IMG/VR virus record: IMGVR_UViG_3300042509_002208
Coordinates: 1-64,000 of that record
Length of the DNA: 64,000 nt
Strand: one strand, 5' to 3'
Source: a virus
Position 1 is the stretch's first letter. Every line of letters begins with the position of its first letter. This document shows, one piece after another, positions 1-64,000 of the stretch. Made by a program: the position numbers and the translations under genes. The notes below the pieces were generated by a model. It made no database searches and was not told the DNA's origin. It was given only the letters and a program-made list of their open reading frames with translations.

Positions 1-124
1 GTATGCGAAGTACAGCGGGACGGAAGTGAATGATAAGATCGATTTGGGACCAATGGGATGTAATGACATTGATTCCAGGACCATCAGTGTAATGATGGGG
101 TTATTAACGACGTTAATATCGTTA

Positions 125-379
125 TCACGGAAGGCAGATTGATTCCAGGTAGCTGAGGCGTTTATTGATTTCCATCAAGGCATGATCCCAGGAGCAAGTG
201 GATTCTGATGCTGACTGGTGGATATCAAGCCAATGTTTGGCGTAAGGGTCGTGGCTGGGTAGTAATTCTAATGCTTGGCGGATAGTTTGTATATCTTGAT
301 AGAATTCACGAGTGTCATTGACACCTGTTGCGATAGCGTGCAGTGCAACGAGTGCTTGTTGCTTCAGATTGGGGTCCAT
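125..379 (-). CDS. small hypothetical protein, truncated member of the local paralogue family
   Basis: PNLKQQALVAL...IRQALELLP matches the C-terminal half of ORFs 773-1105 and 1824-2192. Confidence 0.7.
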   Translation of the reverse strand: MDPNLKQQALVALHAIATGVNDTREFYQDIQTIRQALELLPSHDPYAKHWLDIHQSASESTCSWDHALMEINKRLSYLESICLP

Positions 380-385
380 AATAGG

Positions 386-649
386 TTAAATGATTTCAAG
401 GTTACCTTGATGATCAAGGCTGACGAAGATATGAGCAATATTTGAGCAGGTTACCAGTTGCATGGCTTGTTTATATTCGGTTGTTTCTAGCTCGGGGTAT
501 TTGGGCTTGTATTCCATTGATTCGGGTTCCAGGTAGTTGCAATCTTTATCACCAAGGTGAAAAGTATTTAATGCTTGGCGTGCTTCTTTGAGTTGAGAGT
601 GATCAAGTGCGAATGAGATGGGAACTTTGAAGGTTGCGATAATTGTCAT
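386..649 (-). CDS. hypothetical protein
   Basis: 87-aa ORF preceded by the shared CTAATCACCCATG linker. Confidence 0.7.
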   Translation of the reverse strand: MTIIATFKVPISFALDHSQLKEARQALNTFHLGDKDCNYLEPESMEYKPKYPELETTEYKQAMQLVTCSNIAHIFVSLDHQGNLEII

Positions 650-680
650 GGGTGATTAGCGAAGGTGACTACTGTGCCAA

Positions 681-751
681 GGGTCGTGCCGGAATCGAAC
701 CGACTTTCTAGGTGCGTTGTCCGCCTGTCCTTACCAATGGACTACCGACCC
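681..751 (-). ncRNA. tRNA-like element with an aberrant anticodon arm (pseudo-tRNA, nominal CAA)
   Basis: Minus strand reads GGGTCGG-TA-GTCC ATTGGTAA GGAC-AGGCG GACAACG CACCT-AGAAA-GTCGG TTCGATT CCGGC-ACGACCC. D and T arms are good, acceptor stem 6/7, anticodon loop lacks U33, no encoded CCA. Confidence 0.7.
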
Positions 752-772
752 ATGACAATTTAGTGGAAGCGA

Positions 773-1105
773 CTACTTGTTGTCGGGAAGTTGTTCAAGG
801 GCGCGGCGGATGGTGTCTATGCCCTTGTCGCTAAGGAAAGGCTGGTTTGCTGGATCATGATTAATCAACGCCAACGCCTGCTCCTTCAAGCTCGGCGCCT
901 TGGGGCGTCGTGCGGCGCAGAGTTGCCGAGATTCACCAGACCAACCTTCTAGATCTAGCCACTCACAGCACGCCTCCAGCTCAGCGTCTGCTCCTGCTCT
1001 GTAAATATCTTCAAACATTGCATAGAGTGATCTCCCTTCTTCAAACTGTTCTGACCACCTCTGGATTAGCTCCGGTGGTGGAGTGATGGGGTGTTGTTGT
1101 ATCAT
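773..1105 (-). CDS. hypothetical protein, paralogue family (HPITPPPEL...GADxELEAC...RRPK.PSLKEQAL...ALEQLP)
   Basis: Clear paralogue of 1824-2192. Confidence 0.85.
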   Translation of the reverse strand: MIQQHPITPPPELIQRWSEQFEEGRSLYAMFEDIYRAGADAELEACCEWLDLEGWSGESRQLCAARRPKAPSLKEQALALINHDPANQPFLSDKGIDTIRRALEQLPDNK

Positions 1106-1124
1106 GGGTGATTAGTGATAATGG

Positions 1125-1397
1125 TTACTGGGTTTCAAGCTCATCGGCGATGGCAAGGAGTTCTTGTCTCACATCATTTGTTTTTGAAAACAGTGCCCAA
1201 GCATAACCAAAGTCAATGGTTGGACCAATAGATTCTTCTGTAGGCTCTGGTTGCCACGGAACCACCTGATTCGCAACAGCTCGCAAAGCGGAAGCCAGGG
1301 CGTCTGTGTTGTGATAATTGTGCTTCCAGTCATGTAAAGAGTTGTCCTCAGTAAAAGCATCCAGCACTGCTTGTGCAGCGGGTGAAAGTTCAGACAT
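1125..1397 (-). CDS. hypothetical protein (LSPAAQAVLDA...LLAIADELE type)
   Basis: 90-aa ORF overlapping the upstream stop by 1 nt. Confidence 0.8.
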   Translation of the reverse strand: MSELSPAAQAVLDAFTEDNSLHDWKHNYHNTDALASALRAVANQVVPWQPEPTEESIGPTIDFGYAWALFSKTNDVRQELLAIADELETQ

Positions 1398-1630
1398 TAG
1401 CCGTCCAGCTCTTTTACGAGTGTCTTAAGGGCTTTGTATTGCCCCCATGTCAGACCAAAGCGTTGTTCGCCGTTACTATTAAGGATAACATCGAAACCTT
1501 CACCGTTATGCCACATTGACATTTCCATGAAGTCATCTCCGTTAATGGTTACGTCATAGTCCGCCAGGGAGACAAAGGCTGATTCGAGCTTGTAGCGCTC
1601 GATTTTCTTGGTTGATTTCTTGTCAGACAT
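1397..1630 (-). CDS. hypothetical protein
   Basis: 77-aa ORF with the shared linker upstream. Confidence 0.75.
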   Translation of the reverse strand: MSDKKSTKKIERYKLESAFVSLADYDVTINGDDFMEMSMWHNGEGFDVILNSNGEQRFGLTWGQYKALKTLVKELDG

Positions 1631-1644
1631 GGGATTAGAAGTGA

Positions 1645-1827
1645 TTACTGAGCATCGAGGCAGAACAGTTTGCGGATCCGAGCCGCTTCCTGCTCGTAAA
1701 CGTTCATACCCTCAAACTCGTCGATGCCTGTAAGACGGCACATTTTTGCAAGATCCCATCGAAGACTGTCATTAAATAGACGTTCGTAAAGAAACTCTCT
1801 GATTTCGGTTTTGTGTTCGCGTTTCAT
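1645..1827 (-). CDS. hypothetical protein
   Basis: 60-aa ORF, ATGA overlap with upstream gene. Confidence 0.7.
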   Translation of the reverse strand: MKREHKTEIREFLYERLFNDSLRWDLAKMCRLTGIDEFEGMNVYEQEAARIRKLFCLDAQ

Positions 1828-2192
1828 TCGGGCAGTTGTTCAAGGGCGAGGCGGATGTAATGGGCGGGTTCTGTTATATCCATTGAGTGAGCCGCACCAT
1901 CGAGTAGGTGCGATAGCGCCAGTAGCGCCTTCTCCTTTAGGGTTGGCGGTTTGGGGCGGCGAGCAGTCCAGATGTCTTCGGCTAAGCGAACACGGTCGCT
2001 AGTTTCATCGATATAGAAAAGTCCCGCTCCGTCAATAATTTCCATGCGACACGCCTCCAACTCCTGGTCTGCGCCCCATTGAGCGGCGCTGGTGGCCAGT
2101 TGCTGCTTCCATGATGTGGATTTATCGTCTATCGCGTCATACCACTGTTCCACCAGCTCGGACGGTGGGATAACAGGATGTTGCTTGATCAT
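1824..2192 (-). CDS. hypothetical protein, paralogue family
   Basis: Paralogue of 773-1105. Confidence 0.85.
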   Translation of the reverse strand: MIKQHPVIPPSELVEQWYDAIDDKSTSWKQQLATSAAQWGADQELEACRMEIIDGAGLFYIDETSDRVRLAEDIWTARRPKPPTLKEKALLALSHLLDGAAHSMDITEPAHYIRLALEQLPE

Positions 2193-2211
2193 GTGTAATT
2201 AGCGACAAGGG

Positions 2212-2445
2212 TTAAGAAGCGTAAAAATCGCCCAATTTCAATGGGTAGCCATGTTCATCAACTTCGTCATCTGATTCCAGGTGGGGCGGCGGGACAATTT
2301 GCATTAACAGTTGATCCTCTTCGATCAATCGCTGCTTGTAACCCCATTCTGCAGCCTTTAGGATGATTGTCAGGTGATCACCGCGAGCGGCCTTGCACCA
2401 TTTTTGGATCAACTCAGGGGGTGGTACCAATTCAAGCATCGACAT
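2212..2445 (-). CDS. hypothetical protein with the family N-terminal module (PPPELIQKW...AAEWG)
   Basis: Shares the N-terminal module with 773-1105 and 1824-2192. Confidence 0.75.
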   Translation of the reverse strand: MSMLELVPPPELIQKWCKAARGDHLTIILKAAEWGYKQRLIEEDQLLMQIVPPPHLESDDEVDEHGYPLKLGDFYAS

Positions 2446-2599
2446 TCTCCGGGTTGAAACTTTTGATTAGCAGTTCCCAATTTTCGTCCAATTGTTTTTC
2501 GGCCCAGCCCCAGGCGCCATGTTCCATTCCGTCGATGTCTGCAGCATCGATTTCTTGGCGTATCAAGTGTCTCAATAACTCAATTTGCTCTCGTTTCAT
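2432..2599 (-). CDS. 55-aa hypothetical protein (not in ORF track)
   Basis: MKREQIELLRHLIRQEIDAADIDGMEHGAWGWAEKQLDENWELLIKSFNPENVDA*, first gene after the leftward promoter. Confidence 0.7.
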   Translation of the reverse strand: MKREQIELLRHLIRQEIDAADIDGMEHGAWGWAEKQLDENWELLIKSFNPENVDA

Positions 2600-2623
2600 G
2601 GGATTTAATGTGAGCGCATCCGG

Positions 2624-2652
2624 ACCTTAGCAAGAAATTAGACGATCGTCAA
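2624..2652 (-). promoter_or_regulatory. host sigma70-type early promoter for the leftward cluster
   Basis: Minus strand TTGACG-17 nt-TAAGGT with extended -10 TGn. Confidence 0.6.
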
Positions 2653-2733
2653 CTATTTTGGTGATAATTGATACATTTCCTGGCCTTGAAACCTTAAGAA
2701 ATTGTTTATTGCGCTACATATCTCGGGTGACGT

Positions 2734-2742
2734 GGGACCCTA
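2734..2742 (+). promoter_or_regulatory. GGNANNCTA late-promoter-like motif
   Basis: GGGACCCTA upstream of the first rightward ORF. Confidence 0.55.
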
Positions 2743-2773
2743 GGGTTATATATATAAGGTGGGGTGTGTTGCA

Positions 2774-2974
2774 ATGGCTGGGCATCCTGAGAATTCACCA
2801 GAAATCAACGAAGTTATTGAATTCGTCGAGAAGCAGCGGACGTGTTTTGTGTGGTGTGAAGGATGCCAAATGGAACGAGTAATGAATAGTGTATATATCC
2901 CTTATATACCTGACGCGACAATTAAGGAGTGCCGTTTTTGTCGTGATGTAAAGGTCATTGATTTCGGCGGTTAA
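2774..2974 (+). CDS. small Zn-ribbon-like protein
   Basis: CEGC...CRFC; ATG at 2774 preferred over GTG at 2759. Confidence 0.6.
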   Translation: MAGHPENSPEINEVIEFVEKQRTCFVWCEGCQMERVMNSVYIPYIPDATIKECRFCRDVKVIDFGG

Positions 2975-2976
2975 TC

Positions 2977-2985
2977 GGAAAACTA
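2977..2985 (+). promoter_or_regulatory. GGNANNCTA motif
   Basis: GGAAAACTA 22 nt before ATG 3008. Confidence 0.65.
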
Positions 2986-3007
2986 AGAGGGGCCTAGACG
3001 TGAATGA

Positions 3008-3511
3008 ATGGCATCACCACTACTGCCATATATCAATTCGCGGTTGTTAATTGAATCGCAGGGTGGTATCACAAAGATTGACGGGCGTATCGAGTGTACG
3101 CAATGTCAGAAGTACCTCGTTAAGCTATTTTTAAAGCGGATGCAAGGCGTCACAACGGACAGTGGCGCCAAGATGATCCCAACACCTGCCAAAGAGGGCA
3201 AAGAGTTCCCTGGGGCCGCTGGAGAGGCGTATACGTACCGTGGTTTCAGTCTGTTATATGCGGAAGTACCTGATACGTACAATTTACGTACAGGAACAGA
3301 CAGTGGTCTCAGGTTTCAAGAGATCAAAACACAGCCATCTTGGATGTTGCCTGGTCGAACTGGGCATTTAAAATTTGGTTCCGACCCGATTTTATATGTT
3401 ACTGTTGGACGCAGCAGTGGATTATTTGGTGGAAATGGTATTGATGATACCATCTACAAAGAAATTGGTGGCGTTATGGTTGCGTTGATTGGCGGGGAAC
3501 TGCAAAACTGA
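3008..3511 (+). CDS. putative head-closure/neck virion protein
   Basis: Position before a tail-completion-like gene, preceded by the late motif; no recognised signature. Confidence 0.45.
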   Translation: MASPLLPYINSRLLIESQGGITKIDGRIECTQCQKYLVKLFLKRMQGVTTDSGAKMIPTPAKEGKEFPGAAGEAYTYRGFSLLYAEVPDTYNLRTGTDSGLRFQEIKTQPSWMLPGRTGHLKFGSDPILYVTVGRSSGLFGGNGIDDTIYKEIGGVMVALIGGELQN

Positions 3512-4005
3512 TGACAAAGCTAGACTTAACAGGCAGAGATTTTGGACTTGATAAATTTGACGGGAAAAAACTTACCATTAGCGGAGCAATTGGTGGACCG
3601 GCATTCAAGGCAACGGTCGACAAAGTAGATACAAAAGCAGCAATTGATCAAATCCAAGATGTTCATCGAAGAACTCTGCAGCTCAGTGCCAGTCGCTTAG
3701 AGGTATTACTTGACAGTGCCATGGCTTCAGGTATATGGGGTGAACTTGGTGACATCATCGATTCAGGTGACCTCAGGGATTCTTTGTCTGTGATCATCGA
3801 GGGTGATGATATTGGGGTGTCATACGACTCTCCGTATGCAAATTTAATTCATTATGGCGGATATATTGCGCCATATGGCAATAAAAACATCGATAAAGTG
3901 TACATTCCAGGCAGGCCATGGGTTGAATCGGTGTTCCTGGGTAATGGCCCCGTTGAATCGATTAATGTACCCGCAATATTTGAGGAAGCAATCAGATCTT
4001 CATGA
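3511..4005 (+). CDS. tail completion/neck protein (HK97 gp10-like)
   Basis: IIDSGDLRDS, PYANLIHYG and IPGRPWV motifs. Confidence 0.7.
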   Translation: MTKLDLTGRDFGLDKFDGKKLTISGAIGGPAFKATVDKVDTKAAIDQIQDVHRRTLQLSASRLEVLLDSAMASGIWGELGDIIDSGDLRDSLSVIIEGDDIGVSYDSPYANLIHYGGYIAPYGNKNIDKVYIPGRPWVESVFLGNGPVESINVPAIFEEAIRSS

Positions 4006-4007
4006 TT

Positions 4008-4016
4008 GGCATACTA
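4008..4016 (+). promoter_or_regulatory. GGNANNCTA motif
   Basis: GGCATACTA 19 nt before ATG 4036. Confidence 0.65.
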
Positions 4017-4035
4017 GTCCGCTTAATGGACCAGT

Positions 4036-4608
4036 ATGGCTAAGCTGCCGTTTGTTGTACAGCCAAAATTAAAGCCAATCGTCGAAAGACTTGGTACCGA
4101 AGAATCGGGTATCATCGAGATTGAGCGGCGTGGATATCTGACAGGCGCAGAGAAGACGTTTGTACAGCAAATCCAGCAGCAGGATGGTGGTACGCTGCAG
4201 TTGGTGGCATTATCTCGTCGCATTTCACGCGAGAAGAAGATCCCCCTGGAGAAGGCATACGGGATTCTTGTTGGAATCTTGACGGGCGAAGCAAGCGGCA
4301 AGGTTGCAAGTGATATCGAATCAGATTATGCAGAGGATATCCAGATTGCGATCAACAGCATCAGCGCTTCTCGTACCAAGGAGGAGTTGATCAATGCTGC
4401 TTGTCTGTTGATTCATCGGGTAGATTCGAATATCGGCATGGATAGTGTCGTTGAACTGCATCCTGATCTGATTACTGCTTTGGCGAATTTATACAAGGAT
4501 GAAGAAACCAAATCAGTTGAAAGATTAATTGCAGCCCAGGAAGAGAGTGTCCCACAGGAAATTAATGTAGATGAAATCGAAAAAAAGCAAGAGACCCCAG
4601 CAGTCTGA
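4036..4608 (+). CDS. tail assembly chaperone (lambda gpG analogue)
   Basis: Ends near a slippery A AAA AAG with an open -1 frame into the next ORF. Confidence 0.7.
   Translation: MAKLPFVVQPKLKPIVERLGTEESGIIEIERRGYLTGAEKTFVQQIQQQDGGTLQLVALSRRISREKKIPLEKAYGILVGILTGEASGKVASDIESDYAEDIQIAINSISASRTKEELINAACLLIHRVDSNIGMDSVVELHPDLITALANLYKDEETKSVERLIAAQEESVPQEINVDEIEKKQETPAV
4581..4587 (+). promoter_or_regulatory. programmed -1 ribosomal frameshift site
   Basis: GAA AAA AAG contains heptamer A AAA AAG; the -1 frame is stop-free from 4587 into ORF 4692-5216. Confidence 0.8.
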
Positions 4609-5216
4609 ATATCCCGTTTGAAGAGTACTATTGGGCGCTAAAGTACGAATTTCCCGGTGACCCGGATTTCTACCGGGAGAACTACTGGGATTTGCCGTAT
4701 GATTATATTGTAACGGCAGTACGCAACTTGTTTAAGTTGCGACAGCGTAAGTTGCATGAATACGAAAGACCGATTGCTCTGTTGGCGTCACAGACAGCAG
4801 AGATCAATCGAAACCGCAAAAAGAGGAAGAAGCCTTACACGATTGATGAGTTTTACTTATATAAAGAAAAGGGCGACCAAGACTTACCCAGCTCCAGATA
4901 TGGTGCCGCTGCAAAACGGCTCATTGAGATGGGTGTATTCCCTGTTTGGGCGCTATTTATCTACAAGGACTTGATTTCGCAGGCAGATGATTCACTGCCG
5001 CCAGAGGATCTGGCGTTGGTGGCGGAAGACGCAATCATCCTGGCACCCACTTACGAGGGCTTTGAATGCCACGGCATGTTGATTGCCATGGAATCTGCGT
5101 CAGATCAAATCAGACGGTTCTCAACGGTTCATGGGGACTTCATCGAACTACGGATGCCGACATTGAACGCCAAGGTCAGCGCAATTGAAGATGCTGTGAT
5201 TAAGCTGCTGAAATAG
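4587..5216 (+). CDS. frameshift-extended tail assembly chaperone (gpGT analogue), C-terminal part
   Basis: -1 frame reads ARDPSSLNIPFEEYYWALKYEFPGDPDFYRENYWDLPYDY... and continues as ORF 4692-5216. Confidence 0.75.
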   Translation, partial: ARDPSSLNIPFEEYYWALKYEFPGDPDFYRENYWDLPYDYIVTAVRNLFKLRQRKLHEYERPIALLASQTAEINRNRKKRKKPYTIDEFYLYKEKGDQDLPSSRYGAAAKRLIEMGVFPVWALFIYKDLISQADDSLPPEDLALVAEDAIILAPTYEGFECHGMLIAMESASDQIRRFSTVHGDFIELRMPTLNAKVSAIEDAVIKLLK

Positions 5217-5664
5217 GACAGAAAGGTGCTGTCCCTAGTTCATTGGCCCACAAGGAGATGACGCGACTTTCGCATTCATGCTCTGAGCAGACGACATTGC
5301 AATCAGATGCTAGCCATTGCCTGATGCGCCATTCTCTGTAGACACTATAGAACTCTTGCCTTCTGTACCAATCAATCCAGTCTTCTGACCCTTTTGAGTG
5401 GTTGCATTTCAGGCAAGCGGGCGTCACATTACTCGTTTTGTCCGAGCCGCCCTTTGATTTGGGCCTGACGTGATCAATTGTCAGGCTAGCGTCATCAATT
5501 GGCGGATTACCACAGTATGCACATTTGTTGTCCCATGCCTCCTTAATAGATTGTCTCCAGATTTTGCGTGCTTCTTTTCGTGTTAGGGCCGACATGTTAT
5601 ACAGATAATCAGATGAACATTCGTACAGGGGCAAAGAACCCTGCAATGAAGGCCGAAAAGGCAT
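5200..5664 (-). CDS. HNH endonuclease
   Basis: CAYCG...TIDHVRPKSKGG...NVTPACLKCNHSKG. Confidence 0.9.
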   Translation of the reverse strand: MPFRPSLQGSLPLYECSSDYLYNMSALTRKEARKIWRQSIKEAWDNKCAYCGNPPIDDASLTIDHVRPKSKGGSDKTSNVTPACLKCNHSKGSEDWIDWYRRQEFYSVYREWRIRQWLASDCNVVCSEHECESRVISLWANELGTAPFCPISAA

Positions 5665-5780
5665 GTTGATTACTGTATTGTTGACTTAATTACCGCACTA
5701 GATCTAGGATTCAGCGTCGTCATAAATCTATTGCAGCCGTCGATTTATAGTTCCTTGCTGACGACTGGAATGTCAAGGTA

Positions 5781-5789
5781 GGAAATCTA
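5781..5789 (+). promoter_or_regulatory. GGNANNCTA motif
   Basis: GGAAATCTA upstream of the 5804/5813 start. Confidence 0.65.
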
Positions 5790-5803
5790 TAATAGGGTTC
5801 TTA

Positions 5804-6241
5804 TTGGGCGTTGTGGTACAGGCAAAAGCTAGCTCGCCCCTTGTTATTTATAATACATTGATTGCCGATACGACATTTATGTCATATGTCGGCACATATA
5901 CCTTTACGGATGGAACGACAGAGGACGCAATATCCATCATTACTCCCGGCCAGGCGTTACCTCAACTGGACAGTGTAAGCGGCCTGGAGGTCGTTATTCA
6001 TGATTTGGGCATCATTGGTCGCCAAGATTATATAGATGGGCTTTCTGACCCCGTAGCAACGTGGAAAATGTACTTGATTGCATGGGAAGGTGCCACTGGT
6101 TCTAGTATCAATACGGCAGGTCAGTATATTATCCGTCGATTTGGTGGTTCAAATATGATTGAAATCTCCAGTACGGGTACAAATATCGGTGCTTTAACTC
6201 AAAGCTTGATCTTGATTCCTAGTAATGGTGGAATTTTTTAA
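5804..6241 (+). CDS. putative tail terminator protein
   Basis: Size (~140 aa), position just upstream of the tail tube gene, IYNTLIAD N-terminal pattern. Confidence 0.55.
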   Translation: MGVVVQAKASSPLVIYNTLIADTTFMSYVGTYTFTDGTTEDAISIITPGQALPQLDSVSGLEVVIHDLGIIGRQDYIDGLSDPVATWKMYLIAWEGATGSSINTAGQYIIRRFGGSNMIEISSTGTNIGALTQSLILIPSNGGIF

Positions 6242-6268
6242 TTCAAGGTAATTCGTAGTATACCGTTT

Positions 6269-6277
6269 GGAACTCTA
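6269..6277 (+). promoter_or_regulatory. GGNANNCTA motif
   Basis: GGAACTCTA before the structured leader of the tail tube gene. Confidence 0.65.
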
Positions 6278-6341
6278 GGTTAACGGGGTTCGATTCGCCC
6301 CGGAATTGTCCCTTCGTCCCGGATGATCTCCGGCTGGACCC

Positions 6342-6953
6342 ATAGCAAACTATAGTGCAGCCTTTGGTTACGATGTTTATATCGTGCCCCTTGGTGTTAA
6401 TGACGTTGACACCTCTTTCACTGGTGTAACTACTGGCGTTGGTTCCAGTGGCGGTTTTATTAACCTGGGTACCGCAAATGCTAATGTGATTGCGGCCAAT
6501 GCCACCGTGGCATACAGCAATGGCATCTTCACCGTTGCAGGTTCGCCTTTTGCAATGGACGGCACTGATGATATCGCCCGTCTGTATGGTCTGACCAATG
6601 CTTCCCTGGAGACCGACACCAACTCCGAGGAAGTGGTGACCTATGACTCGGACACCAAGGGCTTCAACCTGAGCATCCCGACCTCCAAGACTTGGAGCGT
6701 GTCGCTGGCTGGCGTGGCTGACTTTAAAGATGCTGGTTACCAGATCCTGCGCTTAACCGAGCAGAACACCGTTGCTGACGCTCTGCGTGTGAAGTTCGTG
6801 CGCATTGGTCCCACCGGCACCGATGAGACTGTGTATGGCTACGGTACGCTGACTGGATACACCGAATCGATTGAAGCTGGTTCAATTGTGTCCTGGGAAG
6901 CAACCCTTCAGGGTTATGGCCCGTACCGCATTGACCTGGACGTTAACGCCTGA
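6342..6953 (+). CDS. major tail (tube) protein, probable start ATA 6342 (ORF track gives GTG 6384)
   Basis: Tube-like pattern (EEVVTYD...KTWSVSLAG...YGYGTLTGYTES...SWEATLQGYG), C-ending codon bias, followed by a terminator and the tape measure gene; the frame extends upstream as (I/M)ANYSAAFGYDVYIVP. Confidence 0.8.
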   Translation: MANYSAAFGYDVYIVPLGVNDVDTSFTGVTTGVGSSGGFINLGTANANVIAANATVAYSNGIFTVAGSPFAMDGTDDIARLYGLTNASLETDTNSEEVVTYDSDTKGFNLSIPTSKTWSVSLAGVADFKDAGYQILRLTEQNTVADALRVKFVRIGPTGTDETVYGYGTLTGYTESIEAGSIVSWEATLQGYGPYRIDLDVNA

Positions 6954-6970
6954 GCTTTGCCTGGTGATCC

Positions 6971-6994
6971 GGCCCCCAACTGGGGGCCTTTTTT
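6971..6994 (+). terminator. intrinsic terminator
   Basis: GGCCCCCA-AC-TGGGGGCC-TTTTTT. Confidence 0.85.
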
Positions 6995-7016
6995 ATTGGA
7001 ATAATGGACTTTACTC

Positions 7017-7025
7017 GGCACTCTA
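7017..7025 (+). promoter_or_regulatory. GGNANNCTA motif
   Basis: GGCACTCTA 28 nt before the tape measure ATG. Confidence 0.65.
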
Positions 7026-7053
7026 AACGTAGATTATTGCTTCCACAACCAGG

Positions 7054-10000
7054 ATGGCAAAAGGCGACCTCCAATTCGGTTTAACTATTGATGGTGGCGC
7101 TGCCGAACGGTATGTACAGCAGTGGGTTAGCGATGTAAAGAATCAAACCAAGCAGTTATCCGACGAGATCCAGAAAGCCCTTGGAGGGCCTCCGATCAAG
7201 AAAGAGCTGCAAATTATTACAACAACCGACGAAAACGGAGTCAAAAAACAGGTAACTCAGCTTAAAGAAGTTGGCAGGATCACTGATACAATTAACCAGC
7301 AATGGGTTAATGCCAACAAGTTACAGGACGGCAGTGTAACGAGACTGAGGCAACAAGTAAATGAAGCGAAACAGGCCAGAGATGCAATCTCAAAAATTGG
7401 CAAATCTGCCGATGATTTAAAAACAAAAATCAACAGTATTAACCCTGCTTGGGACTTAGCTAATCAAAAAGTAAGAGCACTTAGTAGGGAACTTGAAATT
7501 GCCAGTGCCAGCAGTTTCTGGCAACGAATAAAGGCAGAATTTAACCTTGGGCCGATTGTTGGTGCTGGCAAGGCTCTGAATGAAATCGTTAATACATTCC
7601 AGAGTTTATCCATCGTCGTTGGCCAGTTAACTGCGCCAATCATTGCATTATCAAATGCACTAAACGAGATCCAGCAGATTGACTTATTATTTAAAGGTAT
7701 TGGTGGCGGCCCCGCTGAAATTTCTAAGATCTTCGCTGATTCTTCCAGGATTGCGCTGGAATATGGCGTTAACCTGAAGACGGTTCGCGAAAGCTTTACG
7801 CAATTAACTCCTGTTATTCTGGCAAGTGGTGGTTCACTTGAAAACGTAAGTCAGATCACCAGTGCATTATCTTCGCGTTTTGCGACGTTTGGTCTTAGCG
7901 CCGACAAATCAAGGCGTGTGATGAATGGTGTCATCCAAGCTTTCGGTAAAGGAAAGCTGATGGCTGAAGAATTAACTCAGCAGATTTCTGAAGCTGATCC
8001 AGCCTTTAAGACTGACTTAGCGAATGCGATTGGCGTTACTGTCGCTCAATTGGGAGAGATGGTCAAGGCGGGCGAGATTACGTCTCAAGTCTTGCTGGAA
8101 GTCCTGCCATTGCTGGCTAAAAATTCAGTTTATTTTGGCAAGTTAGGAACCTCTGCCACCTCTGCAGTTGCTGCCCTAGGCCGTGGCCAGGCTACGATTG
8201 AACAGGTTAAAAACCAGCTAGCAACTCTTAGTCAGCTTAACCTGGAATCACTGGCTGGCCTTTTTAAGCCCTTATTGGGTGCATTCCTGCAAGTTCAGGC
8301 TGCTGTTGTTGATTTTATTACAAATCTTAGAAAGTTAGAAGTCGTCAAGAGTTTGATTAGTGTTGTTAATTCACTGGCTGTTCAGTTGGCCGGGATTTTC
8401 ACGGCATTTACAAATGTAATCATCATAGTTGGCAAATTCGTTGATCCAATTTTTGCTGCAATCAATGCAGTTGATGATTTCAGTCAGAAGCTGGTAGGCT
8501 TTAAAGTTTTATCTGCAGCAGTCGCAGCAATCATAACAGGACTCCTGATTAAATCCATTGTTGGGTTAGCTGCTACGGCTATACCCAAGGCGATTACTGG
8601 TATCCAGGGGCTTGCAACGTCTCTTGGCATCTTGAATGGCCAATCCTTGATGCAATTTGTAACAGGCATCGCGAATGGCGTAAAAAGCATGATTGCCTGG
8701 ATTGCTAGCGCTGGTCAGACAATTGCTGCAAATATTGCACAAGCTGCGAGCTATAAGACTGTTACTGCCGCAGCGTTGGCTACCGCTGCTGCCAAAGAGG
8801 TTGAAGCAAACGCAGGTAATCTTGCATCTAAGGCGGCTGCTAATGCAATCAGGGCCAACAAAGGTGTTGAATCTTCCCTGAACGCTGTTGATGCTGCTTC
8901 TGGAGCCGCCGCAGGTGGCTTTAAGTTGACTGCCGGTGCTGCAGCCGCTGCTGCGGCTGTCCTTGGCGTCGTAGCGTATGCATTTAATACATACAAGACA
9001 ATCACCGAGCAGGGAGATACTGCCGCAAAGAACTTTGACGAAGGATTAAAGCAGCTCAGGGCAGAAATGGCTGCGACTGGCACTGAAGCGCAGAATGCCG
9101 CTACCGACACAGAGATGTTTGCCAATAAGTTAAAAGACTTAGCGGCTCAAACCAGAGACAGAAATGTATTTGATGTTGTAGTTGACGTTGTATTCATGAC
9201 AGACATGAATACAGCAATAGCTGTATTACATGCAAAAGCTGAATTAAACAAGAGATTCAAGGATCTTGAGAAGAATGTAGAGGGCACGAAGCAAAGGCTT
9301 CAGGAGTATAATGCTGCACAAGACAAGAGCGGAGCTGGCGCCAGGGCGTTAAAGCAGGAGATCTTAAATCAAGTTAAGGCTTATGATCTCTTGATTCAGG
9401 AAGCAATCAAGGCCAGAAATGAATTAGCACAAAAGGCTGCGACAAGTGGAGCGGGCTTAGATCCCAAGGAAATTATTGCTCTGAAGAAATTCCAAGAAGA
9501 CATAGAGAAATTCAGAAAAGCCAGGGATGGCTTAATTGAAGAGACCCAAGCAAAAGGCATTCAATTAGATGTAAAGCTGTCGACTGAAGGTGAAGAACAG
9601 GTCATCACGACGATTGCCGGAATTGATGCAGAGCTAAAGAGCATCAAAGAGACCACTACGGTTGCCAGGATAGGGGAGGAAGGAGCAGAAGAGACAGAAA
9701 ACAAGATCAAAGGTTTGGATGGCTTATTGAAATTCATCCAAGAAAACCCTGTTACTGTTAAAATCAAAGCCCAATTTGATATTGACAAGGCTGCAATAGC
9801 TAGTCAGATTGAATACGGTCAAGCAATGATCGAAAACACTCGCTCCAGAGGCGAGCTGGAAGGATCGATCTTTGGCATCTACAAGGCACGTAATTCTTTT
9901 GCGATTCAAACGGCCCAGGAAGAGTTGCAGTCCATGAAGGACCGCAAAGTTAGCGCCGAACAGATCAAACAGAAGGAGAACGAAATAGCTCAGCTCAAAG

Positions 10001-12195
10001 ATAACGAGCGCAAGATTGAACAAGCTGCAATTTTAAAGAAATTGCAGAACATTGGAACAGAGCAGCAACTAGAAAGACAGGTTCTTGAGTTAAAGCAGCA
10101 GGGTCAAAGACTGGAAGCGCAAATGGCAATTGATGCTGCAAACCAACTTGCGATTCAAGCCAGAATTGCGGAGCAAATTGCAATCCAAAATAAATTAAAG
10201 GCACAAGCAACTAAGGATCCAACTGATGACGCACCTGCCGCAAAACTAGTTGATTATGCAAAACAGTATGTCGAATACGCTGACAAGGGAGTAAATTCAG
10301 CAAAGCAGCGTTACAATACATTAACTCAGACGCAAGCTCTGGAAAAAGACACCTTAAACAACCAACAAGCTGCTGCAAGAAATAACTTGAATGCACAAGC
10401 GGCTCAGGTTGGATTGAATTCAACTATCGATAAAGGTGCTCAATCTTATGGGAACTTGAATAAAGAAAGTGCTGGATTCATCAGTGCTGGCGGAAAGACC
10501 GTTCAAGTATACAACGAATTAGGCAATGAAATTCGTCAAACCGGTCGCGATGCAGGCACTTTAGGGCAGCAGTTGAACAGCCTACCTAGAGACCAGTCCT
10601 TAAATATCGGTCTTGACGCAAATCTTGATCCTCAATCCGTCAACCAGGCAGTCTCTGAGGGTCAGGCTGCACTTGATCAGCCCGGCAGGCAATTAACGAC
10701 ACCATTGAAGCCTACCGTTGACACGGTTGGTTTCTACAATGAAGTCCGCCAAGCTGTTCAAACAGTTCAATCTTCTGACGCCACAAAAGTTTCGGCTCAA
10801 TTAAAAGTTGAAGGCCAAGAAATGGCGGCGGCTTCAATCCAAAGTCTTTCTAATTCTGTCGAGGATTACAAAACAAAAGTTGAGACTGCTAATCAAGCAC
10901 AAGGTCAACTCAATACTGCAATTTCTAATTACAATGAAGCTCTAAAAAGCGGTGATCCTACCAGGATTCTAGAAACAGCAGGAGCTTTAAGCTATCAAAG
11001 ACAAGTAGTGGAAGCCGCTAATATTGACCTGCAAAACGCCAAGGCGAATCTGCAAGATGCTGATGCGACCGCCAAAGTTCTTGGCGTTAACATTGGTAAT
11101 GTCGGAACTCAAGCCTCAAATGCATCTCAGCAAATCACCGGGATCGGCTCGGCGATTTCCACATCAGCCAATGAAATCACAAACTACACATCACAGCTAG
11201 AAAATTTCAGCACAAGTGCATCTCAAGGTGTCCAAAATGTCGGGACTGGACTGAATAGCCTGAAAACAGAAGCACAGGAGTTTGTTAATACCTTATCAGG
11301 TGCTCCTCAAGCCTTTGGTGAAATCGGTATTGCTGCTGGTGAATCGGCCAATGGTATAAACGGTATTTCAGAGAATTTGGCGGGCGTATCAGAGAATGCA
11401 GAGAATGCGGGCGACGCCTTTATGAGCATCTCCACTGGAGCTGGTGAAGCCGCAGATGCTGTTGATGATATCCCAAGTTCTCTTGAAGGTGTCGGCGATA
11501 GCGTCGACGGATTAGCCGGATCATTCTCCGATGCTGCTGATTACGCGGGACAGGTAGTCGAGTCTGGTTTTGACGGTGCCGCAGAAAATGCTAGCATTGC
11601 TGGAGACGACTTCAGCAATAGCCTAAGCACTGCCTCGACTCAGGCTGATGAAATTTACAGCACATTATCCAATATTGATGGATTAAATCCAACGGTTACC
11701 GTTAATGTCGTTGGAACCCCTGGCCGATTTGCTGGCGGCCCAGTCGATTCTGGCCAGATGTACCGAGTCAATGAACTCGGCAAGGAAGCATTCTTATCAG
11801 CAAGCGGTCGTCTTTCGATGATTAACAAGCCTAAGAATGCACTGTGGAGGGCACCATCTAGAGGTACTGTGATCCCCGCGCATTTAACCGCTGGTCTCTC
11901 TATCCCAAGCAGTGGTGTCAGCGTTGCAGCAGGGGCTTCTAGAAGGGTCTCCAGTGCAGTCTCTAACATGTCCAGCTCTGCTTCTATTGCACGGGCTGTA
12001 ACACAGGCCCTGAGGGCTTCTGGACTGCTTGAAACTAACAACAGCGCAGCCGCAAACCAGGCAGGGCAAGCGGTTCAGCTTGGAAAGCTAACGCATGCTG
12101 TTAACAAGCTGGTGGACAAGGATTGGAACGTTCAGGTAAACGTTAAAAATCCAAGTCCGTCCGCTTATGTTAATATGATTAACAGACTGTCATGA
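7054..12195 (+). CDS. tail tape measure protein
   Basis: 1713 aa, Ala/Gln-rich coiled coil; tape-measure domain (QAFGKGKLMAEEL...GEITS), hydrophobic middle, C-terminal RFAGGPV...YRVNELGKEAF. Confidence 0.92.
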   Translation: MAKGDLQFGLTIDGGAAERYVQQWVSDVKNQTKQLSDEIQKALGGPPIKKELQIITTTDENGVKKQVTQLKEVGRITDTINQQWVNANKLQDGSVTRLRQQVNEAKQARDAISKIGKSADDLKTKINSINPAWDLANQKVRALSRELEIASASSFWQRIKAEFNLGPIVGAGKALNEIVNTFQSLSIVVGQLTAPIIALSNALNEIQQIDLLFKGIGGGPAEISKIFADSSRIALEYGVNLKTVRESFTQLTPVILASGGSLENVSQITSALSSRFATFGLSADKSRRVMNGVIQAFGKGKLMAEELTQQISEADPAFKTDLANAIGVTVAQLGEMVKAGEITSQVLLEVLPLLAKNSVYFGKLGTSATSAVAALGRGQATIEQVKNQLATLSQLNLESLAGLFKPLLGAFLQVQAAVVDFITNLRKLEVVKSLISVVNSLAVQLAGIFTAFTNVIIIVGKFVDPIFAAINAVDDFSQKLVGFKVLSAAVAAIITGLLIKSIVGLAATAIPKAITGIQGLATSLGILNGQSLMQFVTGIANGVKSMIAWIASAGQTIAANIAQAASYKTVTAAALATAAAKEVEANAGNLASKAAANAIRANKGVESSLNAVDAASGAAAGGFKLTAGAAAAAAAVLGVVAYAFNTYKTITEQGDTAAKNFDEGLKQLRAEMAATGTEAQNAATDTEMFANKLKDLAAQTRDRNVFDVVVDVVFMTDMNTAIAVLHAKAELNKRFKDLEKNVEGTKQRLQEYNAAQDKSGAGARALKQEILNQVKAYDLLIQEAIKARNELAQKAATSGAGLDPKEIIALKKFQEDIEKFRKARDGLIEETQAKGIQLDVKLSTEGEEQVITTIAGIDAELKSIKETTTVARIGEEGAEETENKIKGLDGLLKFIQENPVTVKIKAQFDIDKAAIASQIEYGQAMIENTRSRGELEGSIFGIYKARNSFAIQTAQEELQSMKDRKVSAEQIKQKENEIAQLKDNERKIEQAAILKKLQNIGTEQQLERQVLELKQQGQRLEAQMAIDAANQLAIQARIAEQIAIQNKLKAQATKDPTDDAPAAKLVDYAKQYVEYADKGVNSAKQRYNTLTQTQALEKDTLNNQQAAARNNLNAQAAQVGLNSTIDKGAQSYGNLNKESAGFISAGGKTVQVYNELGNEIRQTGRDAGTLGQQLNSLPRDQSLNIGLDANLDPQSVNQAVSEGQAALDQPGRQLTTPLKPTVDTVGFYNEVRQAVQTVQSSDATKVSAQLKVEGQEMAAASIQSLSNSVEDYKTKVETANQAQGQLNTAISNYNEALKSGDPTRILETAGALSYQRQVVEAANIDLQNAKANLQDADATAKVLGVNIGNVGTQASNASQQITGIGSAISTSANEITNYTSQLENFSTSASQGVQNVGTGLNSLKTEAQEFVNTLSGAPQAFGEIGIAAGESANGINGISENLAGVSENAENAGDAFMSISTGAGEAADAVDDIPSSLEGVGDSVDGLAGSFSDAADYAGQVVESGFDGAAENASIAGDDFSNSLSTASTQADEIYSTLSNIDGLNPTVTVNVVGTPGRFAGGPVDSGQMYRVNELGKEAFLSASGRLSMINKPKNALWRAPSRGTVIPAHLTAGLSIPSSGVSVAAGASRRVSSAVSNMSSSASIARAVTQALRASGLLETNNSAAANQAGQAVQLGKLTHAVNKLVDKDWNVQVNVKNPSPSAYVNMINRLS

Positions 12196-13352
12196 GTATT
12201 TCAATTGGCGGCTTTACCTTTAATCGGTTAATAGCGCAGCCATTTGGCTACGAAGAGACTGAGACTTCAAGAGGTTTTACAGCAAAAAGATGGGCAATAT
12301 CTGGTCTTGCAACGCCCGCTGAGTGGGTCACGCTGCTTGGGGTATATGATACTTGGCGCGATGCCCGTATAACAGAAGACGATCCTGTAGTTTCTAATAG
12401 TACAGGTACAACCGTAACGTTTTCCGGTACCGGCGCAGGTGGCGTAACGTGGAATACACCTTGCTGGTTCTCCACGGCGCCTCAAGGTACCCAGGACGGT
12501 ATCTACATCTCTATTTCGGTAGAGCTTGTAGACGCAGCGCAAGCCCTTGCAGTCCTAAAAGCAACTGCTACAAGCTCTAGCTCGACAACGACCTTAGCTG
12601 GTACTGTTACGATTGGAGGCGTTAGTTTCTCCAGAATGACCGCCCAGACTTCTGGGTACGATGAAACAGATACTCGAAGAGGCTTTACGGCAAAGAGATG
12701 GTCAGTTACTGGCCTACTGACCAGTGCTGAGTGGGCTTCTTTATTATCGGTTTATGATAGCTGGAGAGATCTGAAGATTGCAGAAGACGACCCTCTAGTA
12801 ACCAATAGTGTCGGAGCCACGGTTGCTATTAGTGGTGCTGGCGTAAATGGTACAAATTGGTCTGCGACTTGCTGGTTCTCTGGTGCTCCCCAAGGTGATC
12901 CAGACCAGTCCGGTTCTTATATCTCAGCCTCGGTTGAACTTGTCGATGCTACGCAGGCTTTAGCGGTTCTGGTTGCAGCAAATGCAGAAGACGGCGGCGG
13001 CGGGGATATACCACCTGATCTTGGGACAGTCACGGTTGGCTCGGCTGTCTTGACACTTAAAAAGCCTCGTGAGACTTTTCAGTCTGTTCCTACGCTTGAG
13101 CTAACTGCGGCTGGTACATCTTATATTACTGGTCCAAGGAAAGCTGTCGAAGTAGAGGACATAGAAGGGGAGACTGACGAAGCAGGATGGAACGCTGTCA
13201 GGGATTGGTTTAAAACTACGATGGAATCAACTCCAGACGCGGGAGATTGGTATCCCATAAGTGTCCCAACCGCTTCTGTTGAACGCCGTATCGTATCTGG
13301 TAGCCCACAGAATATTTATACAGTTTCTTTGCAAAGAGCCAAAGCAAGATGA
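12192..13352 (+). CDS. distal tail-like protein with an internal tandem duplication
   Basis: Directly after the tape measure gene; aa ~1-125 and ~137-263 are clear repeats (RGFTAKRW, TCWFS, SVELVDA.QALAVL). Confidence 0.6.
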   Translation: MSISIGGFTFNRLIAQPFGYEETETSRGFTAKRWAISGLATPAEWVTLLGVYDTWRDARITEDDPVVSNSTGTTVTFSGTGAGGVTWNTPCWFSTAPQGTQDGIYISISVELVDAAQALAVLKATATSSSSTTTLAGTVTIGGVSFSRMTAQTSGYDETDTRRGFTAKRWSVTGLLTSAEWASLLSVYDSWRDLKIAEDDPLVTNSVGATVAISGAGVNGTNWSATCWFSGAPQGDPDQSGSYISASVELVDATQALAVLVAANAEDGGGGDIPPDLGTVTVGSAVLTLKKPRETFQSVPTLELTAAGTSYITGPRKAVEVEDIEGETDEAGWNAVRDWFKTTMESTPDAGDWYPISVPTASVERRIVSGSPQNIYTVSLQRAKAR

Positions 13353-15325
13353 CAATTGATATTCGGGCTAAAATAATTTCCAGCGCCGGAGAGGTTATTA
13401 GCGGAGAAGTAAGCGATAGCTATTTACCAGATGCTGGTCTTGTTTTTACTACAGGGTCGATTATTCTAAGCGGAGTCAGGAATCTAGCGATTGGTACAAT
13501 CATCGAGATTTCTTATATAGACATAGATAAGAGACGCGCGGCCCGGATACCTAGACAATTGCGTGTTTTGAGCAGTTTTGCTGATCCTTTGCGCAACCAA
13601 ACCACATTAGAGTTAGGATGTACTTTAACTTATTTCCAGGACAGAAAGCCTTTACCTCTTGAGCAGCCACTTAAGGAGCCGGAGTACGATTGCGAAGAGT
13701 CATATCGAATCCCTCCACGGATTGGTGCTAGTACTGTTTTTAGTAATTGCTGCTTAGCATTAGGTCTTGCATATTCTGGTAATCCACTTACTAACTCATT
13801 TATCACGGATTCTTTTGATTACAGTGCTGGATATGTTGCCATCATAGGCGATCTATTGAAAAGTGAAGGCTATTTTGGCCATATTGACGCAAGAGGAGTT
13901 CTCCAAGTAGTCAGCTTTAATAGCAGTGGAGGAAAAGGTCCAGTGTTGGACGAAACCAATATTATTGATATATCTTCAACAAGCTCTAGCGATATCCCTG
14001 GAGATGCTGTTATTGTTTCTTATAACTCAATTCAATTAAATCCCCCAGATCCCGAAAAAGAAAAAGAAGAAAATGGATCCGAATACATGTACAAAAGGAA
14101 CTGGGAACTTGACGAATCGTATCCAGATCCGGTTATTGTGTATGACGAATGGACGGATTCTGAAGGAAATCAGGTGCGAGATGAATATAAACTTGTGGCG
14201 TGGACGACATCAAGAACCGTGTACGATGTTTGGGATAGGGCAATGTACAGGTTTGAGGTTCAAAATGGACTAATTGCACAAACCTGGAAATCGACATGGT
14301 GGACTTATGAGCTTGAAGCTGGCAGCTCTTATGCTCCAGATCGGGAAAGTGGGAGCGGGTCTGCATGGTGGGATAAAAGCTTGTCTCCCGGAGAAGGTAC
14401 ACCGCGAGAATTTTATTCAGGACGAAATTTTGCAAAACTAATCGGCCAGAACGCAGGCCCGGATGATCCGTGCCTAGAGGATGAAGGAGACGACAAGCCT
14501 GAGAATTATGCTAATGTATTAGTTGAAGAACAATGGGAATCCGGTCCATTGGCTGATATCGTACAGGCATGTGGGTTTTCTGAAACTTGGTATCCGAATA
14601 TAAAGTCATTGCCAATTGAGCGAACCACAAAATTAAGGCAATTTACTTATTACGAAAAGGATGAAGATACCGGAATTACAAAGACTCGCACTGACAAATA
14701 CATTCCTTATGTCCAAACTCCAGAGGGGGCTTACTCTATAGGAAAAAGAGCCGAAGTAGTAGGCCAGTTTGATAGTAGTGTCAATCCATTTGAAGATTCT
14801 GTCCTTAGGATTATCGATGACGCAAGTACCATAGTCAAATATGGTGGTGATACTAAAATTAGAACAGAAAGAGAATTTGGATTACAAAAAAGACCTTCCC
14901 GGCTTGAGCGCACGGTACAAACCTATAGTAGGCAAGCCCCTATAGCTAGCCAGGGTGAAATCGTTTATGCATTTGGGAATAGTAGCACTTCACGTTCTGC
15001 GGTTGAGTTTCAAATGCCGTATGCATCGGACGACAGTATTTCTGGCAGTCAGAGAACGGGCTACAGTTCAATTGCATCCAATGCAGGTCAAAAAGCGGTT
15101 AATTACGGCAGGCTACAAAATCGACTCCTCATTGGTTCAAACAGGGGCGTAAGCCTTCAAATGATGGCATCCGATATGCCATCTTATCCCTTTGAACCAA
15201 TTAATATCTCACTAAGGGGTTACGTTGGTCAATATAGAACAAATGCACAAAGCTGGACTTTTGATTCTCAGGGAATTATAGCTAGTTGTGATGCCCTGTT
15301 CTGGGGAGCGGTAGGGAAAGAATAA
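13349..15325 (+). CDS. tail tip/baseplate hub-like protein
   Basis: Position after the distal-tail-like gene, 658 aa; no catalytic motif recognised. Confidence 0.5.
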   Translation: MTIDIRAKIISSAGEVISGEVSDSYLPDAGLVFTTGSIILSGVRNLAIGTIIEISYIDIDKRRAARIPRQLRVLSSFADPLRNQTTLELGCTLTYFQDRKPLPLEQPLKEPEYDCEESYRIPPRIGASTVFSNCCLALGLAYSGNPLTNSFITDSFDYSAGYVAIIGDLLKSEGYFGHIDARGVLQVVSFNSSGGKGPVLDETNIIDISSTSSSDIPGDAVIVSYNSIQLNPPDPEKEKEENGSEYMYKRNWELDESYPDPVIVYDEWTDSEGNQVRDEYKLVAWTTSRTVYDVWDRAMYRFEVQNGLIAQTWKSTWWTYELEAGSSYAPDRESGSGSAWWDKSLSPGEGTPREFYSGRNFAKLIGQNAGPDDPCLEDEGDDKPENYANVLVEEQWESGPLADIVQACGFSETWYPNIKSLPIERTTKLRQFTYYEKDEDTGITKTRTDKYIPYVQTPEGAYSIGKRAEVVGQFDSSVNPFEDSVLRIIDDASTIVKYGGDTKIRTEREFGLQKRPSRLERTVQTYSRQAPIASQGEIVYAFGNSSTSRSAVEFQMPYASDDSISGSQRTGYSSIASNAGQKAVNYGRLQNRLLIGSNRGVSLQMMASDMPSYPFEPINISLRGYVGQYRTNAQSWTFDSQGIIASCDALFWGAVGKE

Positions 15326-16551
15326 TGAGTATCACTAACGCAAATATTATCACCAGAATCCGAGCATCAGTTTCTCGCTCAAATTCGAATGGATGTACTC
15401 CTCCGGTAGAAGAGGCATGGTTCCCTTTGCCTCCAAGTATTACAGCATTTCCCGTTTCTCCTGGAGTGATAGACCTGCCTCCTGTCCCCGCCGAGACGAT
15501 AAACGTAGAACCGATTCCGGCCGAATCTGCAATACTACCAATAGACTTTGATTTAGACAATCCAGATATCTGCGCTTTGTTTACATCTATACTTAGCGAA
15601 AGTAATGATCCTGTTTACGCGAGAGAGCTTGAGGTTCAAACGTTAATTCTCCCATTTAACGAAATCATCGTTCACACAGCATTGCTTAGAGCGTATTTGA
15701 ATTTAAATAGATATTACTATAGCCTGAAACCAAGGCTACAGGATGCTCCGTTGGATTTGAGGGTTTTATATTATATCACTAGATTGTATAAGTTCAAGAA
15801 AACTAATATAAATTATGATATAGTTAGTCAAGATGCAGTAACAAGGAAAAGCTGGAAATTAGCCGCAGCAAGTGGAAGCTTGCTGATGGAATTCCCTAAT
15901 TCCGCGATAAGACCAATTAAACTGTTTGGAGAGGCCGGTTCACTAGCTCTTAGTTTTGCAAACGCCTCAGTTGGAATACCTGGAACATTTTCGTATGGCT
16001 GGGAAAGTACCCTAGAAACAGGTGTTGGCAGTGCAAGTCCTGTCAATGTATCCTACAGGCGAAACATTCATTTGACGGTTTATCCAGCATCTATTCTGCT
16101 TGCAAATGGAGCCAGGGCCGGCGCAAGGTTCATCAACCTGCGTTGGTATGTCGTCAATTCAGTTCCCGCTGGTAACTCCATACTTGGCATGAATATTCGA
16201 TTATACCATACAACCTCAACAACCGCAAACTCTGCTGTCAATGCAGTCAATGGTATTAAGACCACCGTTTATAGCGATTCTAGCACCACGCCATTCCTTA
16301 AAGCAGAAAGCCTTGGCGTTCTACAAGTTGATTTCAGTACGCCATTTGTGTGGGACGGTGTTAATTCACTGGTTGTGGAAACCTGTACTTCGCAAAATGA
16401 AACCAACTACACTTCCAGAGGAAGCCTTCGTGCAATCGGAACCGCAACAGTAAGAAGATATAACTGGACAGACAGCGCTGGAAGCAGTTGTAGTACAACG
16501 CCAAGCGATACCGCTCAGGCTTATATATCAACTCAGATGGATTACGAGTAA
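15325..16551 (+). CDS. virion tail-associated protein
   Basis: Coupled to the upstream gene; C-terminal beta-rich domain (FSTPFVWDGVNSLVVETC). Confidence 0.5.
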   Translation: MSITNANIITRIRASVSRSNSNGCTPPVEEAWFPLPPSITAFPVSPGVIDLPPVPAETINVEPIPAESAILPIDFDLDNPDICALFTSILSESNDPVYARELEVQTLILPFNEIIVHTALLRAYLNLNRYYYSLKPRLQDAPLDLRVLYYITRLYKFKKTNINYDIVSQDAVTRKSWKLAAASGSLLMEFPNSAIRPIKLFGEAGSLALSFANASVGIPGTFSYGWESTLETGVGSASPVNVSYRRNIHLTVYPASILLANGARAGARFINLRWYVVNSVPAGNSILGMNIRLYHTTSTTANSAVNAVNGIKTTVYSDSSTTPFLKAESLGVLQVDFSTPFVWDGVNSLVVETCTSQNETNYTSRGSLRAIGTATVRRYNWTDSAGSSCSTTPSDTAQAYISTQMDYE

Positions 16552-16557
16552 AAACTT

Positions 16558-16566
16558 GGAACACTA
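16558..16566 (+). promoter_or_regulatory. GGNANNCTA motif
   Basis: GGAACACTA 30 nt before ATG 16597. Confidence 0.65.
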
Positions 16567-16596
16567 GCGCATTGTTGACTTAAGTCAGTTCATTCG

Positions 16597-17040
16597 ATGG
16601 CTGCCTTTAATAAGTTTCATTGTTTCTCGAAAGATCTTGCTCATAAAAAGCACAATCTTTCTAGCGATGTATTGAAGGTCTATTTGACCAATAGCGCTCC
16701 AGTAGCGGCAACGAATACTGCCTATGATGGCACGACTGGAGTCACTGGTCCTGCTGAGATTGCTGCTGGTAATGGATATACGGCTACTGGATCTAGTGCT
16801 ACTGTAAGTAGCAGTGATCAATCCAGCGGTACTTATCGATTAATTCTGCAAGATCCCCCAACCTGGACTGCAACAGGCGGCACAGTTGGCCCTCTGAGAT
16901 ATGCTGTTTTATACAATTCGTCAAGTACTGGTAAAGAATTAATTGGATGGTGGGACTATGGCGCCAGTGTCACACTTCAAGACACTGAAACGCTTGCAGT
17001 TGACCTCGATCAAGTTAACGGCGTTCTGACGATTGCCTGA
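16597..17040 (+). CDS. virion structural protein (small tail-associated family)
   Basis: LKVYLTN...EIAAGNGYTATG...WTATGG...YAVLYN...LIGWWDYG pattern. Confidence 0.65.
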   Translation: MAAFNKFHCFSKDLAHKKHNLSSDVLKVYLTNSAPVAATNTAYDGTTGVTGPAEIAAGNGYTATGSSATVSSSDQSSGTYRLILQDPPTWTATGGTVGPLRYAVLYNSSSTGKELIGWWDYGASVTLQDTETLAVDLDQVNGVLTIA

Positions 17041-17042
17041 TT

Positions 17043-17717
17043 ATGGCTTTAACAATCTCTTTTAGTCCCAGAGAGCTTGAGCGAGTCGCTTTAGCGGCTT
17101 ATGCTGGCAAACGTCTGAGAGTATTCTTGGCAATCGTCAATACAGAGACATACAATAGCTCCACCGCTGTAGCGACGTGGGAAGCGTTGGAGGTTGTCGG
17201 TAATGGCTACAGCAGTTACAAAGAAATCATTGATCTAGGGTTGTATGATGGGACAGATACTCGGTACGAGCTTGGCGGGATTGACACGGCAGGAGGATAT
17301 ATTGATGCAGAATTTAATGCAACTCCTGGCGGTGTTGGGTTTACATATAACAGAGTTGTAGTGGTAGTGCAAGACGAGTCTTCCTCTAATTTAATTACAT
17401 ATACTGAGCTAACTTCTGACGTAGCAACTGTTACCACGGCCTCTAGTCATGGTCTAACCACTGGTGACGAAGTAGTAATTTCCGGAGCAACAGACAGCAC
17501 ATACAATGGTGTTTATGTTGTTACTGGTACTCCTACAGCTACCAGTTTTACTTTTGATAAAATTCACGCTGACATCACTTCCGCAATAAGTGTTGGCACA
17601 GTGAAGACCTATGCTGACACTGCCTATCCTCATTCCGTCTTAACGGAAGGTCCTGACATAACTCTGGCTCCCGGTCAAGTCATTACATACAGGATTCAGA
17701 TCATCGTTGATGATTAA
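17043..17717 (+). CDS. virion structural protein, paralogue of 16597 with an inserted small beta domain
   Basis: LRVFLA...EVVGNGY...FNATPGG; insert HGLTTGDEVVISGATDSTYNGVYVV. Confidence 0.6.
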   Translation: MALTISFSPRELERVALAAYAGKRLRVFLAIVNTETYNSSTAVATWEALEVVGNGYSSYKEIIDLGLYDGTDTRYELGGIDTAGGYIDAEFNATPGGVGFTYNRVVVVVQDESSSNLITYTELTSDVATVTTASSHGLTTGDEVVISGATDSTYNGVYVVTGTPTATSFTFDKIHADITSAISVGTVKTYADTAYPHSVLTEGPDITLAPGQVITYRIQIIVDD

Positions 17718-17728
17718 GTTGTGTATTT

Positions 17729-19945
17729 ATGACAACAGAAATAACCGTTGAAATAAAAGGTGGCGAAACCATACTGGACGCTGCTAAGACGGTACAAGCT
17801 AATGCAAGGGCAGATTACGAAGAACAGAAAAAGGAAAAGAAAGCTAAAGATACTGCAGAAGCTGCAGAAACACAACGGCAAGCAGATGAAGACGATGAAT
17901 ACAAGGGTGGCATCCGCGAAGATGAAGAGGAAGATAAACCTGAGAACAGACCAAAATCAAGAAAATGTGGTTTTTGGATTTTTAAAGATTACTTAATAGG
18001 TCGGCCTGACTACGGAGAAACGGGAACTGATGTCCCTGAGGAAAGAGTCGATCTTGATTATGACACTTTCCAGTTAAGCGTAGGAACAGGTGATGGTAAA
18101 AAATGGGCTACTCATTATTTTCAGGGGCCTGCAGGCAAGCCAGCTACTGAAACCAATGTAACAGGAAGTGCCACATTCATTGGCTACTTAAGTTATATAC
18201 AATTTTACACTCAGAGTTTCGGAACCGTTTACACGCTACCAGAAGGCGCGACCGTCGTTCCGTATGACCCAGCGTATTATTTAAATCCTTTGAGTCCTCC
18301 ACCGTCTGGCACTTGTCCGGATGGCTTTTGCTGGACGCTATTTTTCCCTGATGAGCTGAATTCGGGTCCTGGAAGATCCCGAAAAAATGTAACTGTGGTA
18401 AAGAAAGGAAAACCTGTTAATGCGTATGAGCCCACAGTTGCCAACCAGGCTATTTTCAATTTTCCGATCAATAACAAGAAAACTATCGTAGTAGCCGCAA
18501 ATTGGCTTGGCTGGAGTATGGGTACCGGCGGCGAGATATACGATGGCGTATTGCCGGATGAATACTTTTTACATCCCCAGAATATTACTCAGCCCAGTAT
18601 TAGAAGTACTGTATATTATAAGTATCCAGGAGGCGAGGAGACCGGATGGCAGCCAATCTATGGTTATTACTGGTTGATGGATCCGACAGACGAAACGAGT
18701 ATCATGAACTTGAGCCGTTTAGGTCAGTTACTTCCCCTTGATAGCTCTATTATTCATAATTATCAAGGCCAAAGTGAGACAGAAGTAGTTGGCTTTGCTG
18801 TCGGCCCTAATAATGTCAAAAAGCTAGACAGCATTCCGGCTGAAGTCGAAGCAAAAGTAAGAGCAAGATGTCCGGCTCCTTTCTGGGATGAATCGAATAT
18901 TTATTGGGGCAGATGGAATTTCCGCGATGTGGTTGATAACATACCTGGATACCCACAGCAAATTGATGACATCTACAATAATGCTAGCTGGGAAATGAAT
19001 CCAGATGCACACTGCATGGGGATTGCCAGAAATATTTTTTACAGATGGGTTGAATTTAGCTCGCAGGACTTGCCCTATGACTACTGGAATCGAGCAGAAT
19101 CATTTGATGCTGATTATCTAGATAGAAGTTCTGTTATGACGAAGCAAATTCTCGGAGCTTCTCCTGGTATATATGATTCTTATGATCTAGATTTGCAGGA
19201 TCATGCTTTTTATAATCACTTTGGAAAAGGATCCTGGTATGATAGCTGGAGTTTTACGTATTCAGTCAGAGATTCTTGGCTGTCTGATTATGGAGATGTT
19301 AGAATTCATGCGGGAGACATCAGAGAAGGCGCATGGCAGTGGATGAGAAATATAGATGAAACCGATACTGACGACAATCCACCCTGGCATATAACCGTAA
19401 ACGATCTTGCCTGGTTATATCTAAGACCGGATGACAGGCAAGCGTTTATCGATAATTATAAGCAATACAATGCTGTAAATACTTACGATTTCACCCCGGC
19501 TCAAATTAGTTATCTTAACAGTGCTCCCGAAGATCCTGTTTTTAGTTATATATATTATGCAAGAAATGTTGATGCAGAGAAGTTGATTGATGGAGTCAAA
19601 TGGGCAACGGATGGATACGGCGGAGCCTGGACCGATGCGAATTCACCAGCGTTCGATTACAATGATGATCCATTCTATGATGTCCCTTACATGGATATTG
19701 AAGATCCACACTGGATGAAATATAGATTGAAGACAAAATTATCTAATCAAAGAGTTTGGCCGCCTAGCATCAGCAGTGGTTTCGATGATCCAGTCCCAGC
19801 GAATGTCCCGGCTTCCTCAAAAAGCAGTCATCCACTTGCAAGAGGTGGTCTTAATCTTAGCTATGTTATCAATACCGCTTGGGATAATGATTACTCTCAA
19901 GTTTTGTTGGCTATGGGATTCCAGGCTGGAGACTTGAATGTTTAA
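17729..19945 (+). CDS. large W/Y/D-rich virion-region protein
   Basis: 738 aa, acidic coiled N-terminus; function not recognised. Confidence 0.5.
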   Translation: MTTEITVEIKGGETILDAAKTVQANARADYEEQKKEKKAKDTAEAAETQRQADEDDEYKGGIREDEEEDKPENRPKSRKCGFWIFKDYLIGRPDYGETGTDVPEERVDLDYDTFQLSVGTGDGKKWATHYFQGPAGKPATETNVTGSATFIGYLSYIQFYTQSFGTVYTLPEGATVVPYDPAYYLNPLSPPPSGTCPDGFCWTLFFPDELNSGPGRSRKNVTVVKKGKPVNAYEPTVANQAIFNFPINNKKTIVVAANWLGWSMGTGGEIYDGVLPDEYFLHPQNITQPSIRSTVYYKYPGGEETGWQPIYGYYWLMDPTDETSIMNLSRLGQLLPLDSSIIHNYQGQSETEVVGFAVGPNNVKKLDSIPAEVEAKVRARCPAPFWDESNIYWGRWNFRDVVDNIPGYPQQIDDIYNNASWEMNPDAHCMGIARNIFYRWVEFSSQDLPYDYWNRAESFDADYLDRSSVMTKQILGASPGIYDSYDLDLQDHAFYNHFGKGSWYDSWSFTYSVRDSWLSDYGDVRIHAGDIREGAWQWMRNIDETDTDDNPPWHITVNDLAWLYLRPDDRQAFIDNYKQYNAVNTYDFTPAQISYLNSAPEDPVFSYIYYARNVDAEKLIDGVKWATDGYGGAWTDANSPAFDYNDDPFYDVPYMDIEDPHWMKYRLKTKLSNQRVWPPSISSGFDDPVPANVPASSKSSHPLARGGLNLSYVINTAWDNDYSQVLLAMGFQAGDLNV

Positions 19946-19948
19946 ATT

Positions 19949-20071
19949 ATGGATACCAATATCTACGAAAAGGCCAAGATCGTTCAGATGATAGCCAGGA
20001 TTCAGGCCAAGAAGAAAGCCTCCCAATTGGCGATGCTTCGCAAGTTAAAGGATAAGCCAAAGAAGCGATAG
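19949..20071 (+). CDS. 40-aa basic protein (not in ORF track)
   Basis: MDTNIYEKAKIVQMIARIQAKKKASQLAMLRKLKDKPKKR* fills the gap exactly. Confidence 0.65.
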   Translation: MDTNIYEKAKIVQMIARIQAKKKASQLAMLRKLKDKPKKR

Positions 20072-20079
20072 GCATACTA
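20071..20079 (+). promoter_or_regulatory. GGNANNCTA motif
   Basis: GGCATACTA 31 nt before the scaffold ATG. Confidence 0.65.
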
Positions 20080-20090
20080 ACGCGCAATTT

Positions 20091-20148
20091 AGGCGTGATG
20101 CCTGCTCCCAATGTCCGACGACAATCAGCAAGCACCTGAGACGGGTGC
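20091..20148 (+). promoter_or_regulatory. two GWGAY-pentaloop hairpins flanking the scaffold start codon
   Basis: AGGC-GTGAT-GCCT (20091-20103) and GCACCT-GAGAC-GGGTGC (20132-20148). Confidence 0.6.
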
Positions 20149-20848
20149 CATTCAAGGCAACGAAAATACTTTTAGCGGAAACGAAGACAACAAAAGCTAT
20201 AGCGAAGAAGAGGTTCAAAACCTGCTGAAAGCGCTAAAAGCTGAGCGTGAATCGCGTAAGATTTACGAAAAAGAAGTCAAGGAAAAGGCGGCCCAGCTAG
20301 AAAAGTTCGCCCAGATCAACCCTGACGAATATCGAAAGCTTCAAGAAGAAGCTGCTATTGCTGCACGAGAGAAGGCGGCAGCGGATGAACGCACCTCTTT
20401 ACTTGAAGAGAAGTACGGCGCTCAGGCCGCTGAGGCAGTCAAGAAAGCTGATCTTGCACAGCAAGAATTGCTTGAATTCCGCAAGCGGTACGCTCTCGAA
20501 AAGGTGTTCTTTGCTGCTGGCGGTCGTACTGATTCCGCTGATGGGATTTCATTCTTTGATATGATCTTCAATCAGATCGGAACTCAGTTCAGGCTTGAAA
20601 GCAATGGTAACGTAACCGTTGTTGACGCCAGTGGTGATCCTGTGTTGGATTCTGATTCCGGGAAAAGGATCAATCCTGAGGATTACTTGTCCGGCCTGAA
20701 GAATCATCCAATTTATGGAACCTTCTTCAAGGGCAACAAAGGCTCTGGCGCTGGCATTGGTTATGGCGGCACTGACGCCAATGGTGTTACTGGTGAAGAT
20801 CTTGCCGGCCTAAGTCGAGACGAAATTTTCCTTCGGGCGTTTGGTTGA
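20111..20848 (+). CDS. capsid scaffolding protein
   Basis: Coiled coil (LKALKAERE), C-terminal FFKGNKGSGAG, immediately upstream of the major capsid gene. Confidence 0.8.
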   Translation: MSDDNQQAPETGAIQGNENTFSGNEDNKSYSEEEVQNLLKALKAERESRKIYEKEVKEKAAQLEKFAQINPDEYRKLQEEAAIAAREKAAADERTSLLEEKYGAQAAEAVKKADLAQQELLEFRKRYALEKVFFAAGGRTDSADGISFFDMIFNQIGTQFRLESNGNVTVVDASGDPVLDSDSGKRINPEDYLSGLKNHPIYGTFFKGNKGSGAGIGYGGTDANGVTGEDLAGLSRDEIFLRAFG

Positions 20849-20855
20849 GCAGACG

Positions 20856-20880
20856 AAAACCGGCTTCGGCCGGTTTTTTT
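20856..20880 (+). terminator. intrinsic terminator
   Basis: AAAACCGGC-TTCG-GCCGGTTTTTTT. Confidence 0.9.
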
Positions 20881-20895
20881 GTGATCAATTATCTT

Positions 20896-20938
20896 TATTG
20901 CGATTCTCAATAACTTAATATTATTGAGAATCGCAATA
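20896..20938. repeat. perfect 18-bp inverted repeat
   Basis: TATTGCGATTCTCAATAA-CTTAATA-TTATTGAGAATCGCAATA. Confidence 0.9.
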
Positions 20939-20940
20939 TT

Positions 20941-20949
20941 GGTATTCTA
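20941..20949 (+). promoter_or_regulatory. GGNANNCTA motif (capsid promoter)
   Basis: GGTATTCTA followed by a ~120-nt structured leader. Confidence 0.65.
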
Positions 20950-20958
20950 AGGTGAAGT

Positions 20959-21025
20959 ACCCAGCCCTGAACTGGTTGTGATGACCTATCGGGGAGGGTC
21001 TAGCGCAATCGGAACGTGATGTTCT
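20959..21025 (+). promoter_or_regulatory. structured capsid 5' leader with two GTGAT-pentaloop hairpins
   Basis: ACCC..CCCTGA..GGTT-GTGAT-GACC..TCGGGG.GGGT and GGAAC-GTGAT-GTTCT. Confidence 0.65.
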
Positions 21026-21073
21026 AAAGGCGATTTACCTTTCCTCAAATAGTTATCATCAACTAGGAGAAAC

Positions 21074-21976
21074 ATGGCTCTTACTCTTGCAGAGGCTAAA
21101 AAGCACGCCTCTAACCCCCAAGAACTGGCGATCGTAACCGAACTCGCCGCCGGTCCTCTGCTTCAGAATCTGCCTTTCCGCGAAGTGCAAGGCAACGGTC
21201 TGTTCTGGAAGCGTGAGGAGTCCCTCGGCGACGTGGGCTTCCGTGCCTTCAACGATGGCTATGCCGAAAGCTATGCCACCGTCAAGCAGCAAAGCGAAGC
21301 GCTGAAGTTGTTCGGTGGTGACATCAAGGTTGACCGTGCCATCGTCGACCTGGAAGGCCCCGAAGCTCGCGCTTACCAGATCCAAGCCAAGACCCGCGCA
21401 ATGCGTCTGGCTTTCGAGGCTCTGTTCATCAATGGCGACTCCAACAGCACTGGCGCTGAGTTCGACGGTCTGGCAACCCGCCTGCCCGCTGGCGACTACG
21501 CTACCAACTCCCAGGTGATCCGCAACGCTTCCAGCGCTGCTGCTCTGGATCTGGGCAAACTGGACGAAGTGATTGACGCCGTGGACGCCCAGGGTGGCAC
21601 CAAGTACATCGTGTGCTCGAAGTCCGCTCGCCGCGCTCTGACCAAGGCCGCTCGTAACAGCAGCCAGATCGACATCATGCGTGATGAATTCGGCTATCAG
21701 CAGACCGTGTATGGTGGCCTGCCCGTGCTGGAAATTGACCGCGACCACCAGAACGTGGCAATCCTGGACAGCAACCCTGCTGATCAGTCCCTGTATGTCG
21801 TGTCCTTCGGCAACGATCTGCTGACCGGCCTGCAGAACGGTGGCCCTCAGGTGCGTGATCTGGGTGAAGCAACCGACGCCCCCGTCCTGGTGACCCGCGT
21901 TGAGTGGTATTGCGGCCTGGCTCTGATCAACGGCCGTGCTGCTGCTCGTCTGACCAACGTGAATGCAACCGCCTGA
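21074..21976 (+). CDS. major capsid protein (HK97 fold)
   Basis: 300 aa; GGDIKVDR, FINGD...EFDGL, VTRVEWYCGLA..GRAAARL; AGGAG SD; strong C-ending codon bias. Confidence 0.92.
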   Translation: MALTLAEAKKHASNPQELAIVTELAAGPLLQNLPFREVQGNGLFWKREESLGDVGFRAFNDGYAESYATVKQQSEALKLFGGDIKVDRAIVDLEGPEARAYQIQAKTRAMRLAFEALFINGDSNSTGAEFDGLATRLPAGDYATNSQVIRNASSAAALDLGKLDEVIDAVDAQGGTKYIVCSKSARRALTKAARNSSQIDIMRDEFGYQQTVYGGLPVLEIDRDHQNVAILDSNPADQSLYVVSFGNDLLTGLQNGGPQVRDLGEATDAPVLVTRVEWYCGLALINGRAAARLTNVNATA

Positions 21977-21997
21977 ACCTAGGCGCTAGCTAAGATT

Positions 21998-22024
21998 AAG
22001 GGGTCCTAAAAAGGGCCCCTTTTT
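21998..22024 (+). terminator. intrinsic terminator
   Basis: AAGGGGTCCT-AAAA-AGGGCCCCTTTTT. Confidence 0.85.
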
Positions 22025-22029
22025 CGTAT

Positions 22030-22038
22030 GGAAAACTA
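22030..22038 (+). promoter_or_regulatory. GGNANNCTA motif
   Basis: GGAAAACTA right after the capsid terminator. Confidence 0.65.
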
Positions 22039-22051
22039 GTCAGACTAAGGA

Positions 22052-23257
22052 TTGTCTGTGATTTTTTCGTCGTCCGATATTGAACGCTTAATCGGCGACG
22101 ATCCGATTATCAAGGCAATTTGCGATATCGAAATAGTCGACGCAAAGCCTGCCCTGAAGGCCGGTAGTGGTGTTGTTATTTATATTAAACGATATCCTGA
22201 GCTGTCCGAATTTGAAGCAAGGTGGGATATCTGGATTATTGACTATGACAACGAACCAGTTGATGTTGTTATCCGTCAACTGAGAAAATTACTGCCTCGA
22301 TTTACACTTATTGAAGAAGGCGTAATCATAAAAGCCAGCACAACAGAACTTAGATCTGAGCGAACCGAAACTGAGATAAAGATCGAGCCAGTTGCAGTTA
22401 CAGAAGATCCTTATGAAGAGAAGTTCCAGGATCTCCTTCAATCCATAGAAGACAGGATGCTGCTCGTTGGTCCTGGCAGATCAGGACGTGACGGCAGAGA
22501 TGGTAAAGATGGCATTAATGGTAAAGATGGCATAGACGGCAAAGATTTAGAAGTTACTGAAGTTGAACTTGGCGATCTCAACGATGTCTTTATTTCTGAC
22601 GCAAATCGTGGCCAGTTCCTCATGTTTGATGGAGCTGGTTGGATTCCACGCTTTGTTCCTCAGGTATTCTCAGGTGGCGGTGGAGGTTCCAGTGAAGGCG
22701 GTGGAGGAGACGGCACAATGCCGGAACCACCAGATGATGGCAGATTCTATCTTCGACAAGTCAACAATGGCGCAGGCCAGTGGGTTGATTTACTGACTGC
22801 ACTGAATGCATTGTATCTTGATGGTGGTGATTTTGACGGAAGAAGAGTTAAGACTTCTACTGGTAATTACGTTGTTACTGGATATAGTTCATCTCGTTAT
22901 ATCATCAAGACGCTTCCTGCGGATAGAGGAACGTTTATTGCATCGGGCGAAAATGGTTCGTTCTTGTTTGATCGGATACTTAAAGCCGATAGCGTTGACT
23001 TAATCGTTGCCGGTTCACCTGCAACAATATCAGCTTCTCGTATTGTAACGGCTGATGCAGCCAGCTTTACTGTAACAGGTCAATCAGGAGATGATATTAT
23101 TGGTTATCGTATTCTTGGAGCAGTTGGCAATATTGACCTGACTGGCTCAGATGGTCAGATTCGTTACAACGAACCCGATGTTCAGTTTTATGGAGATTGG
23201 GCTGCTCAAAACTATGGTTACCTAAGTGAAGTCTACCCTGACGGATGGGCTGGGTAG
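22052..23257 (+). CDS. fibre/appendage protein with collagen-like repeats
   Basis: GRSGRDGRDGKDGINGKDGIDGKD; LGDLNDV; internal LDGGDF. Confidence 0.7.
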   Translation: MSVIFSSSDIERLIGDDPIIKAICDIEIVDAKPALKAGSGVVIYIKRYPELSEFEARWDIWIIDYDNEPVDVVIRQLRKLLPRFTLIEEGVIIKASTTELRSERTETEIKIEPVAVTEDPYEEKFQDLLQSIEDRMLLVGPGRSGRDGRDGKDGINGKDGIDGKDLEVTEVELGDLNDVFISDANRGQFLMFDGAGWIPRFVPQVFSGGGGGSSEGGGGDGTMPEPPDDGRFYLRQVNNGAGQWVDLLTALNALYLDGGDFDGRRVKTSTGNYVVTGYSSSRYIIKTLPADRGTFIASGENGSFLFDRILKADSVDLIVAGSPATISASRIVTADAASFTVTGQSGDDIIGYRILGAVGNIDLTGSDGQIRYNEPDVQFYGDWAAQNYGYLSEVYPDGWAG

Positions 23258-23265
23258 GTAACCTA
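23257..23265 (+). promoter_or_regulatory. GGNANNCTA motif
   Basis: GGTAACCTA 19 nt before ATG 23285. Confidence 0.65.
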
Positions 23266-23284
23266 GTTGGAATAACTGAGGCGC

Positions 23285-23638
23285 ATGACAGCTCCAAATT
23301 TGTTGTCGCCAACAACAGTAACTGGTAAGACAGCAATTGCTGAGCTGACCACTTCCTTGGTTGCGATCATCGATAATCCATCGGCTAGCGGCAAGGTTTT
23401 TAAGATTAATACAATTAGGGCAGCTAATATCACGGGCAGTGCTGTTACTATCAGCGTTTGCCACCATAGAGGTCAGCATAATTATCTGCTGAAGGATGGA
23501 GCCCTTGATGGGGCAAAAACAATAATTGTGACCGACAAGAACGAATATGTTTATCTTGAGGAGGGCGATCAGTTAATGGCCTCTTCGTCTTCTGGTTCCA
23601 GTGTTCATTTAACCATCAACTACGAGGAGATTAACTGA
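23285..23638 (+). CDS. small virion structural protein
   Basis: GKVFKINTI.AAN...YLEEGD.L...INYEEI pattern typical of phage fibre-associated proteins. Confidence 0.6.
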   Translation: MTAPNLLSPTTVTGKTAIAELTTSLVAIIDNPSASGKVFKINTIRAANITGSAVTISVCHHRGQHNYLLKDGALDGAKTIIVTDKNEYVYLEEGDQLMASSSSGSSVHLTINYEEIN

Positions 23639-24558
23639 TGACTTGGTCTATTTCCCACACGATTACTTACAACACCAATGCAGATAATCACACTGCACTA
23701 ACTTATTTGTTTGACACTTATTTACCAAGCAAGGGTTGGACGACTGCCGCTCATCCAACAAACCCAGCCAGCTTTAGAAGAAAAGCCAAGTTCACTTGTC
23801 TTAATGTATTAACAAATACCAACTATTCCATGTATCATTGGGTGGACTGGTCGAGCACGTCCCCCACCAGCTTGTATTGGTACGAAGATGCAACGTATAC
23901 AACAACTCCTGGCGATTTGTGCAATGACAGCACTAACAGTCAATCGTCCCAATATCCAATGACACTTGCTGGCGAGAACTGGAAGTTCTGCACTAGCACA
24001 GAGAATGCAAATACGGCATTAGTGCTCAAGGGTGGAAAGGTTGCTTTTTACTGGCCTGGAATTACGGAAGGTTTATTTTGGCCCGACCCGGCATGGGCTG
24101 CAGGCTCCACCGACAATAAGGGCACCTGGATTTGTCCAGTGATGGGCTGGTATTACAATAGTTTTGGTGTGGCCAACTCTCCCGTTACCACTAATACAGG
24201 AACTATATATTACATGGTGCCATCAGTGGGAATGCACCCCAGTGCCAGTGCGTCTGGCCATAGACTTGGTGGCAATTATATTGGGACCAATTTTTCTTGG
24301 ATGTATAGCCAAAATAGCACCAGTAGTTTTTATCCTGATTCCAGTAGTCATATTGGTTTCACGAATGGTGGACATACTGATGTAGGCGTTTGGCAGCCCG
24401 CCTCAATTTACAACAGTAGCGATTGCCGCCAACCGTTTGCATATAGCACAAACGGGGTTACATTGCAGATCGGGTCTAATTACTGGTATAAATCATTTAC
24501 TGATTTAGGCAGGCAAGATGTAATCTTTAATTTTGGCACAGTTGATCCTCTGGCGTAA
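23638..24558 (+). CDS. virion-region protein (S/T/W/Y-rich)
   Basis: Translationally coupled ORF in the fibre cluster. Confidence 0.55.
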   Translation: MTWSISHTITYNTNADNHTALTYLFDTYLPSKGWTTAAHPTNPASFRRKAKFTCLNVLTNTNYSMYHWVDWSSTSPTSLYWYEDATYTTTPGDLCNDSTNSQSSQYPMTLAGENWKFCTSTENANTALVLKGGKVAFYWPGITEGLFWPDPAWAAGSTDNKGTWICPVMGWYYNSFGVANSPVTTNTGTIYYMVPSVGMHPSASASGHRLGGNYIGTNFSWMYSQNSTSSFYPDSSSHIGFTNGGHTDVGVWQPASIYNSSDCRQPFAYSTNGVTLQIGSNYWYKSFTDLGRQDVIFNFGTVDPLA

Positions 24559-24782
24559 TGGCTACCCCTGTTACGGTTGATGGGATCTTCGAGGATACAA
24601 GCATCGTTCCAGGAATGATGCTTGTAAGTGCTGTTAGCATAAGGCCACAGTATAATACATTCCAGTCTCCTGGCACTGTCGGCGATTTTGTTGATGTTGC
24701 AGCAATAAGACCGTTTCAGGCTCCACCTGGGACAGGAACAGTTAACCCCGACTGGCGTAGACCTGATAGAGAGATCGGTTGA
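24558..24782 (+). CDS. small hypothetical protein
   Basis: TAATG coupling. Confidence 0.6.
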   Translation: MATPVTVDGIFEDTSIVPGMMLVSAVSIRPQYNTFQSPGTVGDFVDVAAIRPFQAPPGTGTVNPDWRRPDREIG

Positions 24783-24790
24783 TTTACCTA

Positions 24791-24799
24791 GGAATTCTA
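24791..24799 (+). promoter_or_regulatory. GGNANNCTA motif
   Basis: GGAATTCTA 33 nt before ATG 24833. Confidence 0.65.
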
Positions 24800-24832
24800 G
24801 TTCAGTACTGACTCTGCCGGACTGGAGCCGAT

Positions 24833-27466
24833 ATGCCGATCCCTAGCCCTCGTGTAAGGTTTCAGGTCGCACGAGGCGTTTACGCTAACTTATTAGCAGG
24901 GCTCGGGGAGTTTGAGGATGGCGAGCTTTGCTATGCCAGGGACCAAGACAGCTTATATATCAAGGAAGAGAATGAGTTAATTAAATTAAGCTCGGGCCTT
25001 GATAGCGAACTGGCAAATTACATCAGGGAGATCACAGGAGTAAATTACACCAACGAGCCCATGGGGCACGTTGACAAAAATGAAAGTGTAATCTCTTTCG
25101 ATGCCGATAATCGTATATTTTCTATTGCTCCTGTTGCTGCCAGCTTTACTGTATGGTGCGCTGGTTTTAAGGTAGTTTTCGTAGGGACTGAATCAGTTAC
25201 ACTTCCCGACGAGACTGGTTTATATTATATTTTCTTTGATGAGAATGGTGACCTTGGATACCAAGATGGTTACTTTAACTGGGAACTGCAGGCGCCTACC
25301 GCTTATGTTTATTGGAATGCAGAAACAGCTCAGGCTGCATATTTTGGCGATGAGAGGCATGGTATCACTCTAGATTGGCAGACGCATGAATATCTTCACA
25401 GAACAAGAGGTGCCGTTTTTGCTGATGGCTTTGATATTGGTGGCTATACACTTTCTGGCGACGGTAGTCTTGATGCTGACGCGCAGTTCAGTCTGGATAA
25501 TGGAAGCTTTTTCGATGAAGACTTACAGGTTGATATAAGTCACTCAGAAACTCCTGCTCTTAATACCTGGCAGCAGCATATTACGAGCCCCTGCAGAGCG
25601 CCTGTACTTTACCGTTCTGGCGCTGGATATATACTTGATTCTCCGACTGATTTTCCGGTAAAGGCAGGTGTTTCGTATCCGTTGTACAATTCTGCAACTG
25701 GAGGTGCCTGGTCTACGGTCGAGGCTAGTGCAAACAAATATATTGTAGCATTTGTAATTGCTACAAACAATCTAAACTATCCCGTCATTAGCGTGATGGG
25801 ACAATCTGTTTACAATAATATTGCGGACGCCAAGGCTGTATCATTTGCTTCTTTAAATTTAGAGAATTTTCCATCTCTAGAGTTTAGGACTCTTTATCGG
25901 TTAATACTCCAGACTGGCAATTATGGTAACTCTATCGGCGCCAGATTAAGAGAAGTTCAAGATTTGAAATATGCGACGATTGGCTCCATCAGCCCTGTTG
26001 AACTTAGTTCCGAACAAATTCAAGACTATGCCTCTCAGTTGTTTATAAATGGAATACATTCGGGCTTAAGTTTTTCTTATGACGATGATAACGATAGAAT
26101 TAACGCCACAGCAGATGTCAGGTCTGTCAATAACCAGATTGGCGATGTTTCCCTGGATATGCTGGACGCTTCTGATGCGGCTTTAAGTTTCAGTGATATA
26201 TCGCAAGGCTCCTGGACCGCTACTGGGACCAGCGATCTTCCTGCTATTGCTCAATTCTCTCAATCTGGCAATACTTTAACTTTTCATTCAAATCCGATTG
26301 ATATTGCTGGTCAGTTGACTCAGGGTGACATCATATTACTAAATGCCGTTATAGCAACAGTAGAGAGTACTTCGTCTGTTCCCGCAGAGGACTACTGGAC
26401 TTTAACGGCAAGCGGAGTAACTCTGCCCATCTATTCGGCAGGTGAGACCTTGCAGTTATTTATAAGAACAGACAACCTAATTGCTGATAAAGATGTTTGG
26501 ACCTACAACTTGTCTAGACAGAAATGGGAGCCAAAATCCGCGCTTCAGGCAGAAGACGTACCAGCACTAGTCACTCCTTTGTTTGCTCATGGTTATCATA
26601 CCGGAATTACATTTGAGTACGACGAAGCGAATGCGCATATTGACGCGACTGTTTTAGCGCAAAACATAGAAAGTATCGACGATATTGGAGACGTTGACAC
26701 TTCGACCACTACACCTTCTGACGGACAAGTGCTTACATGGAATGCGATTACCTTAAGGTGGGAGCCGACTACGGTCAATATTGGCGTTACTAGCGTCGAC
26801 ATAATTGGTGGCACTGGACTAACAGCTTCTGGAGGTCCTATTACGAGCAATGGCTCTATTGCGATTGACTTAGACAATACTACTGTTAGCCCTGGTTCAT
26901 ACACGAATGCAGATATTACTGTTGATGCTCAGGGACGTATTACGGCTGCATCGAGTGGCACTCAAGCGAGTACTGCTCTTGATGATCTAACTGATGTAGA
27001 TACATCTACTATTCCGCCTGTTAATGGACAAGCTCTTATTTGGAACCAGACTTCCTCCCAATGGGAGCCAGGAAATGTAGAGACTTCTGGCTCGATTAGC
27101 AGAAGTTCCGCTTCAGCAATTCTCGCTATTGCCGCTGGCGCAACAACCATATCTTCAATTTCACTCTCGAAAAGTTGCATAATATACAAAATTACAGTAG
27201 ATAAGGCTTGTTGGCTGCGGCTTTACAATTCTTTGGCTTCAGCCAATAGTGATAGCACAAGATTGCGCACAGAAGACCCCGAAGCGTCAGGTGGTGTAAT
27301 ATGTGAGATCATAGCAACAGGAGCTGATTCTTACGTACTAACGCCAACGCCAACAGCAATGAACGCAGAGTCGCCCGTATCATCGTATTATCAACTTAGA
27401 GTTACAAATGATGATTCAGTTTCAGATGTTCAAGTTACGATCGAATACTTAACCCTGGAATCCTAA
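24833..27466 (+). CDS. tail fibre protein
   Basis: N-terminal FQVARG...GELCY; repeats DDLTDVD...GQ.L.WN....WEP; GSYTNADITVDAQGRITAAS. Confidence 0.75.
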   Translation: MPIPSPRVRFQVARGVYANLLAGLGEFEDGELCYARDQDSLYIKEENELIKLSSGLDSELANYIREITGVNYTNEPMGHVDKNESVISFDADNRIFSIAPVAASFTVWCAGFKVVFVGTESVTLPDETGLYYIFFDENGDLGYQDGYFNWELQAPTAYVYWNAETAQAAYFGDERHGITLDWQTHEYLHRTRGAVFADGFDIGGYTLSGDGSLDADAQFSLDNGSFFDEDLQVDISHSETPALNTWQQHITSPCRAPVLYRSGAGYILDSPTDFPVKAGVSYPLYNSATGGAWSTVEASANKYIVAFVIATNNLNYPVISVMGQSVYNNIADAKAVSFASLNLENFPSLEFRTLYRLILQTGNYGNSIGARLREVQDLKYATIGSISPVELSSEQIQDYASQLFINGIHSGLSFSYDDDNDRINATADVRSVNNQIGDVSLDMLDASDAALSFSDISQGSWTATGTSDLPAIAQFSQSGNTLTFHSNPIDIAGQLTQGDIILLNAVIATVESTSSVPAEDYWTLTASGVTLPIYSAGETLQLFIRTDNLIADKDVWTYNLSRQKWEPKSALQAEDVPALVTPLFAHGYHTGITFEYDEANAHIDATVLAQNIESIDDIGDVDTSTTTPSDGQVLTWNAITLRWEPTTVNIGVTSVDIIGGTGLTASGGPITSNGSIAIDLDNTTVSPGSYTNADITVDAQGRITAASSGTQASTALDDLTDVDTSTIPPVNGQALIWNQTSSQWEPGNVETSGSISRSSASAILAIAAGATTISSISLSKSCIIYKITVDKACWLRLYNSLASANSDSTRLRTEDPEASGGVICEIIATGADSYVLTPTPTAMNAESPVSSYYQLRVTNDDSVSDVQVTIEYLTLES

Positions 27467-27513
27467 TTGTAGACGGGCCTTTGCTCGGTATCCTTAATAG
27501 AGGTGTCTAAGCT

Positions 27514-27837
27514 GTGCAGCCTGCTGTATACGATATTACGATATATCAGCGAGCCACGTTTAGGCGTCAGGTGAATTTGCCATTGTCATTAATCGGTCAT
27601 ACGGTTACAGCGCAAGTTTGGGATGAAAAGCGGAGAAGCAAGATATTTGATTTTGACATTGAATGGATCAACAGAGGAAATGGAACCTTCTATTTAGTTG
27701 CTGATTTCGATAAGACAACTAGAATGAAGAAAGATGGAGAATGGGACCTGATGGTTTCCTATCCAAATGGAGATCGTTTTTACTGGGTAGAAGGAAAAGC
27801 TATTTTTGATCCCGGCTACACTGACCCGGATGATTGA
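27514..27837 (+). CDS. BppU N-terminal-like fibre adaptor
   Basis: YDITIYQRATF...WDL...YWVEGK pattern. Confidence 0.55.
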   Translation: MQPAVYDITIYQRATFRRQVNLPLSLIGHTVTAQVWDEKRRSKIFDFDIEWINRGNGTFYLVADFDKTTRMKKDGEWDLMVSYPNGDRFYWVEGKAIFDPGYTDPDD

Positions 27838-28085
27838 ATATGGCTGACGACCCGATTGTCATATCAGATCCTATAACAACTGTAATTACAGTTGAAGTTC
27901 CTGGTCCAGAAGGACCGCCCGGCCCACAAGGCGAGCCTGGGCCAAGTGAACTTAAATTGTTAACAGACGTAGACTCGACAAATATCACAAACAAATCAAT
28001 GTTGATATATGATGCCGCTTTAGAAAAATGGATAGCAAGTCCAGATACTACTGTTGATGAAGTTTTAAATGGTGGAAACTTCTAG
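27834..28085 (+). CDS. short collagen-like fibre protein
   Basis: PGPEGPPGPQGEPGP; ends LNGGNF. Confidence 0.7.
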   Translation: MNMADDPIVISDPITTVITVEVPGPEGPPGPQGEPGPSELKLLTDVDSTNITNKSMLIYDAALEKWIASPDTTVDEVLNGGNF

Positions 28086-28092
28086 AATCCAA

Positions 28093-28101
28093 GGAAAACT
28101 A
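28093..28101 (+). promoter_or_regulatory. GGNANNCTA motif
   Basis: GGAAAACTA 26 nt before ATG 28128. Confidence 0.65.
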
Positions 28102-28127
28102 ATTCGGGTTCCCTTTATTTTACTCTG

Positions 28128-29708
28128 ATGGCCAATACCATCCGCATTAAACGCCGCGCTAGCGGCAATGCCGGCGCTCCTGCGAGCCTGAAAAACGCAG
28201 AATTAGCATATAATGAAGTAGATGATGTACTTTATTATGGTCGTGGTGCGGATGGTAGTGGCGATGCATTAACGATCCCCGCCATTGGCGGCTTTGGTGC
28301 GTTCGTTGGTCTCGCCGGTAATCAAACAATCACCGGCACTAAAACTTTTACGGGCAGTCTAGCTCTAACTGCCGCAACGATTGATGGTTTTAGTACCACT
28401 GGCAACATTACAGTTGGTGGTAATTTAATCGTCCAAGGCACCACTACTACAGTTTCTTCGACGACAATTGAAGTCGCCGATAAGAATCTCGAACTCGGCA
28501 AAGTAGATACTCCGACCGATTCTACTGCCGATGGTGGTGGTATCACACTGAAAGGTACTTCGGACAAGACCTTCCAGTGGTATGATACTACAGACGCCTG
28601 GACTAGTTCGGAGCATATTGATCTTGACTCTGGCAAGTCTTACTACATTGACGGCAATTTAGTTTTAAGCGCCACTGGTTTGGGTTCTGGTGTTACCGAC
28701 TCCAGTCTCACTAGCGTTGGCACTTTAACCGGTGGCACCTGGCAAGCAAATACTATTGGTACCGGCTATGGCGGTACTGGTTACGCTGGTGGCTATGCCA
28801 ATGGCGAACTTCTGATTGGTAACAGCAGTGGCGGTCTGACCAAGTCAACCTTGTCTGGTGGCACTGGCATCCAAATCACTAACACCAGTGGCGGAATCGA
28901 GATCTCGTCTACCGGTGTTCAGTTTAGCGCTGGTGACGGCCTTGATCTTACTGATGCAATTCTGACTGTTACTCCAAAAGCAAATAGCGGTATTGTTATT
29001 GATTCTGGCGAAGTTTCGCTCGATCTTGGCGCTAGCGCTATCACTGGCACTCTCGCCATTGGCGACGGTGGTACTGGTGCTACGAGTGCAGCAGATGCAC
29101 GCACAAATCTTGGTCTTGTAATTGGTTCTGACGTTCAAGCGTATGACGCAAACATCGTTAGCGATGCCAGCTACGTCCATACCGACAACAACTTTACTAC
29201 CACTCTCAAGAACAAGCTTGATGGTATTGAGGCTGGCGCCGAAGTCAATGTCCAGGCTGACTGGACCGAGTCCGACTCGAATAATGACGCCTACATTCTG
29301 AATAAGCCTACGCTTGGCACTGCTGCGGCTACGGATGCTACTGACTACGCAACCGCTGCTCAGGGTAGCCTGGCCGACAGTGCTCTGCAACCTGGCGATA
29401 TTGGCGTCAGCGTTCAGGCTTACGATGCCGAACTGGCAACACTGTCTGGCATGACTTCGGCCGCAGCAACTTCACTTGCTGCCCTGACTTCTGCCGAGAT
29501 TGCCATACTGGATGGTGCAACTGTCACGACGGCAGAGCTTAACATTCTTGATGGCAACGCTTCCGCGACTGCAACAACCCTTACCGCAGCAGATAAGTTT
29601 ATCGTAAACGATGGCGGAACGATGGTTCAGGTCGCTCTTAGTGACCTTGTGACCTTCTTCGAGAATGGTAGTGTTTCTGGATTCGATCTCGACGGCGGCG
29701 AGTTCTAG
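28128..29708 (+). CDS. tail fibre protein
   Basis: MANTIRIKRR...ELAYNE; GGTGATSAADARTNLGL; ends LDGGEF. Confidence 0.8.
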   Translation: MANTIRIKRRASGNAGAPASLKNAELAYNEVDDVLYYGRGADGSGDALTIPAIGGFGAFVGLAGNQTITGTKTFTGSLALTAATIDGFSTTGNITVGGNLIVQGTTTTVSSTTIEVADKNLELGKVDTPTDSTADGGGITLKGTSDKTFQWYDTTDAWTSSEHIDLDSGKSYYIDGNLVLSATGLGSGVTDSSLTSVGTLTGGTWQANTIGTGYGGTGYAGGYANGELLIGNSSGGLTKSTLSGGTGIQITNTSGGIEISSTGVQFSAGDGLDLTDAILTVTPKANSGIVIDSGEVSLDLGASAITGTLAIGDGGTGATSAADARTNLGLVIGSDVQAYDANIVSDASYVHTDNNFTTTLKNKLDGIEAGAEVNVQADWTESDSNNDAYILNKPTLGTAAATDATDYATAAQGSLADSALQPGDIGVSVQAYDAELATLSGMTSAAATSLAALTSAEIAILDGATVTTAELNILDGNASATATTLTAADKFIVNDGGTMVQVALSDLVTFFENGSVSGFDLDGGEF

Positions 29709-29713
29709 TCATC

Positions 29714-29722
29714 GGAAAACTA
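29714..29722 (+). promoter_or_regulatory. GGNANNCTA motif followed by a leader hairpin
   Basis: GGAAAACTA then GGCCCCGTA-CA-TACGGGGCC. Confidence 0.65.
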
Positions 29723-29776
29723 GTGGGCCCCGTACATACGGGGCCTTTCCTTGCTATATAGCAAACAAGGAGCCAA

Positions 29777-30208
29777 ATGGCGAACACAATTAAGATAAAA
29801 CGGAGTGGGGTACCCGGAAAAATACCATCCACATCCGACCTCCAGCTTGGCGAGTTAGGAGTTAACTTTTTTGACGGCAAATTGTTCTTAAAAAAGAACA
29901 ATGGAGCCGAAAGTATTGTCCAAGTTGGAGCTAGCCAAGGCGATCTGGCAGCAGATTCCAGTGTCGCCGATGTCTTAAGTGTCGCCGGAGGCGTTCTTAG
30001 TAGCACTGATCCAGGTGTTACTAAGATTGTTTACTGGGATGATACATCAGGAAAGCTGTCGTATCTTTCTATCGGTTCTGGCCTTTCGATTGGCAGTGGT
30101 TCGCTAAGTTCTACAGGCGGAAGCGGTGGTACTGGCGCGTTTGCTGATTTTGGCCTCATTACCGAAAATATATTATCATCTGAATATGATCTAGGAGGTG
30201 TCGTGTAA
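29777..30208 (+). CDS. short fibre-associated protein
   Basis: MANTIKIKRS...GELGVNFFDGKLF, same N-terminal module as 28128. Confidence 0.7.
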   Translation: MANTIKIKRSGVPGKIPSTSDLQLGELGVNFFDGKLFLKKNNGAESIVQVGASQGDLAADSSVADVLSVAGGVLSSTDPGVTKIVYWDDTSGKLSYLSIGSGLSIGSGSLSSTGGSGGTGAFADFGLITENILSSEYDLGGVV

Positions 30209-30771
30209 TGGCTAGCCAGGTTAAATTCAGAGGGGGAACAACTTCCCAGCATTCTTCTTTCACTGGCGCCGAAAGAGAAGTTACGGTCGACACTACCCTG
30301 AAGACCCTCAGGGTACATGATGGGTTAACCGCAGGAGGTTTCAGGCTTGCTAAATATAGCGAGCTTTTTTCTGGATCTTATGACGATTTAGCCAATAAGC
30401 CCTCACTGTTTTCCGGGGCGTACAACGATTTATCCGGTAAGCCCTCGCTGTTTTCCGGATCATATAATGATTTAACAAATAAACCATCCCTTTTCTCCGG
30501 GTCCTACTTAGACTTATCTAACAAGCCGTTTATCCCATCCGACCTTGGAGACTTAACTAATACACCAGGATATCTGACCGGTAGCGACCTGCCTGCTGCC
30601 GGAGTTGGCACTGGTGGCAACACCGATCAAATATTTCACTTGAGCGACGCCGTAGCAACTACGAATTATTCGATTCCGGTTGGGAAGAATGCTCTTGTAG
30701 CCGGTCCGCTGGAAATTCAAGCTGGCGTTGAAATCACTGTCCCTGCAAACTCCCACCTCCTGATCCTCTAA
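30208..30771 (+). CDS. fibre protein with an Mtd_N-like N-terminus and four 14-aa repeats
   Basis: QVKFRGGT...FTGAEREVTVDT...VHDG.TAGG; LFSGxYxDLxNKP x4. Confidence 0.75.
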   Translation: MASQVKFRGGTTSQHSSFTGAEREVTVDTTLKTLRVHDGLTAGGFRLAKYSELFSGSYDDLANKPSLFSGAYNDLSGKPSLFSGSYNDLTNKPSLFSGSYLDLSNKPFIPSDLGDLTNTPGYLTGSDLPAAGVGTGGNTDQIFHLSDAVATTNYSIPVGKNALVAGPLEIQAGVEITVPANSHLLIL

Positions 30772-33700
30772 TGACTTACGGAACTCTTAAGGTTGACCAT
30801 CTGCAGTCCAGCGACGGCACAGTCTTTGCTATCAATGAGATTGGCGGACCTAAAGCCGATCTGGTTAATGGCAAGATTCCGGCTGGTCAACTCCCTAGTA
30901 TCGCGATTTCGGACTTCCTTGGCGAAGCCGCAGACGGCACAGAGCTGGTTGCGCTGGCTGGGGAGAAGGGTGACTGGGCCATCAGGACGGACACCGGCTC
31001 TACATGGGTGATCGTCGACAACGACGGGTCGTCCTTGGCCGACTGGGTAGAAATTGCATCGCCTGCAAGCCCCGTTACCAGCGTCAATGGGCAGGTTGGG
31101 GCTGTCGTTCTGGCCGCGTCGGACGTGAACGCTGCCACAGCGGCCCAGGGCGCTTTGGCCGATAGCGCAATTCAGCCCGGCGATAACATCAGTGCTCTGA
31201 CGAACGACGCTGCTTTTATCACCTCAGCTCAGGCCCCTGTCCAGTCGGTGGCAGGTAAGTCGGGTGCAGTCACCTTGGTGAAGGCAGATATCACTGACTT
31301 TGCAGATGGTGACTACGCGACGGCGGCCCAAGGCGCTCTTGCGGACAGTGCATTGCAGGCCGGAGATATTGGCAGCTCAGTGCAGGGCTATGACGCCAAC
31401 ACCGTGGTGGATGGTACCTACGTCCACACCGACAACAACTACACCAGCGCAGAGAAGGCGAAGCTGGCGGCGATTGAAGAAGGCGCCGAAGTCAACGTCA
31501 GTGCTGACTGGAATGCCACTTCAGGCGATGCTGCAATTCTGAACAAGCCGACGCTTGGGACCGCCTCGGCCCAGGACGTGGCCTATTTCGCGACTGCGGC
31601 ACAAGGTGCTCTTGCTGATACTGCGCTGCAGCCAGCGGCCATCGGCGTGAGCTTGCAGGCCTTTGATGCGAGTCTCGTTTCTGACGGCGCCTACGTCCAC
31701 ACCGATAACAACTACACCACGGCAGAGAAAGACAAGCTCGCTGGCATAGAGGCTGGTGCCGAGGTCAACGTCAACGCCGATTGGAGCGCTGCCAGCGGTG
31801 ATGCTGCGATCCTGAACAAGCCCGCACTTGGAACTGCTGCGGCTGAGGATATTGAGGCGTTTGCCACCGCAGCCCAGGGGGGACTGGCTGATAGCGCCCT
31901 CCAGCCTGGCGACGCAGTGAGTGACCTCACCAACGACGCTGCCTACATCACATCCGCTGAGGCCCCAGTCCAGTCTGTGGCTGGCAAGACCGGCGCTGTC
32001 ACTCTGGTGAAGGCTGATGTTGGCCTGAACAACGTCAACAACACCGCTGACGCCAATAAGCCCATCAGCAACGCCACGCAAGCGGCTTTAGACGGCAAAG
32101 CGGATCTTGAAAACGGCAAGCTGAAGGCCGATCAGATCCCGGATCTGGCCATCAGCAGCTTCCTGGGTGAGGCCGCGAGCGAGGCAGCGATGCTGGCGCT
32201 CTCCGGTCAGCGCGGCGACTGGGCCGTGCGCACTGACACCAGCGAGAGCTACATCCTTGTTGCCGACGATGCATCGCAACTCGCGAGCTGGCGCAAGCTG
32301 TTGACCCCCGTGGACGCCGTCCTGAGCGTCAACGGTGAAACCGGTGCGGTCTCGCTCGATGCGGCTGATGTAGGCGCAGCCACCAGCGCCCAGGGTGCTC
32401 TGGCAGACACTGCCGTTCAGCCTGGTGACGACATCAGTGACCTCGTTAATGATGCCGGTTACATCACTTCTGTCGAGGCTCCGGTCCAGTCCGTAGCCGG
32501 CAAGACCGGCGCTGTCTCGCTGGTCAAAGCAGACATCTCTGATCTGGTTGAAGGCGACTACGCCACTGCTGGACAAGGCTCGCTGGCCGACTCGGCTCTG
32601 CAGCCTGGTGACATTGGGGTCAGCGTCCAGGCCTTCAGCGCTGACACCGTTGTGGACGCATCTTACGTCCACACCGACAACAACTACACCAGCGCAGAGA
32701 AGAGCAAGCTCGCTGGGATCGCCGATGGGGCTGAAGTCAACGTCAATGCTGACTGGAGTGCCTCCAGTGGGGATGCTCAGATCCTGAACAAGCCTACCCT
32801 GGGTACCGCTGCTGCGCAGGACTCAACCGCGTTCGCGACTGCAGCGCAAGGAGGCCTTGCCGACAGCGCCATTCAGCCTGGCGACAACATCAGCGAGCTG
32901 ACCAACAACGCCAACTTCATCACCGCAGCAGGTGCTCCGGTCCAGTCCGTAGCCGGCAAGACCGGAACCGTCACTCTGGCCAAAGGTGATGTGGGGCTCG
33001 GGAATGTCGACAACACCAGCGACGCCAACAAGCCTGTGAGCACCGCTGCCCAGGCAGCTCTCGATCTGAAGGCCCCGCTCGCGTCCCCAGCTCTGACTGG
33101 TACGCCCACGGCGCCTACAGCAGCCGCAGATACCAACTCCACGCAGGTGGCGACTACGGCCTATGTGGTGGGCCAGGGCTACCTGAAGTCGGCAGCCGCC
33201 GCCTCGACCTACGCGCCGATCGCAAGCCCGACTCTGACCGGAACGCCGGCAGCCCCGACTGCCGCTGCAGACACCAACTCCACGCAGATCGCCACAACCG
33301 CCTATGTGGTGGGCCAGGGCTACCTGAAGTCAGCAACAGCTAGCAGCACCTATGCCCCGCTCGCCTCTCCTGCACTGACGGGCGCTCCGACTGCTCCGAC
33401 AGCAGCCGCAGGGACCAACACCACCCAGATCGCAACCACGGCCTTCGTCCAGGCTGCGACCGACGCAGCCAAGCAAGGGCTCACGGTTAAGCAAAGCTGC
33501 CGGGTAGCCACAACAGCAAACATCACGCTGAGTGGCACGCAGACGATCGACGGAATCTCCGTCGCGGCTGGTGAACGGGTCCTGGTGAAGAACCAGACGA
33601 CTGGATCCGAGAACGGCATCTACGTCGTCGCGTCTGGCTCCTGGGCTCGGGCCACAGATTTCGATGCCTCTGCGGACGTTGCTGACGGCGCCTTCACCTT

Positions 33701-35096
33701 TGTGGAGGAGGGATCGAGCAACGCCGACTCCGGCTGGGTTCTGACCACAGACGGCGCGATCACCGTCGGCACCACTGCCTTGAGCTTCACTCAGTTCAGT
33801 GGCGCCGGTCAGATCACCGCCGGCAATGGCCTGACCAAGACCGGCAACCAGATCGATGTGGTCGGCACCTCCGGCCGGATCGTGGCCAATGCCGACTCGA
33901 TTGATTTGGCCTCTGGTGTGGCGACTGCCGGCACCTACAAGTCGGTCACCGTGGATACCTACGGACGGGTGACGGCAGGCACTAACCCCACCAGTCTTTC
34001 GGGGTATGGCATCACTGATGCCCAGCCACTGGATGCTGATCTCACCGCCATTGCCGCTCTGGCCGGCACCTCCGGCCTGCTGAAGAAAACAGCGGCTGAC
34101 ACCTGGAGCCTGGACACCAGCACCTACTTGACCGGCAACCAGAGCATCTCCGTGACTGGTGATGCAACTGGTTCAGGAACCACCTCAATCAGTCTCACAC
34201 TGGCCAACAGTGGCGCCACGGCCGGCACCTACCGCTCGGTCACGGTTGACGCCAAAGGTCGGGTGACTGCAGGGACCAACCCGACCACTTTGAGTGGTTA
34301 CGGCATCACTGATGCAGCTAGCAGCACCCACGCCCACGGCAACATCACCAACGCTGGCGCGATTGGCAGCACCGCCAACCTGCCGATCATCACGACCACC
34401 AGCGGGGTCCTGACCACTGGCAGCTTTGGCACTGCAGCCAACACCTTCTGCCAGGGCAACGACAGCCGGCTGAGCGACACCCGTAACACCAGCAATTCCG
34501 TCACCTTCAACAACGGAGGAACTGGTGCAGCATCGGGCGGCACCTTCAACGGCAGTTCTGCCGTCACAGTCAGCTACAACACGGTCGGCGCCCCGTCCAC
34601 CACTGGCACAAACGCCAGCGGTACCTGGGGAATCAGCGTCACCGGCAGTGCCGCATCCGCCACTTCTGCCACCACCGCAAGCACGGCCAACGCGCTCAAT
34701 ACGGCCAACAACTATCAGGTGAACAGCCTGGGCGTTGGTACAGCAGCATCTGGAACGGCAGGTGAGATTCGCGCCACCAACAACGTCACCGCGTACTACT
34801 CAGACGAACGTTTGAAGACCCGGCTGGGCGAATTTGAAGACCCCCTAGGGATGGTGGAGAAGCTGTCTGGCTTCTACTACGAGGCAAACGAGACAGCTCA
34901 AGCTCTCGGCTACACCCCCGTTCGCGAGGTCGGCGTCTCGGCCCAGGAAGTTGAGGCGGTGCTGCCGGAAGCAGTGGCCCCTGCACCGATTGATGAGCAG
35001 TATCTGACGGTGCGCTACGAGCGGATCGTTCCACTGCTGATCGAAGCGGTTAAGGAGCTATCCAAGCGGGTCCAGCAACTCGAAGGAGGCAACTGA
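30771..35096 (+). CDS. long tail fibre with a C-terminal intramolecular chaperone (peptidase S74-like)
   Basis: Many repeated fibre modules; YYSDERLK...GVSAQEVEAVLPEAV...VRYERIVPLLIEAVKEL. Confidence 0.88.
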   Translation: MTYGTLKVDHLQSSDGTVFAINEIGGPKADLVNGKIPAGQLPSIAISDFLGEAADGTELVALAGEKGDWAIRTDTGSTWVIVDNDGSSLADWVEIASPASPVTSVNGQVGAVVLAASDVNAATAAQGALADSAIQPGDNISALTNDAAFITSAQAPVQSVAGKSGAVTLVKADITDFADGDYATAAQGALADSALQAGDIGSSVQGYDANTVVDGTYVHTDNNYTSAEKAKLAAIEEGAEVNVSADWNATSGDAAILNKPTLGTASAQDVAYFATAAQGALADTALQPAAIGVSLQAFDASLVSDGAYVHTDNNYTTAEKDKLAGIEAGAEVNVNADWSAASGDAAILNKPALGTAAAEDIEAFATAAQGGLADSALQPGDAVSDLTNDAAYITSAEAPVQSVAGKTGAVTLVKADVGLNNVNNTADANKPISNATQAALDGKADLENGKLKADQIPDLAISSFLGEAASEAAMLALSGQRGDWAVRTDTSESYILVADDASQLASWRKLLTPVDAVLSVNGETGAVSLDAADVGAATSAQGALADTAVQPGDDISDLVNDAGYITSVEAPVQSVAGKTGAVSLVKADISDLVEGDYATAGQGSLADSALQPGDIGVSVQAFSADTVVDASYVHTDNNYTSAEKSKLAGIADGAEVNVNADWSASSGDAQILNKPTLGTAAAQDSTAFATAAQGGLADSAIQPGDNISELTNNANFITAAGAPVQSVAGKTGTVTLAKGDVGLGNVDNTSDANKPVSTAAQAALDLKAPLASPALTGTPTAPTAAADTNSTQVATTAYVVGQGYLKSAAAASTYAPIASPTLTGTPAAPTAAADTNSTQIATTAYVVGQGYLKSATASSTYAPLASPALTGAPTAPTAAAGTNTTQIATTAFVQAATDAAKQGLTVKQSCRVATTANITLSGTQTIDGISVAAGERVLVKNQTTGSENGIYVVASGSWARATDFDASADVADGAFTFVEEGSSNADSGWVLTTDGAITVGTTALSFTQFSGAGQITAGNGLTKTGNQIDVVGTSGRIVANADSIDLASGVATAGTYKSVTVDTYGRVTAGTNPTSLSGYGITDAQPLDADLTAIAALAGTSGLLKKTAADTWSLDTSTYLTGNQSISVTGDATGSGTTSISLTLANSGATAGTYRSVTVDAKGRVTAGTNPTTLSGYGITDAASSTHAHGNITNAGAIGSTANLPIITTTSGVLTTGSFGTAANTFCQGNDSRLSDTRNTSNSVTFNNGGTGAASGGTFNGSSAVTVSYNTVGAPSTTGTNASGTWGISVTGSAASATSATTASTANALNTANNYQVNSLGVGTAASGTAGEIRATNNVTAYYSDERLKTRLGEFEDPLGMVEKLSGFYYEANETAQALGYTPVREVGVSAQEVEAVLPEAVAPAPIDEQYLTVRYERIVPLLIEAVKELSKRVQQLEGGN
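33079..33450 (+). repeat. 141-nt (47-aa) tandem repeat, ~2.6 copies
   Basis: ASPxLTGxPxAPTAAAxTNxTQxATTA; identical CCTATGTGGTGGGCCAGGGCTACCTGAAGTC at 33160 and 33301. Confidence 0.85.
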
Positions 35097-35097
35097 G

Positions 35098-36069
35098 ATG
35101 CCACTTAATTCCACAGGCCCTATCAGCATTGGCGGATCAACATCCGGCCAATCCATCAACATCGAACTGGGTCGTAGCGCGACGGCCCAGTCGTCAATGA
35201 ACGATGCAGGCCTAAGAGGTCTTGCGGGAGTCGCGAGTGGAGCAATCAGCTTGTCGAATTTCTACGGCAAGTCCAATGCTCAGCCACTGAGCCTGAACAT
35301 CTTGCTGCTTGGAGGTGGTGGCGGGACTTCGTCAACTTATACCACCAACATCGCTGACGATGATTTTCTTATGCCCTATCATTTCCCTGGCGGCGGCGGT
35401 GGTGGTGGCGGTCTTAGCATCGCTAACTACACAATGAACCCTGGATCGACAATCTATTTGACTGTTGGTGCCGCCGGTTCAGGCGCATCCAATGGTGCGT
35501 CGACATCGGCTGGCACAACGAGTGCTGGCACGCAGATCGGCTCTGTTCTTGGGGGCGGTTCTGGTTCCAGATCTGCCACTGGCTCGCGCGCCTCAGGCGG
35601 CGGTGGACCAGCGTCGGCCGGGACCTGGCCTGGCTATACAGGCACAGCGGGTCAAGGCAATACCGGCGGCAGTGGTAATTATCAAAGTTCAGGTGGCGGT
35701 GGCGGATACGGTTCTGTTGGAGGTAACGCTGGGTATTACGCAGGCGGCACCGGAGGCTCTGGTTACAACCAGAGCACTTTTGATGCTGGGGCGACTAACT
35801 GGCTAGCCGCAGGCGGCGGCGGGACCGGCTCTAGTACACAGGGCTCAAATGGCAATAGCGTAACGGCCGGACTTGCTAATTCAGGCGTTGGTGCCAAAGC
35901 AGGTACATGGAATACAAACCACTCCAATGCTGGTGGTTCAGGTCTTGTTATTGTTCGCTATCCAGGAACAACTGTGAAAATGACTGGTGGCTCCACTTAC
36001 ACAGCCACGGTAGGCGGTACGGCTTATGTCTTCCATAGGTTTACCGGCACCGGTACACTTGTTTATTAA
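35098..36069 (+). CDS. glycine-rich fibre-tip adhesin (gp38-like)
   Basis: N-terminal GPISI...ISLSNFYGKS, many GGGGG runs, directly after the S74-type fibre. Confidence 0.7.
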   Translation: MPLNSTGPISIGGSTSGQSINIELGRSATAQSSMNDAGLRGLAGVASGAISLSNFYGKSNAQPLSLNILLLGGGGGTSSTYTTNIADDDFLMPYHFPGGGGGGGGLSIANYTMNPGSTIYLTVGAAGSGASNGASTSAGTTSAGTQIGSVLGGGSGSRSATGSRASGGGGPASAGTWPGYTGTAGQGNTGGSGNYQSSGGGGGYGSVGGNAGYYAGGTGGSGYNQSTFDAGATNWLAAGGGGTGSSTQGSNGNSVTAGLANSGVGAKAGTWNTNHSNAGGSGLVIVRYPGTTVKMTGGSTYTATVGGTAYVFHRFTGTGTLVY

Positions 36070-36077
36070 GATTTTCC

Positions 36078-36365
36078 ATGGCACACTTTGCACTGCTCGA
36101 CGCAAACGACACGGTCGTCAACGTTTTGGTCGTTGACAATATCGTACTAATGGAACCAGACGGCTCCGAAAATGAAGCCAAAGGCATTGCACATCTAGAG
36201 CATGTCTGCGGCCCTGAATTCAAGTATGTCCAGACCAGTATCAACGCAAACTTTCGCGGAGAATATGCCACGATTGGCGGTACCTATGACAGGGCCAATG
36301 ATGTCTTTAGGTCAATCGCTGATAGCCAGCCCAGTCAACCGCAAGAGGGATTTGAGTGGAACTGA
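36078..36365 (+). CDS. small fibre-associated protein
   Basis: MAHFALLD.N..V.NV.VV...QTS.NANFR..YA.IG.TYD...DVF, a pattern that often follows Gly-rich fibre genes. Confidence 0.65.
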   Translation: MAHFALLDANDTVVNVLVVDNIVLMEPDGSENEAKGIAHLEHVCGPEFKYVQTSINANFRGEYATIGGTYDRANDVFRSIADSQPSQPQEGFEWN

Positions 36366-36970
36366 TCTTTTATGATGACCCCTTCCCTCATATTGCCGCG
36401 CAAGATTGTCTGAGCCCTTCTCAGCTTGAGCTGATATGGTATGAGATTCAGTTCTTATCCTCTCCAGCTAAGTTGCATCGCCCTGGCATCGACCACGGTG
36501 CATACGGGCTTAATGGGCTGACCAGTAGCCGTGCGGCAATCCTCGAAAGGATTTACGCGCGGCCTGAGGTATCCGACATCATTTGCACCATGACTGAACT
36601 CACGTTCATGCTAGGTCGCAAGGCAGCAGAGCACTGGCCTGAATTTGTGGGAGCCGGGAACATAGAGCGTCTCACAACGAAGCTGCGCTACTACCACGAC
36701 GGGGATGAGTACGCGACCCATACTGACAGCTCGAAAGAATATCTGATGTTTTTTTATCTGCACAAAGAACCAAAAGCTTTTACCGGTGGAGAACTCTTCT
36801 TTGAGCCCCATAGCTATATATTCCCGGCTCATAGCAATACCGCCATCTTTATGGCGGCCAATACCCCTCATGGGGTCAATCGGGTCAGTATCCCTGAGAA
36901 TGATTACTGGGCCGGTAATGGTAGATATGCCCTTACCCAGTTTGTGAACGGGATACATCTCCCCTTGTGA
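36356..36970 (+). CDS. 2OG-Fe(II) oxygenase (prolyl-4-hydroxylase-like)
   Basis: YHDGDEYATHTD (HxD), FTGGELFF, PHGV, distal R. Confidence 0.85.
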   Translation: MELIFYDDPFPHIAAQDCLSPSQLELIWYEIQFLSSPAKLHRPGIDHGAYGLNGLTSSRAAILERIYARPEVSDIICTMTELTFMLGRKAAEHWPEFVGAGNIERLTTKLRYYHDGDEYATHTDSSKEYLMFFYLHKEPKAFTGGELFFEPHSYIFPAHSNTAIFMAANTPHGVNRVSIPENDYWAGNGRYALTQFVNGIHLPL

Positions 36971-36989
36971 GTTTTAGCCCCATTCAACA

Positions 36990-37682
36990 ATGGTATCTGT
37001 GTACTCGATTCATCATTCTGCACGTTGCGGCTCAACACTTCTTGTTTCGCTGCTGTCGTCGATCGCTCCAGCGTATGCCGAGCCAGGTTGGTGTCGTCAG
37101 TACTGGGAAGACGGAGCCGACATCCCAGAAAGCCGAGATGGCGCAATCGTCAAGCTCCCGTCCTTCGCGCTATTTCATCATATTCTCCCAGGCCCTCAAA
37201 TATTTCTCTACAGGCCACTTGCCCAGCATTTGCTGAAGTACAAGGGTCTGCCAGCAAATTGGCTGGCACCGAGACTCAACAGAATTGGCGATTGCATCGA
37301 CGTTTCTGGATTGTCGGGCACTACACAAGTATTTGCTGCGTTCTGGGCCAAGCAAATAGCACTGGCCATCGACATTGATGCGCTGTTTATCAAGTCAAAC
37401 TCACTTTTTTCCGAGCCAGAGACTGTTGCCAATTCTGCCCTGCGGCACTTTGGTCTGAATGGTCAACCTGACCTCAGATTCCTTGACTATGATGTTAAAG
37501 CCGCTCGATTGATTGGCCAAAATGATCCGATCAGCTTTGGCAGCTTTCGCTCTGTCCCTTTGCGCAGCAAGTCCGACTATGGGGTCTGTACGACAGAGGA
37601 CGCTTTGGCAGACCCGCTAATCAAGGCAACAGTGGAATGGGCTGAAATGGAGTTTCCTCAGTGCAGGCCATTCACGCGATAA
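36990..37682 (+). CDS. sulfotransferase-fold/P-loop-like protein
   Basis: N-terminal HHSARCGSTLLVSLL resembles the PAPS-binding loop; IFLYRP strand. Confidence 0.5.
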   Translation: MVSVYSIHHSARCGSTLLVSLLSSIAPAYAEPGWCRQYWEDGADIPESRDGAIVKLPSFALFHHILPGPQIFLYRPLAQHLLKYKGLPANWLAPRLNRIGDCIDVSGLSGTTQVFAAFWAKQIALAIDIDALFIKSNSLFSEPETVANSALRHFGLNGQPDLRFLDYDVKAARLIGQNDPISFGSFRSVPLRSKSDYGVCTTEDALADPLIKATVEWAEMEFPQCRPFTR

Positions 37683-38227
37683 CACGGCGCGCCTCTTTCC
37701 TGCCTGTAAAGCCTCATAACCTGCCAATCAAGTTTGCGGCCTGTTCTGAGCGCCGCGAATGTTTCAGCCACGAATTCGATTGGGTCTCTTGATGCGTAAC
37801 GACTGACTCTCTGCGCTATCCGCTGATCCTCATCATTGCTCCAGGTGACGAGCCCTAACGCGACGCGACGCCGATTGTATTGATCTCTCGTGTGCGCTAT
37901 CTCGTGATACAGGAAGGCGACAGGATCCCCAGACGACAGGTACCCCTTCAGTCGTGATTCACGAGATACAGTCCATGGATCGCCCCAGAAGCGGTGCGCA
38001 GCGTTCAAGTCCACGTACCGATAGCCAGGTGACGTGTTCGCACGTATACCTGAAGCGTAAGACTCAATGCGGACAGTGAGTCCGTAACCCTCTAGGAAGA
38101 ATCTTGCGATTGCCAGGTTGTGATCGACATCATCCTTGATCCAGTTCAGCATCGCTGCCCTGGGTACTGGCTTGCAGATCGTGTGCGGCGGCCTGAAGTT
38201 CCCTTTTATAAAAATTTTTGAATGCAT
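37658..38227 (-). CDS. HEXXH zinc-metallopeptidase-like protein
   Basis: YHEIAH...VSRYASRDPIEFVAETFA. Confidence 0.7.
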   Translation of the reverse strand: MHSKIFIKGNFRPPHTICKPVPRAAMLNWIKDDVDHNLAIARFFLEGYGLTVRIESYASGIRANTSPGYRYVDLNAAHRFWGDPWTVSRESRLKGYLSSGDPVAFLYHEIAHTRDQYNRRRVALGLVTWSNDEDQRIAQRVSRYASRDPIEFVAETFAALRTGRKLDWQVMRLYRQERGAPCYRVNGLH

Positions 38228-38246
38228 TTGCGGAAAAGATACTACA

Positions 38247-38255
38247 TAGTGTCCC
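38247..38255 (-). promoter_or_regulatory. GGNANNCTA motif (minus strand)
   Basis: GGGACACTA 19 nt before the ATG of the minus-strand peptidase. Confidence 0.6.
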
Positions 38256-38334
38256 GCCAGTTTTGCAATAGGAATCTTATTATTGACTGGATCTAATCTC
38301 TACGAGATCAGTCTATTCAAAACAGGAGACTAAC

Positions 38335-38685
38335 ATGGCTCAACGTTCTGCTGGAGTGTTCCCCCGCGAGAAGTTTGATCTCGATGCTGCTTTCGAGGTT
38401 ACCGCTACTTCCGCCGCTGCTCCTATCCCCCTGACCAGTATTGGCACCATCCGTGTGGTTGTGCTCGATGCAGGCGGCATCGACGATGCTGGTACTAATA
38501 AGATCACTGTTAACGTGGGTGGCAAGTCCGTGGTGTTTGCTGCTGCTGACCTGGACAAGAACGGCGTGGGTATTGCCCATATCCGTGGCTCCCTGTGTGA
38601 CGCCAACAACAACATGGATTACGACCTGGGTGGTACCGCCACCGTGGGTGCTGTGTACCTGGACGTTGTGGACAACGTGGGCTGA
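38335..38685 (+). CDS. abundant small virion protein (probable capsid decoration/cement)
   Basis: AGGAG SD, codon bias like the major capsid gene, own motif variant GGAATCTTA (38271) and own terminator. Confidence 0.6.
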   Translation: MAQRSAGVFPREKFDLDAAFEVTATSAAAPIPLTSIGTIRVVVLDAGGIDDAGTNKITVNVGGKSVVFAAADLDKNGVGIAHIRGSLCDANNNMDYDLGGTATVGAVYLDVVDNVG

Positions 38686-38703
38686 GCCTAAGCCAACCAC
38701 ATC

Positions 38704-38734
38704 GGCAAACTATGGGGCGGTAACGCCCCTTTTT
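38704..38734 (+). terminator. intrinsic terminator preceded by a GGNANNCTA motif
   Basis: GGCAAACTA (38704-38712) then GGGGCG-GTAA-CGCCCC-TTTTT. Confidence 0.8.
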
Positions 38735-38737
38735 ATT

Positions 38738-39040
38738 ATGTACCTTCGTAATCGTCCAGCATATTACACAAACGGCGAGCAGACCATTGCCGTAAACTAC
38801 AGTGCTCACGCAAGAGACCTTGAGCAGACTGGCTGGACGCTTGTTGAGAAGGTCGAAGTAAAAGTGGAACCCAAGATTGAGTCTGCTCCAGAGCCTGTGT
38901 CTGAAGCTGTTACCAGCGATACTGATCTCCCTTCTTTGACCAAAAGTGAACTGCTTGCTTACGCAGAAGCCATGGGTCTAGAGGCGAAGTCTACTTTTAC
39001 TAAATCTGAAATCATCAGCTTGATCGAAGCAAATGATTGA
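38738..39040 (+). CDS. small protein with a C-terminal HeH/Rho-N-like helical motif
   Basis: ATG 38738 (MYLRNRP...); LTKSELLAYAEAMGLE......KSEIISLI. Confidence 0.7.
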   Translation: MYLRNRPAYYTNGEQTIAVNYSAHARDLEQTGWTLVEKVEVKVEPKIESAPEPVSEAVTSDTDLPSLTKSELLAYAEAMGLEAKSTFTKSEIISLIEAND

Positions 39041-39218
39041 ATTTGAGCACGTCAAGGGGCCACGGATCCTTGAAGATGGCACGAATATTGATGCCGATAT
39101 CATTGCTTATGAGCCGGTAATTCAGCGTCGAAATATTACAGATCCCGTCTCTGATGGATCTCTGGGCACCCCTGGCTATCAACCAGGACAAAAGAACAGA
39201 GACGGCTCGCCGCTGTAA
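39033..39218 (+). CDS. hypothetical protein
   Basis: 61 aa, overlaps the upstream stop. Confidence 0.65.
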   Translation: MIEFEHVKGPRILEDGTNIDADIIAYEPVIQRRNITDPVSDGSLGTPGYQPGQKNRDGSPL

Positions 39219-39221
39219 GCA

Positions 39222-39230
39222 GGTAACCTA
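39222..39230 (+). promoter_or_regulatory. GGNANNCTA motif
   Basis: GGTAACCTA; the context AGGTAACCTAGTTGG is identical to the site at 23256. Confidence 0.65.
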
Positions 39231-39249
39231 GTTGGTAACGGGATTTACC

Positions 39250-39336
39250 ATGGCAATGCCATTAGCTATTGCAAAGCAATTTGGCAAGAAAGGTAAGCCT
39301 AAGAAAGGTAAGGGCAATGGCACCAAAAAAGCGTAG
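39250..39336 (+). CDS. 28-aa Lys/Gly-rich peptide (not in ORF track)
   Basis: MAMPLAIAKQFGKKGKPKKGKGNGTKKA*, 19 nt after the motif. Confidence 0.55.
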   Translation: MAMPLAIAKQFGKKGKPKKGKGNGTKKA

Positions 39337-39610
39337 CACCGCAGATTTTTACGCCAAAAATCCTGAGGCGTATAAGAAGAAGCTTGCTTATGACAAGAAG
39401 CGCAATGCCCGACCCGACCGTAAGGATTATAGAGCTGAATTAGCACGGGAACGTCGTGCCAGGGGTATTATGGGCAAAGGTGGCCCTGATGTCAGCCATA
39501 CCAGCGATGGCAAGTTTAAACTGGAAAACCCGAAAACTAACCGGGCTCGCAATGGTCATGGCAAGAACGCACGCTTAGCACCTGGCAAAGGTACAAAGAA
39601 ATCAAAGTAG
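39317..39610 (+). CDS. highly basic protein with a degenerate HNH-like tail
   Basis: MAPKKRST...GKGGPDVSH...ENPKTNRARN. Confidence 0.65.
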   Translation: MAPKKRSTADFYAKNPEAYKKKLAYDKKRNARPDRKDYRAELARERRARGIMGKGGPDVSHTSDGKFKLENPKTNRARNGHGKNARLAPGKGTKKSK

Positions 39611-39642
39611 TGAATTGTTTGAGTAAACTAGATAAGTATTAG

Positions 39643-39651
39643 GGCACTCTA
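39643..39651 (+). promoter_or_regulatory. GGNANNCTA motif
   Basis: GGCACTCTA 19 nt before ATG 39671. Confidence 0.65.
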
Positions 39652-39670
39652 TAGCAGATGCTCAATAGAG

Positions 39671-39859
39671 ATGACTGGTATCGTAGCTTATCTGGTTGCC
39701 CACGGCCCTGAAATCCTTGCTGCATTGATTGCAGTTCATGCTGCAGCAGTTGCTATTGTCAACCTAACTCCCACCCCTAAGGATGACGCTGCAGTTGCTA
39801 AACTTTATCGTGTAATCGAAATCCTGGCAGGCATTGTCACCAAACTGTCAAAGGGCTGA
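39671..39859 (+). CDS. holin-like membrane protein
   Basis: Hydrophobic helix plus LTPTPKDD; lies in the lysis cluster. Confidence 0.6.
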   Translation: MTGIVAYLVAHGPEILAALIAVHAAAVAIVNLTPTPKDDAAVAKLYRVIEILAGIVTKLSKG

Positions 39860-39924
39860 GTCGATCGGATACCCGTTGGCTTCTTCGTTTCTCTACTAGA
39901 AGCCAGCGGGAAGAAGTTGAACGG

Positions 39925-40137
39925 TTGATCTCAAAAGTTAGATTCTATCAAACATTAAATAGTAAGGTAACTCTTGAAATTAATCGCGTAAAAGAAGAAA
40001 TGGCCGAGATGGAACAAGCCTCTCAGCCGACAACAGTTAATCATCCGATCGACGACAATTTACAGACTGGTGACTCTAGACTACTTGGCGGTGGGATGAG
40101 TATTCATGCCCCTTGGTCAAAGGAATCGGAAGAATGA
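39925..40137 (+). CDS. hypothetical protein
   Basis: 70-aa ORF in the lysis cluster; start uncertain. Confidence 0.45.
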   Translation: MISKVRFYQTLNSKVTLEINRVKEEMAEMEQASQPTTVNHPIDDNLQTGDSRLLGGGMSIHAPWSKESEE

Positions 40138-40157
40138 CAATAGGGTTAATTTTTTAG

Positions 40158-40430
40158 ATGGCACCTCAGGAACCTACCCCATACGGGGGTGACATCTATC
40201 ATATTTTAGGTAACCTTGAAGGAAAAATGGACGCCCTGATTGCGCGCACTGCAGAGTACCGCGCAGACTTGCAGACTGCATTTGAAAGAATATCTAAACT
40301 GGAGAATAAGCAAGCTTGGATCATGGGTGCTGCCGTTGTTGTCAGTCTGGTGATGCCGACGATTGTCGGAATTGCATCTCGTAACTTTGATATCAAAATA
40401 GACCCGATCATAGAGAATCAAGCGAAATAA
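40158..40430 (+). CDS. coiled-coil plus single-TM lysis-region protein
   Basis: RISKLENKQAWIMGAAVVVSLVMP. Confidence 0.65.
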   Translation: MAPQEPTPYGGDIYHILGNLEGKMDALIARTAEYRADLQTAFERISKLENKQAWIMGAAVVVSLVMPTIVGIASRNFDIKIDPIIENQAK

Positions 40431-40435
40431 ATTCA

Positions 40436-40444
40436 GGTAGACTA
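40436..40444 (+). promoter_or_regulatory. GGNANNCTA motif
   Basis: GGTAGACTA before the endolysin. Confidence 0.65.
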
Positions 40445-40455
40445 CATCGCATTAA

Positions 40456-41616
40456 ATGCGATTCATGAGTTATGTAACCTGGGGGCAGGTTTCTCGGTGG
40501 GCGAGTGAAGCCGGCTCAAAGTTCCCCGAGCTAACTGCTGCTCAGTTTGCGCTAGAGAGCAATTGGGGCTCTCAAGTAAGCGGAAAAAATAATCTGTTTG
40601 GGCTTAAAGGTGCTGGCAGCACTGTTAAGACAACGGAGTTTATAAATGGCAAAGAAGTTATTGTCTATGATGACTTCATTGACTTTGATACACCGGAAGA
40701 GTCTGTTCAATATCTGGTTGATAGATGGTACAAAGATTATGAATATGATGGTTTGACTTATCGCGGTGTAAACAATGCCGCAACAAGAGAGGATGCTGCA
40801 AAGATGCTGGTCTCGGAAAAATATGCCACTGACCCTTTGTATAGTAGCAAACTAATTGACATAATGAATAAGAATAGCCCTCCAGTTGCCACTCCAGTTT
40901 CACAACCTAGGTCGATCAACTTAGAAGATGCAGCGAGATGGTATTCGGCTCAGCCACACCAAATCGAGGCCTGGCGCAATCTGCAGGAGACGTTAACACC
41001 AGAGCAGTTAAGCACCTTTGCGGCTGATTACCGGGCCTCCAGGAAGCCTCTAGGAGCCCCTACGATTGTATCTTTTCCTTTAAAGGTTCCATACTTCTAT
41101 CAGCGGGACAGCAAGACAGGACATGGCGAAAGATCCTGTCAGTCTTCTGCGATTGCCATGGTTGTGGAATTCTTGAATCCCGACCTGATTAAAGATGATG
41201 ATGATTATCTAAATCTGGTACTCAGATTCGGCGATACCATTTCGCAAGCGGCTCAAGCCAAAGCTCTTAATGCTTTGGGTTTAAAGTATCAATTCAAACA
41301 AAACGGAACAGAAAGTGAGCTTATCCGAATTCTTAATTTAGGGTATCCCGTACCGATTGGAATCTTGCACAAAGGAAATATTCAGAATCCTACTGGTGGA
41401 GGCCACTGGATTACTCTGATTGGTTATGATGAAAAATACTTCTATGTGCATGATCCGTTTGGTGAACTGGATCTCATCAATGGAGGATATCCGAAGACTG
41501 GACCGACTGATGGCAAGTCCAAGAAATACACCAGAGCAAATCTGCTTAAGCGTTGGCTAATCCACAGCAAGAGCGATGGCTGGCTTTGGGATCTTAGCGA
41601 GAATAAGCGGCAATGA
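40456..41616 (+). CDS. endolysin: glucosaminidase (FlgJ-like) plus C39-like peptidase
   Basis: AAQFALESNWG..NNLFGLK...YATDPLY; VPYFYQ..SCQSS...GHWITLIGYD...HDPFG. Confidence 0.88.
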   Translation: MRFMSYVTWGQVSRWASEAGSKFPELTAAQFALESNWGSQVSGKNNLFGLKGAGSTVKTTEFINGKEVIVYDDFIDFDTPEESVQYLVDRWYKDYEYDGLTYRGVNNAATREDAAKMLVSEKYATDPLYSSKLIDIMNKNSPPVATPVSQPRSINLEDAARWYSAQPHQIEAWRNLQETLTPEQLSTFAADYRASRKPLGAPTIVSFPLKVPYFYQRDSKTGHGERSCQSSAIAMVVEFLNPDLIKDDDDYLNLVLRFGDTISQAAQAKALNALGLKYQFKQNGTESELIRILNLGYPVPIGILHKGNIQNPTGGGHWITLIGYDEKYFYVHDPFGELDLINGGYPKTGPTDGKSKKYTRANLLKRWLIHSKSDGWLWDLSENKRQ

Positions 41617-41834
41617 GACAACAAATTTTATTGCCGTTCTTGCCAGGCTATATGTTCGATGGAAACAGGGTTGTGTCCACGGGCGTGGCCCTCCCTCCTA
41701 CTCAGCACATCCACCCTGAAACGGGTGAGATCGTCTATTATCTGAAACCGATCTTCGATATCGGCGGCGCGTCAATCGGTTTATTCATTCGGCACAAGGG
41801 AATCACTGATTGGGTGGATGCACTGGGGGAGTAG
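41613..41834 (+). CDS. hypothetical protein
   Basis: ATGA overlap with the endolysin. Confidence 0.65.
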   Translation: MRQQILLPFLPGYMFDGNRVVSTGVALPPTQHIHPETGEIVYYLKPIFDIGGASIGLFIRHKGITDWVDALGE

Positions 41835-41843
41835 ACTCCCCCA
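41824..41843. terminator. hairpin at the convergence of the late and replication units
   Basis: TGGGGGAG-TAGA-CTCCCCCA; no clear U tract. Confidence 0.5.
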
Positions 41844-41871
41844 ATACAGGTTCCCCCGAACCAATTACAGT

Positions 41872-42333
41872 TTAACGGTCCTCTAGGGGAATTCCTTCGT
41901 CTTCGTCGTCAGCATCGTCACTGGTTGCGTAGGTTAGGCCTGGGATGCTTTCGACAACCATCCGCATGTAACGATGAATATCTTCCTCTTCCCAATCGCA
42001 TTCGTTATACAGGCGGGAACCAAGTTCGTTGAGTGCCATTGAATGGTTCTCACGCCAGAAGCCGATATTTAAAGCGTCTTCTTTTACCTTGGATACCATC
42101 ATCAATATTTCTAATTCTGTGCTCATGTCTGACTGGAGGACGACCTGTTCTGTGTAATTGGTCCGCTTCCTGTCAATCAGCCAGAGGACAAATTTAAAAG
42201 AATGAGCAACGCCGCGTAACGCTAAATCTGATAAGGTAACGTGAACATTCACAAAGAATTCAAATATAATCCTCAGTCCTTCTATAAAGTTCTCGCCGAA
42301 TGAGCCAACTAAGTTGTAGAGCTTGTTTCTCAT
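41872..42333 (-). CDS. hypothetical protein
   Basis: Coupled to the helicase. Confidence 0.7.
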   Translation of the reverse strand: MRNKLYNLVGSFGENFIEGLRIIFEFFVNVHVTLSDLALRGVAHSFKFVLWLIDRKRTNYTEQVVLQSDMSTELEILMMVSKVKEDALNIGFWRENHSMALNELGSRLYNECDWEEEDIHRYMRMVVESIPGLTYATSDDADDEDEGIPLEDR

Positions 42334-44102
42334 CGTCTGATCCTGGAACTTTTGACAACATCAATGTTTTGCATCGTGTCATCATTTTTCAGACTTGAGG
42401 TCTGATAGTCCAATTGTATCAGCGACATCGAAACAAATCCCTGGACAGTTAAGATTTGCTCGTTTGGAGGTTGACCTTCCCAGAAAGCTTGCCTGCCGCG
42501 TACCTTAGAGTGCCAAACCTCAAGTTTTCGATCGTTAGGTTCTCCTTCCGCAGCCTTATGTTTACGAATGAGCCAGACCGCATGGGAGACATGCGACAAG
42601 GCGTCAGTGCCACGAATCTGATCAAGCTCTGGTGGTCTTGGTTGGGCCTTCATATCTTGTTGTTCATTCTTGATTCCTACTTGGTTCATCTGAGCCAGGA
42701 CAAACAGATCGATGTCCAGTTCCTTGGCTGCGGTCATCAGCTTGTAGGCTCTTTCTTCCAGCATTGAAGGATTATCGCGAGGAGCCTTTTGGTGTCGCGA
42801 CAGGACGTGGAAGTGATCGAGAACAACTGCTCTCAGTTCCGGATTCTGTGCTTTCATTGCACGCATCGAATTAACAACAGTGTCAACACATGCGCCCCAT
42901 GGAGCCTCAATCAACAACTTGCCATGCTGTTGTTCAAGTTCAAAAGCAAGCATCCCAATCAGATTAGCTAGGCTCTCTTTGTCATTCAGATTAGGACTTT
43001 CAAGTTCACCCACTGTGACGTAACCAATTCCATCTTCAGTGGCTTTCCAGTGGTAGCCATGCTTTGCCAGCAGCTTTCGACTAAGGCTTGCCATCAGCCT
43101 TGCTTCGATAGCCGGATAATCAAGTTCTGCTGAAATAAATCCAACTGTCAGTCCTTTGGTGCATAACGAAGCTGCTATCTGACAGCCAATTGCCGTTTTG
43201 CCCACAGAGGTTCTGGCGGCAACGGTCATAAGACGCCCACCACAAGACTTGCGGGTATCGGGATAGGCGACACCACCTTCAATATCAATATCAAAAGCAT
43301 CAATACCAGTAGATGCTGGTCTTGTGATTCTGGAGAGCGCAGACAGACGATCAATCCAGTTCTGTCTTTGTGCGCCTGGATTACCGATAATAGCATCAAT
43401 CAATCCAACTGCCTGTCCCTGGTTGCCAATACTGCCGCGCATCATCCCAACGCCTTCCATAGCGCGTTGCTGTAAATATTCAAGCGCTTCTTCTAATTTT
43501 GTATCAGCTTTTATGTTTTGTTTTGCATTATGAAGAGTCTCAAGATACAGCGCTCTAACTCGTACTTGTTTTAGTACGTCTAATGCTGTCTCCCACTCCG
43601 ATATTTCGTCACCGTATCTTTCTATTGTTTCTGGATCGGCGAGTTCTGTTATCGTTTGATTAAAATCAATTAGCGATACACTTCTGGATGATTGATTGAG
43701 ATTAGAATAGTTCGCAATCAAAGATTCACGGGAAATTACCTGACCGGTTCTTTCTCCTATGAATGTTAGATCTATTTCTTTGGCGATAGCTCGAAAGCAT
43801 TCGTCAGACCAAAGAGATGAGGGTATTAGTTGATTATGACCAATACCAAATCCAGTCCTAAGCTGAGACCACAATTCTCTGGCGAGACCGCTCCTTGACG
43901 ACAAGACGCGGCTAAGAACAATCGCTTCCTGACTGATTGTTTCTTCTCGTTCTTGTACGCTTGTTGGCTGAAGCTTGTCTACGGTACGCGCAACTTCCAT
44001 TGCACGATGGATGACCTCTGTATTGGTTGAGACAATACGGTCCCCTTCGGACTGGAGTAGCCCGAGGTCTACGGCTTTCTGGAGGTAGAAAGGTAAGGTC
44101 AT
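42330..44102 (-). CDS. dnaB: DnaB-like replicative helicase
   Basis: Walker A ARTSVGKT, FISAEL, Walker B VVLDHF, LAQMN, KVR. Confidence 0.85.
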   Translation of the reverse strand: MTLPFYLQKAVDLGLLQSEGDRIVSTNTEVIHRAMEVARTVDKLQPTSVQEREETISQEAIVLSRVLSSRSGLARELWSQLRTGFGIGHNQLIPSSLWSDECFRAIAKEIDLTFIGERTGQVISRESLIANYSNLNQSSRSVSLIDFNQTITELADPETIERYGDEISEWETALDVLKQVRVRALYLETLHNAKQNIKADTKLEEALEYLQQRAMEGVGMMRGSIGNQGQAVGLIDAIIGNPGAQRQNWIDRLSALSRITRPASTGIDAFDIDIEGGVAYPDTRKSCGGRLMTVAARTSVGKTAIGCQIAASLCTKGLTVGFISAELDYPAIEARLMASLSRKLLAKHGYHWKATEDGIGYVTVGELESPNLNDKESLANLIGMLAFELEQQHGKLLIEAPWGACVDTVVNSMRAMKAQNPELRAVVLDHFHVLSRHQKAPRDNPSMLEERAYKLMTAAKELDIDLFVLAQMNQVGIKNEQQDMKAQPRPPELDQIRGTDALSHVSHAVWLIRKHKAAEGEPNDRKLEVWHSKVRGRQAFWEGQPPNEQILTVQGFVSMSLIQLDYQTSSLKNDDTMQNIDVVKSSRIRR

Positions 44103-44108
44103 AATCGA

Positions 44109-45110
44109 TTATAGCTCGTCATCGTAACGCCAGAAGCGCTCGCGTGACTCCTCAGGTTCAGGGATATTGCTAGGCCAGCTTGGTAGCTGGTACTTCATTC
44201 TAAATTTAGACGGATCAAGTTTTTCTTTGATGAATTGTTCTTCTACTTCCAGGATTTGATCCGATAATGTATCTATGCTACCGGGATCATTTCTGAGCAT
44301 GTTAAAATATAGATAATGGAGTTCATCATATCGATCAATTAGTTTCCTAAGCCTTGCTGGTAGTGTTACTTGATCTGTTCGATCTTCCTCGTTAACAGCT
44401 TCTGCTTCGTCATAATTTAATCCTTCATTGTAAAGCGAATATACATTTTGATATTTCTTTTGCATCGGAGCGCCAATCCCGATAATACTTTGAAGTGTCT
44501 TACTGGTGTTCTCCTTTGACCAGAACGGTGAATGGTCAACTCCGGCTTTGAGTATAGAGAAGAAGTGTTCATAGTCGTGTGGAGTTATCTCAAGCGCTTT
44601 GATATGAAGGTCTAATGATTTCATGAGCTGATCGCTCATTTTATTAATCTTAGCGTAATCTTTGGGCCGATAATTATTCCAAGCAATTCTTGCTTGTTCT
44701 AGGTAGTTTACTTTTTGCTTTTGTTCTTTTGGTTCTGACTTGGGCGCTTTTTCATAATAAGATGGATCAAGGATTTCCGTATCAACTATCTCTCGGCTTC
44801 TTATATCTGCAACTCTAAGTTTTCTCAGAACAGGAATTGGGTCTTTTAATATAATATGTTCGTTGGTACCAGAGATAAAACCTAGTTCTCTAAGTTCTGC
44901 CATACATCTAATCCTGGTGGCACGATGTATACCAATTCTTCTATCCAGAACTCCTTTGTCTACGGGCATGTAATCAGCCTGGCTGGCCAGGATCATCCAA
45001 AGAAGCTTGGTGTTCGCCTGCAAATCATCGCAATAAAGCAACTCAAATGGAGCCTTTGCGAAGCGCCCTACTGCCCAGTCGTGGCTTTTTGAGATCGAAA
45101 TCTTAGTCAT
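44109..45110 (-). CDS. replication initiator (N-terminal winged HTH)
   Basis: KLLWMIL...RIGIHRATRIRCMAELRELGFI; upstream of the helicase and next to the iteron region. Confidence 0.65.
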   Translation of the reverse strand: MTKISISKSHDWAVGRFAKAPFELLYCDDLQANTKLLWMILASQADYMPVDKGVLDRRIGIHRATRIRCMAELRELGFISGTNEHIILKDPIPVLRKLRVADIRSREIVDTEILDPSYYEKAPKSEPKEQKQKVNYLEQARIAWNNYRPKDYAKINKMSDQLMKSLDLHIKALEITPHDYEHFFSILKAGVDHSPFWSKENTSKTLQSIIGIGAPMQKKYQNVYSLYNEGLNYDEAEAVNEEDRTDQVTLPARLRKLIDRYDELHYLYFNMLRNDPGSIDTLSDQILEVEEQFIKEKLDPSKFRMKYQLPSWPSNIPEPEESRERFWRYDDEL

Positions 45111-45131
45111 GGCGGGGGAACCAACGTCGAC

Positions 45132-45159
45132 AGGCTAGCCGCTTTTGGATTCTTGTCAA
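45132..45159 (-). promoter_or_regulatory. sigma70-type promoter for initiator/helicase
   Basis: Minus strand TTGACA-16 nt-TAGCCT. Confidence 0.5.
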
Positions 45160-45195
45160 ATTATTACGATTTACAACGAAACAATTTGCAACAAT

Positions 45196-45400
45196 GCTGA
45201 TAAATGCAACAAAACAGGTTGCTTCTTGAAACACAATATGTTGACTCGTGAAACGATGGCGTGTTGTGTTTTGCTACAGGGGGCAGAGGAGCGCGTTGCA
45301 AAAAACAACCCTATACTAGAATAGTATTTAAGCTTCTTACAGAGGCTTAAGGTTTTTGTTTAAACCACTAGAACAAAAACAACAACTAGAACAACTAGAT
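45196..45400. other. putative replication origin: five 15-bp iterons plus an AT-rich tract
   Basis: GCTGATAAATGCAAC 45196, GTTGCTTCTTGAAAC 45218, GTTGACTCGTGAAAC 45240, GTTGTGTTTTGCTAC 45263, GTTGCAAAAAACAAC 45295; then AT-rich DNA with CTAGAACAA repeats. Confidence 0.7.
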
Positions 45401-45439
45401 TGGCTGCAGCGCTCCGCGCCAGGTCGTTATGGTGGTGGC

Positions 45440-45730
45440 ATGGAGAAGCAACCAACCAAGCGATCGGCCAAGGAGGTCCAGGCGGCAGAGGAAGCCTGGG
45501 AGGAAATCGGCGCTGCCCTGGCTGCAACGGTTGTGGAGGGCGGGAAGAGCCGTTCCTGGGTTTGGGACTTGATAAAACCGCTTGGTTTGTACAAGCGTTG
45601 GATGGTCGGTTATTGGATTGAGAAATACGAGACTCTTAATGCGGCCCGTTTAGAAGCTCTTAAGAAAAACAAAAGATCCCGGAAAAAAGTCCTGGAATTG
45701 GTTCCGGTATTTGACGAACGGACGGATTAG
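45440..45730 (+). CDS. hypothetical protein
   Basis: ATG 45440 preferred; the upstream in-frame part lies in the origin repeats. Confidence 0.65.
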   Translation: MEKQPTKRSAKEVQAAEEAWEEIGAALAATVVEGGKSRSWVWDLIKPLGLYKRWMVGYWIEKYETLNAARLEALKKNKRSRKKVLELVPVFDERTD

Positions 45731-45768
45731 TGGTATCTGTTATCCTGAATAGACACCCCATCTAAACC

Positions 45769-46485
45769 ATGGCCGAGATTCCGAACCTTGCTGGAGTAGC
45801 AACAACTGATCTTGTCGAAACCATTGGCTCCGGCAGTTTTAAAGCTAGTTATATCAATTGGTCGCGAACCTTAAATCTGCTACGTCAGAACGCGCCTGGC
45901 TGGAACGTTGAAGCTGTAGCTTCCATCGATGGCGGACTGATCCATCGAGATCCGGTTGGCGGTCACCTGATGATTTGCTATCGACACATCGATGGCACAG
46001 TGACTCCTCAGGTTCCGCAGGCGATCATGGATCACCGGAACCAAGCGATTCCTTACGAGAAGATTACGGCCAGAGACGTGAGTGATACGCATCGTCGCGG
46101 AGCTTGTCTCGTGGCTGCAATGCAGTTTGGCCTTGCTCATGAGCTGTGGGCCAAGATGCCCCTTGAGAGCGGTTACGGCTCTGATGTGGATAAAGACGCG
46201 CCGCGCATCTCAGAGGCCCCCAGAACAGCCTCTGAGCCGCCTCAGAAGGCGGTAACGAAGGAAGACTTCCTGGAAGCCGCCCTGGAGAAGGGGCTCCATA
46301 CAAAAGCTGCAGAGGCGCTGCTAGAAAAAGTTGGCACAAACTACGCTGGTGGCGTCAAAACATTGGCAGCCAAAGACCTGGCCTGGGTTGACCAGCAAAA
46401 CGCTCCTTTCTTGGAGGAAGCTGCCCCAAAGCAATCGAAGCCAGCGGCAAAGAAAACTACCAAGCCAGACCCCAGCGAGTACTAG
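45769..46485 (+). CDS. single-strand annealing protein (Sak3/DUF1071-like)
   Basis: SYINWS...AIMDHRNQAI...ARDVSDTHRR...FGLAHELW. Confidence 0.7.
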   Translation: MAEIPNLAGVATTDLVETIGSGSFKASYINWSRTLNLLRQNAPGWNVEAVASIDGGLIHRDPVGGHLMICYRHIDGTVTPQVPQAIMDHRNQAIPYEKITARDVSDTHRRGACLVAAMQFGLAHELWAKMPLESGYGSDVDKDAPRISEAPRTASEPPQKAVTKEDFLEAALEKGLHTKAAEALLEKVGTNYAGGVKTLAAKDLAWVDQQNAPFLEEAAPKQSKPAAKKTTKPDPSEY

Positions 46486-46616
46486 AGAAACAAGATTTCC
46501 CCAGACTGCTGGACTACCAAGAACTTCCCCAAGCGGAGTTCATCGATGTAGCAGCCAGCAGCTTGGCGAAATATTTCTCTGGAGAAATTATTAAAGATTA
46601 CGAGGGGCCTGTCTAA
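46425..46616 (+). CDS. start-less 63-codon frame, probable -1 frameshift extension of the annealase, ending in a DnaX-like motif
   Basis: Heptamer C CCA AAG 46425-46431, GGAGG at 46413-46417; frame reads PKAIEASG...FIDVAASSLAKYFSGEIIKDYEGPV* and stops in the terminator loop. Confidence 0.55.
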   Translation, partial: PKAIEASGKENYQARPQRVLEKQDFPRLLDYQELPQAEFIDVAASSLAKYFSGEIIKDYEGPV

Positions 46617-46626
46617 GCCCCTTTTT
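46603..46626 (+). terminator. intrinsic terminator
   Basis: AGGGGC-CTGTCTAA-GCCCCTTTTT. Confidence 0.7.
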
Positions 46627-46660
46627 CTCTGTTAGATTGATTTTGCTAATTCCTTTGACG

Positions 46661-47473
46661 ATGGAACTCAACCAGGACAGCCTGACCCACTGGATGAACA
46701 GAGCCGGGTCTAAGCCCCTGTTGGATCAGGTTGAAATTGATAATATCGCCAGGATTATCCAGTCATCCGAGCCTGGCTCTAAGAAATATAAAAAATATGT
46801 CAACAAGATTGTCGAGCACAACCTTCGCCTTGTCGTGAAGTTTGTCCATGCGTTTATGACGCATAAGACGATGAACAATTGGGGATCGCCAGATACCCTT
46901 GACTATCTTCAAGTTGGTTCACTTGGCTTGTATCGGGCAGCAGAAAAGTACGACCCAGATAGAGGATATAAGTTTTCTACTTACGCAACACACTGGATTC
47001 GTTCATTTGTCGGCAGGTATAACCTGAAAACAATGAGCACTTTTACGATACCAGAGCACGCCTCTCGTAATGCTCATTATTTTGAGGCTCACGGGACTCC
47101 AAAGAGACGCAAAAGTGGCGTCATGCCAACCGATGGCGAAACAGTCGAAATGGTCAAGCTATTGCGTAATGCGCAACGGCCTATGTCGCTGGATGTAACC
47201 ATTGATGCCTGTGGCGTTACATTGCTTGACACCATAGATAGGCAATACGAGGCGCCGGATGCTTTTGTTGAAGGGTGCTTCGATACAGAGACTGAAGACC
47301 TCTTCGTTAAAGCCGGGCTCAGCGGAAAACAGATCTTCATCCTTCGAGGACTCTTCGTTGATAACGCCAAAGCAGGTGACATCCAAAAGGATCTATGCAT
47401 CTCCCAAGGGCAGTATCTGAAACTAAAGAAGCAGGCTTTGGACTCGCTAAAGTCTGTATTAGAACCGGTATAA
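46661..47473 (+). CDS. RNA polymerase sigma70-family factor (RpoD/group 2-like)
   Basis: EHNLRLVV, LQVGSLGLYRAAEKYDPDRGYKFSTYATHWIR, PMSLD. Confidence 0.9.
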   Translation: MELNQDSLTHWMNRAGSKPLLDQVEIDNIARIIQSSEPGSKKYKKYVNKIVEHNLRLVVKFVHAFMTHKTMNNWGSPDTLDYLQVGSLGLYRAAEKYDPDRGYKFSTYATHWIRSFVGRYNLKTMSTFTIPEHASRNAHYFEAHGTPKRRKSGVMPTDGETVEMVKLLRNAQRPMSLDVTIDACGVTLLDTIDRQYEAPDAFVEGCFDTETEDLFVKAGLSGKQIFILRGLFVDNAKAGDIQKDLCISQGQYLKLKKQALDSLKSVLEPV

Positions 47474-47500
47474 TGTACTGTAAACCCTTTTTGGGGAACG

Positions 47501-47851
47501 ATGGCTACGATTGCAATTGCAGGAACTGTTACTGGAAAGGCAGGCGAATCTCCTGTCACTCTAAAGACGTTTGATAACGGGGATACTGTCGCAAGCTTCT
47601 CGGTTGCTGACCGGGCATATGTATATGCCAAGCCAGGCGAAGATCGCCAAGGTCAATTCTATCGCTGCGAAGTGCGCGGCAAAGCTGCCGAAATCGCTGC
47701 AGAGCGGATCAACCGTGGTGACAAAGTGGGTGTTTCTGGGCAACTGGTTCAGCGAACCTATAACGACAAGCTGTATCTTGACGTGAAGAACGCCTCGATT
47801 ACTTTCCTGGAAACTCGCAACCAGGACTCCAAGGGCGAAATGCCGTTCTGA
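47501..47851 (+). CDS. ssb: single-stranded DNA-binding protein
   Basis: OB-fold pattern (VASFSVA, FYRCEVRGKAAE, GDKVGVSGQL), C-terminal EMPF. Confidence 0.85.
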   Translation: MATIAIAGTVTGKAGESPVTLKTFDNGDTVASFSVADRAYVYAKPGEDRQGQFYRCEVRGKAAEIAAERINRGDKVGVSGQLVQRTYNDKLYLDVKNASITFLETRNQDSKGEMPF

Positions 47852-47897
47852 TCTAGAGCACCGGGCCGGCGAAAGTCGGCCCTAGCTATTTAACATA

Positions 47898-48353
47898 ATG
47901 GAAAGCGCCAAACACGAATTGCCAGGAGGTATCGGCCTTTTCATTGATGAAATGCCATTGTTGACGACGGCTCAGGTGCGGCCTTATGTTATTGCTACAT
48001 TGCTGCATCGTGGAGCTGTTCGATACGGAGAAGTGCTTAGTAGTTTGACTCCTCACTGCTCTACTTCTGATCTTAAAACAGGCGGATGGGATCCGCTTGA
48101 TGGAGAATGGTGTGAAGGAACTCGTCTAGAGAAGTTAGTAGACGAAGTGCTTGGTGAATTCACCTCTGAAGGAGTAGTTCGTTATAATGAGGAGCAGGAG
48201 CTTTGGGTGCTTACATCAAAGCATTTATCAACAATTATCTCGTGGGTTGCTGCACTTGGAGCAAAAATGCCGAGTCATCTCTTGATGGAGATGAGTAGAG
48301 ATCAGCTTTGTCGAATACCTGATTACATCAACATCGAAAATGAGAACACTTAA
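47898..48353 (+). CDS. hypothetical protein (winged-helix-like)
   Basis: ORF in the replication operon; fold guessed from helical pattern. Confidence 0.6.
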   Translation: MESAKHELPGGIGLFIDEMPLLTTAQVRPYVIATLLHRGAVRYGEVLSSLTPHCSTSDLKTGGWDPLDGEWCEGTRLEKLVDEVLGEFTSEGVVRYNEEQELWVLTSKHLSTIISWVAALGAKMPSHLLMEMSRDQLCRIPDYINIENENT

Positions 48354-48591
48354 GGACGGAACCGTCAAGTACAAGAAAAGTTCATACAAAGAATCAGAAA
48401 GGCTGTCGATGCCTTCTTTCCCTTTGCCTCGTTTTACGAAAGGGTCAAAGGTGCAAGTTTACCTTGGTGCCGGGTGGGGTTCTGGTTATGTCGTCGATAG
48501 TTACCAGGATCGTTGTGTCGTTAGGCTTTCTATGGGCAATCGAATCATCACAGTATTCGATGCTCGTTCGGTCCGCGCTGCCCAGGAATGA
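48340..48591 (+). CDS. small SH3/KOW-like protein
   Basis: FTKGSKVQV...WGSGYVV...CVVRL. Confidence 0.55.
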   Translation: MRTLKDGTVKYKKSSYKESERLSMPSFPLPRFTKGSKVQVYLGAGWGSGYVVDSYQDRCVVRLSMGNRIITVFDARSVRAAQE

Positions 48592-49046
48592 AAACTCAAA
48601 AGCAAATTGAGTCTGTATGTGACTCCATCAAGAACATGCTTCTTGAAAAGAACAAGAAGTATGGAGACTCTGCACTGTCGCCAGTCAGAATCTTCAGCAA
48701 GGCTGATGCTGTCGAGCAGATCTTGGTCAGGATTGACGACAAGCTCTCTCGTATTTCTAAGGGAGTGGGACTTGTTGCTGCTGATGAGGATGTAGTCAAT
48801 GACTTGATTGGCTATCTGATCTTGCTGAAGATTGCTAAACAGCAAGACTCTTCTCAGTGGGATGGTAGTGACATTGAACCCACCCCTGGCAAGCAATCGG
48901 CGACCATGTACGACGACATCATTTCTTTCAACACTAACTCCGTCGAACAATATTTCGGGAACAATATGGCTAATTCCTGGATCTCTTGTAGTCAGGAGGA
49001 CGCTACTCTTGCCGATGTCTACTCCTCGGGAGATCGTTTCGCCTGA
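48588..49046 (+). CDS. DUF1599/nucleotide-modification-associated helical domain protein
   Basis: KNKKYGDS...VRIDDKLSRI...DLIGYLIL. Confidence 0.65.
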   Translation: MKTQKQIESVCDSIKNMLLEKNKKYGDSALSPVRIFSKADAVEQILVRIDDKLSRISKGVGLVAADEDVVNDLIGYLILLKIAKQQDSSQWDGSDIEPTPGKQSATMYDDIISFNTNSVEQYFGNNMANSWISCSQEDATLADVYSSGDRFA

Positions 49047-49410
49047 TTACGAAATCGTAATTCAGCAGCCATTATTCTCTAAGGCACGCCCAAGGCTGAC
49101 GAGAACTGGACACGCTTACATGCCTGCTCCGTACAAAGCGGCGCAGGCTGTAATGCGAAAACAAATCAAGCAGCAATGGAAGCAGGGTCCACTAGAAGGC
49201 CCTGTTTCCTTGTGTATGTATGTCTCCGGCGAAGGGCGCGGTGATCTGGATAACATTGCTGGCGCCTTTATGGATGCCGCTCAAGGGATACTGTTTGTCG
49301 ATGACAGGGTAAGCGTCATACCGGAACTGTATATCTCATGGACAAAAGCAACCAAGCTGAAGTCAGAGTGGATCATCCACGTATACCATCTGACGGGGTC
49401 GTTAGAATGA
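49015..49410 (+). CDS. rusA: RusA-like Holliday junction resolvase
   Basis: SKARPR...GDLDNIAGAFMDA.QGILFVDD. Confidence 0.85.
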   Translation: MSTPREIVSPDYEIVIQQPLFSKARPRLTRTGHAYMPAPYKAAQAVMRKQIKQQWKQGPLEGPVSLCMYVSGEGRGDLDNIAGAFMDAAQGILFVDDRVSVIPELYISWTKATKLKSEWIIHVYHLTGSLE

Positions 49411-49428
49411 GCAATATAACCATGGCAA

Positions 49429-50280
49429 ATGGCAAGCGTCGCTTATAACCAGCCAGATCCTGCCTATCGCAGAGAGATAGGTGAAAATCAAAGCTCGTTA
49501 AAAAGCATCCTCGTCAGCCCGGCTCATTACCAGGCCGCTAAGAAAAGGCGCTTCGCTCCAACGATCAACATGGAGATTGGCTCGGCCCTTCACTGTAAAG
49601 TTTTAGAAGGTGACGAAGAGTTCGACAAAAGATATATCATGCGTCCTGATGGTATATCATTGAACACCAAGGAAGGAAAAGAGTGGAAGGCAGAAAATTC
49701 TGGGAAAACCGTTCTTACTAACTCAGAACGAGAAAGAGCCTGGGATAGTGTTCTCGGAATGGCAGAGTCGCTAAGAAAGCTTGACTGGTTTAAAGAAGAT
49801 CAGATTGATTACCGTAAGTTCAACGAACTTTCGATTTACTGGGATGTCGACGGTATTCCCTGCAAGGGCAGGCTTGACAGGCTTGTCGATACCGGAGAAG
49901 AATTACTTGTCTTGGATTTGAAGACAACGGACTCCGTTGATCCTTCTACATTTAACAAGAAAGCAGCAGGTGGAATGAATTATATATTTCAGGCTGCCTG
50001 GTATGCGGAAGCGGCTTCTGTTGCTTACAACAAGCCAGCAAAGTTTATTTTTGTTGCTATCGAACGAGCCTGTCCTTGGAGCATTGGCATCTTCGAGGTA
50101 TCAGAAGAGACAATGGCTGAGGGCTACAGGCAGATCAACCAAGCAAGAACAATTTTAAAGGAATGCTTAAAAGAAAAAAGGTGGCCGGGTCCAGAAATCC
50201 AGTATAATATGCTTGATCTACCAACTTGGTATCGCTCTCCCCTTAAGGTTGAGACACCCGGTTTCGATGACCTCTTCTGA
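49429..50280 (+). CDS. PD-(D/E)XK exonuclease (RecE/ExoVIII-like)
   Basis: GSALHC, CKGRLDRL, DLKTT, QAAWY, FIFVAIE. Confidence 0.85.
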   Translation: MASVAYNQPDPAYRREIGENQSSLKSILVSPAHYQAAKKRRFAPTINMEIGSALHCKVLEGDEEFDKRYIMRPDGISLNTKEGKEWKAENSGKTVLTNSERERAWDSVLGMAESLRKLDWFKEDQIDYRKFNELSIYWDVDGIPCKGRLDRLVDTGEELLVLDLKTTDSVDPSTFNKKAAGGMNYIFQAAWYAEAASVAYNKPAKFIFVAIERACPWSIGIFEVSEETMAEGYRQINQARTILKECLKEKRWPGPEIQYNMLDLPTWYRSPLKVETPGFDDLF

Positions 50281-50486
50281 TGAGCAACTCTACGACAACC
50301 TCTAGCTCTACCGGCATCAGTACCACGGGACTGCTTGGCGTCCTGTTTGTTGGTCTGAAGCTGACAGGGGTGATTAACTGGCCCTGGTTATGGGTTCTTG
50401 CTCCTTTCTGGATTCCAGTCGCGATCCTGCTGGCGATCTTACTGGTCCTTGCCGCTATCTGGGTAATTGCCAAAATCACTGAGTGA
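50280..50486 (+). CDS. small membrane protein
   Basis: LKLTGVINWPWLWVLAPFWIP. Confidence 0.75.
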   Translation: MSNSTTTSSSTGISTTGLLGVLFVGLKLTGVINWPWLWVLAPFWIPVAILLAILLVLAAIWVIAKITE

Positions 50487-50490
50487 CCTA

Positions 50491-51147
50491 ATGCACGACG
50501 CTAAACTCATCGCCATCACCCCAGACGCAGAGAAGATCTGCATTCATTGCGCCAGGGTTAGCAATCCCGCGAACCAGGACAATCCTGAATATGCAAGGCT
50601 GGTTAAGTATCTGATCAAGGAGCGCCACTGGAGCCCATTTGAAATGGCAAATATGGTAGTAGAAATTAATACTACCAGAGCAATTTCGCCACAAATTCTT
50701 CGTCACCGTTCATTTTCATTCCAGGAATTTAGTCAGCGTTACTCGAAAAGCACCGAACTAGCAGGCGAGTTTCCTTTGCCTCATCTTCGCCGGCAAGATA
50801 ACAAGAACAAGCAGGCCAGCCATGATGACCTGGATGAAATCCTTAAAAGAAACCTTGAGTTCGAAATCGACTCGCTTTATGAGCACGCAACGTCTGTCTA
50901 TAAGAGTCTCCTCGACAGCGGCGTGGCTAAAGAGTGCGCCAGAGAGGTTCTTCCTCTGGGTGTACCTACTCGTTTATACATGAATGGCAATCTTCGTAGT
51001 TGGATCACTTACATTGCTCTTAGAGAGAAGAACGGGACGCAGTTAGAGCACCAGAACATTGCTTTGTCTTGCAAGAAGATCCTGAGCGAACATTGCCCTG
51101 TTATCGCTGAAGCTCTTGGTGGCCCAGACGCCCCATGGGAGCTATAA
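50491..51147 (+). CDS. thyX: FAD-dependent thymidylate synthase
   Basis: HWSPFE, QILRHRSFSFQEFSQRY, AKECAREVLP. Confidence 0.95.
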   Translation: MHDAKLIAITPDAEKICIHCARVSNPANQDNPEYARLVKYLIKERHWSPFEMANMVVEINTTRAISPQILRHRSFSFQEFSQRYSKSTELAGEFPLPHLRRQDNKNKQASHDDLDEILKRNLEFEIDSLYEHATSVYKSLLDSGVAKECAREVLPLGVPTRLYMNGNLRSWITYIALREKNGTQLEHQNIALSCKKILSEHCPVIAEALGGPDAPWEL

Positions 51148-51169
51148 GTTGGAACAATAGGTAACGCAT

Positions 51170-51805
51170 ATGGCGAGAAGCCCCGTGTCAGAATGGCGTG
51201 AAGCCAAGCCGCCTAAAGGTGAGCCAGGTCCAATTTACGGTTTCAGAAGAGGCTACAGGGTCAGAGATGCTGGTCGCCATGAAACAGCGGATCAATACTC
51301 CGCGTTTCAAAAGTTTCTTCTGTTACAAGGGAACAGAACCTTCACTGCCTTAGAGCAGGCAACTGGCTATTCGACGCCAACACTTTCTTCTTGGGCAGAA
51401 AATTATAACTGGCAAAAACGCGCTGCAGCTTATGATAAAAACCAGATGGCTATCGTCTGGAAAGAAGCGCAAAGGATGCAGCGCAATAGCCATCGCGACG
51501 CCATTGTAGAATTCAGGGAATCTTCAGAGCGTCAAGCCAAGATGATGGCTCGCGTCTCTGAAGATCTTTTGCGTATTCTTGGCAAAAGAATTGAAAGAGC
51601 TGACCAGGAAGGGGAAGATGTCCCCATGAACCTTGTTTCTGGTCTACTTAGGGCTGCGGCCAACATCAACGAGCAGTCAAGGCAGTCGTGGGCCACATCT
51701 CTTGGCGTTAACGAGATGTTGGATATGATTGATACTGAAGTAACCAAGGTAAACGTTGAGGATGTTACTGAAGTTGATGCTTATGACATCCCCTTAGACG
51801 AATGA
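51170..51805 (+). CDS. terminase small subunit-like protein
   Basis: HTH then W...YNW.KRA.AYD coiled coil; upstream of TerL; motif variant GGAACAATA at 51151. Confidence 0.65.
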   Translation: MARSPVSEWREAKPPKGEPGPIYGFRRGYRVRDAGRHETADQYSAFQKFLLLQGNRTFTALEQATGYSTPTLSSWAENYNWQKRAAAYDKNQMAIVWKEAQRMQRNSHRDAIVEFRESSERQAKMMARVSEDLLRILGKRIERADQEGEDVPMNLVSGLLRAAANINEQSRQSWATSLGVNEMLDMIDTEVTKVNVEDVTEVDAYDIPLDE

Positions 51806-51975
51806 CGTATCCTGATTTCCCAATGACCGTCACCCAAGAAGAAGACGGCAGTTTTACTATTGAATGGGATCAAAACCATCCCGTTACATCTTACTTCAAT
51901 GATTTCACCGAAGAAGATTTCATTGAAATGATTATGGCTCGTTGCAAATTAGTATTGGGTGAAGAGATAGAGTAA
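51802..51975 (+). CDS. 57-aa acidic protein (not in ORF track)
   Basis: MTYPDFPMTVTQEEDGSFTIEWDQNHP...GEEIE*, coupled at both ends. Confidence 0.7.
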   Translation: MTYPDFPMTVTQEEDGSFTIEWDQNHPVTSYFNDFTEEDFIEMIMARCKLVLGEEIE

Positions 51976-53501
51976 TGGCCATTAAACTCGGCAAGGATTT
52001 CCTGGAGAGGTCAGCTTCCGACCGGGAGATGGTCCGCAAGCTGCGGGAAATTAAGACTGAAAGGAAAGAAGGTGCCAAGAAGGTAATCCTTTATAAGTTC
52101 ATTAAGGAAGTTTGTGCCAGTTATAAGTTCTACAAGGTTCACGCAGAGCTGACTAGACAGCTTCAAAGGGTTATTGACGGAGACTGCAAACGACTAATTA
52201 TCCAGATCCCTCCCAGAACTGGAAAGTCGATGCTGTCATCAAAGTTGCTGCCGGCAGCTTATCTACTTGCACATCCTGATCGTTACGTCGGCATCAGTTC
52301 CTACAGTGCGGAATTGGCAGAAGGTTTTTCACGCGCAGCCAGGGACTACTACAGGGAAGCTGGCGGGCTATTCGACCCTCACAAGCAGGCTGTGAACGAC
52401 TGGGGTACCCAAGGTGGCGGTGGCCTGTGGGCTGCTGGCGTCGGCGGCGCCATCACCGGTCGTTCTGGTCACTTGTTGATCATCGACGACCCGGTGAAAA
52501 ACAGAGAAGATGCAGACAGCCCCAGAGTCATGGAGAAGCTGTGGGATTGGTACACATCTACTTTATATACACGACTTGAACCGGTGGTTGGCTCTATTGT
52601 CGTCATTCAGACTAGATGGAGCGAGAACGATCTAATTGGCAAGCTTCTTGAGTCTGAGATGAATGTCTCAGAGAAAGGCCGAGAGAATTGGACAATCCTG
52701 GATCTTCCGGCAATCTCGGAAGATATGGGTTCACGTCCGCCTTTGCCATCTCATTGTGATGTTGTAGAAGATTGGAGAGAGAAATCCGGGGAAGCGCTTT
52801 GTCCGCAACGCTATGGGATCGATGAATACGAACGCATCAGAGAAGCAATTGGTACTCGCGACTTTGCTGCCTTGTATCAACAAAGGCCAGCTCCTGTCGG
52901 CGGTAACATGTTCGATCCTAGCTGGTGGCAATATTATGAACATGACACGGTAATGCCTGAATTCCAGCGCATCATGCTCAGTGTCGACTGTACTTTCACC
53001 AGCAACAACAATAGCGACTATGTTGTTGGCAGCGTCATCGGACAAGCCGGAAACAGGTTCTATGTGATTGACATGGTCAGAGAAAGACTCGATATCGTCG
53101 GAACAATCAACATGATTTCAAGGATGTATAACAAGCACTCCTTGAGCGGTACGATTATCGAACTTGCAGCTTCCGGCTATGCCGCTTACCAAATGCTGCA
53201 ACAGCGGGTTCCAGGACTGATTGGCTTCAAGCCGGAGAAATCAAAATCAGCTAGAGCTGCCGGTATCGTGCCAATTGTTGAGGCTGGAAATGTCTTCCTG
53301 CCAGCCAGTGCCACATGGCTCGATTCGTATATAAATGAATTCAGCCTGTTTCCTGCTGCAAAGAATGATGACATCGTCGACTCTATTACGATGGCGATTA
53401 ATTATATGGCGCAAAGATCTGCGCCTGTCATGACCGAAGTGACATGGGGGCGCACTGCTTTTGTTCCTGGGGCGACCGCTAGAATAGAAATAAACACATA
53501 A
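51975..53501 (+). CDS. terL: terminase large subunit
   Basis: PPRTGKS, LLIIDDP, QTRW, LYQQRP, SVDCTF, DDIVDS. Confidence 0.93.
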   Translation: MAIKLGKDFLERSASDREMVRKLREIKTERKEGAKKVILYKFIKEVCASYKFYKVHAELTRQLQRVIDGDCKRLIIQIPPRTGKSMLSSKLLPAAYLLAHPDRYVGISSYSAELAEGFSRAARDYYREAGGLFDPHKQAVNDWGTQGGGGLWAAGVGGAITGRSGHLLIIDDPVKNREDADSPRVMEKLWDWYTSTLYTRLEPVVGSIVVIQTRWSENDLIGKLLESEMNVSEKGRENWTILDLPAISEDMGSRPPLPSHCDVVEDWREKSGEALCPQRYGIDEYERIREAIGTRDFAALYQQRPAPVGGNMFDPSWWQYYEHDTVMPEFQRIMLSVDCTFTSNNNSDYVVGSVIGQAGNRFYVIDMVRERLDIVGTINMISRMYNKHSLSGTIIELAASGYAAYQMLQQRVPGLIGFKPEKSKSARAAGIVPIVEAGNVFLPASATWLDSYINEFSLFPAAKNDDIVDSITMAINYMAQRSAPVMTEVTWGRTAFVPGATARIEINT

Positions 53502-54130
53502 TGGCCCGTAAATCTCTGGATTTTCAGCTCACGCCTGAGCAACAGAAGATGGCCGCTGATAATATTAATCTAGCAAGAAGAGAGGCTTGGCGGATCCAGA
53601 GAACTACAGGCATAGATTATTCAACACTTGAAGGCGCGGCGTTTCTTGGTCTGTGCAAGGCTTGCCATCGATATGATCCGGATTCCGGATACAAGTTTTC
53701 TAGTCTGGCTACGCCGACAATTAGAGGTGAATTGCTGCACTGGGTCAGAGACAGGACTTACGCAATGCGGTTATCTCACAAGATGAGAGAAAACTGGATT
53801 AAAGGTAGGAAGATGCTGTATTCCGGATCTAGCGATATCGAGGTTGCAGACGAGCTTGGCCTGAGCTTGCAGGAATGGCAAGAGACAAGATCCGCTTGCT
53901 CCGGCCCTCCATTAGAATTAAAGGATCAGTCTATGCCGACAGATCCACTTGAAGCTGAAGAGATCAATTTCAGGGAGATATATCAGGAAAAGGCTACTGA
54001 TATCATAGAAAGCTTAAGCGAAGAAGATAAGGAATTCCTGGATGACTATTTCAATAGCCAGGGAGTCAAGCCTCCTGTTAGAAAATTTCAAGTGCTCTGG
54101 GAAGAGCTGTCTAAACGTAAACTAACGTGA
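53501..54130 (+). CDS. sigma factor, SigF/SigB/SigG-like
   Basis: GLCKACHRYDPDSGYKFSSLATPTIRGELLHWVRD; EVADELGLSLQEW. Confidence 0.88.
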   Translation: MARKSLDFQLTPEQQKMAADNINLARREAWRIQRTTGIDYSTLEGAAFLGLCKACHRYDPDSGYKFSSLATPTIRGELLHWVRDRTYAMRLSHKMRENWIKGRKMLYSGSSDIEVADELGLSLQEWQETRSACSGPPLELKDQSMPTDPLEAEEINFREIYQEKATDIIESLSEEDKEFLDDYFNSQGVKPPVRKFQVLWEELSKRKLT

Positions 54131-54186
54131 AATACCCTTGCTAAGCGCGATCTGGGTTCTAAGATGCTTCCATCAGCTCATAGCGC

Positions 54187-54306
54187 ATGACCTGGCTTGG
54201 CCACCATCTAGCTGATGTCTTGGTTATGGTAGCGCCATTGCTGCCACTTTCTTTGGCATTGCTAATTTTGTACCTCATCGCTACGGCTCCAGATGATCAT
54301 AAGTGA
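54187..54306 (+). CDS. 39-aa single-TM peptide (not in ORF track)
   Basis: MTWLGHHLADVLVMVAPLLPLSLALLILYLIATAPDDHK*. Confidence 0.45.
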   Translation: MTWLGHHLADVLVMVAPLLPLSLALLILYLIATAPDDHK

Positions 54307-55873
54307 CACAACGCTGACAGCCATACGCGAAATACCTTTCACTACGATTCTGCAAAAAGAGAATATATCATTTAAAAAGATCGGCAAAGAAGCAGTTACA
54401 TTATGTCCATGGCACAATGACAGTAATCCGTCGATGACGGTTAGCGATGAAAAGAACTTGTGTTATTGCTTTGTCTGTCAATATGGCACTGATACTATTG
54501 GGTTCCTGCAGCAAAAGCTAGGGCTTGACTTCAGTGATGCAGTTCATCGCATAGCTAATTGCGGCGATCTTGTCGTAGAATATGACAACATCGACCCCAA
54601 GCTTGCCGTCCAGGAAGCCAAGAGAAGAGCGGAGCTGTTTGACAAAACCAACAGACAACAAGAGAATTTCCGTAAAAATATAACCGATGCGAGAGCTATT
54701 CGTATCCATCAAATCTTAGAAGAGAGAGATATAGCTCCCTCGACAAGTCGTCACTTTGGGCTTGGGTATGCAATCGATGGCTTTTTTGCTGATCGCATTA
54801 CTGTTCCAATTCATGACCATCAAGGTTACTTAGTTGGATTCACCGGACGGGCAACAAGAGATGAAGCAAAGCCAAAGTATAAGAACTCTGAAAACGGTGA
54901 GATATTTGACAAATCAAGAATTGTTTATAATGAATACAGAGCGAGCGAAGCTATCAGGGAAGCTGACAGCGTTATCTTTGTTGAAGGGCATTTTGACGTT
55001 ATTAGCTTGTGGCAGCACGGGATCCGTAATGTTGTAGCAATGCAGGGGACCGCCCCACCCAGTGAAGCTATCCTGAAAAGACTGTCTAGAAAGACGAAAC
55101 GATTCATCTTATGCTACGACAGCGATGAAGGTGGAACTAAAGCTATCGAGAACTTCATCAAGGTAGCCGGACCCGCCGCTTGCAGAGGTGAGATAACAAT
55201 ATCTGTGGCTGAGTTGCCTGATGGAATGGATCCCGATGAGTGCATCAGAGATGAATCTATCGATTTCTTTTCTATTATCGAGAATTCGGTTTCATGGCTT
55301 GACTGGCAGTTGGATGTATGGCTTGCCAACGTAGATAGGACAGATACGGCAAAGTTCATTCAGATAGAAACTAGTGTCAGGCAGTTGGTTGAATCTATCA
55401 ATTCGCCTAGTTTGCGTCAATACTATATTGACAAGGCCTCCAAAATTTTGGCTGCAAATCAAAAGTCTGCCGCAAAAATTGCTAAGGAGTGGTCCGAGAA
55501 TATTAAAGTAGTCAGATTAAAAAGAACATGGACAAAGCCAACACCTGCGGAAACAAGGATTGGGGCTGAAAAGAAGTTGCTGCGGATGTACATCCACATA
55601 CCAGAACTGCGGGAAGAGTGCCGCAAGTTGATGGATCGACTGCAATCCCCTAGTCATAGGTGGCTGTGGCAGAGGATCAATGAATTGGAGGAGCACGACA
55701 CCAGACCGCTAGAGCCAGAAGCTGTAATGGCGGTCTTGGCGGTATGCGAGCCCTATTACACCAGGCAGTTGCGACCTATAGCGGTTCCTACAATAAAAGT
55801 GCTGAATAACTCAGGCATCCTTAAACACATTCAAAAAACACTGAGTGAGGAGTTGACGATCAATGGCATCTAG
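54293..55873 (+). CDS. dnaG: DNA primase
   Basis: CHC2 finger CPWH...CFVC, KYKNS, TOPRIM VEGHFDV, DSDEGG, DPDE. Confidence 0.93.
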   Translation: MIISDTTLTAIREIPFTTILQKENISFKKIGKEAVTLCPWHNDSNPSMTVSDEKNLCYCFVCQYGTDTIGFLQQKLGLDFSDAVHRIANCGDLVVEYDNIDPKLAVQEAKRRAELFDKTNRQQENFRKNITDARAIRIHQILEERDIAPSTSRHFGLGYAIDGFFADRITVPIHDHQGYLVGFTGRATRDEAKPKYKNSENGEIFDKSRIVYNEYRASEAIREADSVIFVEGHFDVISLWQHGIRNVVAMQGTAPPSEAILKRLSRKTKRFILCYDSDEGGTKAIENFIKVAGPAACRGEITISVAELPDGMDPDECIRDESIDFFSIIENSVSWLDWQLDVWLANVDRTDTAKFIQIETSVRQLVESINSPSLRQYYIDKASKILAANQKSAAKIAKEWSENIKVVRLKRTWTKPTPAETRIGAEKKLLRMYIHIPELREECRKLMDRLQSPSHRWLWQRINELEEHDTRPLEPEAVMAVLAVCEPYYTRQLRPIAVPTIKVLNNSGILKHIQKTLSEELTINGI

Positions 55874-56102
55874 GAACAACAATCGCCCCGTCGAGTATGT
55901 TATGTACACCATGAACGGGTGCCCTTTTTGCAATCAGGCAAAGGCGCTGTTTGAATATTATGGCGTGAATTATGAGACTAAATACGAGAAAGCACCTGAT
56001 TGGGATACTTTTCCAGGTATCTATAAGGTCACAGAAGAGGGGCCAAAGCTGATCGGTGGCTTTACCGAATTGGCAAAGTATTCATATGACAATGGCTTAT
56101 AG
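55863..56102 (+). CDS. glutaredoxin
   Basis: CPFC, TFP, IGGFTEL. Confidence 0.9.
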   Translation: MASRNNNRPVEYVMYTMNGCPFCNQAKALFEYYGVNYETKYEKAPDWDTFPGIYKVTEEGPKLIGGFTELAKYSYDNGL

Positions 56103-56105
56103 GTA

Positions 56106-56336
56106 ATGGACGCCGGTCTCCTGGCAGTACTAGTCGCAATTCTCGCATTCTACCTAGTCCTGCCAGTTGACTTTTACCTGTTGACAGAGACTTGCTTGGT
56201 TACGCTGAGACTGGTGGTACTTAACTACTACCTAATGTTTCAGGCGTGGCGGTTGCATCGTCTAATCTGCAAGGATCTGGCTAGAATTGGAATGGCTAAG
56301 CCGGCATTTAAGTTCACCCCGATCTGGGAAAGGTAA
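56106..56336 (+). CDS. small membrane protein
   Basis: Hydrophobic N-terminus. Confidence 0.65.
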   Translation: MDAGLLAVLVAILAFYLVLPVDFYLLTETCLVTLRLVVLNYYLMFQAWRLHRLICKDLARIGMAKPAFKFTPIWER

Positions 56337-56467
56337 TGGCAACCAAGAAGACCCTCACTGGAAACAACCGCCCAATGGAGCGGATCGGCAAAATTACCCA
56401 CCAAGGAAGCGGCTTAAGATCCCGCCCAAAGCGTGGTAAGAAACGCTACAGGGGCCAGGGGCGCTGA
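56336..56467 (+). CDS. 43-aa basic protein ending YRGQGR (not in ORF track)
   Basis: MATKKTLTGNNRPMERIGKITHQGSGLRSRPKRGKKRYRGQGR*, coupled at both ends. Confidence 0.75.
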   Translation: MATKKTLTGNNRPMERIGKITHQGSGLRSRPKRGKKRYRGQGR

Positions 56468-56748
56468 TGTCACAAGGATCCGTCTCTAATTATCAAATTC
56501 AAGAAGCAGTTGATTCAATCTATGCAATGATCAAAGAGGGGAAGCTTGCTCAAGCTTTATCTCTTTTGTATTTCATGCATAAATTGAATTTATTAGAATG
56601 GGTCCTAGTTAAAAGAGAATTGATTTCTTCTGCTAATACTGTAAAAAAACTGCAGTTAATAGCAACGCTACTAGAAGCATCAAAGAAATCAACACTAGCA
56701 GAATCAAGTGTTTTGGTCCCAGGTTTAATCTGCGATCCAAGGGACTAA
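56467..56748 (+). CDS. hypothetical protein
   Basis: TGATG coupling. Confidence 0.6.
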   Translation: MSQGSVSNYQIQEAVDSIYAMIKEGKLAQALSLLYFMHKLNLLEWVLVKRELISSANTVKKLQLIATLLEASKKSTLAESSVLVPGLICDPRD

Positions 56749-56804
56749 AATTAGCCTAACAACGCTGTTAAAAGCGGCAGTCTATCTTCGCATCTCCAAA
56801 AACA

Positions 56805-59159
56805 ATGGCAGAATTTAGTTCTTTTGCCCCGTCTGCTCCTGCTGTTTTTTACCGCTCTTATTCTCGCAGAAAAGAGGACGGAACTCGGGAAAATTTCGCT
56901 GAAGCGATTCATCGGACTATTACAGATATTGCTGATATTGGTCATTTCACCAAAGAGCAGCTCGACATGGCCCTTGAGATGGGCCTCAAGCAGCATTGCT
57001 TCCCCAGTGGTCGATCTCTTTGGGTCGCGGGCACAGAGTGGGGCAAGAAGCCGGAAAATTTCCCCGGTTACTACAACTGCTGCTCGATGCACGTCGATGA
57101 CGTTTCCATCTTTGGCTTGCTCATGGAGCTTGCAATGATGGGTACTGGCACGGGCGCTGTGCTGGAACTTGATGTGATTCGCAGGCTTCCTGAAGTCAAG
57201 CGTGGCCTGCATTGCGAAATTGTCAAGCAAAACGAAGGAGCGAAAGGTGGTCGTGCTCAGACTGAAATTAAACTGATTGGGATTAAAGACGAGAATCCAA
57301 CCATTCTGGTCTCCGTTGGCGATTCCCGTCAGGGCTGGGCTTCTGCCTACCAGGGCTTGATCGAGCTTGCGATGGGCACTCCTGCAGAAGGAGAAGAGGA
57401 AGAGACGACTTGCATTGACGCTAATATCGTCCTGGACTTGAGCCAGGTACGTCAGGCCGGTGAGCCCCTCAAAGGCTTCGGTGGAACCGCGAACCCTGTT
57501 CGCTTACAAGACACCATGGAGCGAGCCATGGCGATCCTTACAAAAGCAGTAGGACGCAAGCTCACTTCGATCGAATGTTGTCTGTTGATCGACGAAGCGG
57601 CTAGCGCAGTTGTGGCCGGTAATATCCGTCGCAGCGCCGGGATGCGTCAATTTACCGCTGAAGACAAGGCGGCAGCAGTGGCTAAAGACGGTCTTTATAA
57701 GCAAGACGAAGAGGGCAACTGGAGCGTTGATCCAGAGAAAGAAGCTCTGCGGATGGCTAACCATACGCGCTGCTTCCACCAGAAGCCCATGCTGCAAGAC
57801 ATCAAGGACGCTGTTACGAAGCAGTTCTGGTCTGGCGAAGGCGCTATCCAGTATGTGCCTGAGATGGTTGCCAGATCCAATGCGGACCTGCTGGATTCGC
57901 CGGAGAAAAAGGCTAATTTCCTTGATATTTATGTGAAGTTCAGCAAGAATCACGCTGCTGAATACTTGCGGACGCTTGCTACGGAAGCGGGCGAACCGAC
58001 TGATGATCGGATTATTCAGCATCGGATTGAGCGTTATGGTTTGAATCCCTGCGGTGAAATCAGCCTCCGGGATAATTTGTGCAATCTCTCCGAGATTCAT
58101 TTGAATACAATTGATCCGAAGGATCTTGAACTTCAACGCAAGGCTTTCTATGTAGGCGGTTTACAGGTTGCGGCTCTGCTGAACCATAAATTTGTCCCTG
58201 AAAGGCTTGCCTATAGCCGTGAGAATGATCCCATCGTCGGCGTATCATTCACTGGCCTGTTTGACTTCTTCGTTCATGCATTTGGGGCTGAATGGCTTGG
58301 GTGGATGATGAAAGGTCGTCCAACCGGTCAGGCATTCAAAAAGTTCACCCAGAAGGAAGAAGCCTTCCTTAAACTCTGGAAAGAAGCCGCCGAGCAAGGC
58401 GTTAAGGACTACTGCCAGCAACAAGGGCTCCGACTCCCGAACCGCTACACCACTGTGCAACCCGCCGGCTCCAAGAGCTTGTTGACTGGTGCTTCCCCTG
58501 GCTGGCATCCTCCTAAGGCACAACGCTTCATTCGCCGGATCACCTTTGGTGTCAACGATCCCCTTGTTAGCGCATTGCGTGATTATGGATACAACGTCAT
58601 CCCAGCCCAAAGCGCACGAGACGAAGAAGGGAATCTCCTGGACGACATCTCTGATCCCAGGGTTCAAGAGGTTTTGGTTGAGATTCCAACTGAAGTTTCT
58701 TGGGCGAATTTACCTGGCTGTGATGAGCATGATCTGAGCCAGCTTCCTGTTAGTGCTCAATGGGGCCTGTATATGCAAGTCCAAAATCACTACACAACCC
58801 ACAACACCTCTGCCACTCTTGAGTTCCGGGAAGCTGAAATCCCTGTCCTTAGTCAGCTAATCTATGACAATATCAGGCAGGATGGTGGATACATCTCTGC
58901 TGCACTCTTGGCTCGCTTCGATGCGAACGAGACATTCCCTCGTTTGCCATTTGAACCAATCAGCAAAGAAACGTTCCAACGAAGAATGGCAGCAGTCGCG
59001 GCTGTTCGGAGTGGATTAGCTGAACATGTGACGATGCTTGACCTGCTTCAGCAGTACGATCGCCCTGATTATGAGCTGAAAGGGGCCGCTGGTTGCGATT
59101 CCGCGAAATGCTTAAGTGAATCTGACAAAGACAAGGATCAGATTGGGCAACTGATCTAA
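56805..59159 (+). CDS. nrdJ: class II (adenosylcobalamin-dependent) ribonucleotide reductase
   Basis: FPSGRSLW, YNCC, VVAGNIRRSA, NPCGEI, TVQPAGSKSLL, C-terminal GCDSAKC; no class I small subunit nearby. Confidence 0.92.
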   Translation: MAEFSSFAPSAPAVFYRSYSRRKEDGTRENFAEAIHRTITDIADIGHFTKEQLDMALEMGLKQHCFPSGRSLWVAGTEWGKKPENFPGYYNCCSMHVDDVSIFGLLMELAMMGTGTGAVLELDVIRRLPEVKRGLHCEIVKQNEGAKGGRAQTEIKLIGIKDENPTILVSVGDSRQGWASAYQGLIELAMGTPAEGEEEETTCIDANIVLDLSQVRQAGEPLKGFGGTANPVRLQDTMERAMAILTKAVGRKLTSIECCLLIDEAASAVVAGNIRRSAGMRQFTAEDKAAAVAKDGLYKQDEEGNWSVDPEKEALRMANHTRCFHQKPMLQDIKDAVTKQFWSGEGAIQYVPEMVARSNADLLDSPEKKANFLDIYVKFSKNHAAEYLRTLATEAGEPTDDRIIQHRIERYGLNPCGEISLRDNLCNLSEIHLNTIDPKDLELQRKAFYVGGLQVAALLNHKFVPERLAYSRENDPIVGVSFTGLFDFFVHAFGAEWLGWMMKGRPTGQAFKKFTQKEEAFLKLWKEAAEQGVKDYCQQQGLRLPNRYTTVQPAGSKSLLTGASPGWHPPKAQRFIRRITFGVNDPLVSALRDYGYNVIPAQSARDEEGNLLDDISDPRVQEVLVEIPTEVSWANLPGCDEHDLSQLPVSAQWGLYMQVQNHYTTHNTSATLEFREAEIPVLSQLIYDNIRQDGGYISAALLARFDANETFPRLPFEPISKETFQRRMAAVAAVRSGLAEHVTMLDLLQQYDRPDYELKGAAGCDSAKCLSESDKDKDQIGQLI

Positions 59160-59203
59160 GGCGTTTATGGATCGTTAGACTGGACAAGATCCAGGCTACC
59201 CCT

Positions 59204-59452
59204 GTGCCAAGTCGCAGAGATCCACCTAAGTGCCATAAGCATTACAGCCCGGAAGTCCAACAGGCTGTAATGCATTTTCAAGATATGTGGGCTGTTTATA
59301 CGAATTCTACTTTCTATGAACTGAAAGAGAATGACTACCGGGTAGTCGCCGTACAAACAGCCTTCAATCAACTTGTTAGAGCGCGTAAACGCGAAACAGG
59401 TACTGGTTTTTACTTGACAGCACAGGAGTACAAAGATGTCAACAATCTGTGA
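59204..59452 (+). CDS. hypothetical protein
   Basis: 82-aa ORF filling the gap. Confidence 0.55.
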   Translation: MPSRRDPPKCHKHYSPEVQQAVMHFQDMWAVYTNSTFYELKENDYRVVAVQTAFNQLVRARKRETGTGFYLTAQEYKDVNNL

Positions 59453-60053
59453 TTATCAGATTGCTCAATATGCAAAGAAAGGGCTCATTGAACCCTTCAA
59501 TGAGAAACAGGTTAATCCTGCATCTTATGATGTCAGACTGAATGGCTGCTTGCTGCTTGAGCACGAGCCGGACAAAGATTACCCAGAAGAATCGCTAAAG
59601 TGCGATTGTAGATGGGTCAAGCATATCTGTGATGAAGGTGGTTACCTTCTGAAGCCTGGTGAGTTTGTACTGGGCTGCACGGAAGAGTTCTTCAGTGTAC
59701 CACCAGAACTCGAAGCTGTGTTTCAGCTCAAATCTTCCCGTGGAAGAGAGGGATTTGAACATGTGCTGAGTGGTTACATTGACCCAGGATTCTCTGGTAG
59801 ATTGACATTGGAATTAGTAAATGTCAACAGATACCATGATTTACTATTGCTTCCTGGAATGCTAATTGGGCAAGTCCGTTTTATGAAACTGGACGAACGT
59901 CCCAGGAGAGACTACTCACAAACTGGTCATTATCAAAATGACACAAATGTGCAGTATTCAAAAGTAGATGTCTTTGGTAATCAGGCTCAAGACCAAGAGC
60001 GAGGCTCGTTTGGTGTGTCGATTGCCGAGGCTGGTGTATTCCCGGAATCCTAG
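59436..60053 (+). CDS. dcd: dCTP deaminase
   Basis: NPASYDVRL, KSSRGREG, IDPGFSGRLTLEL, IGQ. Confidence 0.9.
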   Translation: MSTICDYQIAQYAKKGLIEPFNEKQVNPASYDVRLNGCLLLEHEPDKDYPEESLKCDCRWVKHICDEGGYLLKPGEFVLGCTEEFFSVPPELEAVFQLKSSRGREGFEHVLSGYIDPGFSGRLTLELVNVNRYHDLLLLPGMLIGQVRFMKLDERPRRDYSQTGHYQNDTNVQYSKVDVFGNQAQDQERGSFGVSIAEAGVFPES

Positions 60054-60073
60054 ATGAGTCAAGGCGAGATGCC
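60044..60073 (+). promoter_or_regulatory. GGNANNCTA motif plus GAGAT-pentaloop hairpin upstream of portal
   Basis: GGAATCCTA (60044-60052) and GGC-GAGAT-GCC (60063-60073). Confidence 0.6.
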
Positions 60074-60097
60074 GGCCAGTAGTAGGCGCTATGCCCC

Positions 60098-61585
60098 ATG
60101 CATATTGTGCATCCAGTTAACGATCCTGCTCTAGTCAGTTATCACCGGCCTGAGCTGGTCGATTTGCTGCCAGGCCTAGAGCTGGCTTTAGATTGCTGGA
60201 ATCTGCTGAGCACAACAGGTCGCGGCTCCGTAAAAGGCAAGTATCTAGGCAAAGAACCTGGCGAGCCCTCCAAGGCGTATGAAGCACGTCTTGGTAGATC
60301 GACATATACACCGATTTATCGCGATTCAATCAAGGCCTATGCAGGGTTATTGAATCGCTTTCAACTGGTCGATGTTCCGCCTAGCCTGCTGAATTCTGAG
60401 ACCAATGTAGACCTGCAGGGCTCAAGCGTCCAGAGTTTTTGGAATCGCTGTGACGAAAACGCCATCAGAGACGGTGGCGTTTATGTCATGGTTGACATGA
60501 TGCCGGAAGTTGCGGATAAAACTAACTTCTTTGATCAACAGCGTGACGGAAGGCATCCCTATCTAATCATGGTAGAACGGAAGGATGTCATCAACTGGTC
60601 TGTCGAATACAAGAACGGCAGAGAATCAATACAACATGCGACAATCCGCCAGGTTAAGTCGTTTCCGATTGAAAACGGATACGGCACCAAGCTTGAGCCT
60701 GTCTACTACGTATTGAAGCCAAATCTGGTAGAAGAGTACCGTCTTCAGAAAAAAGATGGCAAGTGGTTCCAGGTTTTAACTGACAGGGTACAGACAACGC
60801 TGCCTGTTGTACCCCTTGTTTGGTACGGTGCCTCCTCCAGCAGATTTGCTCAGGGCGACATCCCGATGAATGGACTTGCCGAATTAAGCATCCAGCACTT
60901 CCAGATGAGGTCCGACCTGACCGAGCTGCTGCACAAGTGTGCCATGCCCGTGCCTGTCAGGAAGGGCGCCCCTGTTGGACCTGATGGGCGGCCTGCACCC
61001 TTGGTGCTTGGTCCGAATACTGCGGTTGATCTTCCTGGTGAAGGTGGTGAATTCAGCTTTGCTGAGCCAACTGGCAAGAGCCTTGAGCGCCATCAGGCCG
61101 AAATCAATCATATCGAATCCTTGATGGATCGGTCTGGATTGAACTTCCTGTACGGTGCCAATATCAAGACGGCTACGGAGGCTTCTCTGCGTGCGTCCCA
61201 GGTCGCCTCACAGGTTTCGGCTATCGTCCGCAACAAGACCAGTGCTTTCTCTACGGTGATGAGGCTTTGGGCCGCCTATGCGGGTGAGATTGACTCGATC
61301 AATCCAGAGTCCGGTATCGCAATCAATGATTCGCTAATTAACCGCCCGATTGATCCTAGTGGTATCGCTCAATTAGTAAACCTGTTTAATGCAGGTCTGC
61401 TGAGCCGCGAAACGGTTCTTAGTGAGCTGCAGAGAGGCGGGGTTCTTGATCCTGATATCAAAATTGTTGAAGAACAGAACAGAATCACCGAGGAAGAGCA
61501 GAAGAGACTGGATGAGCAAGTCGCTGTCGCTGAAGCTGCCAGGAATACCGAACCTGTAACTCAGAATCCGTTGGCAAACCAGTAA
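60098..61585 (+). CDS. portal protein (DUF4055-type)
   Basis: YL.KEPGE....Y.ARL, NVDLQG, VINW, LAEL.I.HFQ..SD...LLH, KTATEA, LSRET.L.ELQRG. Confidence 0.85.
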   Translation: MHIVHPVNDPALVSYHRPELVDLLPGLELALDCWNLLSTTGRGSVKGKYLGKEPGEPSKAYEARLGRSTYTPIYRDSIKAYAGLLNRFQLVDVPPSLLNSETNVDLQGSSVQSFWNRCDENAIRDGGVYVMVDMMPEVADKTNFFDQQRDGRHPYLIMVERKDVINWSVEYKNGRESIQHATIRQVKSFPIENGYGTKLEPVYYVLKPNLVEEYRLQKKDGKWFQVLTDRVQTTLPVVPLVWYGASSSRFAQGDIPMNGLAELSIQHFQMRSDLTELLHKCAMPVPVRKGAPVGPDGRPAPLVLGPNTAVDLPGEGGEFSFAEPTGKSLERHQAEINHIESLMDRSGLNFLYGANIKTATEASLRASQVASQVSAIVRNKTSAFSTVMRLWAAYAGEIDSINPESGIAINDSLINRPIDPSGIAQLVNLFNAGLLSRETVLSELQRGGVLDPDIKIVEEQNRITEEEQKRLDEQVAVAEAARNTEPVTQNPLANQ

Positions 61586-61604
61586 GTAGCTTATATAAAT
61601 AAGC

Positions 61605-61841
61605 ATGCTATATTTAGTTAGAGATGCTCGTCCCGTGATTTTAGCTCGTTTTGAATTTAGACCCGAAGAAGCGCATCGCTTTATAGAGTCTTCAGATTCT
61701 TCTCAAAATATCATAGAGCAGATTTTTGTGTCGGTCGACGACCTGATCGAAACGACCAAGGAATTTGAGCCCTATCTGCTTGACTGCACGGCGCTTGTCA
61801 ATGGTAGAATGCTTTGCCTAAGCTCTTTTAAGACTACATGA
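61605..61841 (+). CDS. hypothetical protein
   Basis: ORF coupled to the next gene. Confidence 0.6.
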   Translation: MLYLVRDARPVILARFEFRPEEAHRFIESSDSSQNIIEQIFVSVDDLIETTKEFEPYLLDCTALVNGRMLCLSSFKTT

Positions 61842-62206
61842 GCCATCCAATGCCGCAAGGCAAATGGATAAAATCACCGGGTGGTAGTTTCGCTTACCAA
61901 GTCATAGGTCCTGTCTGTCGGCTTTATGACAGGGAAGAGCTTCCTTGGCCCTGTTGCCGGCTTGGTTGGAAAACGAAAGAACCAAGCTGGAACAGAGTAG
62001 GCAAAAGATTTGTTGCGGACATTGCTGCGTCCAGGTGTCCAAGCTACGCTGTAATGGCTATAGACCAATGGGGGAACGAATGGGAGCAGGTGCTGACCCT
62101 TTACAGCCACAGGCTGAGCCAGAACGAGAAGGACTGGTGGATAACGAAGAAGCCCCAGGACAAGCCGTTCCCAGAATTAGAGGTCTTAACTGGACGGAAA
62201 TTTTAA
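61838..62206 (+). CDS. conserved hypothetical protein, possibly host-derived
   Basis: GPVCRLYDREELPWPCCRL.W..KEPSWNRVG.RFVAD resembles, from memory, a picocyanobacterial hypothetical family. Confidence 0.65.
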   Translation: MSHPMPQGKWIKSPGGSFAYQVIGPVCRLYDREELPWPCCRLGWKTKEPSWNRVGKRFVADIAASRCPSYAVMAIDQWGNEWEQVLTLYSHRLSQNEKDWWITKKPQDKPFPELEVLTGRKF

Positions 62207-62283
62207 GAAAAACTGGGCTGGAGACACCTGGATACCACGAAACAATAGCTAAGATGAAGAAAGAAGGAAGGATCAAAGGCTGA
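62137..62283 (+). CDS. small hypothetical protein (NWTEILRK.GLE.PGY)
   Basis: GTG at 62137 after AAGGA; stop coupled to the next ATG. Confidence 0.5.
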   Translation: MDNEEAPGQAVPRIRGLNWTEILRKTGLETPGYHETIAKMKKEGRIKG

Positions 62284-62714
62284 TGGGGCTCTATTCGACT
62301 GTCTATAGTTCATTCGAAAGGCTCGGCACTGAATTCCTCGGTGAGTTCCAAACCAAGGACTTGGAATCATTGATGGAAGAATATTGGCTATCGCCAAACG
62401 GGGAACTGTTCTTCCTGAACTATTCAAACTGCTTTGAGGCTTTTGTTAACGATTTCCCGAAGAACTTTCTTGACCATATTAGGTATGAGCCCACTGGGTC
62501 TCATGCCAAAATGGAGCCGTGTGCTTACAATGGCTTGCTGACAATTTATACAGGTCGCAACAACGAGTGGATTGAAGCCGATCTTTACCTTCAAGACGGC
62601 ATTGTCTCGTTAATATTAGACAAGAGACACACTCCATCAAAACGTGAGCGATCTGCTGCAGGATCAGTACAACCGCTATCGTCGGGCTGGGCAGCTAATA
62701 GCGGCCTATCTTGA
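62283..62714 (+). CDS. hypothetical phage protein
   Basis: MGLYSTV...FQTKDL...Y..SP.G.L pattern. Confidence 0.7.
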   Translation: MGLYSTVYSSFERLGTEFLGEFQTKDLESLMEEYWLSPNGELFFLNYSNCFEAFVNDFPKNFLDHIRYEPTGSHAKMEPCAYNGLLTIYTGRNNEWIEADLYLQDGIVSLILDKRHTPSKRERSAAGSVQPLSSGWAANSGLS

Positions 62715-62862
62715 GCGCCCTGGTAGCGACTTCCTAAGAAAAGCTGAAGATGCTGGTGTCCTAGATGAGGCAGAATTCCTGCTGGAGGAGACCCGTGCCT
62801 GGCTGGATGACGACGACTACTACGAGGATCTGGCCTGGAATAGGGTCAATGGAACCCTCTAG
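62644..62862 (+). CDS. hypothetical protein
   Basis: 72-aa acidic ORF. Confidence 0.55.
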   Translation: MSDLLQDQYNRYRRAGQLIAAYLERPGSDFLRKAEDAGVLDEAEFLLEETRAWLDDDDYYEDLAWNRVNGTL

Positions 62863-62877
62863 CCTTTTGCCTCGGGG

Positions 62878-62906
62878 TTGACAGAAGCAGGCTCAGGGGT
62901 TATGGT
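62878..62906 (+). promoter_or_regulatory. sigma70-type early promoter
   Basis: TTGACA-17 nt-TATGGT, 26 nt before ATG 62933. Confidence 0.7.
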
Positions 62907-62932
62907 ATGGGAGTAATTGGCGGGTTTCACCC

Positions 62933-63442
62933 ATGACTGCTACCATCCAACGCCGTTCCAACCGGCCCCTGACTAAATATGCCTGCGATTTCCTGGATGA
63001 TTTCCTGAAGGGTAAATTAGAGTCATTCCAAGACTTCAACGAAAATACTGCAGTCAAATGCAGTATCACGAAGTCGTCTGCTGGTGAGGTTGCCTCTTTC
63101 AGTGTCTTCCTGTATCACGCCGAGGTTCTCCAGGTGATCATGGTCAATGAAGACGCTGCTTCGGTCAAGGTCAGCATTGGTGACCACTTCACTGATGAGG
63201 GCTATCCGAAAAAGACAACCATCGAACGCCTCAATGGCCTGCTCGATGAGCTTGGCTGCCATGGGATCATCCCTGAAGGCGTTCGGATCTTCAAGGACAG
63301 GATCGAGAACTTGTTTTACCTAGGCAAAGGTGACAACAAGGTTGCGGTTGGCAAAGGTCTTGCTACCAGGGTAATGTTGGCTCCAGACTCCGAAGAATTT
63401 ATCATACAAGCAACTGACTTGAATTTTGGCAATGGAAGGTAA
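62933..63442 (+). CDS. hypothetical early protein
   Basis: KTTIERLNGLL motif; first gene after the early promoter. Confidence 0.7.
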   Translation: MTATIQRRSNRPLTKYACDFLDDFLKGKLESFQDFNENTAVKCSITKSSAGEVASFSVFLYHAEVLQVIMVNEDAASVKVSIGDHFTDEGYPKKTTIERLNGLLDELGCHGIIPEGVRIFKDRIENLFYLGKGDNKVAVGKGLATRVMLAPDSEEFIIQATDLNFGNGR

Positions 63443-63671
63443 TCCTAGGGAATATCCAATCTGGATCTGTCATGACTGCGGCCTAAGGTATTGCAAGGGC
63501 ATTACCGAAAGGCATTATGCCACGTACCATACTGGCACATGTCAATGCTGTATGACTTCTGGGGTACCGGTGACAGAACCAAGGGATTACGGGCACTTCG
63601 TAGAATGGCCTGTAAGAACTGGCTCCGCAAATGTCAAATCGTTCGCGAATCAAGACTTGGGGGAAATTTAA
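63426..63671 (+). CDS. small Cys-rich protein
   Basis: CHDCG...TYHTGTCQCC...TEPRDYG. Confidence 0.65.
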   Translation: MAMEGNPREYPIWICHDCGLRYCKGITERHYATYHTGTCQCCMTSGVPVTEPRDYGHFVEWPVRTGSANVKSFANQDLGEI

Positions 63672-63852
63672 AAACAGGGCTATCTTTGACTTTCTGTTCA
63701 TAGAGCAAGAACCGATTGTTCCTTTAGATCCCCAAGTCACATTTAGTCTTGGACGTTATTACGGCATTGGATTCAGCTTCCTTTGCCGTAATTTTTTGAT
63801 TGAATTTAATTTGCTGCCTTTGCTGGAGTACACCAACGATGGATTCTTTTAA
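63631..63852 (+). CDS. hypothetical protein
   Basis: 73-aa ORF. Confidence 0.5.
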   Translation: MSNRSRIKTWGKFKNRAIFDFLFIEQEPIVPLDPQVTFSLGRYYGIGFSFLCRNFLIEFNLLPLLEYTNDGFF

Positions 63853-63853
63853 G

Positions 63854-64000
63854 ATGTCAACAATAAGGACACTTCCGGACTCTCTCCATTTGTACGAAGT
63901 CTTTTACCAGGACGGAACTTCGCGATTCCTGTATGGCAATGGCGGAGCGCATGCTTGGGCTCAATCAAGAGAAATTTGGCCGGCTCAGCAAATACAGGAG
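63854..64000 (+). CDS. hypothetical protein, runs off the window
   Basis: MSTIRTLPDSLHLYEVFYQDG... open to the end. Confidence 0.5.
   Translation, partial: MSTIRTLPDSLHLYEVFYQDGTSRFLYGNGGAHAWAQSREIWPAQQIQE

Follow-up and report, generated by a model that had tools for sequence, protein, structure and literature searches.

Hairpins with a G-N-G-A-Y loop at the 5′ ends of head-assembly messages in a cyanophage and its relatives: a candidate shared RNA operator

The boxB hairpins of the lambda and P22 nut sites are read by the arginine-rich motif of the N protein. In the RNA phages MS2, PP7 and Qbeta, the coat protein reads an operator hairpin and thereby represses translation, while CsrA/RsmA recognizes GGA in hairpin loops, with the dimeric reader bridging sites. 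To our knowledge, the P22 scaffold is the sole well-known precedent for head-assembly feedback on expression; its gene is reportedly autoregulated post-transcriptionally (Casjens and Adams 1985; Wyckoff and Casjens 1985), and we know of no RNA operator defined for it.

The window considered here (the whole stretch of DNA analysed, 64,000 nucleotides, positions 1 to 64,000 of IMG/VR record IMGVR_UViG_3300042509_002208) comes from a cyanophage in which, as in well over a hundred relatives, hairpins of one family stand at the 5′ ends of the small-terminase (TerS), portal, scaffold and major capsid messages. Stems of 3–9 bp, usually closed by C-G, carry the loop G-N-G-A-Y, which can be described as a GNRA-type sequence plus a pyrimidine or, equally, as a three-base loop closed by a G-Y pair. 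Like boxB, the element is a short, 5′-proximal hairpin of phage transcripts with a five-base, GNRA-like fixed loop and a covarying stem, found in several units per phage. It differs in its loop (G-N-G-A-Y, not GNRNA), in the lack of a boxA and of any N-like protein that we could find, in its two to three copies per leader overlapping start sites and coding sequence, and in its association with monocistronic late head genes having their own promoters instead of early operons. The RNA phage operators are likewise small hairpins with specific loop bases at a translation start, read there by a virion structural protein, but they obey other loop and bulge rules, and one operator for one gene in an RNA genome contrasts with several copies over four genes of a dsDNA phage. 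CsrA/RsmA targets and the TwoAYGGAY motif share the arrangement of at least two same-loop hairpins per leader, one near the ribosome-binding site, whereas the loop here lacks GGA; the ORFs that were checked gave no csrA-like gene. The likeness to P22 lies in post-transcriptional control of the scaffold message, in step with assembly in P22 and proposed here; the difference is that here the element is defined and the regulation proposed, with a reach that includes portal, capsid and terminase messages. The eukaryotic IRE/IRP and histone stem-loop/SLBP systems resemble it in logic only (fixed loop, free stem, location near an mRNA end, one post-transcriptional regulon), by analogy and not homology, their sequences, organisms and machinery being unrelated. 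Rfam 15 gave no match, and the motif is uncatalogued there.

The scaffold transcription unit comprises the following features.

20071–20079, + strand: late-promoter motif GGCATACTA, of the GGNANNCTA type, inside an 11-nt conserved block (20069–20079)
20090–20104, + strand: hairpin S1, TAGGC-GTGAT-GCCTG (helix 1 of alignment A5)
20111–20848, + strand: head scaffolding protein gene (245 aa, pI 4.7; phrog_206, E 1.5e-27)
20132–20148, + strand: hairpin S2, GCACCT-GAGAC-GGGTGC, within scaffold codons 8–13
20856–20880, + strand: intrinsic terminator 3′ of the scaffold gene, CCGGC-TTCG-GCCGG then a T run, as read from the sequence

No stretch of the five-phage alignment A1 is better conserved than this block, and the promoter core G-G-n-A...T is invariant in 55 scaffold leaders, with the remainder nearly so. 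Hairpin model R1 scores S1 highest of all sites in the window, at 18.5 bits. About 5 nt separate S1 from the inferred 5′ end, and 6 nt separate it from the scaffold ATG (20111) downstream; this second spacer measures 3–10 nt in 59 distinct leaders. The AUG is flanked by hairpins at −21 to −6 and +21 to +38, with a gap of about 27 nt. Compensatory changes were found in 10 of 11 pairs of the scaffold leaders, aligned by MAFFT without structure fitting, and 90% of pairs are kept versus 36–50% in slid controls. The S1 helix is 95% paired with compensatory changes in 4 of 5 pairs, and the S2 helix (helix 2 of A5) is 86% paired with such changes in all 6 pairs despite its coding stretch. Since the terminator follows the gene, the unit is monocistronic; an equivalent GC hairpin and T run is present in relatives.

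The capsid transcription unit has a longer leader.

20941–20949, + strand: late-promoter motif GGTATTCTA, of the GGNANNCTA type
20959–20999, + strand: domain 1, a long stem (ACCC/GGGU base and inner CCC/GGG pairs) capped by hairpin A
20974–20986, + strand: hairpin A, GGTT-GTGAT-GACC
21011–21025, + strand: hairpin B, GGAAC-GTGAT-GTTCT, 63 nt upstream of the capsid AUG in our measure
21037–21046, + strand: conserved pyrimidine stretch ACCUUUCCUC (conserved columns in alignment A3)
21074–21976, + strand: major capsid protein gene (300 aa; phrog_212, major head protein, E 9.5e-73)
21998–22021: terminator 3′ of the capsid gene

This leader is one larger conserved structure. The promoter columns GG-A---TA vary little or not at all among 59 capsid leaders, and 12 of 16 leader pairs show compensatory changes (again a MAFFT alignment, not structure-fitted), with 89% pairing versus 32–50% in slid controls, a result reached by 0 of 500 shuffles. 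Domain 1, recovered by RNAalifold unguided, keeps 99% of the pairs of its invariant ACCC/GGGU base and has compensatory changes in 3 of 3 inner-helix and 4 of 4 hairpin A pairs, while hairpin B has them in 5 of 5 (A3). The stretch ACCUUUCCUC could pair alternatively with GGGGAGGGU (20991–20999) or with the Shine-Dalgarno sequence AGGAG (21066–21070). The minimum-energy fold of the window's leader joins it to GGGGAGGGU. Over 59 sequences this helix is 83% paired, yet its covariation does not rise above shuffles and the helix is therefore unproven.

These two units bear on whether the hairpins could be boxB/nut-like sites, from which a phage antiterminator would load onto RNA polymerase via nascent hairpins and allow read-through of late-region terminators. 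The promoter-proximal position, GNRA-like pentaloop and stem of about 5 bp do recall lambda and P22 boxB, and intrinsic terminators follow both genes. We nevertheless regard this as very unlikely: scaffold and capsid each form a complete unit of promoter, gene and terminator, the gene after capsid has its own promoter at 22030, copies lie in coding sequence and against the AUG, the fifth loop base departs from the A of GNRNA, and searches gave neither a conserved boxA-like element common to the three leaders nor a convincing arginine-rich protein.

The portal and TerS units lie far from the scaffold and capsid genes.

51151–51159, + strand: promoter-like motif GGAACAATA, a variant of the late promoter, 5′ of the TerS gene
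51172–51182, + strand: hairpin T1, GGC-GAGAA-GCC, beginning at the G of the start codon (ATG at 51170)
51194–51206, + strand: hairpin T2, TGGC-GTGAA-GCCA, in TerS codons 9–13 (14.1 bits)
60044–60052, + strand: late-promoter motif GGAATCCTA, of the GGNANNCTA type, overlapping the dCTP deaminase stop codon
60063–60073, + strand: hairpin P1, GGC-GAGAT-GCC, 35 nt upstream of the portal ATG (60098) in our measure
60085–60095, + strand: hairpin P2, GGC-GCTAT-GCC, with a degenerate loop, ending 2 nt before the portal AUG
60098–61585, + strand: portal protein gene (495 aa; phrog_145, E 8e-89)

Relatives conserve an equivalent promoter motif in their portal leaders, two to four hairpins occur in 49 of 53 portal loci, and the last hairpin ends 1–4 nt upstream of the AUG in relatives. 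In alignment A6 (MAFFT, not structure-fitted), 11 of 12 pairs are compensatory and 81% are paired versus 24–52% when slid. The third loop base, otherwise invariant, is T in P2 of this phage, and the counterpart in its closest relatives (L085, L087) reads GGC-GCGAT-GCC; the portal leader of P-SS2 is without the motif. T1 has counterparts in L145, L155 and L146, GGC-GAGAT-GCC or AGC-GAGAT-GCT, which enclose the ATG, and a GTGAT-loop hairpin also follows the TerS promoter in S-CBS2 (G004) and L151–L153 (G003 contig included). T2, conserved in the closest clade only, shares its stretch with the conserved peptide EWREAK, and protein constraint may account for its conservation. As a promoter, GGAACAATA would give a TerS leader of a few nucleotides only; the same variant, ending in ATA, also drives the scaffold genes of L075–L077. 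P2, both TerS hairpins and the larger capsid-leader structure had escaped the preliminary description. The five hairpins it listed (S1, S2, A, B and P1) are all present at the coordinates it gave and, as it had said, downstream of late-promoter motifs, which we place at 20071, 20941 and 60044; its scaffold, capsid and portal assignments agree with the phrog families given above.

Counted over the window, the hairpins are no more frequent than expected: GWGAY hairpins with stems of 3 bp or more number 12 on the + strand versus about 14 expected, and GNGAN hairpins 45 versus 62 ± 8. The total thus shows no excess, while clustering and promoter association do exceed chance. Four hairpins with stems of at least 4 bp lie inside 1 kb, as in 1 of 400 shuffles, and promoter-plus-hairpin sites number five versus a mean of 0.85, with 0 of 400 shuffles reaching five. 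The chance-level total is what could be said for chance inverted repeats, or for DNA-level operators of a dimeric DNA-binding protein, a reading refuted by the comparative data and left with practically no probability. It is the comparison with relatives that decides the matter. Hairpin positions are kept in about 80 capsid/scaffold loci, and positional conservation with compensatory changes extends to more than 130 loci. When GNGAN loops with stems of at least 4 bp were counted in 50-nt bins over 83 capsid loci, only two pile-ups appeared, 146 matches at −100/−63 relative to the capsid ATG and 117 at the start of the scaffold gene, all on the + strand, with 0–6 matches (mostly 0–3) per bin elsewhere. 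Half-site sequences are not conserved, and stem pairing across the three leaders is 81–90% versus 24–52% in slid controls, with 10–12 compensatory pairs each.

The hairpins are RNA elements rather than DNA sites, as had been proposed from their G-U pairs, since they are confined to the sense strand in relatives and G-U pairs are frequent, A-C pairs almost absent and other mismatches rare in the leader alignments (pair 74/84 of the capsid leader is GC in 27, GU in 20 and other in 1). They are also under selection, because the stems covary and the loop is fixed. Hundreds of copies, including those from lineages with capsids only 41% identical, share the fixed bases G1, G3 and A4. Among 222 distinct copies, position 2 is U in 43%, A in 43%, C in 13% and G in 1%, and position 5 is U in 57% and C in 28%, a pyrimidine in 85%. 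No second loop family was found in capsid, scaffold or portal leaders.

The hairpins are specific to separately transcribed head-assembly genes. The window has about 20 intergenic + strand GGNANNCTA sites; 3 of these roughly 20 strict-motif late promoters carry the hairpin, plus the TerS promoter variant, and the window's tail-gene leaders are without it, as previously stated. Five complete genomes have 40–57 promoter-like sites each, of which three to five have a hairpin 3–32 nt downstream (scaffold 5/5, capsid 5/5, portal 4/5, TerS 3/5), and only scaffold, capsid, portal and some clades' TerS genes are so marked. The hairpins usually lie within or beside the ribosome-binding region. Promoter proximity, not AUG proximity, is the constant over the four genes, which is also compatible with a role in 5′-end stability.

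The hairpins might instead be protein-independent structures that shield abundant late mRNAs from 5′-end-dependent RNases (RNase E or J) and hold the start codon in a single-stranded gap, the loop being a compact GNRA-like cap. However far away the AUG, each set of copies starts 2–10 nt downstream of the inferred transcription start, the scaffold AUG does sit in a gap between two hairpins, and many other late transcripts of the window also begin with a hairpin. Precedent for such a loop exists in C-GCAAY-G, a GNRA-plus-pyrimidine pentaloop family known from ribosome structures (PMC9830547). A stabiliser, however, needs no set loop, whereas G1, G3 and A4 are fixed; those other transcripts have other loops, unrelated ones in tail and lysis transcripts; and second and third copies, 25–45 nt downstream in coding sequence or against the AUG, cannot shield a 5′ end. 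We consider this reading unlikely, if worth keeping in view.

The motif occurs in P-SS2 and relatives and in L187–L189, G006 and G008, whose capsids are 41–43% identical. It is absent from Mwe-JY26, Cp1R7A-A1, RcXuper, L197 and L198 (capsids 38–42% identical), a group that includes a Microcystis cyanophage and in which the upstream scaffold gene is non-homologous or undetected; each of the motif-bearing lineages examined does have a scaffold homologue. Behind this co-distribution stand about four lineages with the motif and five without, and phylogeny confounds it. Across deep divergence, and in phages of GC 0.44, about 0.48 and 0.66, the loop hardly changes; such constancy would not be expected of a rapidly evolving reader encoded by the phage, and a universal host factor would fit as well. 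A conserved ribosome, RNase or host RNA-binding protein could accordingly be the reader, for instance through a Shine-Dalgarno-independent recruitment or standby signal, and the window's scaffold and portal leaders indeed lack a Shine-Dalgarno sequence, while no phage reader was found among the ORFs checked. This too is unlikely, given that phages with similar capsids and another scaffold family lack the motif, that it is limited to head genes in each genome, and that loop positions 2 and 5 vary freely, which also leaves a fixed pairing with the 16S rRNA tail (AUCAC) unsupported.

The most economical reading of elements that are RNA, selected, head-gene specific and mostly at initiation sites is a shared operator, and on balance we lean towards the hairpins being sites for one trans-acting RNA-binding factor that couples translation and/or stability of the separately transcribed head messages. 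Copies of one short cis-acting element, usually two or three at the 5′ extremity of each late head mRNA, would all be read by this single factor. On scaffold, portal and TerS messages its place would be within the region bound by the 30S subunit, where it would prevent or modulate initiation; simple occlusion is inapplicable to capsid because its hairpins lie 63–100 nt from the AUG, and there the factor may act via the larger folded leader. Judged by distribution alone, the scaffolding protein would be the best candidate reader, as the motif tracks a homologous scaffold family, a weak and indirect argument. Both the capsid protein (pI 4.9) and the scaffold are acidic and neither has a recognisable RNA-binding domain, which counts against a direct role; the ORFs checked yielded no RNA-binding domain and no binding protein. 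Of the operator proposed earlier for portal, scaffold and capsid, the RNA nature, selection, head-gene specificity and initiation-site placement of most copies stand; that a protein binds, which protein it is and whether it raises or lowers expression are what we infer, and repression by scaffold or coat to balance stoichiometry is a candidate mechanism. As the same hairpin tags their mRNAs, the scattered head-assembly genes of these phages probably share one post-transcriptional control.

The window covers 64 kb of a 79-kb virus record and belongs to a siphovirus of marine picocyanobacteria, kin to the Synechococcus phages S-CBS2 and S-CRES1-3, with which it shares about 70% DNA identity across the scaffold/capsid region. 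The genes relevant here, assigned by PHROG match apart from the second sigma factor, are as follows:

7054-12195, tape measure
20111-20848, scaffold
21074-21976, major capsid protein
46637-47473, second sigma factor, carrying Sigma70 region 2
51170-51805, small terminase (TerS)
51975-53501, large terminase
53501-54130, sigma factor, SigF-like, directly after the large terminase
60098-61585, portal

The SigF-like gene (53501-54130) has the same synteny as ORF003 of the Prochlorococcus phage P-SS2, and the same sigma pair was described in the P-SS2 genome paper as group 3 and group 2 sigma factors (PMC2784084). One of these two phage sigma factors probably reads the single-element late promoter GGNANNCTA, of which about 20 intergenic motifs lie on the + strand of the window. 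Scaffold and capsid each form a promoter-gene-terminator unit, and the genes after them carry GGNANNCTA motifs of their own. Between the scaffold terminator and the capsid promoter lies an inverted repeat (20896-20938, 43 nt in total) with two perfectly matching 18-bp arms around 7 nt. It is absent from all aligned relatives including the 97%-identical locus L005, and could be either newly inserted or an operator particular to this strain. Elsewhere in the window, a tRNA-Leu (CAA) gene occupies 680-751 on the - strand, and an HNH endonuclease gene (5200-5664, - strand), which is kept in relatives and in P-SS2, runs opposite to the tail-gene block into which it is inserted.

The five hairpins with a GWGAY loop that a preliminary description had reported at the portal, scaffold and capsid starts are all present where it placed them. 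Hairpin counts alone are no support for them: given 262 loop words, about 14 N3+-GWGAY-N3+ hairpins were expected, compared with 12 seen on the + strand and 6 on the - strand, and the GNGAN tally of 45 lies below the 62 +/- 8 of shuffled sequence. Whereas the total is thus at chance, the arrangement goes beyond it. Four copies with stems of at least 4 bp fall within 935 bases, a clustering equalled in one of 400 shuffles, and the sequence GGNANN[C/A]TA followed 3-32 nt on by such a hairpin occurs five times (mean 0.85 in shuffles, with 0/400 reaching five), four of these sites being those of the scaffold, capsid, small-terminase and portal genes. The remaining late-promoter motifs of the window are followed by unrelated sequence or by hairpins with different loops. 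A single-hairpin covariance model (R1) was abandoned as a genome scanner, carrying too little information to tell true from chance copies within one genome; it gave 17 matches in the window at E up to 10, and most true copies were missed when it was used in a filtered genome search.

Several other late transcripts, among them that of the major tail protein, also open with a hairpin directly after GGNANNCTA, with unrelated loops:

6284-6330, loop TTCGATT
29726-29745, a 4-nt loop
38714-38729, loop GTAA

Late mRNAs of this phage may generally carry a 5'-terminal hairpin.

The comparative sample comprised 80 IMG/VR loci around capsid homologues (68-97% protein identity) and four cultured relatives. 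Two G-N-G-A-N hairpins with widely different stems were found at about -100 and -63 from the capsid ATG in 80 of 83 loci. Across all 434 kb, hairpins with stems of at least 4 bp piled up only at the capsid leader (146) and the scaffold start (117), in both cases entirely on the + strand, over a background of 0-6 (mostly 0-3) per 50-nt bin. Two to four copies also lie within the last 130 nt before the portal ATG in 49 of 53 loci, the final copy often ending 1-2 nt from it. Covariation was tested on MAFFT alignments built without structure information, and the stems proved to covary in the capsid, scaffold and portal leaders (10-12 compensatory pairs each).

Table. Covariation in leader alignments: compensatory pairs; cells paired; cells paired when slid; shuffles reaching the observed level
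Capsid leader (A3, 59 sequences): 12/16; 89%; 32-50%; 0/500
Scaffold leader (A5, 55 sequences): 10/11; 90%; 36-50%; 0/500
Portal leader (A6, 34 sequences): 11/12; 81%; 24-52%; 0/500

Unguided folding with RNAalifold recovered the capsid-leader helices. In the per-pair tables of all three alignments, G-U pairs are common and other mismatches rare, which together with the strand bias identifies sense-strand RNA as the folding molecule, in line with the earlier proposal of RNA rather than DNA recognition. The initial observation is confirmed and now extends to small-terminase copies, a second portal copy and a structured capsid leader, as well as to more than 130 relatives over a deep range of lineages.

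Among 222 distinct copies, the loop begins with G, has U (43%), A (43%), C (13%) or G (1%, 2/222) at position 2, continues with G and A, and ends in U (57%), C (28%), A (10%) or G (5%). These copies close the loop with C-G in 56% of cases and with U-A, U-G or A-U in the rest, and neither GNAAN nor any other loop family was found in these leaders. A purely structural role does not explain this fixed loop. The loop fits two descriptions, a GNRA sequence with an added pyrimidine or a triloop closed by a G-Y pair; C-GCAAY-G represents a GNRA-plus-Y pentaloop family known from ribosome structures (PMC9830547).

In the scaffold unit, the promoter is followed after 10-17 nt by hairpin S1, which ends 3-10 nt before the AUG. 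Hairpin S2 begins, in most leaders, 19-25 nt past the AUG; its stem codons vary, and its loop codes for Glu-Thr or Glu-Met. The last portal hairpin similarly ends near its start codon, 1-4 nt before it, and the TerS hairpin T1 overlaps the AUG; the capsid hairpins are distant (-63 and -100). In TerS, the first hairpin keeps a constant distance from the promoter and the start codon shifts: ahead of the hairpin in the window, the ATG falls within it in relatives L145 and L155. In the capsid leader, hairpin A caps an invariant ACCC/GGGU helix and a covarying inner helix, and is followed 3' by a long hairpin B and then by conserved single-stranded stretches. In the region 21037-21070 of this leader, the conserved stretch ACCUUUCC resembles an anti-Shine-Dalgarno sequence and has two possible partners, the 3' strand of the leader's basal helix and the AGGAG that precedes the capsid AUG. 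The alternative helix GGGGAGGGU:ACCUUUCC, a possible switch that would free the Shine-Dalgarno, is 83% paired with covariation not beyond shuffles. The capsid leader could hold a riboswitch-like three-way competition around ACCUUUCC, which covariation does not yet support.

Three other readings of the loop were discarded. Pairing with the 16S rRNA 3' tail (GUGAU with AUCAC) was ruled out because loop positions 2 and 5 vary freely, and a pseudoknot with the conserved AUCACC/UUCACC of the capsid leader was rejected on inspection of A3, since sequences with GAGA loops retain the same downstream stretch. The likeness of GUGAUGA to a box C/D or K-turn element is a chance resemblance that most copies do not fit, its sole trace being an Rfam snoRNA match at E 9.6.

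Promoter-proximal hairpins in five complete genomes of this phage group mark scaffold (5/5), capsid (5/5), portal (4/5) and small terminase (3/5), and almost nothing beyond those four genes. P-SS2, whose capsid protein is 51% identical, and its relatives carry hairpins at scaffold and capsid; the motif was not found in the P-SS2 portal leader. Two further P-SS2 genes are preceded by such hairpins: gp085 (185 aa, annotated 'DNA-directed RNAP') by a promoter-like motif and a TGC-GTGAT-GCA hairpin (L179 22499-22560, corresponding to P-SS2 72499-72560), and gp030, a 1500-aa 'head morphogenesis' gene, by a second hairpin pair at 17544-17584. More distant capsid lineages were sampled from IMG/VR. 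Contigs L187-L189 (capsids 41-43% identical; GC 0.66 and 0.44) have two to four capsid-leader copies and one before scaffold, and the motif is absent from Microcystis phage Mwe-JY26, Mesorhizobium phage Cp1R7A-A1, Rhodobacter phage RcXuper and contigs L197/L198 (capsids 38-42% identical). Each motif-bearing lineage encodes a homologue of the window scaffold, with E-values from 1e-18 to 1e-90. Among the phages that lack the motif, the ORF preceding the capsid gene has no significant similarity to this scaffold (E at best 0.004), and L198 yielded no such ORF. Presence of the motif thus tracks the scaffold protein, in a lineage sample that is small and confounded by phylogeny. A host factor as reader of the hairpins is possible, but it fits poorly with the absence of the motif from sister lineages and with its restriction to head genes.

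The element works like well-known hairpin operators such as boxB/N, the MS2 coat operator and CsrA sites, yet it fails the testable defining features of these families. In boxB/nut sites, a GNRNA pentaloop with a G1-A5 pair and one extruded base sits on a stem of about 5 bp with boxA beside it, and lambdoid N antitermination relies on terminator read-through for distal-gene expression and on an encoded small, arginine-rich N-like protein. The loop here is instead G-N-G-A-N with mostly U/C and only 10% A (of 222) at position 5, departing from GNRNA; apart from the promoter, no block is common to the scaffold, capsid and portal leader alignments; and read-through is not needed, as the next genes have their own promoter motifs. 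A scan for arginine-rich proteins yielded nothing convincing, its windows lying almost only in overlapping, out-of-frame ORFs. A boxB-like antitermination role is unlikely, given monocistronic units, no boxA and a different loop rule. MS2-type operators include or abut the ribosome-binding site or start codon and are bound by a virion structural protein; scaffold, portal and TerS hairpins share this placement and the capsid hairpins do not, and the link between motif and structural protein here is co-distribution with the scaffold family only. CsrA/RsmA sites present a GGA core in a hairpin loop, which is not the case here (position 2 is G in 2/222 copies), and none of the approximately 45 ORFs scanned matched a CsrA-family protein in PHROG or Pfam. 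With IRE/IRP and histone SLBP control the likeness is one of logic. The comparison with Rfam 15 placed the element in none of its families, with 0 matches in the whole window at gathering thresholds and chance-level matches only in 20040-21100 at E up to 10. Literature searches returned no description of the motif, and the P-SS2 genome paper does not mention hairpins (PMC2784084).

Of the readings considered, that of an operator is best supported: a fixed loop on stems that are free to vary, repeated in four functionally linked but separately transcribed messages, is the signature expected of an operator read by one trans-acting factor. As to the preliminary proposal, an RNA element with a shared loop on separate messages is borne out by the alignments, and its reader and the regulation it would exert are inferred. 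In three of the four genes the hairpins lie within or next to the 30S binding region, which points to control of translation initiation, and the constant closeness to the 5' end may make mRNA stability an equal or additional target. Scaffold is the best candidate reader, judging from co-distribution and the P22 precedent, a candidacy tempered by the acidity of the protein (pI 4.7) and by the small, phylogeny-confounded lineage sample. A tentative and rather doubtful extension is an assembly-feedback regulon, in which unassembled scaffold or another head-module protein would bind the G-N-G-A-Y hairpins at the 5' termini of the mRNAs for terminase, portal, scaffold and capsid. The progress of procapsid assembly would thereby govern how much of every head component is translated, in the manner of IRE/IRP or histone SLBP control, and the element would be inherited with the scaffold gene across lineages whose capsids have diverged to about 41% identity.

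Another potential reader, p122 (P0001, 61838-62206), was dropped. This conserved basic protein of 122 aa (pI 9.1), with several invariant Cys and Trp residues, neighbours the portal gene at 52 of 53 loci, 300-800 nt downstream. A search of 50,697 phage records placed it exclusively in phages with the motif, the cultured ones being S-CBS2, S-CRES1-3 and P-SS2, and metagenomes supplied 443 homologues. It was missing from contigs G006-G008, which do carry the motif, belongs to no Pfam or PHROG family and gave an empty protein atlas search, and its mediocre AlphaFold model (pLDDT 69) matched no PDB fold.

In dsDNA phages, portal, scaffold and capsid proteins are made in very different numbers, and how these are set is, to our knowledge, largely unexplained, above all where the genes are scattered and separately transcribed. 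Scaffold autoregulation in P22, in which the amount of free scaffold protein acts on the scaffold mRNA post-transcriptionally, is the only classical case, one whose RNA target, as far as we know, was never defined. The element is sharply defined and supported by covariation, it offers obvious loop bases for mutagenesis and few candidate readers, and its carriers S-CBS2, S-CRES1-3 and P-SS2 can be cultured, all of which makes the question directly testable. For marine cyanophages it is a widespread cis-regulatory RNA that had not been catalogued, and in annotation it can flag where head genes start and where late transcripts have their 5' ends.

Follow-up and report, generated by a model that had tools for sequence, protein, structure and literature searches.

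At the 3' end of the annealase gene of the cyanophage studied here, a reading frame without a usual start codon runs past the annealase stop and ends in a segment that resembles the C-terminus of the DnaX tau protein. This arrangement raises the question of whether the frame encodes a protein, how ribosomes would gain access to it, and which partner its product would address. The stretch of DNA analysed, referred to below as the window, comprises 64,000 nucleotides, the opening 64 kb of a virus record that is 79 kb long and rated 100% complete. Among named viruses, the Synechococcus phages S-CRES1-3 are the closest relatives, and their gene order is the same. A sequence-only reading of the window had proposed that a -1 frameshift places a tau-mimic tail on the annealase, and this overall proposal is largely supported by our results. 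Comparative analysis establishes that the tail is coding and conserved, that it is specifically like the tau C-terminus, and that a slip site is present in every relative carrying the tail in the -1 frame. The full proposal, in which the frameshifted annealase captures host Pol III through its tau-mimic tail, is in our judgment the probable explanation, with considerable room left for doubt. A search of the literature returned no description of a tau mimic, of recoding or frameshifting in an annealase gene, or of the S-CRES phages.

The annealase gene (45769..46485, plus strand) encodes in the zero frame a Sak/Rad52-like SSAP of 238 aa that ends in ...KPDPSEY followed by a TAG stop. The protein matches PF06378 (SSAP_Sak) over residues 7-129 with 24.4 bits against a curated cut-off of 22.3, as well as phrog_21418 (9e-56), and its orthologues in the S-CRES phages are annotated as Rad52 recombinase. 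More than 1500 homologues were found, with lengths of 218-261 aa. Among the 120 best of these (P0002-P0121), which were read individually, the proteins finish in acidic-aromatic ends such as ...PDPSEY, ...SAEQW, ...GENW and ...QEEY, and no long in-frame form was present. Judged by these homologues, the zero-frame stop is genuine. Because these 120 homologues end at this conserved tail and none is long, any tail encoded downstream must belong to a second product. The ordinary C-terminus of the annealase (46450-46485; ...KPDPSEY, in relatives ...NSAEQW or ...GENW) recalls the type of C-terminal tail found on SSB. A shifted isoform would swap the acidic-aromatic end for the tau mimic, and thus the two isoforms may address different partners.

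The annealase gene lies in a replication module. Upstream, on the minus strand, are a DnaB-type helicase gene (42330-44102) and a replication-protein gene (44109-45110), while a sigma-factor gene (46637 or 46661 to 47473) and an SSB gene (47501-47851) follow downstream. The sigma-factor open reading frame is listed from a TTG at 46637; an ATG at 46661 (MELNQDSLTHWMNRAG...) is a better match to the N-termini of the S-CRES orthologues. The choice of start affects the size of the space behind the annealase gene, which the tail had been said to fill as an otherwise empty gap of 130 nt. The tail does occupy the first 131 nt, but the gap itself measures 151-175 nt, depending on the sigma start chosen. 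The only tRNA gene in the window, for tRNA-Leu(CAA), is located far away on the minus strand (680-751).

The -1 frame is closed upstream of the putative slip site by a TGA at 46389..46391 and remains open over 46392-46613, a total of 74 codons, 63 of them counted from the heptamer, while the zero-frame stop is found at 46483-46485. These 74 codons contain no ATG or GTG, and their sole TTG (46563-46565) falls inside the motif, so that between the TGA and the motif there is no ATG, GTG or TTG at all. An independent small gene would be recognized by a canonical start with a ribosome-binding site ahead of the conserved region; this arrangement is absent here and present in some relatives. The slippery heptamer C CCA AAG (46425..46431, plus strand) is in phase with the zero frame, within codons GCC CCA AAG (46423-46431), and would place CCA in the P site and AAG in the A site. 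A Shine-Dalgarno-like GGAGG (46413..46417), a possible stimulator, precedes the heptamer by 7 nt. The predicted trans-frame segment (46431..46616) consists of 61 codons and a TAA; it would replace the last 17 annealase residues and add the tail, giving a product of 221 + 61 = 282 aa in place of the 238-aa annealase.

Two conserved elements can be distinguished within the tail. The tau-like segment, FIDVAASSLAKYFSGEIIKDYEGPV, is encoded at 46539..46613, with the core IDVAASSLAKYFSGEII at 46542-46592. Ahead of it, FPRLLD (46497..46514) represents the second conserved motif, [FY]PxL, of the long-form tails collected in alignments A2 and A3. This motif (FPRLLD or YPQLGP) lies about 14 residues before the tau-like helix and outside the predicted interface with DnaE described below. 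At its 3' end the tail runs into a terminator-like hairpin and T run (46602..46631) whose stem and loop hold the last tail codons (EGPV) and the stop. The hairpin proper spans 46602-46623, with the TAA (46614-46616) in the loop and the T run after it, and is built from those last codons (GAG GGG CCT GTC TAA GCC CC). Constraint on the conserved ...DYEGP(V) ending may thus act on the peptide and on the RNA stem alike. On re-reading, all that had been stated about the heptamer, the GGAGG, the bounds of the -1 frame, its starts and the terminator loop proved correct. The earlier caveat that a strong 3' hairpin is lacking was likewise borne out, as the RNA downstream of the heptamer folds no better than shuffled sequences (z=-1.63) and offers no convincing stimulatory structure.

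High slippage at C_CCA_AAG depends on the reading of AAG by tRNA-Lys(UUU). The genome that we used as a stand-in for the host (G034, a complete 2.7-Mb cyanobacterium) carries 44 tRNA genes, with a single tRNA-Lys whose anticodon is UUU. For E. coli, C_CCA_AAG is listed with two other heptamers as the most prone to shifting (PMC5009743).

To place these features in a wider context, approximately 220 related loci were taken from IMG/VR and JGI metagenomes; in each, the annealase stop was located and the three forward frames were scanned with a profile of the peptide. The motif is encoded directly after the annealase stop in 79 non-redundant cyanophage loci, with varied codons and the core [ID]DxAAxSLAxFFxGx[IV][IV] (also given as IDxAAxSLAxFFxGxII). 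Of these loci, 24 have the tail in the -1 frame and 54 in the +1 frame, and in one it follows a TGA in the zero frame. Within the part of the tail that does not overlap the annealase gene, dN/dS was 0.05-0.18 in most close pairs of long-form -1 relatives, including comparisons of the window with L003 (WIN-L003, 0.125) and L260 (WIN-L260, 0.081). Differences within the tail fall on codon positions 1, 2 and 3 in the numbers 1018/813/1717, with the third position the commonest. Coding-type conservation in relatives had been named as a condition for the original proposal, and it is met by these ratios and by the persistence of the motif across the 79 loci. We regard it as practically certain that the tail is a real, conserved, tau-like peptide. 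The combination of heptamer, open frame and peptide is far beyond chance, all three being conserved in relatives.

The likeness of the tail to tau was then judged against cyanobacterial DnaX. The ends of DnaX from two cyanobacterial MAGs read ...IDDKAKRLADFFNGEVV... and ...IDAKAQRLAEFFNGEVV..., or in fuller text ...PELIDDKAKRLADFFNGEVVQLDG... and ...GAIDAKAQRLAEFFNGEVVSFDG..., and these, together with matches across whole genomes, confirm as real the DnaX end motif that had been put forward initially. We ran the phage-peptide profile A2 against six-frame translations of 61 cyanobacterial genomes, 56 of which gave any match. For 48 of these 56, the best match fell on the dnaX 3' end; in 5 more genomes the dnaX end came second, and 2 further matches, on split contigs, were DnaX-end-like. 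Matches were assigned to the dnaX end by manual cross-tabulation when they shared contig and strand with the gamma3 domain and lay 0.6-1.4 kb downstream of it. Comparison of the phage peptides (A2) with DnaX C-termini (A6) by hhalign gave 97.5% probability and an E of 6.4e-12 over 26 columns. Conversely, a profile built from DnaX only found a single match in the whole phage genome, at 46527-46610 on the plus strand (E 9.7e-5). By profile comparison in both directions, the tail motif is thus the reciprocal best match of the cyanobacterial DnaX tau C-terminus, which answers the profile test proposed at the outset. The phage has no DnaX, and the motif sits on the annealase gene and not at the end of a clamp-loader (AAA+) DnaX, indicating a mimic and not a member of the DnaX family. 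In many of the cyanobacterial dnaX 3' ends read (L099-L127), tau continues after ...LAxFFNGxVV into an acidic stretch that ends in D(V/I)PF, EDF or LEF; this acidic ending looks like a C-terminal tail of the SSB type.

The motif can also be placed on the better-studied tau of E. coli. Neither a cyanobacterial DnaX C-terminus nor profile A2 retrieved a tau chain from PDB sequences, and the E. coli tau C-terminus was read directly (...ESIIADNNIQTLRRFFDAELDEESIRPI). The cyanobacterial profile sets KSLAxFFNGEV opposite QTLRRFFDAEL of E. coli tau in exact register, with an hhalign match that is weak on its own (E 0.057). In this register, tail residues S27-L28-A29-K30-Y31-F32-S33-G34-E35-I36-I37 stand opposite T626-D636 of E. 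coli tau. Tau residues 626-643 form the contact with alpha and 626-636 are required for it; residues 622-636 adopt an induced helical form (H7) against a hydrophobic patch of alpha, and the L635P/D636G change weakens alpha binding (PMC11470591).

If the tail is a second product of the annealase gene, the manner of its production must be explained. Each of the 24 loci whose tail is in the -1 frame contains a slip site that is in phase and situated ahead of the annealase stop, within the open -1 window, and this satisfies the expectation that the heptamer be kept in relatives. The site is a canonical heptamer in 22 of the 24 and an A7 run (CCC AAA AAA A) in the remaining 2; by type, C CCA AAG occurs in 13 loci, A AAA AAG in 7, G GGA AAG in 2 and C CCT TTT in 2. 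An in-phase heptamer is found in 22/24 loci of the -1 group versus 4/55 other loci (Fisher p=1.8e-13), the latter being near the chance rate. The slip sites lie at no fewer than eight different distances from the annealase stop (-7 to -61) and so do not reflect one inherited accident. Furthermore, where x-Pro-Lys is encoded, it is written C CCA AAG in 13/22 cases in the -1 group versus 0/12 elsewhere, where C CCC AAA predominates; one short-tail +1 locus that was left out of this set (L040) does have C CCA AAG. The heptamer marks the very point at which the -1 frame opens in the relative L260, which is 78% identical. No ATG, GTG or TTG is present in the open window of 12 of the 24 -1 loci, this phage included. 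In 8 of the 24, again including this phage, the heptamer is preceded at 7-8 nt by GGAG(G) or GAGG, an element that is not universal. We think it quite likely that the tail is made in this phage by a -1 shift at C CCA AAG, although no trans-frame protein has been observed and both the shift event and its rate are inferred.

The strongest competitor to the frameshift is that the tail is released as a free peptide of approximately 45-60 aa, translated by non-canonical initiation or by termination-reinitiation beside the annealase stop, that competes with tau for Pol III alpha and either shuts off host replication or frees Pol III cores for the phage. A separate peptide had been raised as an alternative from the start. 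In some lineages gene callers do give free open reading frames that begin with GTG or ATG and encode 25-76 aa. A GTG that overlaps the stop of the annealase, or an ATG immediately ahead of the [FY]PxL motif, is available in some relatives; in L077 an ATG lies 20 nt past the annealase stop. The varying frame of the tail relative to the annealase (-1, +1 or 0) is also what would be expected of an independent cistron. For the phage under study, however, the 74-codon frame has no ATG or GTG, and initiation at its only TTG would halve the motif. Across the family, no canonical start exists in the open window of 27/78 loci, and starts, where present, are not conserved in position. The stop-overlapping GTG is forced by conserved Gln-Trp codons and is also present where it leads nowhere. 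Finally, a free peptide leaves the perfect association of an in-phase slippery site with the -1 frame unexplained.

The lack of a natural in-frame fusion of annealase and tail speaks for a free peptide and against the frameshift, none having been found either among the 120 best annealase homologues or in protein searches with the tail profile A3. Searches for longer proteins with the 63-aa peptide and with A3 also returned none, which is weak evidence since profiles this short are underpowered against billions of sequences. Against 1.84 billion representatives, A3 matched only tiny called open reading frames, barring two irrelevant matches: P0137, an unrelated repeat protein, and P0140, a protein of 2648 aa matched in 10 short stretches.

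Many relatives do not share the -1 arrangement. The 54 loci with the tail in the +1 frame, among them L001 and L002 (S-CRES3 and S-CRES1) and 52 others, and the one in the zero frame have no recognised shift site, and so one mechanism cannot explain the whole family. In 48 of the 54 +1 loci the annealase ends in UGG, UAY or UUU followed by UGA-Y, and the +1 frame reads GAY (Asp) across the annealase UGA stop (for example at L018:2201-2281 and L055:2228-2320). The geometry across the stop recalls that of prfB and antizyme sites, from which the present loci differ in that the last sense codon can re-pair in one locus only. A +1 slip of the last sense codon is unsupported, as UGG, UAY and most others cannot re-pair, the exception being L080 (UUU U). 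In 15 of the +1 loci the +1 window spans only 26-56 nt and lacks a canonical start; other +1 loci have an ATG or GTG. At L038:2236-2295 the tail follows the annealase TGA directly in the zero frame (EAY, stop, KHHLRSFISFFDGTLVTE, stop), which could be stop-codon readthrough or an assembly indel.

Because of the +1 tails, the called open reading frames, the L038 arrangement and the lack of any fusion, a free tau-competitor is possible in part of the family. The separate-peptide alternative is weakened for the present phage and not excluded for the family, where ATG or GTG starts occur in some relatives and the tail is mostly in the +1 frame; it is less applicable here than in those lineages. 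As an explanation of this locus we consider it unlikely, though still to be taken seriously. A broader formulation would be that a polymerase-less cyanophage family recodes the 3' end of the annealase gene to append a tau mimic, coupling annealing to the replicase without a clamp loader, by -1 slippage in about one third of lineages, by an undescribed event at UGA-Y in most others, and perhaps by readthrough in one. This extension remains tentative, and we would not yet rely on it.

Returning to the -1 frameshifted annealase of this phage, its tail would need to contact the polymerase subunit that tau itself contacts. We therefore modelled the tail (alignment A3) in complex with the C-terminal 260 residues of the DnaE encoded by a Synechococcus MAG (alignment A5), as the sequence-only reading had suggested. 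The complex scored 0.66, compared with 0.16 for the best control. The mark set for such models was reached by 58/80 solved complexes and 2/110 mismatched pairs, counts that hold only roughly because our own alignments were used. Model runs share at least 85% of contacts, and the pLDDT of the partner is at least 63. Tail residues 20-43 form the predicted interface, and the DnaE contacts with the lowest error, 190, 217 and 226, correspond by BLASTP to E. coli alpha L1098, Y1119 and L1128, so that the tail is placed on the equivalents of tau-binding residues. Changes at alpha L1097/8, Y1119 and, more mildly, L1128 disrupt the tau contact and replisome coupling (PMC11869525). The model may lean on solved alpha-tau structures, and the DnaE used is a stand-in for that of an unknown host. 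Recruitment of host Pol III, as first suggested, thus gains support from homology to E. coli tau H7 and from the complex model, but binding has not been shown. That the tail binds Pol III alpha is a prediction that we favor with reservation, no binding having been measured, and any effect of such binding on replication is inferred.

In several cyanobacterial genomes (L267, L268, L276-L278; G034, G007, G027) DnaE was found as two open frames of 889 aa and approximately 450-470 aa, far apart, in keeping with the split-intein dnaE of cyanobacteria. The tau-binding end is on the small piece.

The frameshift isoform could also be real with a partner other than Pol III alpha, namely the replicative helicase, phage proteins or another partner of the tau C-terminus. 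The partner of the cyanobacterial tau motif lacks an experimental test, mutants of E. coli tau domain V also alter the behaviour of DnaB (PMC11470591), and the second conserved motif, FPRLLD, is unexplained. Weighing against such a partner, the tail motif aligns with those E. coli tau residues that are required for alpha binding, and the complex model puts the tail on the equivalents of the alpha residues named above. We consider a different partner improbable on present evidence. Least tenable is the idea that the frame is open merely by chance, spans a terminator or promoter spacer that does not code, and yields no product, a reading that draws on the overlap of the last codons with the terminator hairpin and on the scarcity of stops in the other frames of the region too, and that is refuted, as far as computation can do so, by purifying selection in exactly the tail frame, by the motif conserved across 79 loci with varied codons, and by the reciprocal best match to DnaX.

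A tau-mimic tail that docks on Pol III alpha would be of use to this phage. We found no DNA polymerase of family A, B or C anywhere in the phage genome, which extends to the complete record an absence that had been noted for the window alone. Similarly, no family A polymerase was found above cut-off in 22 tail-bearing contigs, and none of family A, B or C above cut-off in 9 tail-bearing genomes that are at least 95% complete. Having no polymerase of their own, these phages must use the host replicase.

We propose that ribosomes translating the annealase mRNA would sometimes slip one base back at C CCA AAG (46425-46431) and read the -1 frame to the TAA at 46614-46616, yielding the 282-aa isoform in which the ...KPDPSEY end is exchanged for a 61-residue tail. 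The end of the tail would copy the alpha-binding helix of host DnaX tau, which reads TLRRFFDAELD in H7 of E. coli tau, SLAxFFNGEVV in cyanobacteria and SLAKYFSGEII in this phage. The tail would then dock where tau binds, on the C-terminal domain of host Pol III alpha, and annealase assemblies on single-stranded DNA may recruit or retain the host replicase where 3' ends have annealed. The outcome would be replication primed by recombination or annealing, in a phage equipped with an initiator, a helicase and SSB but no polymerase.

Several features of the proposed site are comparable to those of E. coli dnaX, where frameshifting at A AAA AAG produces tau and gamma. Both have an in-phase X XXA AAG heptamer, a Shine-Dalgarno-like element (in some members of the phage family), only tRNA-Lys(UUU) in the host (judged here from the stand-in genome), and two isoforms with different C-termini, and in both the tau-alpha contact is at stake. 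In contrast, the shift in dnaX truncates the protein so that the alpha-binding end is lost, whereas the shift proposed here would add a copy of that end to an unrelated protein, the annealase; the phage site also lacks a strong 3' hairpin. The tail shares with tau H7 and with the cyanobacterial ...AAKSLAxFFNGEVV... the motif L-x-x-[FY]-F-x-[GA]-E-[ILV]-[ILV] in equal register, and is predicted on equal alpha residues. Unlike DnaX tau, it has no AAA+ domain and none of tau domains III-V, being a linear mimic of approximately 25 residues.

The phage tail assembly chaperones G/GT (lambda, G GGA AAG) provide another parallel, with recoding that is conserved in a family and a minor, C-terminally extended isoform. 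In the tail assembly chaperone family, the frame and direction of the shift also differ between lineages. The annealase belongs to another class of gene with another function, and the G/GT extension is a folded domain while the annealase tail is a short host-mimicking motif. With regard to the replicase, the phage resembles SPP1, which has no polymerase but its own initiator, helicase and SSB and subverts host Pol III, its G40P helicase contacting host tau and primase (PMC3561973). SPP1 reaches Pol III through host tau, whereas here tau would be imitated and bypassed, with the annealase as the carrier.

Capture of the host replicase by polymerase-less phages is known for few models, through contacts that these make with the host's helicase, primase or tau. 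A recombinase bearing a copy of the polymerase-binding tau helix would link recombination directly to replication and would be a new route of replicase capture for a virus, with the annealase as a new class of gene for programmed frameshifting. The tail would also offer a naturally occurring peptide that binds Pol III alpha at its tau site, a discussed antibacterial target. Since relatives carry the tail in three frames, they form a natural series in which to seek unknown recoding signals, and experiments are feasible because the cultured Synechococcus phages S-CRES1-3 carry the +1 form. If the family-wide proposal is true, the +1 lineages hold a new signal for shifting at a stop codon without a slippery P-site codon.
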